Shown here: piece by piece, positions 1-64,000 of the stretch
How the letters are laid out: every line of letters begins with the position of its first letter
Numbering within the stretch: position 1 is the first letter of the stretch
Assembly: GCA_010093605.1 (NCBI GenBank)
Contig: MU004183.1
Span: 372,001 to 436,000 of the forward strand
Direction of reading: 5' to 3'
Length of the DNA: 64,000 nt
Source of the DNA: Lophium mytilinum
Lineage: Eukaryota
Notes under the pieces: model-generated
Database searches by the model: none
Told to the model about the DNA's origin: nothing
Seen by the model: the letters and a program-made list of their open reading frames with translations, nothing else
Program-made: the position numbers and the translations under genes

Positions 1-1166
1 AGGCATGAATAGTGCTTTTGCTATATTCCACGCAGGCTCGGAGATGCAAAAGATGACACGGCAGCACATGTTAAACGAGATGCAGACGAAGCTTAATAAC
101 AAGGAGCTTGAGAAACTTTTGATTCCGGAGTGGAGCGTTGGCTGCAGGAGACTCACCCCTGGCACGAATTATTTGGAGAGTCTTTCTGACCCCAACGTGA
201 AGGTTGTATACGGCGAGATTGAGAAAATCACAGAAAAGGGTCCGATCGTTGACGATGGGAACGAGTATCCGGTTGATGTGCTCATTTGCGCGACTGGATT
301 TGACACCACGTTCAAGCCTAGGTTTCCACTCATTGGTCCTAAGGGCAAAGCGCTGGCAGAAGTCTGGAAAGGTATGAAAAGCCGTCTTGGAATCTAGGAA
401 GTCTATGCTTACTCGTGCATCATCTAGACGAACCACAAGGGTATCTTGGCATTGCTGTTAACGACTACCCTAACTATTTCATGACCCTTGGACCGAACTG
501 TCCAATCGGAAATGGCCCAGTGTTAATTTCCATCGAGTCAGAGGTCGATTACATCATCAAGATGCTTTCGAAGTTTCAGAAAGAGAATATCCGGTTGGTT
601 TAACATTTTTCCTTACACTGAGAATTGTAAGACTGACAGTTCTAGGTCCTTCGATGTAAAGCCAGAACCGGTTCAAGAGTTCAACGATTGGAAGGAACAT
701 TTCATGTCAGGAACCAGTATGTGCATTTTGGATTCACCTACTAATAGATGTTGAGTGCACTTGCAATTCGGCCTGCACCAATTCTAAAATACTCATCGCC
801 ACTTTCAAGAAAGAACACTGCTGACTCCTTGAAGTTTGGACAGAAGAATGCCGATCCTGGTACAAGTCCGGTAACATCCATGGCAAAATCGCAGCGTTGT
901 GGCCCGGTTCCACACTCCATTATCTTGAGGCGCTGAAAGAGCCTCGCTGGGAGGACTGGAACTTCGAATACGAATCTAAGAATCGATTCGAGTACTTAGG
1001 CAACGGGCACAGCTCTGCTGAGGTGCGCGAAGGCGGTGATTTGAGCTACTATATCCGCAATCACGATGATGATCAGATCGATATCGTCCTGAAGAAGCCC
1101 GGCAACGCTCATCCGGAGTTGGAGGGGATCGTGCCGTCCCCAGACGCCGTCAAGGCGAAGCTGTGA
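1..1166 (+). CDS. Flavin-dependent (Baeyer-Villiger/FMO-type) monooxygenase, 5'-truncated by window, 3 introns visible
   Basis: Spliced ORFs give VGCRRLTPG, DVLICATGFD, PNYFMTLGPN, IWTEECRSWYK and LWPGSTLHY, typical of fungal cyclohexanone-monooxygenase-like enzymes. Introns approx 372-427, 594-646, 718-834. Ends AKL-TGA. Confidence 0.9.
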
Positions 1167-2035
1167 GTGCTGTGAGTGCCAAGCAATGCTAAGAAGTGCG
1201 CCGGCTGAACAAGACATAGTATAAGTCCATTCGAAGCAAATCGAACGAATTGAAGGCGTCAGCGATAGGTTTTCATTTGATTGCGGTGGGCTTTCCTAGA
1301 TAACCATCTTAGTCTTCGCGTTGCGCAGCGTTCTTGCACAAGCTGTAGATATGTAAACTACTCATCAATTAATCTTGGCGTTCCGACTGGATGGAGTTAC
1401 GCATGTTGCACGTTGATTTTCTCAGGGTCTGCCCAAACCTTCCTAATGAGATCGAGCATGGGCCGCGGGTGGCGGAAGGAGTTTGGGGTTAGAAACCCCA
1501 CACGGAATTTGCGGAGAACCCCCGGAAAGCCGTGAAAGAAAATGCAACCTGCGCTGCATTCGAGAAGCAGATCTTCATCGAGTCTCGAAGGATTGTAGCC
1601 CCGCAGAGCCCCTTGTCCTGGTGGTGCATCGTTGCATGGACTCCTCTCCTGGGGCTAGGGTATGCACCGTATAGCGGCGAGGTGGACTCGCTCGACGCCT
1701 GACAGTGATGTTCGTGACGCGGGTTATCGCGCGACGTAGTAACAAGCACATGCCGAATGAACGAATGAAAGATCGATGACTCTGCTCCTATGTAGTGATG
1801 AAAGGGTTGAGGTGGCAGAGACTTCGTGGAGGTTGGAGGTGGAAGAAAGGTACGTTACTAAGCAGCCTAACCTGGATAGTGCCATCGTCAATCTATCATG
1901 TCTCATCATCAGTAAACATAATGCTTGCCGCCCTTTGAATGGGTCGTGCAGACCCGAATTTAGGCAGAAACGAGCACGACTTAAAGCTGTGTCATCACTT
2001 CTGGCGCGCGACTATTCCAGGGGCACATTGGCCTA

Positions 2036-2045
2036 ATCACGTGAT
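2036..2045. promoter_or_regulatory. Palindromic E-box ATCACGTGAT (bHLH, Cbf1/SREBP-like site)
   Basis: Perfect 10-bp palindrome about 100 bp upstream of the SET gene ATG; function inferred only. Confidence 0.3.
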
Positions 2046-2145
2046 ATGCATGAAACCTCCCTTCGTTTCACCCTGTTCTCAACCCAATACCCGACGTTGA
2101 CCATGAGATCAAGTCTTTCTCTCTCCAAACCCATAGATTGCAAAA

Positions 2146-3204
2146 ATGATCCTTCGTCTCTACGTCCTATCCGATCTCGTCGCGCTTTGCCTTGCGGCAT
2201 CGATCACCGCATGCACCATCCCATCCCTCTCTGAACCATGGCCGCATCTACATTCGGAAACCCCGTCGGATACATGTTCCGGGCCCGCAGAAATCTACAC
2301 CATGCTGCCCACGCCCAAGAAAGGCTACGGCCTGTTCGCCACGCGGCGCATCGCGCGGGGAACCACGGTTATCCTCGAAGCGCCCCTCGTGGTCATCCAG
2401 CCACCACCCCTCACACTGGGCCAGGGGTACGAGATCTCCAAAATGCTTGATTCGCTCCGCGCAGAGTTTGCCAAGCTATCTCCGCCGAACCAGAAACGGT
2501 ATCTCGCGCTCCACGCGCACGTGTTTCCTAGCGAGGAGGGCAAGGAGAGGCTGATGCCCATCTTGCGCTCTAATGCATTCAACACTGGGACAGGCCTGGG
2601 CTTGTTCCCGATTGTGGCGAGGATCAATCATTCGTGTCGACCCAATGCGGCATACTTCTGGAGCGAGCGTTTGGGGCGGAGAGTCGTGTATGCGGGGCGT
2701 GACATTGAGGAAGGGGAAGAGATTTCAATTTCTTATATTCCGTTGCTAAAGACGACAAAAGAGCGGGAGCAGCGGCTAGCGCAATATGGCTTCACGTGCG
2801 AGTGCGAGGCATGTGAGGCAAGCAGGGGCGGGGATTCGAGAAGCGATGATGCAAGGGCGGAGATGCAAGTTATGTTAGATCAGCTGGAGTCGGAGGTACT
2901 GGTCCCTCCGGGCGAGGGGCTGATGGCAGAAAAGAAAGAGGAAGGACTTATCAAGAATAGTCTGAGGTTAGTAGATATGGTAGAGGAGGAGGTGCTGGTG
3001 GATTACTACGCCCAGGTGTACAAGCTTGCCGCTACAACTCATGGTCGATCTAGGCGGTGGGAAGAGGGGGCTGGTTGGGCTTTGCGGAGCCTGGAGATTA
3101 GAGAAATGGCCGACGAGCACTCCGCCGAAGCAATGGAGATGAGGCAAATGGCCCCCAGATTCATCTTGGAATCTAAAAAGTACATGGGCGAAGGTTTGTG
3201 TTGA
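2146..3204 (+). CDS. SET-domain lysine methyltransferase (SMYD/SET5-like) with hydrophobic N-terminus
   Basis: Intronless 352-aa ORF with KGYGLFATRRI, RINHSCRPNA, EEISISY and post-SET GFTCECEAC motifs. Confidence 0.9.
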   Translation: MILRLYVLSDLVALCLAASITACTIPSLSEPWPHLHSETPSDTCSGPAEIYTMLPTPKKGYGLFATRRIARGTTVILEAPLVVIQPPPLTLGQGYEISKMLDSLRAEFAKLSPPNQKRYLALHAHVFPSEEGKERLMPILRSNAFNTGTGLGLFPIVARINHSCRPNAAYFWSERLGRRVVYAGRDIEEGEEISISYIPLLKTTKEREQRLAQYGFTCECEACEASRGGDSRSDDARAEMQVMLDQLESEVLVPPGEGLMAEKKEEGLIKNSLRLVDMVEEEVLVDYYAQVYKLAATTHGRSRRWEEGAGWALRSLEIREMADEHSAEAMEMRQMAPRFILESKKYMGEGLC

Positions 3205-3430
3205 TCTTTCGTATCTAGACCTATGTTGAATGTACGTCGGAACTTTTAACCTGAACCGCAAGAAACCTACGCTAATGTACACCCCCGATTTGAGTTTATG
3301 AGATGGTATCATTAAAGAGATTACAAGAGACTATGAAAAGAGACTGGCTACAAGAGAGATGAGAAATCTGTTAGTCGCTGAACGCTTGTATTGAAGAAAC
3401 CTTGGCTTTCGTGCTCGAGGTGCAGATAAA

Positions 3431-5407
3431 CTAGAACACTGTGGCAGCTGCGCAAGAGATCATTTCGTATTGAGCAACGACTGCACTTCATTAGCTTCTC
3501 TGAACCACGACGTCCACAAATATGATTACTCACCCGCAGTACAGTCAAATATCGGATACTTCCGCGCGAAGGCTGGACTCAGCTTCCACTGGTTTAGTCG
3601 ATCAATCCCAAAGTACGTTGCTATCTCATTCTTGCGGAAGTTCGGATTCGTCCATGGGAACGGCTCGAAGGGTCCATCAGGATCTGTCGGTCCGGCAAAT
3701 CTATCAATTCCGTCGGGAGTTTGTGACGATCCGTTTAACCCGAATTGCATACGCCAAGATAGTTCTTGAACCAAGGCGTCTTCCACTGGATCGGTAGTAG
3801 TCTCGAAGGAGCTATCCACTTGGGGAACCTCTACAAACTTCCAGTCAGGGGATACTATAGCAGACTTCGACCGCGAACCAGACGTCCGGCTGCTGGTAGA
3901 GAGAATGCGGTTGTGGAAAATATCGTATATGTTGATTGCAATCTTGCGGTGTTCAATCTCAACAACCGTGTTCAAAACGATATCTTTGATAACTTCGTCA
4001 TGGTCAATGGCGTGGCCGTGTATGATGAGCTGGTCACGTATCGAGGGCCAGTTGATGAAATCAATGTAGAGCGGATGTTCTGGCGAGCTGTACTGAAGCG
4101 GAGTCGGCCTGAATGGTTCGGGGACAGCCATTCTATTGACGACTGTGTTAGACAATCTCCAACGTAGCACACGGTCCATGTACGGAGCTGCATCCTAGTC
4201 ACATTGTTAGCCTCTAACAAGAACGACAGACTAGTAATGATTAACTTACAACGCCATATATGTAAGCTTCCATCCCAGAGAAAGCCCCAAAAAGGTACTA
4301 TAAAAAGATCAGTGACTAAGCCTCGAATGTGTTTCCAACCCTGCAGAACATACTATTGCTGTTGCCGATAATTGTCGGACGACTCGAACATTCATGGACT
4401 CCGGTGTAAGCGCACCACCTTCCTCGTCTTCGGACTCCATGTCCACGATTGGACGTGGACCTAGAACTTGATTCAAGTACTTCTGACAAGCGTTGGCGAG
4501 CTTATCCGAGAAAATTGCGGCAGATGTAATTGCTATTGTCTTGACAGCGCCAAAAGACATGGCATGGATAGGCGCAGTTAAGTGATCATAGATCATGTAT
4601 GGCGGAGGCGAGTTCTCCAGCGCGGGATCGAAGTGCATGTTTGGAGCTGACATGAGCTCTGGGTCAACACCACCCATTGATTGCGCCATCACGCCCTCAT
4701 CGGAGACGAGGTTGTGTTGCAGCTGCCCCGAATAGTGGCTCACGGGAGTAAGGGCATTGTCGTGTGAAGGTTGATGCTGCTGCATAGGTACTGTTTGCAT
4801 AGGTGGGATCGCTGATGAACCCATTCCTAGATGCCCGTCGTCCACTGGCGAATGGGAATGCAAATGGTTGAAGTTTTGCGGGACTGGTTCTTGCGGTGGA
4901 GTGTGAGCTTGACGTTGGGGAGTTGATTTGTTGCTGTGCGAGAGCGCCTCCATTGGAGCTTCTGAAACCCCGTTCCGGCGACGTCGGCCATCCTTGTCGA
5001 GTAATTGGTTAAATATTTCATCATCTGCATACACTTAGTCAAGGGGGAGGGCCACGTGACGAGTATAAATTACCAGCTGCTGTGGAAGCGATGTTGCTCA
5101 AGCTTAGCAGACGCTTCCGGAGGCGGAACAGGGCGTCCTCCAATTGGCGCTTTTCTTCTATCAGCTTCAGATGGGCGTCCAGAAGTGTTGAATAGCGGTC
5201 CTCGTTGTTTTTTGATTCGTCGTTACTGGACTTAATGATCTCCAGGAACGACTCCAGCTGCCTAGTATGGGCTAGCTGCTTTTCTCGCAGGCATTGTTGT
5301 GATATCCGATTTTGGACTCGTTTACGGTCTGCGCGAGTGTCGCTAGGCTTTTCCGAAGCAGTCTTTCGTTTCCGGGCCCTCGTGGCTGGCGTGGTGGGCG
5401 GATCCAT
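3431..5407 (-). CDS. bZIP-type transcription factor with C-terminal DUF3425-like domain, multi-exon
   Basis: Basic region RKRVQNRISQQCLREKQ followed by heptad leucines; C-terminal PTPLQ..HPLYIDFINWPSIRDQLI and WKLSPAFARKYP; last exon VVAQYEMISCAAATVF-stop at 3431. Confidence 0.8.
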
Positions 5408-7908
5408 AATGAAGAAGAGAGATTAGATCTGTCAGTCGTCTATATAGAGTCAAGTAAGGTGGAGGGAGCTATATGGAGACGCTGAGGGAGGCGTCACACT
5501 TTATGCAGACGGCATGGATGTTGGAGATTCCGGAGGTAACGGGCAGTTAGTGGCTGGCCAGCGGCCAGCGGCGATCATCAGAGTTCCACTAGGCCCCTTC
5601 CCCACAGCAAGTACGCCAAGGGTGGCCCGGGTTCCCCACGGGTTGAGCTTCAGCCGTATCCGGCCAGAAGAATTCGCGGGGTGCAGGTACAGCGGTCTCA
5701 TCCGCCGCGGACTGGACATCAAGCCGTGGCGTTGCCCTTTAATTTCAATTCCCTTGGACCGAAGACCCAATTGCGAGCCATGCTTGGAGCGCACGATCGG
5801 CGACGGGCTTGTTTGTTCAATCAAGAGTGCAGATGCATATTCAGGGATCGCAGAAATCGGCCTTTCGCGCCACGTGCTGCCTGACGGGACCCGTCGTGAG
5901 TAAGTCATAGCGCCCGGCGCACTAGCTCTTCTAGACTTGACATATCTGCTAGATCAGAGGCCTGTGCTCACTCATTTCAGCTCCACCATGACGTTTCCGC
6001 TGCATCGAGCATCTTCTCCGGCGAACACCCCAGAGAACATCCCAGAGATGCTCTGGCCGCACCGGAAGAGTAAGCAAATGCAAACAGGAGTCGTTTCTGC
6101 CACCCTGTAAAATCTTGCGGTGTGCCCCTTGGCATGAGGAGATTTGATCATCCTTTGAACCTGGGGAAAGTCTGCACATCGTTCAACGGCTGTGGATCCT
6201 TAACGGGTGGCCGTTGCGCGATACCCGGACTATTTTCGCTCAGATTGGTGCCAAATCTTGAAACTGGGCAAGCAGAACATACCAGCAAGCGCCCTATACA
6301 CTCCGAGAGTTGCAGTAAGTCAGTTTGACGCTCTTCGTATTCTTGATACCTGCATGCGCAACACTAGCGTCCTTGAAAATCTCATCACTGGACGGTTTTG
6401 TGTGGCGATAAGGACTGGCATGCGTGTGCTGCGCCGTACCAGGTGCGCACAGAACATGTGAGACTGCTCGACCACGAGCGTAGCAAGCCAATATCGGAGT
6501 ATCTATACGCTGGCTACTTGCGTTCGCATGCAGCTCGATATCAGGCTTGATTACTCCAGACTCGACGCGTTGGGACACACACCGTCACCTCAGGCCATAC
6601 GAACAGACTCAATGTCGTCTGCATGTGCTGTGATAGTCACGCCGTGCGGGCCTGCAGACAGCCGCAGAAGTGAAGTCGAGCAATCACATCTTGCAGCGAG
6701 CGCTTCAAGTGATCCGAGTGGCTGAGGAGTGACCTCGAGACAAGTGACCATCTATTCATCAGGGTTAGCTCTGACCTTAGACTGTACTTCCCCTATGCAA
6801 CACTGACAAGAAGCGCTTACTATTCTGGAACTTGACACACCGAGTATCAGTACCACCACAGCGGTTCCCCAAGCTGCAAGTTTGAGCACCTGCTAGGCCA
6901 CCTGACCGGCCGATGATCCTCTTGTGGCGATGAGCATTGGGACCGTCTCCGAGCTAAATGGCCCTCCCTATGGCCATTGTGAAAAGGGTATCCTGGTCCT
7001 ACGGGGATGAAGGCTTGCCAATGTAGCGCCAGTAACGGATGAAGAACTAGATATAGGGGAATGTCATTGCTTTGTTTCACGACAACATGCTTTGTAGATC
7101 GAATAGCGGACTGCGGAACACTGGGCGATTCATCAGGGGTCTAGGCTGGCTGCCGACCCTACAATATTCTTTGAAACGTGAACGACAAATATAGTATGGC
7201 AGAAGTGTTCGAAGATTTGAGATTTGGGGGAGCCAGAAACATATATACAGGAGATGGAGGATGACGAGTGCTTTAATGCATAATGTATGACTCGGAAGCT
7301 ATTCTTAACGCACGAGATATATCATTGTTGGCTCGCATCGCAACCGAAGTTGAGAATCTTGGTGCAAACATTATCTATAGGCGTGTAGTCGATAACTTCG
7401 CGGGTTGCGTGGGGTGGTGGCCTCAGGAAAACGAGGTGAAGGAAAAAGTTGACGGTTTGGACGTCGAGAGGGCGCGGCATTTTCCGGCGTTATTCTAGAT
7501 TCAGACTAGCATAGCATTTCGGCACATTTCGGTCCGGCTGGATAGGGCAAAGTTCCGAATAGCCTCATCCTGCCTCGCCATGAACGATTGACATTTTCGA
7601 AGCAGCCCCAACCTTGAAGGTGATACAGCTGCCTGCAGCCCTGGAGGGGACGGCGGTGATAATACCTCTTCTGGTCTAGGGGTTCGTAGTCGTCATGATA
7701 ATATTCACGATCCAATAGTTCCAGATCTCTTGCCTGTTTCAATGAACGCCAAATCGAGTTTGTTCCTTTGCTCTTCTCCGCCACATCGCCCTGCAATTAG
7801 AATCGTCGTTGGTCTTTGTCACCGCTTTCTCAGAAATGCTTGCTGTTTCTCATCATTCTCACCAGAATCTCCTGTGGCGGCCAACATCCATCTCGCGCCC
7901 CACCATGA

Positions 7909-9707
7909 TCAGTTCATGCTGGTGTGCATCAGCTCGGGATCTTCCATGGGTGTAGATCAGTATCCACTTACTTGATCCAGATTGCTTTCGTTTCCGTGTA
8001 GTGCCGGATGGCATACTCACCCAATTCCCGGCCGTATCCGCTGGAGCCGAATCCGCCCATCGGAACCTGGGGCCCTACCACCGACGTACAGTTGACACCA
8101 ATTGTTCCGCCTCGAACTTTGCTGGAGACTCGTAAGGCTCTGTTCACGTCTTGGGTGTAAATTGCTCCTATACGTGAAGTTAGTTGCATTCGATCAAGAC
8201 GCCCGTTCTCTTGGATAGACTTGCCTGCGAGACCATAGTCAGTGTCGTTGGCAAGCTGGATCGCCTCTTCTTCGGTCTTGAAAGTACGAACGCAAAGGAC
8301 CGGACCAAATATCTCTTCTCTGTAGATCTTCGCCTCATCGGTTGGGTTCTTGAAAATAACTGGGCCTATGTAGTAACCACCCTTGGTGTACTCTTCTCCT
8401 CCGAGTATGACCTCTGTCGACTTCTTTCCCTCCTCTATGAAACCTCGCACCTTATCATATTGGATCTTGTCTACCAGAGGACCGTACGTAGTGGTCATTT
8501 CCTGAGGATCAGATCCGAGAGTCTTCGTGATCGCTTCGAAGCTTCCTTTCAGTGCCGCCAAAAACTTGTCGGCAATTCCTTCTTGGACGAATAGCCTAGT
8601 GGTAGCTGCGCAAACCTGGCCCGCGTTTGTGGCGATCCCGATTGTACACCAGAACACCGCCTTCTCCAAACTTGCGTCATCGAAAACGAGTGCCTTTCTT
8701 TTAGTCAGCGAGGTTTCGAGCACTCGGTCGAATCAGTCCTTACCGGCGACTTTCCACCGAGCTCCAAAGTTACCCGCTTCAAGTTGCTCTTTGTTGCCGC
8801 GTCCTGTATCTTTCTTCCCGTGAAGGTAGATCCGGTAAAAGATATCTTGGCTATCTTCATATGGCTGCTCAGCATGGCTCCTACATCTCCTCCTCCTAGT
8901 GTGTTTATTAGCGTTCTGAGTCGTCCCACGTGCTAGGATCCATTGCGTACCTGGGAGAACCTGAAACACCCCAGGCGGGAACCCAGCTTCTTTGATCAAA
9001 GATGCTACAGCAAGAGTACCCAAGGGCGACTTTTCTGATGGCTTGATGATAACCGTGTTGCCACACGCCAATGCAGGTGCACTTTTGAACCCCAAAAAGT
9101 GGAGGGACCCGTTCCATGCGGTGATTCCGGCACAGACACCTAGCGGCTCTTGCCTAACGATCTTGTAGAACCCGTCTTCAGGTGGATACGAGTCTCCCTT
9201 AATCTTGTCCGCCCAGCCGGCATAATCTGTATTTTTAGTCAACAGCTGAACTCCACTCAAGGTGGATTCAAGAGTTGCATACATCTGTAAACTGATGCTA
9301 TCCTAGGGATCTCGTAGTTGCATTGCGCGAGAGGCCTTCCGGAACAGATGCTTTCAAGATACGCGATTTCCGAGGCATTGTCGAGTATGAGTTGAGCAAA
9401 TTTGTTCAGAATTACTCCTTTCTGTTCGCCGCTCAGCGTCGTCCAGGATCCCGATTCAAATGCTTTCTGGGAGCTTGACACGGCATTATCGACGTCTGCT
9501 TCGGAAGCTCCCTTGAATTCCGCAATGGTGCTTGCATCCTTCGGATTCACGAGTTTGATGGTAGCCCCAGTTCCTTCTTTGAACTATCCTGGTCATCAGT
9601 TCTCACAAATCATACCAATCGAATGCTCAGTCATTGTCAATTCTTACCTCATTGTCCACGTATAACTTAGTCGGCAATTCCTCTCTTGAAACTAGTTTTG
9701 TCGTCAT
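7909..9707 (-). CDS. Aldehyde dehydrogenase (NAD(P)+), multi-exon
   Basis: Motifs [21 protein letters not shown] (catalytic Cys), EEIFGPV and [13 protein letters not shown]; start MTTKLVSRE at 9707; short terminal exon giving WINMN-stop. Confidence 0.95.
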
Positions 9708-9899
9708 GGTGAGAGATTGAAATTGGGAATCGGGATATGGATCAAGGGTACACAACAAGGCGTCAAAATAAGCATCCACCAACGAATAAAAGGAAGTGCG
9801 CCGCACGGAAACTATACCACTACGCGGCATTCGGAAAATGTCAAGCAGCAATAGCTCGTGAGACTTTTCCTTCTCACCCAATTACTGTGCTTTAGTGTA

Positions 9900-10070
9900 T
9901 CTCCCCCGCACTCTCACTGGCGCTGCGCCCTTATTTTCCCCGCAAACCCACATTCCCGGAATCTAATGCCCCGCACCATAAATGTACCTTAGCAGAGCAA
10001 CTTGCTCTTAGGTTCGTTTATCGATAGCGTCAGCTTTGCGAACTCAGGAAAAAAAGAATTACCCCACGCT
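9900..10070. promoter_or_regulatory. Divergent ALDH/ADH promoter with clustered CCCCRC (CreA/Mig1-type SYGGRG) sites
   Basis: CCCCGC at about 9904, 9938 and 9969 and CCCCAC at about 10062, all in the same orientation within a 388-bp intergenic region. Confidence 0.5.
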
Positions 10071-10095
10071 GCGCGTCATCCGTCCCTGACCAGCA

Positions 10096-11642
10096 ATGTC
10101 GACAACCATCGTCACCCAAAACGGGAGCGCTAAGACTATGAAGGCCCAGATCGTCGTCAAGGTATAAGAGCTTGCCAACGAGATTGAATAGAGACTAATT
10201 ATATTTCAGCATAATGGTCCAATCGAAGAGCAAGATGTTGATATACCTACTCCTGGTCCCAATGACCTCCTCGTCAAGTTGTCGGCTTCGTCATTATGTA
10301 TGAGCGATATGGCGGCGTATATGGGGCACCTTGGCGAAAGGGCTCCTGTATGCTTAGGCCACGAACGTATGAACCCTTTCGATTCTGGCAATCCGGTTGA
10401 CTAATCGAACGTAGCTGTCGGTATCGTCGTCGAAGCCGGACCTGGTGTGGTCGGGTTTGCCAAAGGCGACCGAGTAGGCTTCATGCCATTCAAGGGGATG
10501 TGTGGTATGTTTCTGATGTCGAGTGAGTCGGTTTTATGCTGTGGGCGGGCGCTAACGCCTCGTTTCAGAGGACTGTGAAGAATGTTTGAGCGGCCAATCG
10601 AGATTCTGTCCGAGGAAGGTTGGCGGGATGACGGAACTGCACGGTGGCTTCTCTGAATACGCAATTGCTGCGCCGCTTTCAACGGTCAAGATACCGAAGG
10701 AGCTGACCGATGAAGAGTATGTAGATTCATGTTTAAGGTTTCTTTACTGAAGTTAGGAACTGACAGTATCATTTGCTAGAGCCGCGCCGCTGCTATGTGC
10801 GGGTGTTACAGCATATAACGCTCTCAAGGTGGTGGCCAAAGAACAACCAGGTGGCACGCCGCTGAACATCATCGGTGTTGGTGGAGTCGGTAAGTCCTCT
10901 CACACCTAAATTTATCCGGCCGCATGTGCTAAATGCCTTTACAGGTCATCTGGCTGTTGCGTACGCGAAGGCCTTCGGATACCGCGTCACAGCCTGTAAG
11001 TCAATCCCGTCTACCTCTCCCACAATGAACCGCCGCTCACATTTCTCCCCACAGTTGATATCGCAGAGGATAAGCTCGAGCTCGCCAAAGCATACGGCGC
11101 GACAAAAGTAGTTAACTCCTTGAACGTCAAGGACGAAGAGATTGTGCAAACGCAAACCACCATCGTCATTAGCGGTGCAGCGCCAGCCTACGCACTTGCC
11201 GTGAAAACTACCAAGAACCACGGAAGGATAATAGCTGTCGGTGTGCCGCATGCACCGTTAACTTTCAATGGTAAGTCATTGGCTAGTGCTTTACGAAGGG
11301 GCTGGACTGACGATGTGTGATTATAGTGCTGGACCTGATCCTCCGGGAGGTTTCAATCGTTCGTAAGTACCACTCGCGAGAGCTAGGTAATTGGAATTAT
11401 GTGCTGACTGGGAACAGCTATCTGCCAAGGCTCGAAACAGGATCTTGATGAGTCTTTGAAGATGGCGGCAGAGTATGGGATCAAGCCGACGATTCAGGTA
11501 AGCGTTCAAACAATAAGTGGGGATTGCAGACTATTGACGCTAACTCATGATCTAGATTAAGAAGATCGGGCAGCTATACGAAGGTTTCCAGTCAATGATG
11601 AAAGGAGAGGTTACGGGGCGGCTGGTATATCGGTTCGACTAG
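10096..11642 (+). CDS. Zinc-dependent medium-chain alcohol dehydrogenase, 10 exons
   Basis: Manual splicing gives LCMSD, GHEP, GDRVG, structural-Zn CEDCEECLSGQSRFC, APLLCAGVT, GVGGVG and GEVTGRLVYRFD-stop. Confidence 0.92.
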
Positions 11643-12098
11643 GTTCCGAGCGGCGCTGTGATGTTATTATGTACGTGATATCAAAACTTCAAAAATTGCT
11701 GAAGCCGTATGGGCCGAATATTCCATCTCCCACGCTTCTACCAGTATTGACGTGAGAAGAGTATACATTCCTTTATAAGGATGAACCTGAGCTGGCTGTT
11801 GAAGGAAGGAACCTGACCAGAATACTTATGCATATAGTGTATTATCTGCTTGTAGAAGGTAGAATACATGAGACATTTTGTCACGTATAGGTTATAGCAA
11901 CTTATTGGTGTGCTCTCAAGTCTTATTAGATATCTTGAGATATGTTAATGCTTTAAGTTAGCTGGATACATAGCTCTTGTGGCAAGTTCCTTCCCCAGCG
12001 CCGGATATTCTCTGCAACCGCCTGACCAGGTCCAGAGTTTTTCTTCCGCATTGATCGAAGGTCCCAACGCTACATCCACGTAGTACGTTCGAGACCAT

Positions 12099-13047
12099 TT
12101 ATTCGGAAGGTCCTGGCACCACCAGCGATGGAGTTGGTGAAGGGCGACTTTCGAAATAACGTCCAATTTTACCTATTCCAGATTCGGGATTCCCCGCATT
12201 GAGGTTGTTCAAGAAGGAGTCCCTTAGATCTTTGCAATCGAAGAGAGTCTTCCATTCATCGGAAAGACTCTTCCATCCTTCGCCATCAAAGTCCCAGCAG
12301 AAACGTCCACCAAGGTGCACGTATTCCAAGAGATAATCCATAAAGAAACGACGTAGGCAAGACCCATCTGCGGTATGTTGAAAGGCTAGCAGAATCTGGG
12401 CGGGATCGATGGGGAATATAAGTGGTACTTTCTTCGGCAGTAGCATCTGATACAGATAGTTCATGGCGTAATTCTTGAAGTCCACCGAACTGCGAATCTT
12501 TTCACCAAAAACCCAAGCTTGTGCGCTCTTTCGTAGGACGCTTGCATGCGCATAGGGTTCTCCGTCGCGAATCATGTCGTCAATAGCATCTCGGGTGACT
12601 ATTTCATCATCGAAGATGTATCCACCGGTGAAGAGCCACTGAACAAACAACTCGAACACTTCCGGATCCTCCTCCGGTAGGGCGACTCTCTTCTCTTTGG
12701 CCTCTTTGAAGCCACCCTGGAGAGCAGCGCGGAAGAAATCAGAGTAGGAACACAGTAGCGATTCGTAGAGGAACCAGGTGCGAGTGTTGGGCTCCGTGCC
12801 GACGACGACTTCAATCTGCACGGCATTGCGATCAGTCATGCTAGATGCTGTCAGCTTGGTCGAGGCGGCGGATTGTCAAGAAAGACATACAGGTCTAAGA
12901 GCTCCTTCCGTAGTCCCGCATGTCTGAACAAGATCTTCCCCGACAACGCCATGGTCGCTGATGGCGGAGGCTTATGTCGATGTCAGTTCAGGGAGTCTTG
13001 CGATATTTCCGATTCGAGGACTTACTAATAACCTTGGGAAAGGACAT
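12099..13047 (-). CDS. BTB/POZ domain protein, 3 exons
   Basis: LLCSYSDFFRAALQGGFKEAKEKRVALPEEDPEVFELFVQWLFTG is a typical fungal BTB core; two short 5' exons splice in frame from MSFPKVI at 13047. Confidence 0.85.
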
Positions 13048-14889
13048 GAAGCAACTGTCCGGCTCGTCGACGGTGGGTCTGGGCTTTGCGGAGAGGTCTT
13101 GACCGAGACGAGAAGGTGAGGTGAAGTCGTCGAGGCGCACGGACCGACTTCCACGTTTTGGACTGACGACATAGGATCCCGTTTAGTCGACCTTCTCGCT
13201 TCTGAGACTCCCATATTGCCTGTGACATAATTGAGAACTGTAAAGCGATGACTTTCGTAAGCCTGATAGCTCTCCGAACAACCCAGGACATTTTTGGACT
13301 GCTATTTTGTGTTCAAGGGAGCATATGAGTTTCTCAAAGACCACTACTACGCCCGTGAGATCAACTAGCACATCTCTAGTGTAGCTTATGAGGGCCTCTC
13401 GTTGCATGGAGAGCGAGAGTCTAGAGATCCCTTGAAGCAGTCAATCCACACGGTCACAAAGCATAACCATCATTGACGTTGTTCCATGAAAGCAAAGCCT
13501 GAATAGCCAACAGCTTTGGGTTTATCGAGGTTTATTTGGAGGACGCACAATCAGTAGTTAGCTTGTTCCGACCCAAGAGGCCTCGAGGAGATCAATTCCG
13601 CACCTGCCTACCTCGTACGTCCGCTCACTCAAGTGCCGTCCACCTATTCAGAAGCCGCAAGTGTGCCATCAATCTCGTCCTGATTGACAGCTTCATTCAA
13701 GATGCCCTTCAGCCGTTCGCTCAGTTCTGCTCAGAGTAGTAGTGTGTCGGTCCCATCTCGTGCTCGCTAAGGATGCCATGTCCCGTATCTTGGTTCCTGC
13801 GCTTGAGCAGCACCTCCCTCAACTCATTGCATTGGAATCGATCCCCTTCTCGATGTCGCAGAAGGATTCCAACGCCCCCCGTGAACATTACTTCTGGTTT
13901 GATGGGTATCGTGACAATACTTGACCGGAACCGGTTCACCTCCGCGAAGCCACTTGCTACGCAAGGTAATAGACTGTGGCTCGACACGGTAAATTGTACC
14001 CAGCTTCGGTTACTATTCTCCCTAAGACCAATGCCTTGTTCGAAGACCACACAGAAGTAAGCTGCGATGACGACGTAAACACCCTAGACAGTCCTTATTC
14101 AAACGTGCAGATACAATACCCCATCTCAGACCCCACGGGCCCAGTCAGTGTACGTCAAGTCGCAGTTTTGTGAGACGGTCTAGCGAGTTTGGCAGTTACC
14201 CATACCAATGAAGTCTATCTTTTTCCAACACTTGAACAATGCTGAGGAGCTTCAGGCAGCGGGATGCACATGAGAGATGTATGAGAGGAAATATCGAGAC
14301 GAGGAAACACATACACTTCTCAGCGTATATCGAACTTAGCTACATAATTTAATCCAGCCATCATCTGGTAATCAGAAGCATTAACGATGGAGTGATATCA
14401 AGCAAGCAGGCGCCTCCTTACTTTAAGCTCTTGATACTACCTGGACCCCGCGGATATCACTTCCGATCATCAAGTTAGCTTTCTCGCTAGGGGAAAGCCT
14501 TGCTCGACACACCCTGCCTTTAAGCTGCAGCTATGTAGCAACGAAAGAGAGGTTGACACCACCTAGTTGGTTTCTTTATCTAGACATACTGCTCACCTTC
14601 TAGAGGCGCCCTCTTTGATGGAAGGATAGTTCCGATAGACGCTCTTCGAGCATTCTATTCATTGATGTGATGGATCCTGTGAATGGATAGTGAATGCTGA
14701 TGAAAGGATGTAGGTTCTGGGATCGGAAAGGCGTCGTTGTCATCGGGGTCCCCTCTCCCCAGCCACCACCGCCACAGCTTCTAGCGAACCACCCGGCCGT
14801 CAGCTGCGCGCCGCGCAACATCATCCTTGGATCCTAGGATTCAACCTCGACTTGTTGTTACGCCCTCCTCGACCAATCTCAATACAACA

Positions 14890-17808
14890 ATGGCGTCGCC
14901 GCCGCCGGTAGAAGATCAGGCCCGCCTGCTTGAGGATGCGCTGGCCGTGGTGCGCCAACAGACTATGCTCATGCGGCGGTGCCTGGAGACACCGGGCAAG
15001 TTGATGGATGCCCTCAAATGCAGGTAGGGGACACTCCTCCACTTACTAGCAATACCGGAGCATGCTGACCGGCTACGTTTGCAGCTCGACTCTTGTTTCG
15101 GAACTACGGACGAGCAGTCTGGGCCCGAAGCAGTACTACGAGCTCTACATGGCTGTCTTCGATGCGCTCCGCCACCTCTCCGTCTACCTACGAGACAATC
15201 ACCCTGTAAACCACCTCGCCGACCTTTACGAACTGGTCCAATATGCTGGAAATATCATACCCCGACTGTATCTCATGATTACGGTCGGGACCGTCTACAT
15301 GGCCATTGAGGATGCGCCAGTCAAGGAGATCATGAAAGACATGATGGAAATGAGCCGCGGCGTCCAACATCCCATACGCGGTCTCTTCCTACGATACTAT
15401 CTCGCTGGCCAAGCCCGTGACCATCTGCCTACGGGGACAGGGGACGGACCGGAGGGGAACTTACAAGACTCGATTAGCTTCATCCTGACCAATTTCGTCG
15501 AAATGAACAAGCTTTGGGTACGGCTGCAGCATCAAGGACACTCCAGGGAGCGGGAACAACGGACAAAGGAGAGACAGGAGTTACAATTGCTCGTGGGGAG
15601 TAATCTCGTTAGACTGAGCCAGCTGGTCGATTTGGAGAATTACAAGAAGATCCTCAATCCACTGCTGGAGCAAGTCGTGCAATGTAGGGATGTTCTTGCA
15701 CAAGAGTACCTCCTAGAAGGTAGGTTTCTGCGCCAGAGGTACATCCTGAGGAGTTTGATACTAATTTGGCACAGTTGTAACACAGGTTTTCCCAGACGAA
15801 TACCACCTTCATACCCTTGACCAGTTCCTCTCGGCCACCGCTCGATTAAACCCCCACGTAAACGTCAAGGATATTGTCATTGGGCTCATGGACCGATTGT
15901 CCGCATACGCACTGCGAGAGTCGGAATCGGAGTCCCCTGAACAACGGACTAAAACAGAAGAAGAGGCTGTGAGCGCTTTGTTTGAGCGCTTACGGATAGC
16001 CAAGGAACAAAAAGAAGCGGAACCCCCGAAGCAACAAAATGGGGAGACCTCAGAGCCTACAGAAGATGGAGACGAGGCGTCACGAGCGTCGTCTGTAACG
16101 GCTGTTGCTCCCGCTTCCGAGGCCGACACGACAACAACAACAGCAGAGAGCGACGAGAATAAGTCTCGGGGCATACCAGACAGCGTCAAGCTGTTTGAGA
16201 TTTTCCACGAGCAGGTGGCTAGCTTGGTGAAGATGCAACGACTACCGATACAGGATACCATCGCGCTTCTAGTATCGCTGGCGAATCTCTCCCTGTAAGT
16301 CTGGCAGATTAACCCTAATTAAATCTTGCTAACATCTCGAAGGAATATCTACCCAGATCGCCTCGACTATGTGGACCAAGTTCTCTCGTTTGCTAACGAA
16401 AAAGTTGCTCAATTCGCCAACAGCGCCGATCTACACTCTCAAGCCACTCAAAGTCAAATCCTTAATCTTCTTCTCGCTCCCATAAAGACCTACATATCGC
16501 TGTTCACTGCGCTTGCGCTTCCGACTTTCATCCCACTTCTACATTCTCAACCGTACCCCACTCGACGAGCTGTGGCTGGCGAAGTTGCGCGGAGTCTGCT
16601 GAGAAACCAGACTCCTATTACTTCGGTCGAGAACCTCGAAAGCGTGTTGGAGATTCTAAAGGTCCTAATAAAAGAAGGCATCCAACAAGCGTCGGGATAT
16701 CCGGGCGGCCCAATCCAGAGAAAAGCCATGGAGACGGACGAGACCATAGAAGAGCAGGGGTGGCTTGCACGCATCACCCACCTAATAGAGGGCCCGGACA
16801 ACGACACCCAATTCAAACTCTTGCAAACTGCCCGCAAGTCCTTCGCCGATGGAAACGAGCGCGTCAAGTTCACGACTCCGGCACTCGCCACGGCATCGCT
16901 CAAACTCGCTCGTTCCCTCAAACGCCGAGAGCATCTCGACGACAGTTGGTCCTCTACTACGTCAGCCCTCTATAAGTTTCTTCATTCCACCCTCAGCACA
17001 CTATACACGCGCGTACCCGCCTCGGCAGACCTTTCTCTCCGGCTCTTCACGGCCTGTGGGCAGATCGCCGACCAGACCGGTCACGAGGAGGTTGCATACG
17101 AGTTCTTCGCACAGGCATTTACCATTTACGAGGAAGCCATCTCGGATAGCAGAGCACAGTTCCAGGCTGTGTGCGTCATCGCAGGCGCACTACACGGGAC
17201 AAGAGGCTTCGGAAAGGAGAACTATGACACCCTCATCACCAAGGCCGCTCTCCACGGAAGCAAGCTGCTCAAGAAGCCCGATCAGTGCCGTGCTGTTTAC
17301 TTGGCAAGCCATCTATGGTGGGCCACCGAGATTCGGGGGAGAGGAGAGGAAGATCCGAAAACAGTAAGTCATAAAAGCTGACACTAGCACGCCGTCACTC
17401 ATAGTTTGACCTGTGCTAACTTGACTAGTTGTATCGTGACGGCAAACGAGTCCTTGAGTGTCTCCAGCGCGCCCTCCGCGTCGCAGATGCATGTATGGAC
17501 GCCGCTGTTTCTGTGGAGCTATTTGTCGAGATTCTAAACCGCTATGTCTATTACTTTGATCAAGAGAACGAGGCTGTAAGTTTCTTCCTCCTCTCCATAT
17601 CAAATTTCTGTCTCTTTTCCCGGATTCTAGCTAACGTTCTACAAAGGTGACGACCAAATATCTGAACGGCCTCATCGAGCTGATCCACTCGAACCTCTCA
17701 TCAAACGAGTCAACGTCATCAGTCGAAAACCCTAAAAAGCATTTCCAGCGCACACTGGACTACATTGCGAGCCGGGAGTATGAGGGCGTTGTGACGGCGG
17801 CGAAGTAG
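14890..17808 (+). CDS. VPS35: Retromer cargo-recognition subunit Vps35
   Basis: [61 protein letters not shown] and [17 protein letters not shown]; 5 introns. Confidence 0.98.
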
Positions 17809-18560
17809 ACTCTGCTGAATTAGCGTGTTGCATGGAGGCGAAGAGGTAATGTGATTCCTGGTGCTGTTCTCTCTGTACTCATAGACCTCTGCTCAGCTAG
17901 GTGAGGCGGGCTGGAGGAGTGTAGTAACGCGAAGCGGGATAAGTTGTATGTATTGGAAATATCTATTAAGTCCCGCATCTTGTCCTCCCGTGATATGCAT
18001 GATCCCGTGAAGTCACGCATCAGTCGCCCAGGTCAGCAGTACAAATGCAGGGGCTTCGAGCACTTGGTAGCCATCATATGTGACATCTGCATGCGGATGT
18101 AGTGCATGTCGTAGAACCCTGTTACTGGGGAAGGGTTCACACTTCTGTTTTGGCCATCTTGGTGAAGGTAAAGTCTGTATCAAAACGGATGTAGAATGCT
18201 ACTGGGCACAAAGTGAGATGATCAGATCAGCATCTTTTACATTCACACCTCGGAGGTATCAATGTTGAGTCTGACAATGCCTGATGATGGCTCCTAGTAC
18301 CCATGCAAGCTACGTTACGATGAAGGTCTCGCGCACCTGCATCCTGCGAAGCTATCGCACGCTCATTCCAAATATACGTAGCATGCACCCCTCTAACCCA
18401 GCAACGGTCTCGCATGCTCTACCCTACCATCGAAATGACACCCCGTAGTCATGAGTGGCACATTGCAACAACCGAGAGATGAACCGCACGTCAACCAAAC
18501 GTATAAATCCCGCTCTCGACTGGCTTGCCCCAGCATCAACTCTCCCATAATCCCCTCATT

Positions 18561-19332
18561 ATGAAGTTTCCCTCTCTTTCCATGCTCTCCCTCCTGTTCG
18601 CTTGGTGCTCCGCAAGCACGATTCCGAGCACACCACGCGGGGACGATTCCCCCTTCGTTCTTATCACAACTAAAACGAGCGCCACCATGTTCAAAGCTGC
18701 TGACTATCCACCAGGCTCGGGAGTGCGTTACACCCTTTCCTACCCATCCCTTCCCGCAATCTACCCACGCTTCTGACAATCCATACTGGTTAGGTTTACA
18801 TGTGCCAGGACCCGAACTGGGGCGGATGCGTGGAAGCCCCTTTGCCCGACCTTAAGGAGCACCCGGACGCGTGGTGCGTTGGCATCACGGGGGCCTGGTA
18901 TGCTTTGATGCGCAACTACAGCGTTAATGAAAGAATCGCAGCATGGCATTAGGCTGACCAGGAATAGGGATAATTCAATTTCGGCGTTTGGACCGGATAA
19001 AGGGTTATTGTGTACGATTTGGGAGTAAGTAGATTCATTTTTGGGTGCGTTTACAGCGCGTAGTACCGTGGCTTGGGTTAGGGCCTGTAGCTGCGTTTGC
19101 AGTTGGGGTGGGAGTAACGGCAAAGATTGTGGACGGTAGAGCTAATGTGGTGTAGTGCGTCGGCATGTACTGGTGGAGGATACAATATCAGGTGGCCGGG
19201 AATTGCAGATCTGAGAACGGTTGGTGAGTTTGGGAGTGTACTTCTGTGTGAAATGGGCGATGGATCAAGACTGACGCTGGCATAGGCTGGGATGACAAGA
19301 TCTCGTCGTTCTGGTGTGTGGCGGACGTATAG
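18561..19332 (+). CDS. Small secreted Cys-containing beta/gamma-crystallin-like protein, paralog 1 (5 exons)
   Basis: Manual splicing: MKFPSLSMLSLLFAWCSA...YPPGSG|VYMCQDPNWGGC...WCVGITGAW|DNSISAFGPDKGLLCTIW|DASACTGGGYNIRWPGIADLRTV|GWDDKISSFWCVADV-stop; GT-AG introns with branch sites keep the frame. Confidence 0.8.
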
Positions 19333-19739
19333 TGTATGAGTAATGGACGTCCTGTGAGTTGTGTTACTCGCACAAAAAGGGAAGAGATGGCGACGCTGTG
19401 CTAGGTCAGGATCGTATGCTCTCATCTTTATTTCAATTTGCGGAAGGCGGTGCGTAATATGAGTCTTGTGATGGAAAAGGAAGAGATTGGAATGCTTATT
19501 TACACAGATTCGAGTTTAATGAAGGTCTTTTGGTCACAGCTGCTTGTACGTATGGCATGTGTGGTTTGCCCCCGCACTCACTTTGAAACTCGCGATATGC
19601 CATAGGCTGAAAAGACAAGTGAGACGCATCTCGACATTACAGGAAAAGACCGAATGTGATAGCTCTAAGAGACTCATAAAGCCCCCCTCGCCGCGCCCTT
19701 CAAGATAGTGACAGGCCAAAACTTCAACAGTCCACCATA

Positions 19740-20453
19740 ATGAAGATTTCCATTTTAATTACATTCCCGACTCTATCCACTATTCTCGGTCTCGCTTTCG
19801 CAGCCGCCATTCAGGAATTCGGAATGGCCACCTACACCATCAAGGGGACACCCTCAAACACCACCAGCGTGGAGGAAGTACCACCAGGCAGCGGAGTTCG
19901 CAGACCATAACCCCGCATATTACCACTCTGACTCTTGACGGCCTAGGTCTACTTCTGCCCTGATAAAGAGTGGGGCCATCTTGACCATCGCGAGAACCTC
20001 TGCGCCTGGATTTCAGCTAGGTATTTTGACGAGGGTGCTGCCATATGCATTAATTTCGTGGACGGCTAGTACGTTCATCAGTCTTGACCGGTCGGACAAG
20101 GAGGGCGCGGCGTATGCTAATATCTTTGAACCACTTTTAGTGACAACACTATTAGCTCATTTGGCCCGGATAGAGGGTTGAAGTGCACCGTGTATGAGTA
20201 AGTGGTCGGTTTTTTGCCTATTGGGGCGGTATCCCACGACTTTGCAAATAGATATTTGGAGTACTGGGAGCTGAATAACGACTAGTTTTTCTTATTGCAC
20301 GGGCCCGTCGCTAGACATTTGGTGGCCTGGGTATGCGGATATGTCTTGGAACGGTAAGATTCTTCTACTAGGTGATATATATGCGGTAGACGAGTTGACA
20401 CTGCATCAGGCTGGGATAACCGGGTATCGTCCTATAGATGTGCAGGGGCTTAA
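19740..20453 (+). CDS. Small secreted Cys-containing beta/gamma-crystallin-like protein, paralog 2 (5 exons)
   Basis: Manual splicing: MKISILITFPTLSTILGLAFA...VPPGSG|VYFCPDKEWG...ICINFVDGY|DNTISSFGPDRGLKCTVY|DFSYCTGPSLDIWWPGYADMSWN|GWDNRVSSYRCAGA-stop; same four intron positions and phases as paralog 1. Confidence 0.78.
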
Positions 20454-20543
20454 GAAGAGGAATGAAAAAAGGGTTTGGGAGACGTGACGGATATTCAAGT
20501 TCAGCTCTTGCGGGTATAAATGTATGGATTAGGCGTGCCACAT

Positions 20544-21306
20544 TTATATTTTGACGTCGAAGCTCGTCCCACACCCACAACTGCTTGTCGCTCCTGGTAT
20601 ACCTACTACTTTGAACTGACTTCCTATCAACTCCATGGTGTAATCCACCTTACTGCCCTTCAATAGCTCGAGACTCGATTCGTCTATCACCACCTTGGTG
20701 TCATGGGGTCCCGCAAATACTGTATCGTCTTCTGAAAGTGACTCGTCCTCGGAGGAAGACGATGTGGATTCGGGGAGAGAGGAAGGTATCTTGGTAAGGG
20801 ACATCAGGTATTGAAAGCCGTGACAACCTCCTGATTCGACGGTTATTCGTAATGCGAGGTTTGGGTTCGAGTCATTGGTCATTATTTGGTGCAGTCGCTG
20901 GAAGGAGTTAGTGATCGGGACTGTAGGAGAAACTAATAAGACACCGTTGGCTGACATTTGCTGCACGAGGAGTTATCTCAATGTCCATCTCTTCCCCGTT
21001 CTCATCCTTGCGTGGGTTGTGTATCGCCCTTTGGGGAGCGGGAGTGGTCGCAAAGCTGCGGCAGCCTGATTGTACAGCCTTTGACTGAGCAATCCTTGGC
21101 GACTGCAACGCTATCAATTGCCGTGACTTGTACGCTGGCGCGAGGAAGTCGAGATAAAGTGGTACTCCCGGGGTGGCGGCCGGAGGAGAGGTATATGATC
21201 GGGCTGGTAAGGATGGCCTCAGGAAGCGCGAGGAGGTACTAGACTTTAGCATGATTCTTCTCGCGCTCCGTAGACACGCGGCACACATTGTCGATGGAGA
21301 AGCCAT
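20544..21306 (-). CDS. ISA2: Mitochondrial iron-sulfur cluster assembly protein (A-type ISC, Isa2)
   Basis: LRITVESGGCHGFQY, VDYTMELIGSQF and SSCGCGTSF; Arg/Ser-rich presequence-like N-terminus; one intron. Confidence 0.93.
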
Positions 21307-21546
21307 TGTGGTTGAGGAGATGAGAGGAATATGAGGGGGTTTGGATGGCAACGAAGGAATGTTGTCGGATTGATCATCGGGGGGCGGAAGCGGTGGCAGA
21401 AATGGGCTTGGCAACGGCGCGGAGAAACCGCACCCCCCGCAAAACACGTGCCGATCTTGCTATCGTCGATCCATGACTGCCATCGCAAGCTTCTTCAGAC
21501 CTACCTCGCCTACGACTATCTACAGACTCTCCTTGTGAGGCCGGCA

Positions 21547-23135
21547 ATGCCTTACCGGATAGAGCCATTATTTGACACCAAGAACCCTGCCTTTGTTACC
21601 CTCGACTTCGCAGCCGCCCAAGATCAGAATGACCCCCTCAAGCACCTCCGAGACGAGTTTGTAATCCCGACAAAGGCGGATTTGAAGAGCGAACGATACG
21701 GACCTGCTACCGCTCATCCTACTGATGGCGATAGCTCAAAGAGCTTGGAAACATGTGTTTACATGTGTGGGAACTCGCTAGGTTTACAGCCTCGCCGAAC
21801 CTCCGAATACGTGAAGAAGTACCTGGATACGTGGGCCTCAAAAGGGGTATATGGACATTTCAAAGAACTGAAAGAGGGCCTACCGCCATGGCTACATATT
21901 GATGATGCTATCAAGGAGCAGACAGCTAAGATGGTGGGGGCTTTGCCTGGTGAAGTCGTGGTCATGGAGACGTTGACCGCGAACTTGCATCTCCTGATGG
22001 CCAGCTTCTACAAGCCGACGAAGGACAGGTACAAGATCATAATCGAGGGAAAAGCGTTTCCTAGCGATCACGTAAGTATACGCTCCGAGCCACGACAGCC
22101 ACTGGAATTCTGGGACTGAGACTGTTACAGTACGCAGCCCTGTCTCAACTCGCCCACCACAACATAGATCCCTCAGCCCTGATACAGATATCCCCGACCT
22201 GCTCCGACACTCCCTACCTGTCCACTGAACATATACTCTCAGTGATATCCCAGCATGGAGCTTCCACTGCGCTTCTTCTCCTCCCCGGAATCCAGTTCTA
22301 CAGCGGCCAATTCTTCGACATCGCCCTCATAACCCGCCACGCACAATCCCTAGGCATCACAGTCGGTTGGGACCTGGCCCACGCCGTCGGCAACGTTCCC
22401 CTGCACCTACACGACTGGAACGCTGACTTCGCTGCTTGGTGCAACTACAAGTACATGAACGGCGGCCCCGGCGTCATCGGCGGCCTCTTCGTCCACGAGC
22501 GCAACGGCCGTGTCGACAAAGTCTCCCTCCCCAACGGCAACAGCGCCGCCGAAGACCCAACCCAAAGCGAGGACCAGCTCGCCTTCCGTCCCCGTCTCAG
22601 CGGCTGGTGGGGCAGCGACAAGTCCGCCCGCTTCCGCATGGACAACAAATTCGTGCCCATCCCAGGCGCATCGGGGTTCCAGCTCTCGAATCCCTCCGCG
22701 CTCGACATGACGGCCGTCACGGCATCGCTAGATGTCTTCGCTATGACGGATATGGAAGCATTACGGGAGAAGAGCATCAAGCTGACCGCGTACCTCGAAG
22801 CCCGGCTCTTGAAGTACCCAGACGGCACGCCGCCGTACCGCATCATCACACCCTCCCAAGCAGGCGAGCGAGGCGCGCAACTGAGCGTCCTGCTCGAGCC
22901 AGGGATGCTAGACCAAATCATGGAGATCTTGGAAGAAGAAGGCGCAGTTGTCGATGAGCGGCGGCCGGACGTTATACGCGTGGCGCCGGCGCCACTGTAT
23001 AACTCCTTCGTCGATGTGCACCGATTCGTCATCATCTTCCAGGACGCCTGCCGAAAGGTCGTTGCTTCGCGGGCTTCGAAGAAGACTCCAGATACGGAGA
23101 GTGGGACGGCGGAAGTGGAGAACGGGGTCAGCTGA
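21547..23135 (+). CDS. BNA5: Kynureninase (PLP-dependent)
   Basis: YMCGNSLGLQP, TLTANLHLLMASFY, AFPSDHY, WDLAHAVGN, WCNYKYMNGGPG and IRVAPAPLYNSF; one intron. Confidence 0.96.
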
Positions 23136-23549
23136 AAGGTGTACGGCTTTCTTTGACTTCAAATCTCACACAGGCAAGCACCCCACGTGACCCCTGAGTC
23201 ATCTTTCACGCCCGCAAGCACCCATCATGACCGGCTGTAGGCCTCGGAAGAGCAGGAGCACATTCCTACGTATCATCTCACTAAGAGGTCCCAACTCACC
23301 CCCGTCGATGCACTTCGCATCTCTAATTCCTAGAGAATGTTCCATTGGTCCAATCTCCTTCCTTGATCCTGGAATAGGGGTCCGTAGATAGAACACGCGT
23401 AATACTCAAGACCATTACTATCACCACTACTCGCAGCTTCAACCTAACATGTCGTGAAAGGAGGATGAATGGAATGCTAAATGCTATTGAAAACGCCAGA
23501 CCCTACCCCAAAGCCCTCATACTCCAAAGATTACCCAAGCTCAACGCAC

Positions 23550-26500
23550 TCAAGCCCCTTTGATCGCAAACCCAAATAAACTATCCATCTGCACCCACTG
23601 CCTCCCATTCCGCTCCAGCCACCTCCCCACCACACCCTCCACCGTTCCAAATCGCTCACGATTCTGACTCGCCAGCACCTTAACCCGCGCTTTATCCGCT
23701 TCTAAGGATCCATTCTCCGTCTTGACACCACCCGCAGCCTCATCCGGCTTCACCGCCCTCTCCACGTCAAACAGACTCCGGAGATACAGCAACTGATTCC
23801 AGACGTCCTTCTCGGTATACTCCCACCCCATCTTGCCGCGACAGTCCGCCGCGAGGCCCTTGGGACCCAAGCAGCGGTGTCCATACACGCTCATCATGCG
23901 TGTCCGATTGCCGCAGTCCGCGTCGTCGCACACGAGCCAGCCGGCGTAGTAGCGGGCGAGGTGCTGCCGGATCGCAGACTCGACCTGAGCTGTGATGCTC
24001 AGAGTAGAGAGAACAGCTCCACAGGAAGTGTTTGCGCACTTGACGCCGTCCGCGCCAACGAGGCCGGCTTTGGCGGCGGCAGCGAGGCCGGGGTATTGGA
24101 ACACTGAGGTGCACGTGCGGCAGCGGAGGTGCAACGGGGCGCAGGCGTTGAAGCGTACCGAGTCGGGGATTTGGGACTCGAGGGGGTGGATTTCGGTTTC
24201 CTGAAAGCCGGAGGCGGAGGCGGAGGAGATGCGGTATTTGGAAGTATCAAGGCCGAGGCAGGCCGCGAGTTGTGTGATGTTAGTGCCTGGGATGGGTGCG
24301 CAGAGACGCTCGACAGGGGGGAGGATTTGTTTGTGGAGGTAGTAATCGATGTCTAGATGGTTTTATTAGTGTTGTGTGGAATTAATAACGAAGGTCTCTT
24401 ACCTGGCTTCAATCCCGAATCACTTTTTGCGACCTCGTCGATAGGGAACGCGTTCTTAGCCGCTTGCTCAGCAGACCCGCTGCTCTCGCCTGTGATGACG
24501 AAATTCATGACATCTTTGGCCTTGACGTGCTTGCCCTTGGCAATCTGTCTGAGCGCTACTTGAACGGACGGCATGCTGTTTCCATTGGGGTACTCTTTAG
24601 GATTCTTGCCCAACTGTGTGAAGATGGTGTACTTTTGGACGGGAACCTGGAAATCACGCATCTTCTGCGCGAGCACACGGAGATATTCGTGGATCTTCTC
24701 AATCACCACGTCGGGTTCGTCCCCAGAGAGAATGAAGTTGAGAAGCGCAGAGGATGTATCCTTGGACAGAGCGCAGTACTCCCTTCGTCGCATATCAAGA
24801 CCCTTGACTTCGAGCTTTTCGACAAATTTGCCGTCGATGTTGACCATGTTTATAGCAGCATACTTCTTCTTTGCGTGGAGCAAGAGACGGCGGAAGACAT
24901 TGTCGATATCGATTTCGAGTAGCGAATAACTGTTGTTGACGTCTCTCTTAAACTCGTTTCCAATCTTCATTGCTTCTTGCATGTTGTCTACGTTGGTGTT
25001 GATCATGACCGAGTCAGTATCACCATAGACAACGCGAAGCATCTTCTCTTCCGCCATTTCCTTGGTGCGCCGAAGAATTTCACGGCCCTTGTACGTCGTG
25101 AGCATGGCAAGAGGACGAGCGTAGAAGCGAGATTTCGTGTACCCCAAACAACCGTACATGGAGTTGGCGGTGAGCTTGAGCGCGAGCTGCTTGATGTCCC
25201 AAGTCGCAAGGTCGTCCGGAGAAGCGTTAGGGTCTTTCATGAGTTTCTTGACCTCTCGTCGACGATTGACCAGAGTCTTGATAAGCCTTGGTAGAACACC
25301 TTGCTCTTCGTCTTTGCTAGGCACTTCGGGAACCTTCTCGTCATCTTCAAGATCTGACCTGTCGACCGTCGTAAAGCAGATGTTGTACTCTTGGATGATG
25401 CTTGGGTACAAGCTGTTGAAGTCCATGACCAAGATGAACTTGTCATACAAGCCTTTCTCGGGCTCAAAGACAAGACCACCTTTGTACTTGTCTTTCTTCT
25501 TGGCATCTACGCCCTCTTCGCCTTCCGGGGTTTCCTCCTCGATCTTCTGCTTGCCTTTGCCCCAGACTTTGTCTGGACAAATGTACTTGTTTTTGTAGAA
25601 CTCATGTAGCAGAATGTACTCGTTACGTTCAGCTCTCGTACCGCTCAAGGTGCGAGCCCACGAGTTTCCGGCAAGATTCGTCAAGACCTTGGTAAGTGGG
25701 AGCATCTGAACTTTGAGGGAGATAGCCGCAATGAAGTAAGCATCGGCCATACAATGCTTGACGTAGCTTAAGAGCCCGTCGCGTGTTGTTGCCCATGTTT
25801 TGAGCACCGCTTCGTTGTCAAGTTCACGTCGAACTTTGCCTTTACCGAGGACCAGTTCACACATCTCGTCTAAACTCCACGATTGGCACTTTGTCATGAG
25901 CGACTGCAACGCGTTAGTATTGAGAAATGGAAACAGGACGTGTGTCTCACCTTTCCTAGATCATTGGCAAGATCACAAAGCAGTCTCCCTGAAGCTAGTT
26001 GCCTTTCGACGAAGAAGCTACCACCACCTTTCCCCATGTTCTTCGGCCAGTCGCTTCTCCGTAGTCGTCCAATCCTGTGCCATCCGGGGGTTTTCCTCTC
26101 TCTCATTCGGTTCAGCAAGACGCTGTAGTCGACATCATCGAGACGGTGGCCAATGATAACGTCGGGATCGTTTTTCTGGAGCATCGCCATGAACAAGCTC
26201 AAAACAGCCCCTTCAGTCCTTTCAAGACGAATGGTTCCACTTTGCTTGTCTACTTCGGCTTTAAACCCAGCAGGGAAGGACTCCCCGTTAGGACGCATGA
26301 CCGTGAAAGATTTGGCTTGAAGCTTGTCCGCCGGTGTGGTGTCTGACAAGGAAACGTTGTCGTAAAACATGGCGCTGATCATCAGAATCTCCTGCTTGTT
26401 GTCTTTGGCGTTGAAGGTAGTACGGATAGCCAGACTCATCAGGTTCAATGGCGGAACGTCTAGGTTGTCCGAGTTTCCCATGGTCGTGATCAAGTTGGGC

Positions 26501-28151
26501 TTGCCGACTTGGAGCTCGAGTTTGCACCAGGACGCGTTGTTGACCGCGTTGAAATCGGCTCCTTCAATCTTAAGCCAGCATGGTCCCATGAGGTTTTTCC
26601 AGAGAGCAAATTGCTCAAAAAGTGAAGTATTGGATCCAAATACATGGGAGAAAGTTTCGCCCTTCAGATCCGCTGGAAGTGGAGACTTGTCGTAAGGATA
26701 AAGCAGCTTCAGATAATCTGCCTCTTTGGGAATATCGGGTAATTCAAAAGCGTACTTCCTCGTGCATGGCTTGATCTTGTGCATTCCTACACGAAGCTTT
26801 GTCATGAGGCCATCCACTTCCTCATAGACATCGCTCATCTCCACCTCCTCATCCGTGTCGCGGCCGTGTCGTTGACGGTGTTCGCGGGGAAGGAAGTACA
26901 GCTTCCGAAGAATGTTATCGACTTTGACGAAGCAACTCACGTAGGCTCCAGTAGTCTTGTCCTTTACCTTTCCGAACAAACATAAACTGCCGTTGATTTC
27001 CGTATAGTCCATCCAGAACATGTGAACACTGCCGTCTTCCTCGAGAGCTGACTTGGAACTAAGCTTTCCAGGGGCAGCAGCATTTGGAGCGGGGCTGCTC
27101 ATAATGTTGAGCCTGCTGGTCACATCCGTCCAGGCAGATGCATCTACAGCATCAATGGGACCTCGCACAGGGGACGAGCTATCCGGTGTAGGATAGCTCG
27201 GCTTCTTGACCTTGAGAGCTGGGCGACTTCCGGAAATGTTGACGCTCACGGAGGCTGCTCCAGAATGACGAGTTGGCTGGGCCACTTCTAGCATATCATC
27301 ATCTTCGTCATCCTCGACTTTGATAGCACCCTGAGTCTTTCGCTCCACTGCCTTTGAAACTGGAGAGGATTGTAAGGGGGGGTCACTCATGGCAACATCA
27401 TCGTCCAGCGTAGGAAGGTATCCGTCATCATCATACGATATCGCCGGTGGAGTATCCATCATGAACGCGTCCGAGCTATCCGGTTTCTTCGTAGTCCTTG
27501 GTCGGTTCTCAGATATGGGAGGAGACAGAACGCGGGTCTTTCGTCGGTGTTCAGTCTTGACTGGGCGCATGCGAGTGGCCGTGGGGCGACGGGGAACGTT
27601 TGCGTCGACCTCGCCGAGTAGGTCTGCCATGAAGGCATCGTCATCGGCAGTGGCCACGGGCTATGTATGTTGTCAGTGGAGGGGTATGGTAGATGGTGTG
27701 CTTGACTTGCCTTCGGTTTAGGAGCCTTGGTAGCCGTCTTCGCGTTGAAGTATTTGCTGATGCCGTTGTTGATCTTCTCTTCTTTTTCTCGATCCTCTTC
27801 GCGTTTCCTCTTGGCTATCAAGCAAAACATTAGACGACGGTTCTACCAAGTGGGCGTGGGATACGTACCAGCTTTCCCCTTCACGGGTCGTTCATCCTCG
27901 CTCTCGCTGTAGTCGTACCGTTTGTCCGTGGTGTCCCAGTCTTCTCTCCCATCGTCGGCGTAGCCTTCGCCATTGTCGTCTACAACGAAGTCGTCCTGAT
28001 CTAGGCGGCCCCGCACAACCTTCTTGTATCCTTCCTCGTCGACCTCCTCATAAAGCTGCTCTTCATCTGCAACCTCATATGTTGATAAACGCGTCTTTCC
28101 TGCGGCGCGGAGAGCACGCAGCTCGGCCAACTTGGCGGCTCGTGAAGACAT
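23550..28151 (-). CDS. POL1: DNA polymerase alpha catalytic subunit (family B), 4 introns
   Basis: [12 protein letters not shown]-terminal motif, [35 protein letters not shown] and C-terminal Cys-rich metal-binding motifs. Confidence 0.98.
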
Positions 28152-28292
28152 GCTAAACGAACAAGGACATGCAATTGGAACGAATGCTGCTTAGAATGAC
28201 GATTATCGAAGTTTGCGTTAAGATGTCGGTTGTTGAAAGGTGTATGAAGTAGGAAGTGTGGGGAGAGGGACGGCTGATTGATTGATTTGGAG

Positions 28293-28347
28293 AACGCGGC
28301 AGTCGCGACGCGTTGGCGCTAGCGGAATAAGCTCGGACGCCAACGCG
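28293..28347. promoter_or_regulatory. MCB-like (ACGCG/ACGCGT) cell-cycle elements in the POL1/REX2 divergent promoter
   Basis: ACGCGT at 28308-28313, further ACGCG cores at about 28294 and 28343; MCB boxes are established upstream of fungal DNA replication genes. Confidence 0.6.
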
Positions 28348-28475
28348 CTTTCCGAAGTGGGATGAAACCACTTTCACCTCACCACAATACCTTTGTGCAT
28401 ACACCACGCTTTCACTGTTTCCAATCAACCGTGCCTTTCTTTGCAGCTATCGCGAAAGTCAAAAGAGCCATCAGG

Positions 28476-29091
28476 ATGCCTTGGTCTAAAGATCCTCTGG
28501 TTTGGATCGATTGCGAAGTAATCACATACGTCCCTCACCCTAGCTTCCAATGCTAATTGGTGAATGTAGATGACCGGACTCGATCCCGAGACGGAATCAA
28601 TCCTCCAAATCGCATGCTTCGTCACCGACTACAACCTCAACATGCTAGAGAAGGACGGCTTCGAAGTCGTAATTCACCACAGCGCAAAGACCCTCGACCA
28701 AATGGGCGAGTGGTGTCAGAAGCACCACGGTGATTCAGGCCTCACAAAAGCCTGCATTGCGTCCGAAGTCACACACGACCAAGCGGCCACATGCCTTCTA
28801 GACTACATACAAAAGCTAGTGCCAAAATCAGGAAAGGCCCTCTTGGCTGGGAATTCTGTTCACGCCGACAAGGCATTTCTAGCCAAATCGCCTTACAACA
28901 TCGTCCTCGACCATCTCCACTACAGAATCCTCGATGTCAGCTCCATCAAAGAGGCTGCGAGACGATGGGCACCTAACGAAGTTCTTGCGAAAGCGCCGCC
29001 AAAGTTGGGACTACATGAAGCACGTCAAGACATCATTGAGAGCATTGAAGAAGCCAGGTTTTACCGTGATACCTTCTTCAAGCAAACCTGA
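28476..29091 (+). CDS. REX2: Oligoribonuclease (DEDDh 3'-5' exonuclease)
   Basis: LVWIDCE|MTGLD, LAGNSVHADK, HYRILDVSSIKE and HEARQDIIESIEE; one intron; in-frame upstream ATG at 28362. Confidence 0.95.
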
Positions 29092-29850
29092 GTTCTATAG
29101 ACTCTCCTGCGAATTTTCTATAAGTAAGGCTGAACAGGACAACATTCTATCCTGAATCGCTTGTTTTCCACCGCAGCGGTCTGACGTCGCCCGACTGCTA
29201 CACTTGAGGACTACTAAATCTGCAGCTAGCATCATAGCTGTATGTTTCATCATCACTCTCCAACTGATATTCGAGCATGCCCTAATAATGGCCACCACAC
29301 CTAGAGTCCTCGTTAGACTTAGTTTCTCGAATGCTGTCTTCCACGCTCAAGATATCGATACACTATGCAAATCACGACTATCAGAATCCATCAACGACAT
29401 TCGATATGTTCATTGTCACCATAGCTTTGAGCTCTAAAACTATCAGGGAGGAGCGGCTCAGAATCGATGTCACGTAGAAGTAGCAGCAGTAGCCACGGTG
29501 CTCTCTCGGCGTCTCGCTCGTCTAGTCGAACTCACTAGACGCTCTCTAGAGTGGCTATGGCTTTTCGATTGCTTTTTAGCTCCGCCATTTCTACATACTA
29601 GTGCTCATCGCGAGATCATGGTGGTAGAACCATCTTTCAAAGTACCAACGATGGCCTTTCCACTCGACCTAAACGTGGTAGTTGTGCTCCAGAGCAAGGC
29701 TCTATTGCCAGGATAGCTAATTAAATCAACAAATTTATATGCAATAAGCAGACATAGATTCTTCATACCAATCCTTGAGTGATTATGCTATTCGAACTAT
29801 ACAGGTATAAAAGAACACTAAAAGAACAAATACGCACTCGAACGAAGCCA

Positions 29851-31603
29851 TCATGAATAGCGCCGTGTCAACCGCACCCGAACGTCCGCCACTGGAGACC
29901 TTGACGCGCCCGCCAAACCCATCGCCGGAATCTCAAGAACATCGCTGCCATCTGCCGGCCTCAGATCCCACATCATCAAGATACTCGCCGCGAATATCAG
30001 CACCTCCTTCTCAGCGAAGTAACGCCCTTTGCACTTATACAAGCCCCCTCCGAATGTATGCAGATTCTTCATAACGACGCGGACAGGTTCGTCTTTGCCA
30101 TCCCCCTCGATGAAGCGTCCCGGTCGAAATTTTTCAGGCTCTTCGAAGATCCGTGGATCCTGCTGCATCGTCCCGTTGGCGAGGACGAGCGAGCTTCCAG
30201 CGGGAATACGATAGGACTGCGGCTTCTTCTTGCCGAACATAGCTGCATCCTCGGCCGACTCCGTCACAACGAGGTCCTTGTTGACCTGTCTGATGCCCAA
30301 TCCTGACATGTTCATCCTCATCGTCTCATAGAAGGACGCCTTGATCAACGGACAATACTTGCAAAGTCCATCGACATCGATGTCCAACTTCGGTAATCCA
30401 TTCGCTCCACACTCGCCAGTCGACGACGTTTTGACATACGCGGCGAGTTCTTTCCGGATATCAGAGAGCAGCTCCCTCTGCGCGTATATCTGCATCAGCA
30501 TCCAGAAGATATTCTTGTTCGAGTTGACGTTCACGCCCCACAACACCGAGACGTCGTTCGTCGTCTGTAGTTTCGTAGACGCCTTGCTGTCGACCCAAGT
30601 CTTCACCCGCAGCCGCATCACCTCCGACACATCGTCCAAGTCCTGATACTCCGGGCCCGGATCCTGCCCCCGCTGGACCGCAGCCACAGCAGCATGCCAC
30701 CCATCCATCGCCATCACAAGCGCCCGCCGCGCCTCTTTCGCCCGTCGCCCCGCCGCGGTGAACGCCCCGAGCGACGACACAAGATGATGCACCCCCTCAT
30801 CAAAATCCCAAAGATCCTTCTGCAGCTCGGGGTTATTCTTAATCAACGCCTCCCCATACAGCATATCAATAACCACCTGGCCCACATAGTTAACCACCAG
30901 CCCGTAAAAATTCGCATCCGCGCTCCCATCCTCGTTATACGTCACACCTCCCGCTTTCTCCCACGCCTGTTCACTCCCTTTCGACGTAACCAAACTCCCG
31001 CTTTTCAGCTCCACCGCCCGCGCCGTCTTCCCCGTCGCCTCGGTCACGAAGTCGTCTTTCAGCATTAGGTTTAGAGCTTTGTGGCTCTCGTGAAACGCGG
31101 CATGCTCGGTGCGCGCAGCATTGCCGTCGCCGAACGCCACGCGCATGAACCAATACAGAATCTTCTCTTTCGAGAGCACCGCGGCTTTTTGCGCGAAGAC
31201 TTGGCGGACTAGCGAGGGCATGTTGATCACGTAGTAGGTTGAGGGGCCGAGGCGGTAGGAGATGAGGCCGTCGCCGCTGGAGTCGCTGTTGAGGGGGTGT
31301 GTGAGTGGGGGTTTGGATAGGGGGTCAAGGAGGGGAGGGGGGTTACCGGTCTTTTGCGAGCGTGCCTTCGACATCGCGGGCGAAGGAGATGGCGGAGCCG
31401 ACGAAGGGGATCCAGTAGGGGATGCGGATGGGGGTTTTGAGGGGAAGGTCGGTTTGGGTAAGGGCGTGGCGGCGTTGGAGCTCCGTGAGGGCGCGGGTGA
31501 GGAGGGTGATTGCAAGGAGGGTGGTTAGGATGGTGAGGGTTGGGGAGGTTGTGATTAGGTGGATTATGGCAGGCGGGAGGTGGTATGAGTGGAGGAAGCC
31601 CAT
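29851..31603 (-). CDS. Cytochrome P450 (CYP7/CYP8-like clan), one intron
   Basis: N-terminal TM anchor followed by IPYWIPFVGSA, ETMR (ExxR), PEKFRPGRF and heme motif FGGGLYKCKG; I-helix VNVNSN lacks the usual acid-Thr pair. Confidence 0.93.
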
Positions 31604-32709
31604 TTTTAGGATTCAGAGATAAAAGATGCTGAATGTAGAGAAAGAGAAGAAAGTGGAGTACCGAGTTCTTCGTGTTTGAGAATGTTGACAGGAATTAGTT
31701 CGTGTATGCGAACAATTATCGGCAATAGCCAGAAGATGAGAAAGAACGAAGAAAGTAATACAGAAACGGTCGCAATACAGGAAGCAAATGGAAATCCAAC
31801 CCAAAGAACACCATTCGCCCAATCCCTTCAGCCCATAAGCCCAAAGCCATGTGCGATGCTCGCAAATCCCACATCCTATTCTCGGCTCTGCGCAATCATC
31901 CAAGCCTCTTCCATGTGTAATACCCAATAGATAAGCCCTACCCGTCGAGGCTATGTACATGTACACTCTGTACCACAAGACACCAACCAATAACACAGAG
32001 CTGACTCAAGTGCAACTATTCCGGCCCCAAAACTAAACTGGGAAAAGAGATCCTGTGATACCCCAAGGGCGGCTGGGCGGAATAGCCCCGCGGCTGCTCT
32101 GCTTCAGCTGGTGGTAAATATAACCCGCTAGGTTACAAGCGTGGTCCCGGCAGCGTGGCTGACGTGGAGGGTGAGATGCAGGGATTGTTCAGCCTCACCG
32201 ATCGCCCCGTGGATGATGTTAAGCATCGAGAACATCCCTGGAAGCATGGATTGCCGGTCTGGATCTGGGTGACGGGCGGATGCTAAGGCTGAATCATGGT
32301 GATGAGATGACTGGTGGTGTCGTTGTTTAGGGCTGAAGTGGAGGTGGGGCTCCCCTACGTAGTGTTGCGTCCAAAAGCCAGCTCTAGATTCTGGTCTTTC
32401 GTCATTCGGTGCTCATTTTAAAGGTTTTGCTTAGATCATTTTGTGCATGCGGTGTCCAGCGATTTTATCTTGAAGTCAGTCGTTTCGAGTTCGCATTGAT
32501 GATAGTCTACGTAAAATGATGTGGATATATCCGGTCCCAAAGTACCTTAAGTGAACGCCTCTCCCATCCTCGCAATGCAGTCTTGTCTGAAAAACGATCT
32601 ACCAATCAATATATATAAGTGAACAGAAATAATGCACGAAATTGAACGAAACGCAAAAGTAGCAATTGCAAATCCGAGGAGCGCTCCAGGCGTCTCATTG
32701 CATACCATC

Positions 32710-34677
32710 TCATCCCAAACATAGAAGCCGATCAGTCCGGATCGCATGCGCACTGCTATCAGGCTCTAACATCTCATCCCACCAGCCCTCATGACGGTGC
32801 ACCTCGGTGTTCTGGCGCGCAAGCCAGCTGCGCAGACCAGAAACGCGGCGGAGGACTGCTGGAAGCGTGCTTTTGTCTCCTTCGCGAATCGGTACAACGC
32901 GTTGGTACAGTCTGTCCCGTTTGTCGGCGTTACATGTTAAACAGGCTATCCAGAGTGGCCAGATGGGGTAGATCGCTGTGTATAGCGGGCCGGTGACTGG
33001 TAGGGAGAGTATTAGAGAGATGAGGGCATCGGAGAGCTCGGCGACTGCGGGATGGAAGCGAGTATAGCTATGTTCATGCGATTAGTGGTTGAATCATGAG
33101 AATTATATAGACTGAAATTACCCGTATAGTCGGCACCTGAGATAGATTTGTGCTGCAAGCCGGTATGTTTCCGCTGTAGCAAGTACGATTTCATGCGCTG
33201 ATCCTGTCACCTCTGTCGTCCATTGCCGTAGAGCCTGGAGCTGCGCGTCTTGCATTTGCGCGTAAGACAGTTTGTGGGCCATTATGGAGCTACTTTTGTC
33301 CGCCGAAAGAGCGGTGATGGACGATATAAGGAACAGAAGTTGCGGTGAGAGGCCGAGTACTCCATTGATGCATTGCGCCTCGTTTTGCGGAATCATATCG
33401 TACCATTCCGCAGTTTCTAGTGAGTGAAGCTTGGTATTTCGTAATTGAGCGCCCGTTTGCGAAGTCCGCGCAAGTATCAGCTGGTATCTTATGAATGATG
33501 CGGCATCGCAGAGCGGATTGATTTGATTCGGCGGGATCGTGTCGAAGATACTGGCATGGACAGACCAACACATATTCGACTCATCCACGTTGTTGACTGC
33601 ATCGTGGTGTAGTAGTAGCATGCTGGTAGCCAAGCATGCATCGAAGGAGTCGCCGGCGGTAATCTGTCGAGCTAACGACTGCAATGCCTCCGTCATGTAA
33701 AATAGATGGGCTTGATGATAACGCTCCTTTTCCGCATGGACATAATCTTCAATGTATGAGGCGCTCAGACTTAGTAAAGCGAATCTGGTGCTTGGGCAGG
33801 TGTCTGCAATTCGTAGCAGGGTAATGTATGCATTCGACTTTGTTATGGGGGTGCGTCCAGGGCAAATGCCATTGATGTCTACCTTGGTCAGTTAACTTGG
33901 AATGAGCTGTGGGAGCTTATCGCACTTACAGAAGTCAATGAGCAGATGCTCCATATCATTCTTCCATAAATTCGAAGAAGAACTCGGCAGGAACTTGATT
34001 AGTCCTATCCCGAAAGCCGTCGATTCTGGCTCAGAAACAGGAACGGGGATGCTGATGGGCGCCTTGCCCGGCGAAGGCATATGACGCATGGGAGTAGGCG
34101 ATCTACTCATCGACATCCTCAAGAGCTCGTTGTCTGATCTTGGTGACTCCGCTACCAAGTTTAGCCTCTTGGGCCCAATAGAGCCATTGACCGCATTGCG
34201 AAAGCGGAGGCCGTTGGTGAAAGAATACTCACTTTTGATATCCGATCCATCCGATAGCTCAACTAAGAAATCTTGACAGGCATCTGATTTCGACTTTTGT
34301 ATGTGCCTAATGCGTTGCACGACGATTGCCACGGCCCGTTGGTCCTGGACCAGAGATATGTACGATGACTGATTCTCCAGCCCGGCCTTGAATCTTTCGA
34401 ATTGCTTCCCGTTCAGCTCACCCAATCTCCAGAACAACTGACCCAGGACTTCGAGGAGAATCACCGCAGGCCCTTTTTGGACCATCCATTGACGCACAAC
34501 CAATAAGTTCCGTCGAGTGTTCCTTTGGTTTGCCTCGGTGGGTAGATCGACAACCCTTGCCAGTAGCCGGTCGATATGCGCATAGTCTAAGTTGGTGAAA
34601 TCGGGCGATACGGAAAGATGTTGCATGGCATCGTTAGCAGCTTCGAGCGCCTTGTTGAGCTTCCGGTCTACGTCCAT
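32710..34677 (-). CDS. Fungal-specific transcription factor domain protein (Fungal_trans_2/DUF3468-like), no Zn2Cys6 seen
   Basis: Three exons; LATSMLLLHHD, GVLGLSPQLLFLISSIT, AETYRLAAQIYLRCRL and YPIWPLWIA; ends LLCLG-stop at 32710. Confidence 0.75.
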
Positions 34678-36161
34678 AGCGATAGAGTTCCAGAGGGGGG
34701 TAACGATAGCGATGTACTCGAAGTGTGGGAGTCTATCTTTGAGATAGGCCGAGACGCGGGGCTGAGACCAGTTGTGGTGTGGCCGGAGAGTTGAACGAGA
34801 CTATATTCCCTGTTCGGGGAATTTAGTTTCTGCTATTTACACGCACGACAAGGCGTCAGGCATCAAAGGCAAGGCAGTTGAAATAAGGAATTCTCTCGTC
34901 TATGACAGGGCTGAAGTGCAGGGCTGACCCGCGCGTATAGCGTATAAATGGAGGCTTGTGGTATGAAAATGTCGATCAGAACAGCGGCAATCTAGATAAA
35001 ACGGGTAGTTTTAAGATGACTTTAACAACTGCTACTCTAGCAGCTCTGGCAGTTCGGGCAGCTTTGGGATGGACTGGGGGCGAAGTTTCCCGCTTCTCCA
35101 CAAGGAGCGCGTGCTGCTTGAGACAGGCGTCCATCCTAGCCCGACCACTGAGGGCTGATTGTTGAACGGACGTTGCCGATAGCTGGCCCCTTCTAATCCA
35201 TTGCTTTGGGCCAACGATAGTAGATGGGCCCAAAGCATACCGGCCGTGAGGCAAGAATAGCAAGTTGCAAGTGCAAAGCCGCGGGAACGGAGTCAGGAGG
35301 CGGTGGAGGCTCAAGCCATAGCCAGACCTGCCCGAGCCTTCCCCGAGCCATGCTGCCACTGCCGAACCGTACTGCCACTGCCGAGCGGCGGCATATGGTG
35401 GTGTACTGCGATCGGTCAGCGAAAGATGCCTTTAGACGCTGACCAAGTAGGGCGTGTGTGGTGCCAAAGCTGTCAAACTGCGAGGTTCGCGAACTTCAGC
35501 TGTCATCTCTGGCGTCTCTGGCGTCTTCTGCCGTCCAGCTTATCCAACCCCATTGCCACGGTTATTTCGAAGACGTCACGGTGCAACACCTCTAAGGGTT
35601 AGCAATCTGCTAAGAATGATGGGCGCAAGATCTGCAACAGGGATCGAACCCAGTCCATCCCCGAATCGCTCTAGCGGTATATACCACGCGGCTCGACGAC
35701 CCCACAGGATGCGGCTTAGTCGAGGCGCAGGCTTCTAGAAGATAATACATCCTTTTCTTTTCCTCATTCATGTTGAGTATACCACTCCAAATGGCATCGC
35801 ACGGGAGCACTGCCCGCATCCGCTGCGCTGGCTGCGCTAAGCCTCAGACCAGAATGTTCTACCCGATGCTCCTTCGCCCTCGCCCGTGCTTATGGGAGCA
35901 CTACATTAATGCAATCGCGTTCGTGCGTTGCATCTGGCCTATCAGTGATGGCCAGCATGCTGCAAGTCTATTTTTGTACGACACAATGGACACCCAATGA
36001 GGCTGCACAGGGCTGAGCATTCAACCTCGTTTCATCATATGTATATAGAGCTCCTGGGCCATTTCAAGGATGGCGTTTTCTATTCAACATCTTTTCGTGT
36101 AACTAACTATTCAACGTCTTCAAATATTCTAAATATCTCATCCAGAACAAGATCAACCATC

Positions 36162-37209
36162 ATGGACCAATCAAGCGCCATGGCCGAGCACATCATGGAA
36201 GCCTCTGGCCTGACCCTCCACTTCAGCCCTGCTCAAATCTTCCTCGGACTAGCAATGTTAACTATCATCCTTCTGAGTAACGGCAAAAGTCTCCTCTTCA
36301 TGTGGCACGTAAATCTAACCCCGTTCACACTTCCCTCCCCCCCTTTTCTAACACTTCCTAGGTACGACTCGTCCTTCAGCTATCACGGCATCTCCTATTC
36401 CGCCGCCGCTCTTTGACCATATCCTCCGCCTCCCACGGCGCCGAGTCCCTCTTCCTCCCCGTCCTCACTTCCTCCTACACACGTAAGCATCACTGCCCCC
36501 AATACAATCACAAACAACGAACACTAACCCCACCAAAGCGCTCCTAGACGTCGACTACAACCTCCACAAATCCAACTCCACCTTCTTCAACGACCTCGAC
36601 GACAACAGAACCGAGCTCATGCTCGCCCTCTTCAAGAACGTCATGGCGCCCCAAAAACAGGGGAAGAGCACTTTGAAACCCAAAACCATCAACCTCGGCG
36701 GCACCGCCTGCATCTTCAAGAAGCCTATCGCGCCCTTTGCCCGCTACGAAATCTCCTCGCGCGTGCTGTGCTGGGATCAGAAGTGGATCTATGTCGTGAG
36801 CCACTTCACGAAGCCTGGCGCGAATAAGCCGACGGCGTTTGTGCTAGGCTCACAGACGCCGAGTTCGCAGATGGCGAGGGTGGTGGGGAAGGCGGATGAG
36901 GCGAGCGAGGAGGGGGTGTATGCGTCGGCGATTGCGAAGTATGTTTTCAAAGCGGGCAGGGTGACGGTTGCGCCGGAGGAGGTGATTGCGGAGTGTGGGC
37001 TGTTTCCAGAGAAAACCTTCACTCAGCAGGGGGGGCGTGCTGAAAGGGGGGGTTTGAAGCCAAGGGAAGTGAGCCAGGGCCATTGGTCTTGGGAACGGGT
37101 TCAGGAGGAGTGTCGGAGGAACTTGCCGCTCGCGCAGAACTTTGCGAATTTGGATCAGCTGCATGGCACGAGGTTTGGGGGGTCGGGTCCAGCTTTGTAT
37201 GCTTATTGA
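36162..37209 (+). CDS. Hot-dog-fold thioesterase (LcsJ/AtnL/THEM6-like family), 2 introns
   Basis: Signature DYNLHKSNSTFFNDLD plus FKKPIAPFARYEISSRVLCWDQKWIYVVSHF and AIAKYVFK; N-terminal hydrophobic segment. Confidence 0.82.
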
Positions 37210-37929
37210 GCTATGTGCTTGTCATTATTGGGCATCTAGGGCAAGTCACGTTCTATGTCCTTCGCGTTAATGCATAGATAGAACGTCTATGTGATCAGTT
37301 CCTGAGCAACAGAACGATGAGCGGCTTGCATGTTACTGCGCTGTAATACGGTTATAAGTCATAATAAATAAATGTACAATAGTATAGAGTACTGATCGCA
37401 GGTTGGGAGTTTGAGACTTCGACTGAGTCGGTTTTAGGTAGGGGTAGGAGAACTGCGCTGAGCTATAAAAAGCTGCACAGCCACTATTCTTTCTAGCGTC
37501 TGAATACGCTTAACGCGAAACAAACCCACTAACAGCAAAGACAAACGAGAAGGATCATACACCGTCCTCTTCGTTAAGGGAGGGTTAGCCACCACTCCCG
37601 TGCGCGGATTTTCCAATAACTCCCACATCTACAAAATTGACGCGTATAGAGTGCTGGATACATCATGAAGTCGATTTAGTCAATTATGAGGAGTGCGGAA
37701 GTTTGTTGTACATATGATGAGCCCATGAAGAAGGGAGCGGTTATAACTACAGAGGAGTGCGGGATCTTGGGGGCGCGGAGCATGGCAGGTGGTAACGAAC
37801 ATAATAGGATTTAACAACAAATAGAGAAATCATATTCTAACGCTAACTTCTAACGCTAATTTCGAGTTGATGCCCAAATGGTCAGCCAAAACACCATAGC
37901 CGTCTAAGACTCCTCCGTATCCATGATAG

Positions 37930-39138
37930 TCACGCCTTTCCTTCTACCTCTATCTCCTTGCTATCGACCGATCCATTAGTATGCTCGACCCCATTCATCT
38001 TCTCCTCAACGACCTCAGCAGGACGCTCACTGACGTCCTCAACCGCAGGGGCTTGAGCAGCAACAGCCTCATCCACCAACAAGTCCTCCTCCTTCACCTC
38101 AACCGTCCACCCAAACCCATCCGCCACCTTCCCCCGCATCAAATTCCGCATCGCCGTCCCCAGCTTCACCGTCACGTCACCCGTCTCCGCCCCATAGTAA
38201 AACGTCTCCCCAGTACTCGGCCGATGCAAACTCCTGATCGGCAGCAGGCTCGCCGCCGTGCCCACAGCCACCACCTCATCGAAGAACTTGCACTCGCTCC
38301 ACGGGATCTCCCGCCGCTCCACCGTCCACCCAAACGACTCTGCTAGCGCAAGACAGCTATCGCTCGTGATGCTAGCGACGATGTTCTTGCTGTCTGGCAC
38401 CACGAGCGTGACGTGCTCTCCCGCTTTCCTGACGCCAATGAAGCCCGAGGTGCTGAACTCCTCAACACACGTCCGCGTCTGCGCGTCTAGGTGCAGCGTC
38501 ACCCCGTAACCCTGTGTGCGCGCGCGATCTGTCCAGCGGATGACGGGAGCGTAATTCCCGCCGACTTTGCCACCGCCTGTGCCGCGGGGGGCAGCTCTAT
38601 CGAAGTCCTCAACAACCACGGCGGGGAGTGGCTGCACGCCGTGGTATGTAGTGCCCGGCTGCACGAAGACGGCGAAGGTGAACTCGGTTGGGGCAGTTAG
38701 GGCCAGGTGGCCGCTGCTGCCGAAGACGAGGGGGCGGATGTAGAGGAGGGCTTCCGAGGTATGGGGCGCGACCCATTCGGCGTTTCGCGCGACGGCCATC
38801 TTGACGCATTGCAGAAAGTGTGCTTCGGGGATGGGCGGGATGGAAACGTACGCAGCCGAGGCGGAAAGGCGGGCGGCATGGTCGGCGGGGCGGAAGAGGA
38901 GGATGGAGTTTGTGGGGGAGCGGTGGGCTTTGAGGCCTTCGTAGGCTTGTTGGCCATAATTTAGGGCGGGCGAGAGGCCGTGGACGCGGAGAAAAGGGTC
39001 GGAGACGAATCTTGGGGTGGACCAGACGCCGGTGGAGAGGGTGTAGGTGGACTCCACATGGCCGTTTACGGCGTCTGTGATGGAGAGGCCGAGCGTGTTC
39101 CAGTTGATGGTATCTAGAGGAGAGGGAGGGAATGCCAT
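37930..39138 (-). CDS. Branched-chain amino acid aminotransferase (PLP fold type IV)
   Basis: Intronless 402-aa ORF; LNYGQQAYEGLKA, LYIRP, KVGGNYAP (PLP Lys), VEEFSTS, SITSDS and VGTAA. Confidence 0.95.
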   Translation of the reverse strand: MAFPPSPLDTINWNTLGLSITDAVNGHVESTYTLSTGVWSTPRFVSDPFLRVHGLSPALNYGQQAYEGLKAHRSPTNSILLFRPADHAARLSASAAYVSIPPIPEAHFLQCVKMAVARNAEWVAPHTSEALLYIRPLVFGSSGHLALTAPTEFTFAVFVQPGTTYHGVQPLPAVVVEDFDRAAPRGTGGGKVGGNYAPVIRWTDRARTQGYGVTLHLDAQTRTCVEEFSTSGFIGVRKAGEHVTLVVPDSKNIVASITSDSCLALAESFGWTVERREIPWSECKFFDEVVAVGTAASLLPIRSLHRPSTGETFYYGAETGDVTVKLGTAMRNLMRGKVADGFGWTVEVKEEDLLVDEAVAAQAPAVEDVSERPAEVVEEKMNGVEHTNGSVDSKEIEVEGKA

Positions 39139-40995
39139 CTTCTTAGTTTGATTTTTTGGTCTGAGTGGTGGGTGTCTTGCGAGATTTTATGAAGAGAATG
39201 AGATCCAACAGGGCCATAAACTTGAGATGGTGTGGAACAAAAGAGATATACGATATTAGGTGCTAGTCAAGGGAGAAGAGACAACTGTTTTGAGATGGTT
39301 GTGTTTCTATCGCAGTCCAACAACCGTGTTAAGGAGCACTGAGAAGTAGAGCAGTTCTAAACATAGAAGCATCCTCACCAAGCCCCATCCTCAGCCTCAC
39401 CTACATTGGCAAATCTCGCTGTTTACTAGTGGTCGGTCCATAAACCACCGCCTCCTTCTGAGCATTCCCGCTGCTGTCAGACAGCATTGGCCAAAAGCGA
39501 ATACTAATCCAAACTGGTCTCGGATGTCCACGTTGAGTGGTGCACGAACTCAGCCCACTTCGATATAGACCGAACACAGAGTCAAATCTCTGACTAGACG
39601 CGGGGTAGGTAGGTACGCTGTATTACTGGTACCACCTACCTAGTTCTTACCTCAGCCGCCTCTCTATGCAACTGCGACTTAGACGCCAGACGCGTTGAGA
39701 CAATGCTGACTCCAGCGGTGTATGCTCGATTCTGGGCAAATCGCTCCAATAGAAATCTTGCCCGCTCTATACGACACCTTGGTTATATTTTACAAGAGCC
39801 ACGACAGCCTCCAGGAAGGGGGCCTGGCAGATAGCATCGGACGCGGCCACGAGAGCAACCCGAATGCCTTGTTTTCAATAGTTCTAAACATGCTGGAGAA
39901 TAGCTCGCTTCCGTTATCTGACAGGCATGATAAGCTAGGCTGTTACAAGGGGCGCCGCCAAGTGCAGATTCCGGACCCCACCAGCTACGCGAGGCGTGGA
40001 ACATCAAAACCACCAGTTTTTAGTATATTGGAGGAGGTTTACCAACACAACTACAATAACTAGTTAAGATCTAAGTAGATAGATATATCTGTCCATATCT
40101 GTGCATAATGATTATCGAAGAAAGCAAATTTATTGATTGATACGGGGTGCTGCAAAGCAACTTTCAGGATTTGGGTGAGATGCTTACATAACCGGACAGT
40201 ACACTTGGCCGCGCCCCTTGTAGGATGAGACGTCGGAGGTTGTTCGGGTTATGATAGGTGCAGTTGGTGAGGAAGGGGGTCCTGAATACTAGGGCTGACG
40301 TGGACCCAAAGACGTGGAGAACGGTTGCAGTCCCACTTAAGGTTCCCAGCTGCATGGATCGCACTGACGCTGCAAGGGTTCCTAGCTCCGAGTGCTGGGA
40401 TTTAAAGCTTGTTTGATTACCGTATTATAACTTTCCGTACGTCAGGGATCCTGTGCAAGGGTAGACTGCAGTGGCGTTTCAGGGCTGAAGCTCCGGCCCG
40501 ACGTTACTATTTTCTCGGCGGCTTAGAAGAGGCTGTGTTTTGGGAAGTTTGTTGGCAACCAAGCGTTCAAGCGGTGAACATTGCCAGCGTGGCGTTCGAC
40601 AGGGTGGTGTTTGAGAATTGAAACTAGGAGAGGTGATAAAAGGCAGTGAGCACGTGACGGGCACCTGACAGCATCCAGATGCTCTCCTGTGTACCACTTC
40701 CACTTGAGTTTCTTCGATGTGTCTCCATAAACCATACTTCCAGCCAGGATATCCAGAAGCTTAGTTGAAGTACAAATGTGAGTAGCGCGTGATGTGCAGC
40801 ACGTGACTAGTCCTTCTATACTTCCTTTCGTTCCCAGCTTTTCAGGTCGACATCTATGGCAAGGATGCTAGTTTTGCTTGGGTCGACTGAGGACTGCACT
40901 TCTGGTAGGAAACGGAGTCCATGGTTTTAGATATCCAAAATCGGAAATATATAGGTCTAGTGTCCTTTAATGGCGAGTATGCAATACGCAATATC

Positions 40996-41225
40996 CAGTG
41001 CCTCGTCATAGAAATCCGTACACTGGTTTGCCGCCGCACGGCGAGTCTCATAGGGTTATGAGTGTTTTGGGTAAGAGAGAAGTTCGACATTTGCTACTAC
41101 AGGTAAACTCAAGGGGCTACTCCAAACGGTGTGAACTTGGTGTACCCAAATTTAAATCCGTCTTGTACGTGGGAGCCCCTTAAATAGTGCTAGGGAAGTA
41201 TACGCATATCTATGGCAAGGCACTG
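40996..41225. mobile_element. MITE (Tc1/mariner-like), copy A, 230 bp
   Basis: Ends CAGTG...CACTG; terminal inverted repeats match at 24/29 positions; right flank TA, left flank TC; interior homologous to the reverse complement of the copy at 62745-63006. Confidence 0.8.
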
Positions 41226-41310
41226 TACACAAGCAGAAGAAACACTCTGAAAAATCAACCTTGTAATTGTTGGCCATACCGACAGGAGACTTTGATATCT
41301 ACTCGGGCTC

Positions 41311-42893
41311 TCAATGCTTTCCCTCGACCTCTTTCAGTCCATCTTCCGCAAGCTTAGGAGTCTCATCCTTCTCCCCATCCGCACCATAAAGCGTCACCCC
41401 GATATTCTTCACAACGAGATACGTCGGTATAACTGCCAGTCCCCAAAGCGCAAAGTTGACGCCCGTCTCTCGAATCAACGGCGTCTTAGTCGAACTGATG
41501 CCAGACGCTACACACTGTCCCGCCGCCTCCACGGCCCTCACCACAGAAGTGTACCGCACAATCTCCCGATGCTCTTTCGCCATGTATCCCACCAACCAAT
41601 ACCCGTAGTTATAGGTCAACGCAAAGTTGACTTGCCAGAACACATACAGCGCCCATCCGCGGCCAAAACCAGAGTCGTTCCAGTCGAGTGCGGGCTTGTG
41701 GTGGGAGTAGCCGCGTTGGACGACAATTCCCCAGACCCAGCAACCGCCGAGGAGCAACATCATGGCGATGTAGGAGACCTTGGCGCGGGTGTTGAGCGAG
41801 AAGCGTTGCCAGTCTAGGAAAGAGCCCATGATGAGGGTCGCACAGATCTGGGAGACGGCGCCGACGAGGGAGGCGAGGGCTCGGGCGCGCACGGTGAAGT
41901 AGAGGGAGACATAGGCGGAGACGTAGGGTTGGTTCCATGTTACGTAGATGAAGAAAGGGACGCTGGGATTTGTGTCAGTACCTACTATGGTTTACGAGCA
42001 CAAGGGGTCACGTACACTAGGAGGAAGTCTTTCCTGGCCAGCAGCTTTAAGACGGCCTTGATTTCATCCTTGGTATGAATCCGTTCTGAAAGCTGAACTT
42101 TTGTGCCATTTCGCCGTTGCACCTTTTCTGGTGGCGAAAGTAAACATCCTACTGCAGGTCCGAAGCATTCTAAAAGTCGTTAGTATGGTATGAAGCATCA
42201 GCGACTGTCCATAGGGGCACTCACGAAGCACCACAAAGACAATATAAGTCCGCCAATCCAGCTTTCCCGTCTTCTTTCCAGCATAGTTGAAGGCCAAGTT
42301 GATTACACCACCGATGATCGATCCACCGTTTCGGTACGCAAGCCAGTATGCCAGGTACTTTCCTCTGTTCTTCGGCTCAGGATAACTCAGCATGATGGCA
42401 CCCTCCGCGGCCCAGAAGACACCCGCTGTGATTCCACAAGCGGCGGAGCCGAAGTAGATGAACCATTTCGTCCTGTAGCGGTTGTTGCAGTACAAAGCAG
42501 CTGAGTAAAGCACATATCCGGATGTTCCAAAAATAAAGGCTGCTTTAAGTCCGAATCGGTTTGCAAGGATGCTGCCGGAAAGGCACGTGAGTGTCATCAA
42601 CGCGAATAGAATCGCGTTACCAGCCCTGATATCGAAATTAGAACCCTCTTAAAGACACTTCGATGTTCTCAAACATACATGACGAGATACGGAGTCTGTT
42701 GTCCTCCAGCACCAACTGCCTGCATAGCATTCCATAGCCCTGGTGCCGTGAAAGCGGCTACGCCAACGATAGTCGCGTTGAAGAAAACTCCGCGGAACCA
42801 GCTGTAGTTTCGAGTACTCGAGGTTGAACGCACATCCTCGGACTCTGGCGTTGTAGCCGAAGATGCCACACTTTGCTTGATATCAGTGGCCAT
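41311..42893 (-). CDS. MFS transporter, UNC-93-like family, 3 introns
   Basis: Multiple TM helices; FTAPGLWNAM...GAGG and AGVFWAAEGAIMLSYPEPKNRGKY. Confidence 0.9.
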
Positions 42894-43980
42894 GACGGTA
42901 TAGTAGACTTGAAGCAATTGTGAGAGAAAGAAAAGTTGGAAGACGACCCTTGATGCAATCCTTTATAAGATGCGACGAGACACGACATCCCGGTGGGCCT
43001 CGCAGAAATTCTCCCTAGGGTATCATGATCTATGGCGTGCTGATCTTTATCGGCCCGCTGTCAGCGTTTAGTGTAGCCACCATGGGCATGATTGAGTTCC
43101 ACGTTCCTGCTTTTGGGGCTCGTCTGCTATCCGTAGCCGCGGATCGGGGTATGTTGCTGCCAAAATTTCGGGAAACAAAGCCCTGATTCCAGGTCATAAG
43201 GCTGTCGCGGTAGAGCTAACATGACTCAAGTTCATACTTACTGGTGCCTCGTAACGAGGCCCGGCTAATATATCTTGAGGCAGTCCAATCTGGAGAGGTC
43301 TATGAGACTTTTTCTCTAGAGTATCCCCTTGCTGGAAAGGACATTTGCGATGCTGCAACTATTCCGAGTCCATGGCCTCGCCTGAACATGTAGAATTGGC
43401 TATTATGACAGTCAGAAGCCGCAAATGTTGAGATGGAGAGTGGTGTTGGAGATGCGAGGTTGGGATAGAATAGTGGAGAAGCAGGCCCGGTTAGCGAGAT
43501 GTCGTGATCAATCCTGGGACTGACGTTCATGCTTCTCAAGAAAACCACGATAAGGCCTGCAGACGCGCATCGGATACGCTTTCGCGACTCACGCGTCCTG
43601 CTGCTAGCAACCGTTCACTTAATTAGCCTCTCCGCAGTGGATCTTGTTTCCAAGGTTCTGATGGCGACATCGACCCTAAGCATTGCTCATCGTGGAAATA
43701 TTGTGCTCCAAGAAATGCAAAACCGAACGAACGATAGACTCCGATATCCCGAAACATGCGGACACTTGTGCGATATCGCACCGAAAGGCCGCTTTATCCA
43801 GGGCGTGATGTCGGACACGCGTTGGTGTTCGCGAGAGAATAGTGGAGCGCGACATAGCCCATGGTAATACATGTAGTTGACCGGGTGCCTGGGTAGTATT
43901 TTGCACTTTAATCTCAAAACTTCCACGCCGTCCGTTCAATTCATCTTTCTCCATCGAACGTACCTACACATTCATCCAAA

Positions 43981-45339
43981 ATGGTTGGCGTCCTCTCCAC
44001 CTCCCAAACCTTCGCCCCCTTCACTTTCGCAGGCCAGAAAAACACCCAAACCCTCGGCTTTCCCAACGATGCCGAATTCCCTCTTGCCCTAAAACCCGCC
44101 GGGAGCTGGCAACCCACGCTTCAAGAATCCGTCACCGCAATTGAAGGACTCGCGAAGTCTGGGCAGATTTCCAGCCTAGCTCAGAAGCATGGCGGCGCTA
44201 TCCTCTTCCGTGGACTACCGATTAAAACACCGCAAGACTACAGCGAGGTCGCCCATGCGTTTGGGTTCCGTGCGCATGAGGAGGTAGGGAGGCCACCACT
44301 GCGGACAGTGTTGGCGAAGAACATCAAGACGGCGAATGAGGGGTAAGTAGAACCACCATTGATTTGTAAAAAAAGAAACGGAGCTCATGGAGATATAGAC
44401 CACCAGAGCTTCCTATCTGGCCGCATAACGAGTACGGCTGGTCGACGATAAATCCTGCGTGGCTGACTTTCTCCGCAATGGTGACTCCCGAGCAAGGTAA
44501 CTTTGACTTCAACCGAGCATAGAAGCGGACAAATCTGACGTCGTCCAGGTGGAGAAACCCCAATAAACTCCAGCATAGCCCTCGCATCTGCCCTGGAGAA
44601 GCAAGCTCCTGAGTTCGTTCAGACTCTCCTAAACAAGGGCGTCCGGTACGTCTACCGCTACGGCGTGCAAGAAGTGAAATCAAACACGGGTACCAGCGTA
44701 CTTGGTGCATACGGCCAGACCGTGCTACCCGGCGACGACGCAGAAACTGTGCGGAGGAAAGTGGAGGCGGAGGTGCGGCGGCATAGTGAGAGGTTTGAAT
44801 GGCATGAGGATGGTTCGTTGAGTGTGACGCATGTTGTGCCGAGTAAGTACTCCACTTCGGAAAAGTTCTGATATAGCGCGAACACTAACTTTGCAAAGTT
44901 ATCAGGAAACATGAGAAACTGGGTTTGACGACGTTCTTCGGAAATCTAACGAGCGCCTGGGGAAGGAGCAAGCACTACCGTGCGACGGAACCACCATATT
45001 TAGGGTCCGATGGCTCATACCATCCCATTCCAGAGTACGGCGATGGGACACCGATAGAGACGAAGTATCTTGATCTCGCGCTGGCGATTGCGGAAGATTC
45101 ACAGGTGTTGCTTACGTGGCAGCCAGGTGATGTCGTGCTATTAGATGTAAGTGGCATAGCTTCGGCGGGATGCACTTGCTAATTTGACTCAGAACCATGC
45201 CGTGCAGCATTCACGTTCACCTTGGGTAGGAAACCGAACCGTGCTTGCCGCCTTGTGGGATGAAGATGGCAAAATTGGCGATTTTGAGGAAGGCATTGAA
45301 ATTTTGAAGTCGAGTCCACGGGTACCCATAGTTGCATAG
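43981..45339 (+). CDS. Fe(II)/2-oxoglutarate dioxygenase, TauD/clavaminate-synthase-like (SyrP-like), 4 introns
   Basis: HGGAILFRG, ANEGPPELPIWPHNEY (HxE iron ligands), GGETP, YGDGTPI and WQPGDVVLLDNHAVQHSR (distal His and Arg). Confidence 0.9.
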
Positions 45340-45476
45340 GAGGGACTCGAAAATTAGAGCTTCAACTACTACTACAAAAGGTTTGACACGCTAAGAATGA
45401 GTTTCAAACCACCGCGCTACCTAGTGTTTTATCCAGCTGATACCGGCCATAAACAAATGCGGGCTATTCTATCCAT

Positions 45477-48400
45477 CTACAGCGATTTCTTTCCTCCAAC
45501 CCCCTCAAGCCTCACCCTGCCCAACTGCGTATGTGCATCTGTCGCACTCGTCCACGTGGCCAACCTCCCCAATCTCCCACCTACCGCAATCGCGGGCACT
45601 GGCGCCTCCGGTTCCCAATCATCCAGCACCTTCTTCAGTCGCTCGCTCCCCGTCGCCGCATACGCGTACTCAAACGCCTCTTTTGTCAGTTCAAATGGCC
45701 GGGCGGTGACATTCGGTACATAGCGGCCGATCAGCTTCTCCGGGTCGAGCTTGTTGGCAATGATATTCGCCTCTAAAACCTCGCGGAAGGCGGAGAGATT
45801 GGGGCGGAGGAAGGAGCTGTGGAAGGGGACGTCGATGCCGGTAAGCGGGATGGTGGCCTTGCCTCGTGCTAAAGCGGCGACGGGAGGTCCGGAGGTGATC
45901 TCCGCGACATGTGTATCGATGAGAGAGGAGATGGATGCAGCATCATGCTTAGCTTTCGTGGAGGCAGCGAGGGTGTCCAAGACGGTAGTTAAGAGGTGGA
46001 GATTTGTTAGCGTGCCCGCGCAGACGTACTGGCGCTGAGCGACGTTGTAGTTTACGATCTCGAGCAGCGATCCAGTTGTCTTGCTGATGCTTGAGACGGT
46101 TGCTTCGAGGTCTTTGATCTCGAAGGATGGAGTAACGCGGCTGGGATCTACGGCCATCATCCCGAACTCCGAGCGACCTTGCTCGTCTCGCTCGACGGCG
46201 ACTTGCATCGATAGCCCGCGGTAGAAGACAATGGAGAGAATCTGCTCTAATGGCATCATATCGGCGATCGCGCAAAGAGCTGCGTACTCGCCAAGAGAGT
46301 GACCGGCGTACATGCTGTTTTGGGCGATGAGACCTCTAGCTGCCATATCCTCGAAGGCAGCCTTTTCCATAACGGTAAGAGCGGGCTGGGCAAATTCAGT
46401 CGAGAAGAGGAGACCACCGGGCGAGCGATAAGTGTAAGATGCACTCCGCTCGTGGATATCGAAGAAACGCTTCGTGGTCTTGTTGCCAGCTTTGTCGTAG
46501 GAATCGTAGGTCATTTTTAAATAATTCTGCCTGATGATTGCGCCGCGGCGGCCACCGAAGTGGACGGTGAGTTGTTTTGGGTTCTTCTTCACGATATCTG
46601 TTAAGCGAAATCCTGATTGCCACGTTAGCACCCGATGGCCGCACAAGAGAATCTCGATGCTTCTTACCATATGTCTCATCGAAATGCTTGTCTGCCCTAT
46701 CCCAGACCGCCCTTGCAACGGGACTGCTCTCGTAAAGATCCATACCCATTCCCATCTCCTGGCTTCCCTGCCCGGTAAAGATATACGCTGTCTCCGATTG
46801 CTCGATCTCGCACTCGCCCACGAAAACCTTTTCTTCCGTATCTACATTCCGCGCTTCGATAGTGATGACCTTGAGGCCCTCAAGCATGGCCACATGCTCG
46901 ATGCTAACCTCAATCTTGTCACCGGGTTGGATCATCCCACTAAATGACGCGCTAAATCGTTTCATAGAGCCGAGATGGACTTCTTCGCTGCTCTCTGCAC
47001 ATCGCATCTCGCAGATGCTGCGAATTATAGCGCTAGTGTGCATGCCATGAGTGATGCAGTTTGGAAGACCGGCGTAGCGGGCGAACGCGGGCGAGACATG
47101 GATCGGGTTGAAGTCTTGGGAGATGCGAGAGTACGCAAGATTGCTTTTTGGGGCGGTGAAGATGAAGCCAGACTCTTCGTGATTGAGAGAATTGGGAGTA
47201 TCTAGAGGTACGCGCTTTTGCACGACCTTGCCGTGGCGGCCGAGGTATCCGAGAACCGGATTGCCGTTGGTGTGAGGAAGGCCAGAAGTAAGCGAATCGT
47301 ACTCCACAATGCCAATTTCTATAGGATCTCTTGAAGATGACGACCTGGCAAAGACTTTTCCAGTGGTCCGGAGGTGACTCGGTGAAGTAAACGTATCAAG
47401 CTCAAAGCTTAGGGTTTTGCCACAGAGAGTCTCCGTGGTATCAGGATGGTAGAATGACATCCAAGCTTTCGACATCAGAAGGTTAACATGGCTGTTTGTG
47501 CTGAGCTCGACTTCTCTTATCTCTTCCTTGATATTTTGAAATTCATCCGAGCGATCGGTATATGTCCCTCGATAGAAGAACTCCGATATGACATCCATCA
47601 CGGGAGCACCATCTCTAGTAATAGTACAACAAACCGAAACAACTTTACCAGTCTCTTGTACTATAATGGCAGTGGTTTTCGCAGAGCTCTCGGTTTTGTC
47701 TCCAATCATTAACGGACCTGCTCCGGGGTAAACACGATACTCGTTGGAAAGATGGACCAGCTTCAACAGATCCCCTTTAACGAAGAGGAGGGACTTCATT
47801 ATGGCTTTCCAACCGATCACGATCGCCAAGTCCATGGGAACCAAAGAATCCCGATCCAATCCTCTCATACCGCCACCAATAGTCTGCAAAAACTTCTCGA
47901 CTAGGCCTTTAGTAATGATGACCTCTTTGGTAATGGCTTCATCTCCTTTACCAAACCAGAGCATGTCATAGAAGCTGCGAATACGCTCTTCGCGACCTTC
48001 TACATCTTCACGTAGCAATGAATGTGGTAGCTCCGGGTGATACCCGAAGTAGAATTCGAGTGGCAATGGTTCGTTCAGCGCGTTCTCGTAGCATAGCATG
48101 CGAAGCGTGATCTTTCCCGATTCGCTGGTAACGATCGATGCATCTGTTTGGCCGTCGTTATTGCTGCTCATAGTGATAGAAATGTCACCTCTTCCGGAGC
48201 CGTTTGTGATGAGCACGGAACAGCCTTTCAAGGGCTTGAATGCTTGACGTATAGGATTGGGAATCACTTCGTCTCCACTCGTGATTGTTGGACTTTTGAA
48301 GACGGCGTATCTCCAGGAGAGCTCTTTACCGGCAAGGATGTTAAACCACGCTTCGGATGATGGGATATTCTGAGCATTGAAAGGGATGCTGTATGCTGTA

Positions 48401-51400
48401 AAGCCTGGCGCCGGGAGGATTTGAATGCCGTCTTCCACTGTAGCTTCGGACGCCTGATGGCCAAAGAATTCAGCAACCGGAATAGCCTGCTGGTCGCCAT
48501 TGTAAAACTCTTCGAGCATGCTCTGGACATGAGCGCTGCTGATCTGGTCTAGAATGGATTTTGCAGATTGATCGATGTTCTCCGGCGTGGCATAGGTCAC
48601 GGAAACGGGTCCTTGAAGGATACAGCATCGCTGTATATCTCCATCAATGACGGCTTCTACGTTCTCGGACTGCCACAGCGAATCCTTTTTGAACCAAGAC
48701 TCGAAATTTGCATCTAACACGGGAATGAATGTGACTGGCTTCTGACCAGATCGTCGACAAATTGATAGAAAATACTCCTGGTCCTCCTGGCTAATGAGCT
48801 GCGTCTTGCTCTCCCCATACGCTTCAACCAGATTTCGCATAGCTTTAACCGGGTCGTTGAAATCATCATAGCTTTGAAAGATAGGCTTGGAAAGCTCTGA
48901 TCGTGACAAGGGTAATCGCTCCTCAATGCGGCGGATGAAGTCTCCCAATATCCTGATATAAGAATCATCGATCCATTGGGAGCTCTTCTTGAGGTACAGC
49001 AAGTCGACCATGCGTCTGGCGACGTCTGAATATGACATGTCTTTGAGCTCTCCAGCTTTGCCGGCATCGAAGTCGTACCCGAACCAAACTTTCTGGAAAT
49101 CTTTGTTGAGGCGCTCAATGATGTAGCTCCGTTGTCGCTTGATCACGGCAAGCTGCTTGCTCTTCTCGAGCGAGAAAATCTTCTTATCCATCTCAGCCCA
49201 CAGCTGTACTCCCCGGGTGGCGATTTTGTGGATAGGCTGTCCCATCTCCGACTGAACAGTAATGATACCTTTACCAGACCGCCAGAATGCATCTTCGACG
49301 CCTTCCGTGGCAGCGATGGCTTGTTTCGCTGCCAGAGAAGTATGCGCCTCTTTTGCAACCATCATTCGACTTCCGAAGAGACAGCCGTCAAAAGGCATAC
49401 GAGATTGCTCGAACTTCTCCGACCAGGATCCTGTCAGATATGGATACGTATCATCGGATCCACCGAAACCGCTGCCGGCAATCAGAATGATGTTGGTGCA
49501 TCGTCTGATACTTGAATATGTTTGCAGCATTGGTGCGTGGAAGTCTTCCGCGGAGTGATGGCCTCCGCCACGGCCGCCGGTCCATTGCAATAGAATAGGG
49601 AACGTAGGATGTGCCTTAGCAATTGTAAGCACCTGCTGGATTGCATCTGCCGAGCCTGGTTTGAAGCCGATATGTTTTAGCCCGAGGTCCTCGATATAAC
49701 CCGTCGCTATTTCAAGTGACGGAACGCCTGCGCCTAGCGTAATGCCTTCAATCAAGTGGCCTTTCTGGACAAGACTTTTGATCAAAGGGATTTGCCATTG
49801 GATAGCTCTTGGTGCTGAGTAAATCAAGTTGATGGTGATTCCTTTCCCAGTTCTAATTGACTTCTCAATGGTAGTTATAGCCTTAATGAGTGATCTTTCG
49901 TTGGGGTGACCTCCGGCAGCGAGCTCGACGTGGTAACCTGCGTTGATGACTGCGGCGACGAAATCGGGGTGTACAGTCGTAGGAGTCATTCCTGCAACCA
50001 TAACTGGCGGCGCGCCTAGGAGCTGGCTCATCTTAGTGCTAACTATCGTCTTCCCCGACGCATCAGAAAGCAAAGAGGGCGCAAAGTCGCGCAGCCAATC
50101 CACGGTCTTTTTTTCAAAGGTTTCAGAGCTTTCAAATAATTCAGCTTTGTAGCCCACGTGCGCAAGCGCACCCTGAAGCGGTCCAGCTAAGATAATTCGT
50201 GTGCCCCGACCCTCTTTCATCCTATGCATGAGAGTTCCGACGCCTGAAGTACCACCAGGGCCGAAATCAATGATATAAGAGCGATTAGGGAATTTGGTTG
50301 CCAATGGCCAATCAACTACCTCAGTGGTGATGGCTCTGGTTAGCATTGGGAGTAAAGCTTCTTCTTCTGCTTCACGGAGATCCCGGCCAGTCTTGCTGTC
50401 ATATACCGGGACCAACAGGTGGCGGGGCATTATTGAGATGTTGTACTTCTTCATGTCTCCTTCAACAGCTAGAGCAGCTTCCGTAAGGTAGGGAGTATGG
50501 AAAGGGCAGGATATTGGTAGGTATCGCGTAGTAAAGAATTTTCCGCTTTGAGGCTGTGTTTTGGACGTCGGTTCTCGAAGCTTTTGGATGAAGGCGGTGA
50601 AATTTCGTAGTGACTCTGGAGCACCGCCGACGACAATATTTGAGGGGCCATTTACTAACGCCATATAGACTTCCTGGTCCCATGCAACGTTCTGGTTGAA
50701 CGACCGGATTTGGGACTCGACTTCCGCTCGAGGAAGATGCAATATATTCATCATAGGCGTGGGGTCATCTTCTGACCGCTCTTCAACCATCTTTTGCCAT
50801 GACGTTTTCCCGGGGAAAGCTTGTTGACTTCGGCAGCCGGTGTAGAACAGTGCTATTAATACGGACTTTGACGCTCCTTGAAAATCTTCGAAGGTTTCGC
50901 ATGTAGCGAGAGCAACCGCTACGATGATTCCCTGACTGTGCCCTGTCAAGCCGTGTAGTTTCTGAACGACCTCTCCCGGGTTAAGCTGCCAAAGCTTGCA
51001 TTTGACATAGAAACTGGCGAGCTGCAGGACGGCGATCAACGGGAAGCTGACGGGTGCCGAGAGCAGGTAATCACGCTCGGGGGTGGTCTCCGGCTTGCGT
51101 AGCCAGGAAAGGAAATCTAAGCCGTGAGGGTATTGGTCGACTGTAGTCTCGTCGCCGAGTACTTTTTCAAAAATCTCCGAGGCAAAGTCCAAAGCTTCGT
51201 CCAGTAGACAGCCGTACGTGCCGTATAGATCCCTCAGCTCATCAAAGTATTGTTGTGTATTCCCTTGCCCTCCGAACACGAAAAAAGTTGAGTTGTCTTC
51301 CGAGAAGATTGGCGGTGGGGCGGCGCCAAAGGGGTGCTCCATAAGCTGCATGCTTTCGTAGTAGGATCTGATGATTTCTCTCTTGCTCGCCGGCTCCGCG

Positions 51401-51764
51401 TCTGGCATCGCAGCGACACATGTGTGAATATTCTCGCCGCGTAAGTAATCATGCTCGAACTGTTCCAGCGCAACCAAGAAAACCTCTCTTGTAGGTGCGT
51501 CGAGTTTCGCAGCCTTTCGACCAGTAATGAATCTCAGGAATTGCGCAAGGAACTGGAAGGTTGAATGAGGCTCCGAGAGCACTCCATCTTCGAAGCTTTG
51601 CAAGAATTCTTCATGTAGGAGATTTGCGAACCCGGTCAAGCCCTCTGGTAAGAAAAACTGGAATTTGTAGGATCCATTTGGGGACTCGAAGAGGCACTTC
51701 TCTGAAGTTGCGAGTTAGTTGACGTAGGCTGAAGCGTGCGGTTTCAATCTTGCAACTTACCCAT
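45477..51764 (-). CDS. Fungal type I fatty acid synthase beta subunit (AT-ER-DH-MPT), secondary-metabolism type
   Basis: FGGQG and GHSQG (AT), VAGMTPTT and GGRGGGHHS (ER), DFNPIH and HGMHTSA (DH), FTGQGSQ, GHSLGEY and DVPFHS (MPT); first coding exon ATG-G, second intron about 46611-46667. Confidence 0.96.
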
Positions 51765-52966
51765 TTCATAGACAGGAAACAAAAAACGGTTAGAAGTAAT
51801 CAATATGTACAGGACAAGGCTCGCTAGACGGTGAAAATGGGGTATCAAAACAGAAAGAGTTTGCACAAAAGGTGGAATGGATGACAGTTGAGATGATGAG
51901 GAGAGCAACGTTGTAGATATTCAAGGTAGATTAATCAGGCACTAGACAGGGCTGATCCCACGCGCTATATCAGGATGCACTTGGAGACGGTGGCACCAGA
52001 GCGAAAAGGCCCATCGCCGCCCAGCTCCGGTGGCTCGCAGTTATGGAGCAGCGCCATGACCCAGTCCAATCAAATGCCGGACGTATTTGGCAACTGCCAT
52101 CTCACACCGACTGCGGATCGGGGCTGTACTTGCGCGATGCTGCTAGATCATGTAGGGAGGTGGCCGGTGGCACGGCTGGAGGAAGGTATTTTGGAAAAGT
52201 GGGGACCCTCAGTCCGGTCAGTATTGTAAATTTGTGTTTTGTAACTAGCGCTGGCGTTCCAGGAGCCAGACGAAGGATTCAGATCCCAGGCGCCATGGGT
52301 CCGATAAGCTCGACGTAGGCGAGAAGCTTGTCCATGCAGCTTATGTCCCAAGTGACAGGGCTGAGCCCAGTGCATGTTCGCTGGCAGCCAATCAGCGTAT
52401 CGTCTGAGCGCCTAGTCGTGACAGCGGCCAGGCTGTGAGGACCGGGCGTTTAGTCGACGTGGTGCATTTTGGGTATGACAAAGTCGAGATCTAATAATAA
52501 TGCTGTCTGACGTGGACGGCATGGGGATGGAGGGGTTGATTTAGATGGGAGGAAATGTACTACTATGATGCGTAGCTTGGAGAACGGTGATCCACGTGAC
52601 TCGAGTGAATGCAGGACTGCAAGAAATGTGTTTGAGAGCTGTAGATAGTGTCAACAGCGGGTAAAGAGTAACTTTAGATAGCAGTGTTACAATAAGCCTT
52701 GCATTCTATCTAGATGCTCTCGGCACTATTTAGGTGCTTTAGACAGCTTTGCAACTAGTCAGAGGTCTTTCTAAGCGTACTCCATCTACGACCTCTTGCA
52801 GTGACTACTTTCGGTCAGTCAATAGATATGAATGCTAGAATCTGTGTTTGTAAATGTGTATAGTGAATATATGTACGCTAGGGTTATACTACAGCGAGAA
52901 ACCACAAATTTCAAATGGCTATGCAATATACGCCCGTAGATGTAGCGCCTCCAAAACCCCAACAAA

Positions 52967-55900
52967 TCACCTCATTGGCGAGATCACCACATTTTCCAAC
53001 AGCGTCAGTACACTCGCATCCCAGCTCTGCGTCTCGCCCTTCTGGATCTGATACAACTCCTTGAATGCGCTCTCCCTAGATAATAGCCTCTGTGGTGAGT
53101 CGTACTCCACCAACTTTCCCCGATTCAATATCGCGACGGCATTAAAATCAATAATAGTGTCCAGCCGATGCGCAGCCGCAATGATAGTGCAGTTCGCAAA
53201 CTCGGTTCGAATGAGTCGCTGCATGAGGGCATCAGTCTTGACATCCACACTCGCAGTTGCCTCGTCAAGGACTAGAATGCTGCCTTTGCGCACCATAGCG
53301 CGAGCAAGGCAGAGGAGCTGGCATTGGCCATGGGAAAGCATGTCGGATGTGAGCTTATCGTCCAGCCAGCTCTCCATGAGGATGTGGCTAAGCTCAACTT
53401 TCTCCAAGGCGGAAACTATTTCTCTGTCGGAGCAGACGTGAAGCGGGTCGACGTTGTCACGGATAGAGCCGGAGAGAACGTAGGGGTCTTGTGGGAGTGC
53501 GATGATGCGGCTGCGGACGTCTTGTCGTGGGAGATCTGATATGTCAACGCCATCAATGAGGATCTTCCCGTGAGAGAGGTCGAGGAGACGAAGAAGGGAG
53601 GCAATCAGGCTGCTTTTCCCACTGCCGCTGCGGCCGCAGAGGGCAATCTTAGTACCTGGGACGATGTTGAGATTGATGTTATCGAGCGTAGGTCGCGAGG
53701 CTCCCTCGTGAGAGGCAGTGATGTTCTGGAATTCGATCGCGCCGTACATTGGCCACTGGTCTGGTGGGCTTTGGTTCTCATGCGGAAGATTCTCGGACTT
53801 AACTTCTTCGGTAAAGCTTCGAACTCTTGCAAGCGCGCCCATTGACGTCTCCAACAATGTCCAGTTGGTGATGAGTTGCTTCAGCATCTGAGAGAAGCCT
53901 ACAAGATTGGCGAGGGCCAGGCCAATGAGACCCGGGTCACTGCTGCCGCCCTTGGTGCTGACAGCAATGATAACTAGAATGACTGCGATCGTGCCCACGA
54001 TCAAATCCAATACCAGGTTCAGCCATCGTTGGATGCAGTAAAGTAAGTAGAAAGGCTTCTGAGACCTTGCGAGCGCTTCCAGGAAGCGGGTAAGATGCTG
54101 TCGCTCCCACTGGTAGGCTCGAATCGTGACGAGGCCACTCAGTAGCTCAAGGAAATGCGTGAAGAGATGTGCCTTGGTTTCAATGTCTAAGAGTCTGAGG
54201 CGTCGGCTAGTCCGGAGGTAGAATTTCTGCACCATGTAGACTACTACGAGGCAGAATGGCATCGCTGCACCGATGTACTTTGAGGCTGTCACGATGACTA
54301 GGAGCTGGGCGATGATAACGAACGCCATCATTGCGGTTCGGACTAAGGAAACAGGTAGCTCCATGTCGATAAGTTCGAGATCTTGGCTAAATCGATTTGT
54401 CGTGACCCCGGTGTCAGTCGCTGCAAAGAAACTCATGGGCGCGTTCAAAACAGTATCCAAAAGCCTTTGATGTAGTTTACGGCCAGATTCCGGAACCATT
54501 TTCATGATGAGGATCGAGCAAGCGAGAACCAGCGAGGAAATCGCCAAAACGCCCAGGAATGCGTAGATGGATAGATAGTACGTGATCCTTTCGTTAGGAT
54601 GCTCGGTGTTGTATTTCGCCCACCATTTCACCCATAAATCTATCAGGGCTTGTTAGTACTGTCTTGAAGATCCGCAGGAACAAAACTTACTTGGAAACGC
54701 CGTCCCGAATCCATAGAGAGCGCAAAAGCAGCAAAAAATAACCCAGCGAGTCCATCCAAACGTTTGAATGTAGTACTTATAGATGGTAAGGTCACCGGCC
54801 GCAGTCGTTTCTTCTACTGTGGTCAATTCCTTCTCCGTTTTCTGGCTTGCTCCGAATCCTCTCAAAGTATCCTTCTTCTCATCCTTTTCTTGCCTATATA
54901 TCGAGTGATCCGACAAAGTAGAACACAAGCTCCTAACGTAGCCGTCGTGAAGATACAGCTCTTCGAAAGTACCTTGCTCTGCGATGCTGCCTTCGGAGTC
55001 AAGAGCAATGATGTGATCAGCTTGGGACAGACGATGCACGGAGTTGGTAACCAAGATGACAGTGGTGTCTGTCTTCCTTAGAAGACCCTTATCGCCTAGA
55101 ATCGATTCGAAGACTTGTTCTTCAGTGGAAGCATCTAGTCCGCTCAATGAGTCGTCAATCATGACGATACTCTTGCGGAAGTAAAGCGCTCTTGCGATGG
55201 TCACACGGGCTTGCTGTCCGCCGGATAACGAGAGACCCTTGCTTCCAACAATTGTATCGTCCCCAAGTGGCATTTGCGAGAGATCGGTCTCAAGATCACA
55301 AGCCTGAAGTACAGTGTTGTACCAGTTCCGGTCGTAGTAGGTATCGTGAATGATATTCTCCTTCACCGTTCCGTTGACCAGCCAAGGGTTTTGAGCACAA
55401 TAGGCTATTTCGTTCGAAAAGGATCGGTAGAAACCTTGCGCTGTAGGCATCTCTCCTAATAGGGCCTTCAATAGAGTTGATTTGCCGCTGCTAACCGGGC
55501 CGACGATCATATTGAGACTTCCTTCTTTGATGGCAAAGTTCAGCCCACGAAGAGATGGCGGCTTGGCTAAGTCCCATCCACAACTAGCGTTATGAGCTAC
55601 GATACAATCTTTTTTGTTCGAAAACGTAGAATTGCTCGAGATACGTGAGAGATTGATGGTGGTTCCATCGATTGATTTCCGGGTTGGGAAAGTATTGAAC
55701 CGTGGGGAAGTAGAAGAGTCCCTTGAAAGCCTCTTTGACAGGGTATTGTAACGTGGAGAAGGGGAAGGGTCTCTTGATATTCTGCCCCTAAACGACTTGA
55801 AGTGTGCCGGCGAAACGCTTCGGGAAACTCGTCCGCGTAATGTAGTTGGCGGAGCAAGGGTATCGTTATCTCTTGATAGTCTAGCATCGAAAGTAGAATA

Positions 55901-57905
55901 TGGTGTAAGGTCTTCATCTTCCTCTCCTTTGAAAGTAGTGTACCGAGAGATACGTGAGAACCCGTCGTCTTCGGAATGGCGCTCATCAACCTCGGGGTGA
56001 TCTAGGAATCTTTTCTCTTCCTCGGCCTCAGCAGCAAAGTCAAACTCTTCAACCGCAGGACCTTTTGTAACTTTGATGGTAGAGCCCCCTGCCTTTTCCT
56101 CAGTGTTGAGATAGATCCGAATCCGCTCGAAGCAACCCATGGCTGTAATGAGTCCTGAGAGGGAGGTGATGAAAAAGGCTACGGGCTCCATAAGAAGTTG
56201 CAGCAACACCAAGGAGGTAAGGGCGCGGGATGTGTCCAAAGGAGCGTAACCTTGGTACTTTGCTAGCATAATGTACGTTCCTAGGGCGAACACAGGGCTC
56301 AACGACGTGCTGGTAAAGGATAGCGCGACGATTCTCACCAACAAGGCACGGAATCGTCTAGAGGTCGTGATTTCCTCTTCACGAAGGTTGCGGACCTGAT
56401 TGGCTAAGTGTGGGGTGAGACCTGTCATCTTGATCCCCTTCATCGCTCCTAACATGGAAGCGGTTGCGTCGATTCTGGTTTGGATACGGTCGAGCCACGC
56501 TTTCTGTGCATTGGCTAGCTTGGGAGAAGCTCCTATTGCGGCGCCGGTGCAAGCAAAGATGACCCCGAGCGGCACTAGGGCCGCCCACCGAATTTGTCTA
56601 TAGAGAAGCCAGACGGAGAGGGCTATTTCGAAAAAACTTGCCCACAGTTCGTGGACCTGTCTGAGCCCAGCTGTGATGCGCTCAACGTCCGCATTCATCA
56701 AAGTTACTGCTTCCGACTCTTTTAGGGCTGATGAGCTGAGTGTCAACGTTTTGCGGTATAGAAGGCCAACCAGAGTACCACGTAGCTTCGCGATGCTGCG
56801 GTAAGTTCGGTGTTGATGAAGACCGCCGGCAGTAGCATAGCCAGAGTAGACAATGACATATGCAGCGATAAGCCCATACCCAACTGCCGTGCGGTTTGCA
56901 TAGTCGTGCTTGATCAAGTAGCTCAGGACACGCTCCAGGAGGAAGGGTTGACTGAAGCTAAACCCAGTAGCACACATTCTGGGTATGATTGCGGATGCAA
57001 AAGTTCGCCAATGATGCCGAAGAGCAATCAAGAACAAGCCATTGGGTCGGGTTTTATAAGGCGCTAGATACGTTAGCGAATGAAGCGGCAAAGAATCCAA
57101 GTTACTTACACGTCTCCCACCTCTCGAATAAACCAAGAAGCTCTTTCTCTCCAACGAGAGCTGGCTGAAGCTCAAAGAGCCCACTCTCTTGCAACGGCGT
57201 CCGGTATCCTCGAAGCAGCATCGGGTTAACCCACCAGAAGGTCAAGCGACTGAAGAAACCACTTGTAGCCTCCGGTGAACTCTCTTTCACTACCAACCAC
57301 GCCTGCTTTCCCTTGAGTTCAAGACCAAGAAGGAAAACCTTGATCAATGTTGCTATCAGAAGCATGATAGCTAGTGGACGAGCCCCATGTGTAGCCCAAA
57401 GTGTTCGGGTTCGAGCTGCATCGAAGACGGCAGAAACGGTAAGGTATGTGGTGATAATAGTCGAAGGCCTGAGGGTCCGATAATGTTCGAAGTGTGAGAC
57501 GAGTCCAAGCATGCCCGTCGCTATGATACTGAAAACTGTGCATGCGACTTTTGCTCTCGTTTTGACGGTCTCGGGCATCGCTATTGCACCTAATGAAATG
57601 AGCTGGACTGCTCCATAGAGCAAGTAGCCAGCCTGGATTGAGTCAGCAAAGCCGATGAAGAGATACTGAAACTCGCATTCTAGGATTCTTACCTGTTTCG
57701 CAAAATGCCATGTTGGTCCACCAGATTTTATGCTGGCCTTGTGTAGTTTGTGGAGCCGCAGGAAGAGAAATGGCAATGCAACGATAAAGGGTATTATAGA
57801 AAGGAAAACCTCCTCAAAGAACAAAGTGAAATCAAACCCGCCATAGCAATGCGGATTGGCAGGGCCGAAGGCGTTCTGGGTATCTATTGAGCATGATGAC
57901 GCCAT
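52967..57905 (-). CDS. ABC transporter, ABCC/MRP type (TMD0-TMD1-NBD1-TMD2-NBD2), 3 introns
   Basis: FDFTLFFEE N-terminus; NBD1 GPVSSGKS/LSGGQ/IDDSLS; NBD2 GRSGSGKS/LSHGQ/LDEATA/AHRL. Confidence 0.96.
55660..55905 (-). repeat. Degenerate 16-17-aa Ser/Arg-rich tandem repeats inside the ABC transporter
   Basis: YSTFDARLSRDNDTLAP / PTTLRGRVSRSVSPAH / FKSFRGRISRDPSPSPR / YNTLSKRLSRDSSTSPR / FNTFPTRKSIDG; coordinates approximate. Confidence 0.65.
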
Positions 57906-59202
57906 CGCAATGTAGACAAAAGGAAAATAACGAAAGAAAGGATAGGAAAGCGAAAGGGTTGAAATCTAGTAGGAGATTGAACGGTCAGTTGAGTGCTGCG
58001 AGTTAGCAGTTGGCTAAGTCGATATGTGTGGAATGACGGCAACGATCGGAATGATCCATTCTTGGCGACTCTAATCCGGACGTTGCGCAGCACATTTACT
58101 CACAAGTCTATGTAACTAGGCTGTATGCTAGAGAGGCTGAGTTAGAAAATGGTACACATGGACTCCGAATATGCCGAGAATCCGCATGCTGTGGTTGGGC
58201 CATAAGCCAGTGGCAGCGCTGACGAGATGCACAAAGGCTACCATGTACAGCCCCCTGTGACGGCCGTCTTCCAGAAAAGTAATACAAGACGGTAAGATTC
58301 GCAAGTATTTTTAGGTCGTCTCGCCCGCCGACCGTGCGTGGTCATTGCAGCGCGATGCCCTGTACCGTCTGCGCCTCCCGCACGCCATGTGGCGCCTATC
58401 GACGGTGAACAAGACCCATATTATAAGGATGCAATGCTTGTCTAGCGGTCCCTGCATGGGTGATGGAATGGATGACGGTTGAGCTGGGAGGGCCGAAATG
58501 AAGGCGGAACTCCCACTGAGACGTTCCCTATGCGGCCCCCGCTCGTTGGCGAGCCCCGATGCCTGAAGCGGGGGGGAATGCTCACGTGCGAAACATCAAT
58601 GCATTCGGTCAGACTTCCATGCCTTAGATAGTCGTAGGAGTCATCGATCTGTACGAGCGGCTGACACGTTGAATGTGCTCGATATGGTCTCTTAGACATT
58701 CGTACCCCTGCGTGCTACTAATTGAGACGCTCCGAAGTATGTACTGTACTAACAGTCACCAGGGCAGCGAATACACTACTAATCTGTGTGCACCCTGTCG
58801 ATGTTGTCTGGGGTAGCCTCGCAGATTTACTAGTTGTCCAAAAAGACGAACTGCTCTTATTATGAAAGCTGAAAATACTCTGAGGCACCTTAAACAGTGG
58901 TGAACGAGTGTACGGATCTTCTTACCGAGGCCTTTGATCCGAAATTGAAGGCCGCGGATACACTTATATTCTGCATGCGCCTGTCAACGTTGTCGCTATT
59001 TCATTCACATCTCTGAAGACATGTTCAAGCACCTACGTCTGTGTGAAGAAAGTGTGGACACATTTAGGATGGGGCATTGCCGAATGGCAGTTGTAAATTA
59101 ATCCAAACCGATTCAATTACGCTGTGCTTCAGGTTTGAAGTGGTATCTATGTATGTACGCGCCCAAGAATATAAATTATAAGAGCAACCTAAACCCCACC
59201 AT

Positions 59203-60952
59203 CTAAGACGAAGCAGAGCGAAACCGGAGTAGAGGCCCGTCTTTCGACATGGTGATGTGGTCCTGGAGCTGAAACTCATCCGGACGATGCCTTCCGTACT
59301 CTGCCCCAATACTACCACCAGACTTGTCGCCTGTTGCGGTGTTGAAGTCCAACCTATACAGCACAACCGCCATCGTAAGCATCATCTCGACCAATGCAAC
59401 ACCCTTCCCGATACAGCCCCTTGGTCCTGTCGAGAACGGCACGAATGCGGAGGTCTGATCGATAGCTTGCTGTGTGGAAGCACCCTTCTCGACGAGCCAT
59501 CGGTCTGGATTGTACTTGAATGGATCTGCGAAGTAGTCTTCATTGTGGTGAACGCTGTAGATAGGCACGCCTACTTCGCATCCTCCAGGGATGAACTCGC
59601 CATTGACGACAGCACCGCCAGTTGGAACTTCGCGAGAAAGGGCGAGGCCTACTGAAGGAGACATGCGCATTGCCTCATCGATGCAGGCACGAAGGTAGCG
59701 GCAGCTGCTAAGCTTAGCGCCGCCTTTGATTTCGTCTTTGCTGTCGAAGGTAGCGCGGATTTCCGCAGCAGCGCGGGCATAGGCATCTGGGTTGCGGCTC
59801 AAGTAGAAAAAGATGGAAGCCATGGCGGTGGCGACGGTGTCAGCACCAGCAACTACGAGAGTAGTGCTCTCGGCAATGATTTCTGTGTTGTTGAAGCCAA
59901 GACCGGTTTCCGGGTCTTTTGCGTCCGAGAGGATTTGGAAGAGATCCTTGCGAGCCGTGCGGTCATTTCTCTTCGTGTCTCTAAGAAGCTTGCCGACGAA
60001 GCCAATGAATGCATTCCTAGCAGCGATGGCTTGGGGGAAGAGGACTTTGTCGAGGCGGAACATTTTGAGGATTGGTGCTTGCAGAATTGAGCTGACGCGG
60101 ATATTCGACGTCTCAATGACTTTAACGACGTAGCGGTAGGTTTCCCGTTCGAGCATGTTATACTTGCCTTGGAAAATCAAAGAGGTCATGATATCGAAGG
60201 CCAGGTAGTTGCACCACTGCGACATGTTCCGTATAGGGCTCCAGGCTTTCTCACTGTTTGAATTTTCGGTCTCCTCTTCGACAGTCTGAAGCATGCGATC
60301 GCAAAATCTGTTGATGATCTCGAGCATGGCAGGCTCGAAGTTGCGGATAACAGCATCAGAGAGACCTTGACTAATGACTCGGCGGCGGCGGCCATGGTCT
60401 TTCTTCTCCCTCACGGTGAGGGTGTTGAGGGCTTGGTGGACCATAGCCGAGTAGTTCTTGCTCTTTAAGAAATTCTTGTTTTGCGAATAGATATCTGAAT
60501 GATCCTTAGTATATGAGTATGGAAGCTAGGGTAAGTAGCATACCTTTGATGCCCGTAGCAGTGTTTACATTCAAGCGATTGGGCGCATAGCGGACAAACT
60601 CGCCATATTTCTGGTGGCATCGCCACATGTCAATATGGATATCCCCTTTCCATGCATGATAACCAGCGTAAAGATCGGTAAATCTGGCCAAAAAGGGGCC
60701 TGGATGTTTGGACAAGGGATGGAAGTAGACAGAGTAGATGATTTTAACGAAAACCTAAAGGAACATGTTAGTCTCGATAAGGATCTATCTTGATACGCCG
60801 GCGTGCAGAAGGAGAAAACCTACGTAGAAAACGAGGCCGAGTACCGCCAACGAGCACGCTGCAACCAGGCTATGACTTGAAGCATAGCGAATCGCCTTGG
60901 TGATGTGAATGGCCGTAGCCGTTGGAGGAACTACAACGAATGGAGTCGTCAT
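59203..60952 (-). CDS. Cytochrome P450 (benzoate-hydroxylase-like clan), 2 introns
   Basis: HPLSKHPGPFLA, HQKYGEFVRYAPN, VAGADT (I-helix), EAMR, PDRW and heme motif FSTGPRGCIG. Confidence 0.95.
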
Positions 60953-60993
60953 TGTAAAGTGAATGAGATAAAAGGGAAGTAGATAGGTGTGCT

Positions 60994-61088
60994 AAGGAGA
61001 TGGACTATGAAAGAGAACAGCGCACTGAACCAAGGAGATGGACCGTAAAGTTGAAAGGAGATTGAAATGTGAACGAAGGAGATGGACT
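60994..61088. repeat. Four direct repeats of AAGGAGATGGAC-like motif upstream of the P450
   Basis: AAGGAGATGGAC at 60994, 61032 and 61076; AAGGAGATTGAA at 61055. Confidence 0.7.
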
Positions 61089-62135
61089 AGGAAAGCTTCC
61101 AAATTCTTTGCATCATAATATATATGATCCATCATCTCCGCAGCAACCTAGCACAAGTCACGGACTGCTAGCCTACTGCCTACTCCCCTCAATCTAATCA
61201 TGGGTATTGGTGACTGAGAGAAGGGAAGACTCCGGCTCCTACGGCTCCAGCCTCAGAGACACTGCCGCCTTCCAGCCTCCACTCTCCTGATCAGACAGGC
61301 CATTGAAGACATTTCGGCAATGTCCCGAGGGATTTGTCGACGGACCTGTGCTGCGGTGAGTTCTAAATCAGGTAGTGCTGGTCAGTGGTAGCCCCAGTCG
61401 AGTATAGTGTGCAATGACAGCAGATACATTATGGATGTGATGGCCTGGAACGAGGCCAATGAAGAGACAGGGCTGGGAAGACGATTAATGCGTGCATTGT
61501 CGTTTCATGGAGTCGGTGAGGTAAGCCCGTAAGTTTACAAGACTCTACTGGGCTTAGCGTTGACCACTGGGCAGGACCCTGTGCACAAATACGCGCTATA
61601 TCGGTAGCGGCAAAACCCCTGACAGCGCACGCTCGCGTGGCTCGATCCGCGGGCGGGGTCCCAATCCTCTTCCCACCACCAATGCGGCGTCAGAATTGCC
61701 CCGTCGCTACATGCCCGTCTCACTCAGCCATCCGAGTGCTGAGCCCCGAAGATCAAGCCGCCGCTTCTAGGCCTGTGCTGAAAGCTAAGCTTTCGAAGCG
61801 ACACAGGTCTATCATGCTTCCATTTCGGGGCTGTACCGATCGTTGATGGGTTAGAAACGGGGCGCTACTGTGCTGCGGTCTGCCAGATTTCCAATTTTGT
61901 AAACAGCTCGACGTGAAGCAAGGTGCTTCTTGACTCCAGCCCGAGACTATCATGGTATTACACCAGAGTCGTCAGCTTCCTCATTGATTTGTATCATCTC
62001 CCTTTCCAGTGCCTTCCATTCGTCGCTCTGATACATTACTTCTCCACTCTAACTTTGGGTTGTGCTGAAACCTATATTGTATACTTCTTTCAACATTTCA
62101 TCCTTCATCAAACCACAGAATCTATCTCCGCAAAG

Positions 62136-64000
62136 ATGGACGCCCATTCAAGCCCGTCTAAGCGACAAGAGCTGTGTCACACTCTGCTCATAGAACTCCT
62201 TGCGTTTGTCTATCGTTCCGACTTCCTGCAATGTCTACTAATACGTTAGCCTGTAGACATCAGTTCTGCTCACCTGTGCGATGGACCGAGACGCAGGACC
62301 TGCTTCTGCACGACTTCAAGACCAAGAAGACCGTCGAAATCGGGCCGTCGGACACCCTTACAACGATGATGAAGAGAACTCATGATCTTACGTACCGACC
62401 TTTCGATACCGCCAATTCTGTGTCCCGGAATTTTCTATCGCTCAAACGTAACAAGAAGGACGTCTGTTTTCAAAGGGAGAGAACGGCGAGTCCGGCGAAG
62501 AAGGCGAAAGTGACCAGCACAAAGGCTGTAGTGTCACATCCTACCGTGGACCAGCCCACACCACCTATACCATCAACAGCGCCTGTAGCAGTGGCCGTTG
62601 GTCCCATTGAAGATGCTCCGGTGTCTGCTGTAGATATCATCATAACGATCGTTGCGGTGGCCTTAAAGAAGAGCCCGAAAGATCTTGCTCTTGACAGCTC
62701 TGTTAAGGTTCTTTCTGGAGGTAAGAGCTTGTACTGAGCGCCTACAATGACTTATTATAGAAATCCGTACACCTGTTTACCACTGCTTGGGGAGCTTCAC
62801 GGTATTTTCAACGCTTCGAATACAAGAAAATACAGCAGATACACCTCCAATCTGTGTACACCATTTTGGCACTGTTTGGGGTACCCTCACAGGTTTACCA
62901 GCAGTCCAGGATGCTATTTAATTTCCCTTAATTGGAGCGCTGAAAACATCATGAGGCTCTTCAAGCAGTGGTAAATAAGTTTACAGATATCTATAGCAAG
63001 GCACTGTACAAACTGTTTAACTAACTTCAAACAGGACGGTCTACCCTGCAAAATGAAATTACAGGCGACCTAGACACTGAGTTCGGGTCCGCACCTGATG
63101 GCGCAGAAGATGTTCCTCTAAAGGAGCTCGCCGCCATACTTCAGAAGTCTTTTACCGGGCAGCTAGGACGGCGTACGAAGTCCATGATTGACAAACTTTT
63201 CACCTCTAAGATGCCGGGTGGATTCAACTTAACCAAAGTGCGAAGCATGCTTGAACAAGACTACGGGTTTGGCGCAGGAAGACAGGACTCTATTCTCCTT
63301 TCCTCCCTTCAGGCTCCACCAGCAGTCCGATTTGACTCGGAAGATAAAGCCAGAGAATACTGGTCCAACACTGTTCAACTCTACATATCTGCTGCCGGTA
63401 TTCAAGTTCAAAAGACAACTACATCTTCCGGTGTGACTGGCGCTGCTATCAGCATCGATCCTAAGGCGCTGGAGGCACTGACAAAACGCAATGATAACTT
63501 CAATCGAGATATCTACGAAGCCTATGCTAGACATGTGGGCGATCAATCTGCGTCTAGTTCTGACGAGCTTGCGAAAATCCGGAACGACTTGAAAGACCTC
63601 CAAAGCGAACTTGATCTATGGAATCTGGAGCACGGCAATGAGTATGCGACTGGTATCAAGCCACTATTTGACCGTCGCAAGGCTCGCCAATACGACTCGT
63701 ACTGGAACTGGGCAGTGCAGGACCTCTTCCAAATCTACCACGGCATCCGTCAAGGCAGCCTCCATATTAACGATGAAGACCTGATCCCCCGCCGACAAGC
63801 TTTGCTCAATAAGTCATGCGCGCGTTTGATCTTCGCTCTCAATCATATGTTGGCTGAGATAAAGGCTGAAAAGTCACAGCCAATAGAAGTATCCAATTGG
63901 CTCGCGGAACTTCTCGTGGATTGCAAAAAGGCTCTCCACCGATCACCAGCTTTTGTTGCCTCCGCGAAGCTCACGAAACCGAGAACTACCATCGATGCCG
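62136..64000 (+). CDS. Fungal type I fatty acid synthase alpha subunit (ACP and start of KR region), 3'-truncated by window
   Basis: LLIELLA|HQFCSPVRWTETQD, VEIGPSDTL, ACP motif GG|RSTLQNEITGDL, SKMPGGF, EHGNEYATGI and YDSYWNWAVQD; second intron 62721-63034. Confidence 0.95.
62745..63006. mobile_element. MITE (Tc1/mariner-like), copy B, 262 bp, inside FAS alpha intron 2
   Basis: 45-bp TIRs (62745-62789 and 62962-63006) match at 36/45 positions; TA on both sides (62743-44, 63007-08); no coding capacity. Confidence 0.88.

Follow-up and report, generated by a model that had tools for sequence, protein, structure and literature searches.

The window, a 64,000-nt stretch of the genome of the dothideomycete Lophium mytilinum, contains an orphan gene cluster whose conserved core is a predicted set of a dedicated type I FAS (alpha and beta), a cytochrome P450 (P450b), a class IV aminotransferase (BCAT) and an ABCC exporter. 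Sequence comparisons support its assignment as a secondary-metabolite gene cluster with a dedicated, non-housekeeping FAS, and the cluster product is probably an unusual long-chain amino acid. With somewhat more confidence than doubt, we take the FAS, thioesterase, P450 and BCAT to form a cassette for a 2-amino fatty acid. The cluster is of a kind already known, and no published characterisation of it was found in the literature searched, in agreement with an earlier, sequence-only reading of the same DNA that considered the product possibly undescribed. The cluster core is common to many related fungi.

Gene content and borders of the locus

Ten intact genes, each with an open frame, occupy the window from position 29,851 to its end (cf. 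Table 1), in the order P450, TF-domain protein, hotdog thioesterase, class IV aminotransferase (BCAT), MFS transporter, TauD-type dioxygenase, FAS beta, ABCC, P450 and FAS alpha. This contiguous order, already given by the sequence-only reading, was borne out by Pfam matches, RNA joints and open spliced frames. Expected Pfam families were matched by 13 of the 18 long ORF translations: p450 (twice), Fungal_trans_2, 4HBT_2, Aminotran_4 and MFS_1/UNC-93, the FAS-beta domains (eight of them), the ABC transporter families ABC_membrane/ABC_tran/TMD0_ABC, and both Fas_alpha_ACP and FAS_I_H. CDS limits were set from the RNA joints of run X3 and from splice-model scripts applied to the window DNA. Spliced contigs of this run provided 13 joints (eight CT..AC, four GT..AG and a single GG..TA, which resolves to GC-AG), none of which was present in DNA run X1. 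Spliced transcripts were found for six genes (P450a, TF, thioesterase, MFS, TauD and FAS beta); this evidence comes from one RNA run and speaks for transcription and splicing, not for co-expression. In the left flank (1-29.1 kb), 14 of the 22 ORFs matched ordinary cellular families in Pfam (among them SET, aldehyde dehydrogenase, Vps35, Fe-S assembly, kynureninase, DNA polymerase alpha and RNase_T), and the border proposed directly right of a housekeeping block is therefore real. The FAS subunits do lie apart, as had been remarked, with FAS beta on the minus strand, FAS alpha on the plus strand and the ABCC and P450 genes in between.

Table 1. Genes of the cluster part of the window, with positions counted from the first letter of the window.
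Feature	Coordinates	Strand	Product and gene model	Pfam
P450a, cytochrome P450	29851..31603	(-)	563 aa, 2 exons	p450, E 2e-16
Fungal_trans_2 domain protein	32710..34677	(-)		PF11951, E 5.9e-13
THEM6-like hotdog (4HBT_2) thioesterase	36162..37209	(+)	about 312 aa	4HBT_2
BCAT, class IV (branched-chain type) aminotransferase	37930..39138	(-)	402 aa, single exon	Aminotran_4, 88 bits
UNC-93-like MFS transporter	41311..42893	(-)	473 aa	UNC-93/MFS_1
TauD/TfdA-family Fe(II)/2-oxoglutarate dioxygenase, At3g21360 type	43981..45339	(+)	382 aa, 5 exons	
FAS beta, dedicated paralogue	45477..51769	(-)	2057 aa	eight FAS-beta domains
ABCC (MRP-type) transporter	52967..57905	(-)		TMD0_ABC, ABC_membrane (twice), ABC_tran (twice)
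P450b, cytochrome P450	59203..60952	(-)	3 exons	p450, E 3.7e-65
FAS alpha: N-terminus, ACP, helical domain	62136..64000	(+)	start and first intron read	Fas_alpha_ACP, FAS_I_H

The P450a intron (31286-31346) was set by an RNA contig joint, leaving an open spliced ORF; the protein carries the haem motif FGGGLYKCKG, and its matches to solved structures (CYP11A, CYP8A and CYP7A, E about 1e-7) were weak at best. The closest solved relatives of P450b were CYP3A, CYP4B1 and CYP102, the latter two being fatty-acid hydroxylases; these are generic matches to the CYP3/4/102 clan (E no better than 1e-24), and sequence does not reveal the regiochemistry of a P450. RNA joints define both introns of the TF-domain protein (33068-33121 and 33879-33929) and its frame is open; the name given to it earlier holds for the Fungal_trans_2 domain, but a motif scan detected no Zn2Cys6 DNA-binding motif in this protein or in any frame of the window. 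The MFS gene, with four RNA joints, three CDS introns, one 5' UTR intron (43183-43241) and an open spliced frame, does encode an MFS transporter, more exactly a UNC-93-like one. The thioesterase has a hydrophobic N-terminal segment, and its look-alikes in the atlas were 4HBT_2/THEM6-like; 756 library proteins matched it at E<=1e-3 (best P0383, 62%), and only hotdog acyl-CoA thioesterases appeared among the 50 matches listed in the fold comparison (Z 8.7-7.3). In the sole RNA contig across its first intron, this intron is 57 nt long with GC-AG ends and shifts the reading frame; a 53-nt GT-AG alternative at 36309-36361 preserves the frame and makes the model colinear with P0383. The ABCC intron (54640-54690) holds an apparent in-frame stop, and its junctions and the start of the gene were checked. 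FAS alpha continues past the window end and is cut at 64000.

Phylogeny and linkage of FAS beta and BCAT

FAS beta has the domain order AT-ER-DH-MPT, its introns lie at roughly 46613-46667 and 51697-51759, and its exon is 100% identical to P0121, an annotated Lophium mytilinum protein. Among the 120 matches listed, 24 were 59-100% identical and came from Lophium, Glonium, Zopfia and Pleosporales, while the remaining 96 were 43-49% identical. The window protein shares 45% identity with the housekeeping FAS1 of Dothistroma, whereas the housekeeping FAS1 enzymes of Dothistroma and Aspergillus, which belong to different classes, share 74%. In a tree of 38 rows, picked by hand from the 120 matches, it fell into a starred 16-row clade (100), apart from a starred 17-row clade (100) that mirrors the species tree. 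We consider FAS beta to be dedicated because of this low identity and its separate starred clade; the phylogeny that had been suggested as a check thus separates it from housekeeping FAS. The same two observations make it hardly credible that the window holds the ordinary FAS genes of primary metabolism amid unrelated neighbours, a reading further contradicted by (i) subunits that do not form an adjacent head-to-head pair and (ii) the recurrence of the P450, ABCC and BCAT arrangement in relatives.

BCAT contains the catalytic-lysine motif GGGKVGGNY. Among solved structures it matched bacterial-type BCATs at E 4e-59. Its exact sequence is P0535, and the 2.72-Mb contig that encodes it also carries FAS beta. 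In the BCAT tree it lay in a starred 10-row clade (100) with a stem of 0.64, outside which the second copy of the genome, P0052, was placed, and 28 fixed differences separate the BCAT clades, including the loop VQPGTTYHG vs VLP(V/T)GVYHG. Since the clade of P0052 may not be that of the primary branched-chain enzyme (these proteins are nearer to bacterial IlvE than to human BCATm), the designation of BCAT as a dedicated paralogue is supported by phylogeny and linkage, not by a known housekeeping partner. For both FAS beta and BCAT, the starred clades have members from Mytilinidiales, Glonium, Zopfia and Pleosporales, and the nearest relatives among the matches listed were all Dothideomycetes.

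Physical linkage of FAS beta and BCAT recurs in five or more other fungi or contigs. The two genes are neighbours or nearly so in Zopfia (KAF2181849/KAF2181850), Pleosporales sp. CAS-2024a (ACEQ8H_002984/_002985), Parastagonospora nodorum (SNOG_09091/SNOG_09093) and Mytilinidion resinicola (KAF2814019/KAF2814022), where the accessions run from FAS beta through TauD and a further gene to BCAT, and one 21,400-nt contig carries both (P0122 and P0536). Together with the clade separate from P0052, this linkage upholds the proposal that BCAT is part of the FAS module, and the tight, ancient adjacency and matching clade shapes of the two proteins suggest a direct metabolic link. Metagenome loci showed the other side of the core: synteny and 69-77% identity held for P450b in L001-L004 and L006, FAS alpha was 57-68% identical in L001-L004, the P450b-FAS alpha pair occurred in five of the six loci, and the order ABCC-P450b-FAS alpha was found in L001-L003. 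FAS beta directly follows FAS alpha in L001 and L004, and in four loci that share the P450-FAS alpha pair, ABCC or FAS beta flanks it wherever the locus extends far enough.

The TauD exons were set by RNA joints and one loose end, and the spliced model equals the annotated P0534 (382 aa) in length and termini. At the exon level, three of 24 short ORFs gave sub-threshold Pfam matches (E 0.009-0.017; cut-off 27 bits), whereas full-length P0534 matched Pfam TauD with 95.3 bits. The protein resembles At3g21360 in sequence (E 5.5e-33) and structure (Z 36.9), and this family is widely conserved, with 60-73% identity across classes. Because its linkage to FAS was seen only in Mytilinidiales, being absent in five Pleosporales species, the gene probably travels with the cluster as a passenger or was recruited recently in this lineage, and is probably not an ancestral part of the pathway, to which the sequence-only reading had assigned it.

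Predicted pathway and its alternatives

The chemistry of all steps, the length of the chain and what becomes of the product are inferred, and we picture the pathway as follows: (i) the FAS would build a saturated acyl chain; (ii) the chain would leave the FAS as acyl-CoA and be hydrolysed by the putatively membrane-anchored THEM6-like hotdog thioesterase; (iii) a P450 would oxidise C-2, and possibly a distal carbon too, to give a 2-oxo acid; (iv) the aminotransferase would convert this into a long-chain 2-amino acid; and (v) the amino acid would either serve a peptide synthetase whose gene lies beyond the window or leave the cell unchanged through the ABCC and MFS pumps. Such a FAS-P450-BCAT route to 2-amino fatty acids was proposed by the apicidin F authors (PMC4109984), and the same logic is presumed for aspercryptin (PMC8262921); the analogous steps are thus proposals themselves. 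The amino-acid pathway sketched earlier is supported in part, by the dedicated FAS and BCAT, their linkage and the literature logic, but without TauD as a conserved member.

A lipopeptide-type product is conceivable, yet doubtful: the FAS could furnish the fatty acyl starter or tail, the aminotransferase, possibly helped by TauD and a P450, could make an unrelated non-proteinogenic amino acid (for example, a hydroxylated or branched one), and an NRPS outside the window could join the two. Clavaminate-synthase-like TauD-family enzymes hydroxylate free amino acids in bacteria, and class IV aminotransferases, to which the Aminotran_4 match assigns BCAT, normally use branched-chain substrates. Such a product would also suit P. 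nodorum, in which a four-A-domain NRPS, SNOG_09081, is separated from FAS beta by ten in gene numbering (PMC4205913, Table 3). However, the direct metabolic link suggested for FAS beta and BCAT argues otherwise, as do the lack within the window of an acyl-CoA or AMP ligase and of a starter-C-domain enzyme and the failure of TauD to be kept across the cluster family.

An ORF/Pfam scan of the 34-kb cluster part of the window detected neither an NRPS nor a ligase nor any other enzyme that would consume an amino acid. The ABCC-P450-FAS alpha-FAS beta-BCAT core might be self-sufficient and yield an amino lipid for export in free form, either a 2-amino fatty acid or something simply derived from it, a reading that we find unlikely even though the core has its own ABCC exporter, the left flank is housekeeping and an NRPS is likewise absent from 9-21 kb of four metagenome loci. 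The NRPS-free stretch comprises only that window part and short loci, with the right flank outside; an NRPS does lie near FAS beta in P. nodorum, and the characterised FAS and BCAT clusters in the excerpts of PMC8262921, PMC6162547 and PMC4109984 all feed an NRPS.

Very improbable is a FAS that makes a starter or alkyl unit for an outside PKS or citrate synthase, with the aminotransferase in a tailoring or unrelated role. FAS pairs are known in such clusters, HexA/HexB serving a PKS in aflatoxin and dothistromin and the citrate synthase type occurring in alkylcitrates and oryzines (PMC6162547), but the ORFs scanned in the window contained no domain of a PKS, a citrate synthase or a 2-methylcitrate dehydratase, and the partner kept in relatives is BCAT, neither a PKS nor a citrate synthase.

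Comparison with known systems

The aspercryptin (atn) cluster of Aspergillus nidulans, which also has a thioesterase and P450s, differs from the window by an NRPS, atnA, inside the cluster and by two BCATs instead of one; we set it apart by gene descriptions, not by sequences. It likewise contains dedicated FAS alpha and beta and in-cluster class IV aminotransferases, atnH/batC and atnJ/batD being presumed to make 2-aminocaprylic, 2-aminodecanoic and 2-aminododecanoic acids (PMC8262921), and its ABC transporter gene, atnG, parallels the ABCC gene (PMC6156440).

For apicidin and apicidin F (APS/APF) of Fusarium, the proposed route leads from FAS through a P450-made 2-oxo acid and the BCAT Apf4 to a 2-amino fatty acid, with further P450 oxidation of the chain and, as in the window, an MFS exporter (PMC4109984, Table 1). 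Unlike the window, APF as described there has the FAS alpha gene only, a bANK transcription factor, an NRPS, an O-methyltransferase, a P5C reductase and an FAD monooxygenase, and its listed genes include neither the ABCC nor the hotdog thioesterase that the window has. P0048, named 'apf4' in its source, is 56% identical to the window BCAT and lies outside its clade.

HC-toxin TOX2 (Cochliobolus carbonum/Alternaria jesenskae) is a Pleosporales cluster whose product, a cyclic tetrapeptide, contains a C10 amino acid (PMC3729494). It likewise has FAS beta (TOXC), BCAT (TOXF) and MFS genes, plus an NRPS. It differs from the window in lacking an ABCC. None of the 120 FAS beta matches listed bears the name TOXC, and P0042 and P0066, named 'TOXF' in their sources, are 58-59% identical to BCAT and sit outside its clade on long branches; the true TOXC and TOXF are set apart by description only. 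Finally, the HexA/HexB-type FAS of aflatoxin, sterigmatocystin and dothistromin is likewise a specialised in-cluster alpha/beta pair, divergent from housekeeping FAS (PMC6162547), but it gives a hexanoyl starter to a PKS, whereas in the window, which has no PKS, the conserved partner of the FAS is an aminotransferase.

Gene content, borders and gene models

All ten genes lay within the right half of the window, where 13 of the 18 long stop-to-stop ORF translations matched the expected Pfam families, namely two P450s, Fungal_trans_2, 4HBT_2, class IV (branched-chain type) aminotransferase (BCAT), UNC-93/MFS, the domain set of the fatty acid synthase (FAS) beta subunit, ABCC with TMD0, and the ACP and helical domain of FAS alpha. 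In the left 29 kb, 14 of the 22 ORFs matched SET, aldehyde dehydrogenase, Vps35, Fe-S assembly, kynureninase, DNA polymerase alpha or RNase_T (Pfam). Since this left part holds ordinary cellular genes, the left border of the cluster is real, and the ten-gene set that the sequence-only reading had placed to the right of a housekeeping block was indeed found there. A DUF3425 protein, carrying a domain frequent in fungal bZIP-like regulators of secondary metabolism, is encoded inside this otherwise housekeeping block, 25 kb from the cluster.

The gene models were built from the joints seen in run X3 and from scripted translation of the spliced frames. X3 is recorded as 'RNA?' only, and its RNA nature was read from its spliced contigs: contigs of 100% identity skip 13 short stretches (eight CT..AC, four GT..AG and one resolving to GC-AG), and the DNA run X1 contains none of these skips. 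Furthermore, the FAS beta exon was 100% identical to the NCBI entry 'beta subunit of fatty acid synthase [Lophium mytilinum]' (P0121), which lies on a 2.72-Mb contig together with the recorded TauD and BCAT proteins. Depth of X3 over the two BCAT bins was 0 and 1.76, respectively, which is no evidence of silence. A motif scan found no Zn2Cys6 motif in the TF-domain protein or in any frame of the 64-kb window. The 2-kb interval separating the BCAT and MFS genes contains three short stretches that recur on several other X1 contigs, and X1 depth is raised in one bin (236 vs 128); the stretches resemble short dispersed repeats or the remains of transposons within the cluster.

Table. Genes and other features in and around the cluster, in window coordinates
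Feature	Position	Gene model	Product or remark
Ten-gene cluster	29,851-64,000		
P450a		open spliced frame	563 aa; haem motif present
TF-domain protein		open spliced frame	
Thioesterase	ATG 36162; first intron 36305-36361 (RNA contig) or 36309-36361		312 aa with the 36309-36361 intron
BCAT		single exon	402 aa
MFS	start codon 42893; 5' UTR intron 43183-43241, upstream of it	open spliced frame	473 aa
TauD		open spliced frame	382 aa
FAS beta		open spliced frame	2057 aa, equal to P0121
ABCC		open spliced frame	apparent in-frame stop falls inside a 51-nt intron
P450b		three exons	
FAS alpha	start 62,136	runs off window end	
DUF3425 protein	3526-4194(-)		
Octamer copies	31755, 39620(-), 43864, 58279		promoter regions of cluster genes
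Octamer variants	35743, 61955		
Recurring short stretches	39942-40038, 40997-41029, 41191-41229		BCAT-MFS gap
Bin of raised X1 depth	39856-40522		
X3 bins over BCAT	37855-38521, 38522-39188		

The thioesterase matched 4HBT_2 at 34 bits (Pfam cut-off 25.5 bits), its first atlas match was likewise to 4HBT_2 (score 0.95), and it has a hydrophobic N-terminal segment; by its sequence it belongs to the eukaryotic THEM6-like 4HBT_2 group. A sequence search of solved structures found no relative of it, and in the fold comparison all 50 rows shown were hotdog acyl-CoA thioesterases (ACOT7, YbaW, EC709, 4HBT) at middling Z scores of 7.3-8.7. In the sole RNA contig across its first intron, the stretch spliced out is a 57-nt GC-AG intron, and the reading frame set by the ATG is lost; with a 53-nt GT-AG intron beginning four bases downstream, the frame is preserved and the protein is colinear with its best relative (P0383). 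This discrepancy could reflect alternative or erroneous splicing, or a choice made in the assembly. As for the P450s, the closest solved relatives of P450b were CYP3A, CYP4B1 and CYP102, and P450a gave weak matches to CYP11A, CYP8A and CYP7A; in neither case do the structural relatives fix a substrate.

FAS and BCAT as dedicated paralogues

The FAS beta carries the full AT-ER-DH-MPT set, and its eight Pfam domains (FAS_N, SAT/AT, Fas1 helical of the ER region, meander, DH region, insertion, MaoC and Acyl_transf_1) were found both on the ORFs and on P0121; FAS alpha is represented inside the window by its N-terminus, ACP and helical domain only, the remainder lying beyond 64,000. Among the 120 FAS beta matches listed, 24 were 59-100% identical and the other 96 were 43-49% identical. 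The close ones come from Lophium, Glonium, Zopfia, Melanomma, Lophiotrema, Lindgomyces (two copies), Amniculicola, Parastagonospora, Setomelanomma, Aaosphaeria and Dendryphion, the remaining close rows being metagenome proteins. For a FastTree analysis, 38 of the 120 rows were chosen (16 of the 24 close ones, five at 47-49% and 17 named ones at 43-45%); the other eight of the close rows, for the most part shorter or redundant, were omitted. In this tree, the window FAS beta fell into a 16-row clade (100*) with the branching order Lophium, Glonium, Zopfia, Pleosporales, and housekeeping FAS1 formed another clade apart from it, of 17 rows (100*), whose branching mirrors species relationships from Pezizomycetes to Dothideomycetes. 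As the two long stems meet, the tree does not fix the root; even so, the cluster clade and the housekeeping clade are separate. The housekeeping FAS1 of Dothistroma, from the same class as the window protein, shares only 45% identity with it, whereas it shares 74% with its counterpart from an Aspergillus. This comparison and the tree of 38 chosen rows agree with the earlier claim of a dedicated FAS, and the sequences point to a paralogue committed to secondary metabolism. That the genes serve primary metabolism is hardly credible beside a FAS beta that groups outside the housekeeping clade.

Ten environmental FAS beta sequences (P0145-P0154) were 47-49% identical to the window protein, and the five of them in the tree formed a starred clade of their own between the cluster and housekeeping clades; they may represent another dedicated FAS family.

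The aminotransferase gave a similar picture. In a 37-row IQ-TREE phylogeny, the window BCAT belonged to a 10-row clade (100*, stem 0.64) together with proteins of Zopfia, Lophiotrema, Dendryphion, Aaosphaeria, Paraphoma, Setomelanomma, P. nodorum (SNOG_09093) and two others, and a second BCAT of the same genome, encoded on another contig (P0052), grouped with Lepidopterella and Cenococcum in a clade of 19 rows whose order agrees with the species tree. The two clades differ at 28 fixed positions, including the loop VQPGTTYHG vs VLP(V/T)GVYHG, which presumably maps to the substrate pocket of E. coli IlvE and to which we gave little weight. Because the BCATs are closer to the bacterial IlvE type (7lv7, E 4e-59) than to human BCATm (E about 1e-22), we do not call the second clade the housekeeping enzyme.

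Linkage to FAS beta was read from accession numbers and locus tags in four species. The two numbers are consecutive in Zopfia (KAF2181849 and KAF2181850) and in Pleosporales sp. CAS-2024a (ACEQ8H_002984 and ACEQ8H_002985), and near-adjacent in P. nodorum (SNOG_09091 and SNOG_09093) and Mytilinidion resinicola (KAF2814019 and KAF2814022, with the TauD protein at KAF2814020). In addition, both genes occur together on one 21,400-nt metagenome contig. The clade and this linkage indicate that the BCAT is a dedicated paralogue that travels with the FAS. The sequence-only reading had placed a dedicated FAS together with P450 and BCAT genes in one cluster, and this holds, by the Pfam matches in the window (the BCAT being of class IV) and by the linkage kept in relatives. 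The M. resinicola models are longer than those of Lophium, both for FAS beta (P0262, 2417 vs 2057 aa) and for BCAT (P0537, 518 vs 402 aa), and probably are over-extended or fused gene models.

The conserved core and the TauD gene

Scanning metagenome contigs with the FAS alpha exon gave 73 pattern matches and six confirmed loci. Three of these (L001-L003) carry ABCC(-), P450b(-) and FAS alpha(+), two (L004 and L006) carry P450b(-) and FAS alpha(+), and the FAS of the last one (L005) is only remotely similar (28%). FAS beta(+) directly follows FAS alpha in the two loci long enough to show it, L001 and L004. Based on this shared arrangement and on the FAS beta-BCAT linkage, the core of the family is ABCC-P450b-FASalpha-FASbeta-BCAT. 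The window differs in that its FAS beta-to-P450a block is inverted and sits on the other side of ABCC, and the Mytilinidion accession order (FAS beta, TauD, one further gene, BCAT) equals the window order over the same stretch. The cluster family looks vertically inherited across a deep split, which is uncommon among fungal secondary-metabolite clusters.

The octamer GTAATACA occurs four times in the 64-kb window, each time in the promoter region of a cluster gene. It was not found in the promoter regions of loci L001-L004 and L006. Among 300 Markov resamplings, at least one such 7-mer was obtained in 12.7% and at least two in 1%, and the two observed 7-mers overlap; given this modest significance, the motif is a weak lead only.

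At the exon level, TauD was detected below threshold on three short + strand ORFs of the 24 scanned (E 0.009-0.017). The recorded full-length protein (P0534, 382 aa), whose length and termini equal those of the spliced model, matched Pfam TauD at 95 bits. It aligned with At3g21360 (1y0z) at E 5.5e-33, with HNE against HHE and NHAVQHSR against NWAVLHSR, and its AlphaFold model (pLDDT 86) superposed on that structure with Z 36.9 and an rmsd of 2.1 over 317 residues, other TauD-family structures giving Z of about 20. The alignment and the model indicate that the gene encodes an At3g21360-type clavaminate-synthase-like dioxygenase with His-x-Glu...His iron ligands. In the sequence search of solved structures, only At3g21360, 9yut and E. 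coli TauD were found. The solved 'TauD/TfdA-like domain-containing protein' (9yut-9yux) matched at E 2.9e-28, and its function could bear on the role of the conserved fungal TauD family. An isonitrile-lipopeptide pair of TauD and hotdog enzymes (as ScoE/Rv0098) was also considered and is unsupported, because the specific relative is At3g21360 (Z 36.9), whereas the isonitrile synthases ScoE and Rv0097, like MmaE and SfaA, reached only Z 18.8-19.3, in the range of generic TauD, AtsK and AAD enzymes (Z 19-20.5), and the thioesterase has no relative among solved sequences and generic acyl-CoA hotdogs as its fold matches.

The best TauD match in the search was the Mytilinidion orthologue (92%), on the same contig as the FAS beta of that species, and the next ones (60-66%) came from Sordariomycetes and other classes, among the 120 listed of 171 matches at E<=1e-5. 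Forty family members were 60-73% identical, save the Mytilinidion orthologue (94% in this comparison), with a mean column identity of 64%; such conservation is well above what tailoring enzymes usually show. The earlier assignment of TauD to the pathway was not supported: linked to FAS in Mytilinidion, the gene lies on a contig that differs in length from the FAS or BCAT contig in five Pleosporales (Melanomma, Aaosphaeria, Lophiotrema, Amniculicola and Paraphoma), with accession numbers thousands away in Melanomma and Aaosphaeria. TauD is probably a passenger in the cluster.

A candidate route and its known counterparts

The best-supported reading, which we hold with moderate confidence and by analogy in all its chemical steps, is a route to a 2-amino fatty acid. 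The dedicated FAS would make an acyl chain, the THEM6-like thioesterase would free it, a P450 would oxidize C-2, and the dedicated BCAT would yield the amino acid, which might then supply a peptide synthetase encoded elsewhere or leave the cell through the ABCC and MFS pumps. In fungal histone-deacetylase inhibitors and lipopeptides, long-chain 2-amino acids act as warheads or lipid anchors; to our knowledge, their making in fungi is largely a matter of proposal rather than demonstrated fact.

No NRPS was found by Pfam among the ORFs of 29.8-64 kb of the window. P. nodorum encodes a multimodular NRPS, SNOG_09081, which has four A domains (PMC4205913, Table 3) and is separated by ten gene numbers from the FAS beta gene SNOG_09091, and the available portion of that article's text does not discuss its cluster. 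With such a synthetase in the neighborhood, FAS and BCAT might serve separate building blocks of a lipopeptide; beside the close FAS beta-BCAT linkage, we consider this unlikely. Conversely, with no NRPS in the window, the core might be a self-sufficient, NRPS-independent cassette, vertically inherited since before the Mytilinidiales/Pleosporales split, whose secreted product would be a long-chain 2-amino acid in free form or a simple amino lipid. SNOG_09081 speaks against this idea, which we regard as rather improbable; if true, it would mean a fungal FAS-derived metabolite class not yet described, perhaps a signal or an antimetabolite. A third alternative, in which the FAS feeds a PKS or a citrate synthase, is very doubtful: in alkylcitrate or maleidride-type clusters, citrate synthase and 2-methylcitrate dehydratase adjoin the FAS, whereas neither Pfam family was present in the 18 + 24 ORF translations from 29-64 kb of the window.

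Returning to the 2-amino fatty acid route, many sequenced Dothideomycetes carry the compact, conserved FAS-P450-BCAT set, among them Parastagonospora nodorum, which is open to genetic work, so that the proposed route could be put to a direct test and its product found. The literature search turned up no account of the cluster or of its P. nodorum orthologues, save the SNOG_09081 row in a survey table (PMC4205913, available in part), in line with the earlier suggestion of a possibly undescribed product. The same order of steps has been put forward for known systems: for apicidin F, the available part of the report proposes that a P450 oxidizes the FAS product to a 2-oxo acid, on which the BCAT Apf4 then acts (PMC4109984), and for aspercryptin the same FAS-P450-BCAT route is presumed in the accessible portion of PMC8262921. 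Homologues named 'apf4' and 'TOXF' by their sources, names that do not denote characterized sequences, were 56-59% identical to the window BCAT and fell outside its clade. By gene content, the cluster is an orphan of the known 'dedicated FAS plus aminotransferase' kind, apparently passed on vertically, and its logic is a familiar one, not a new principle.
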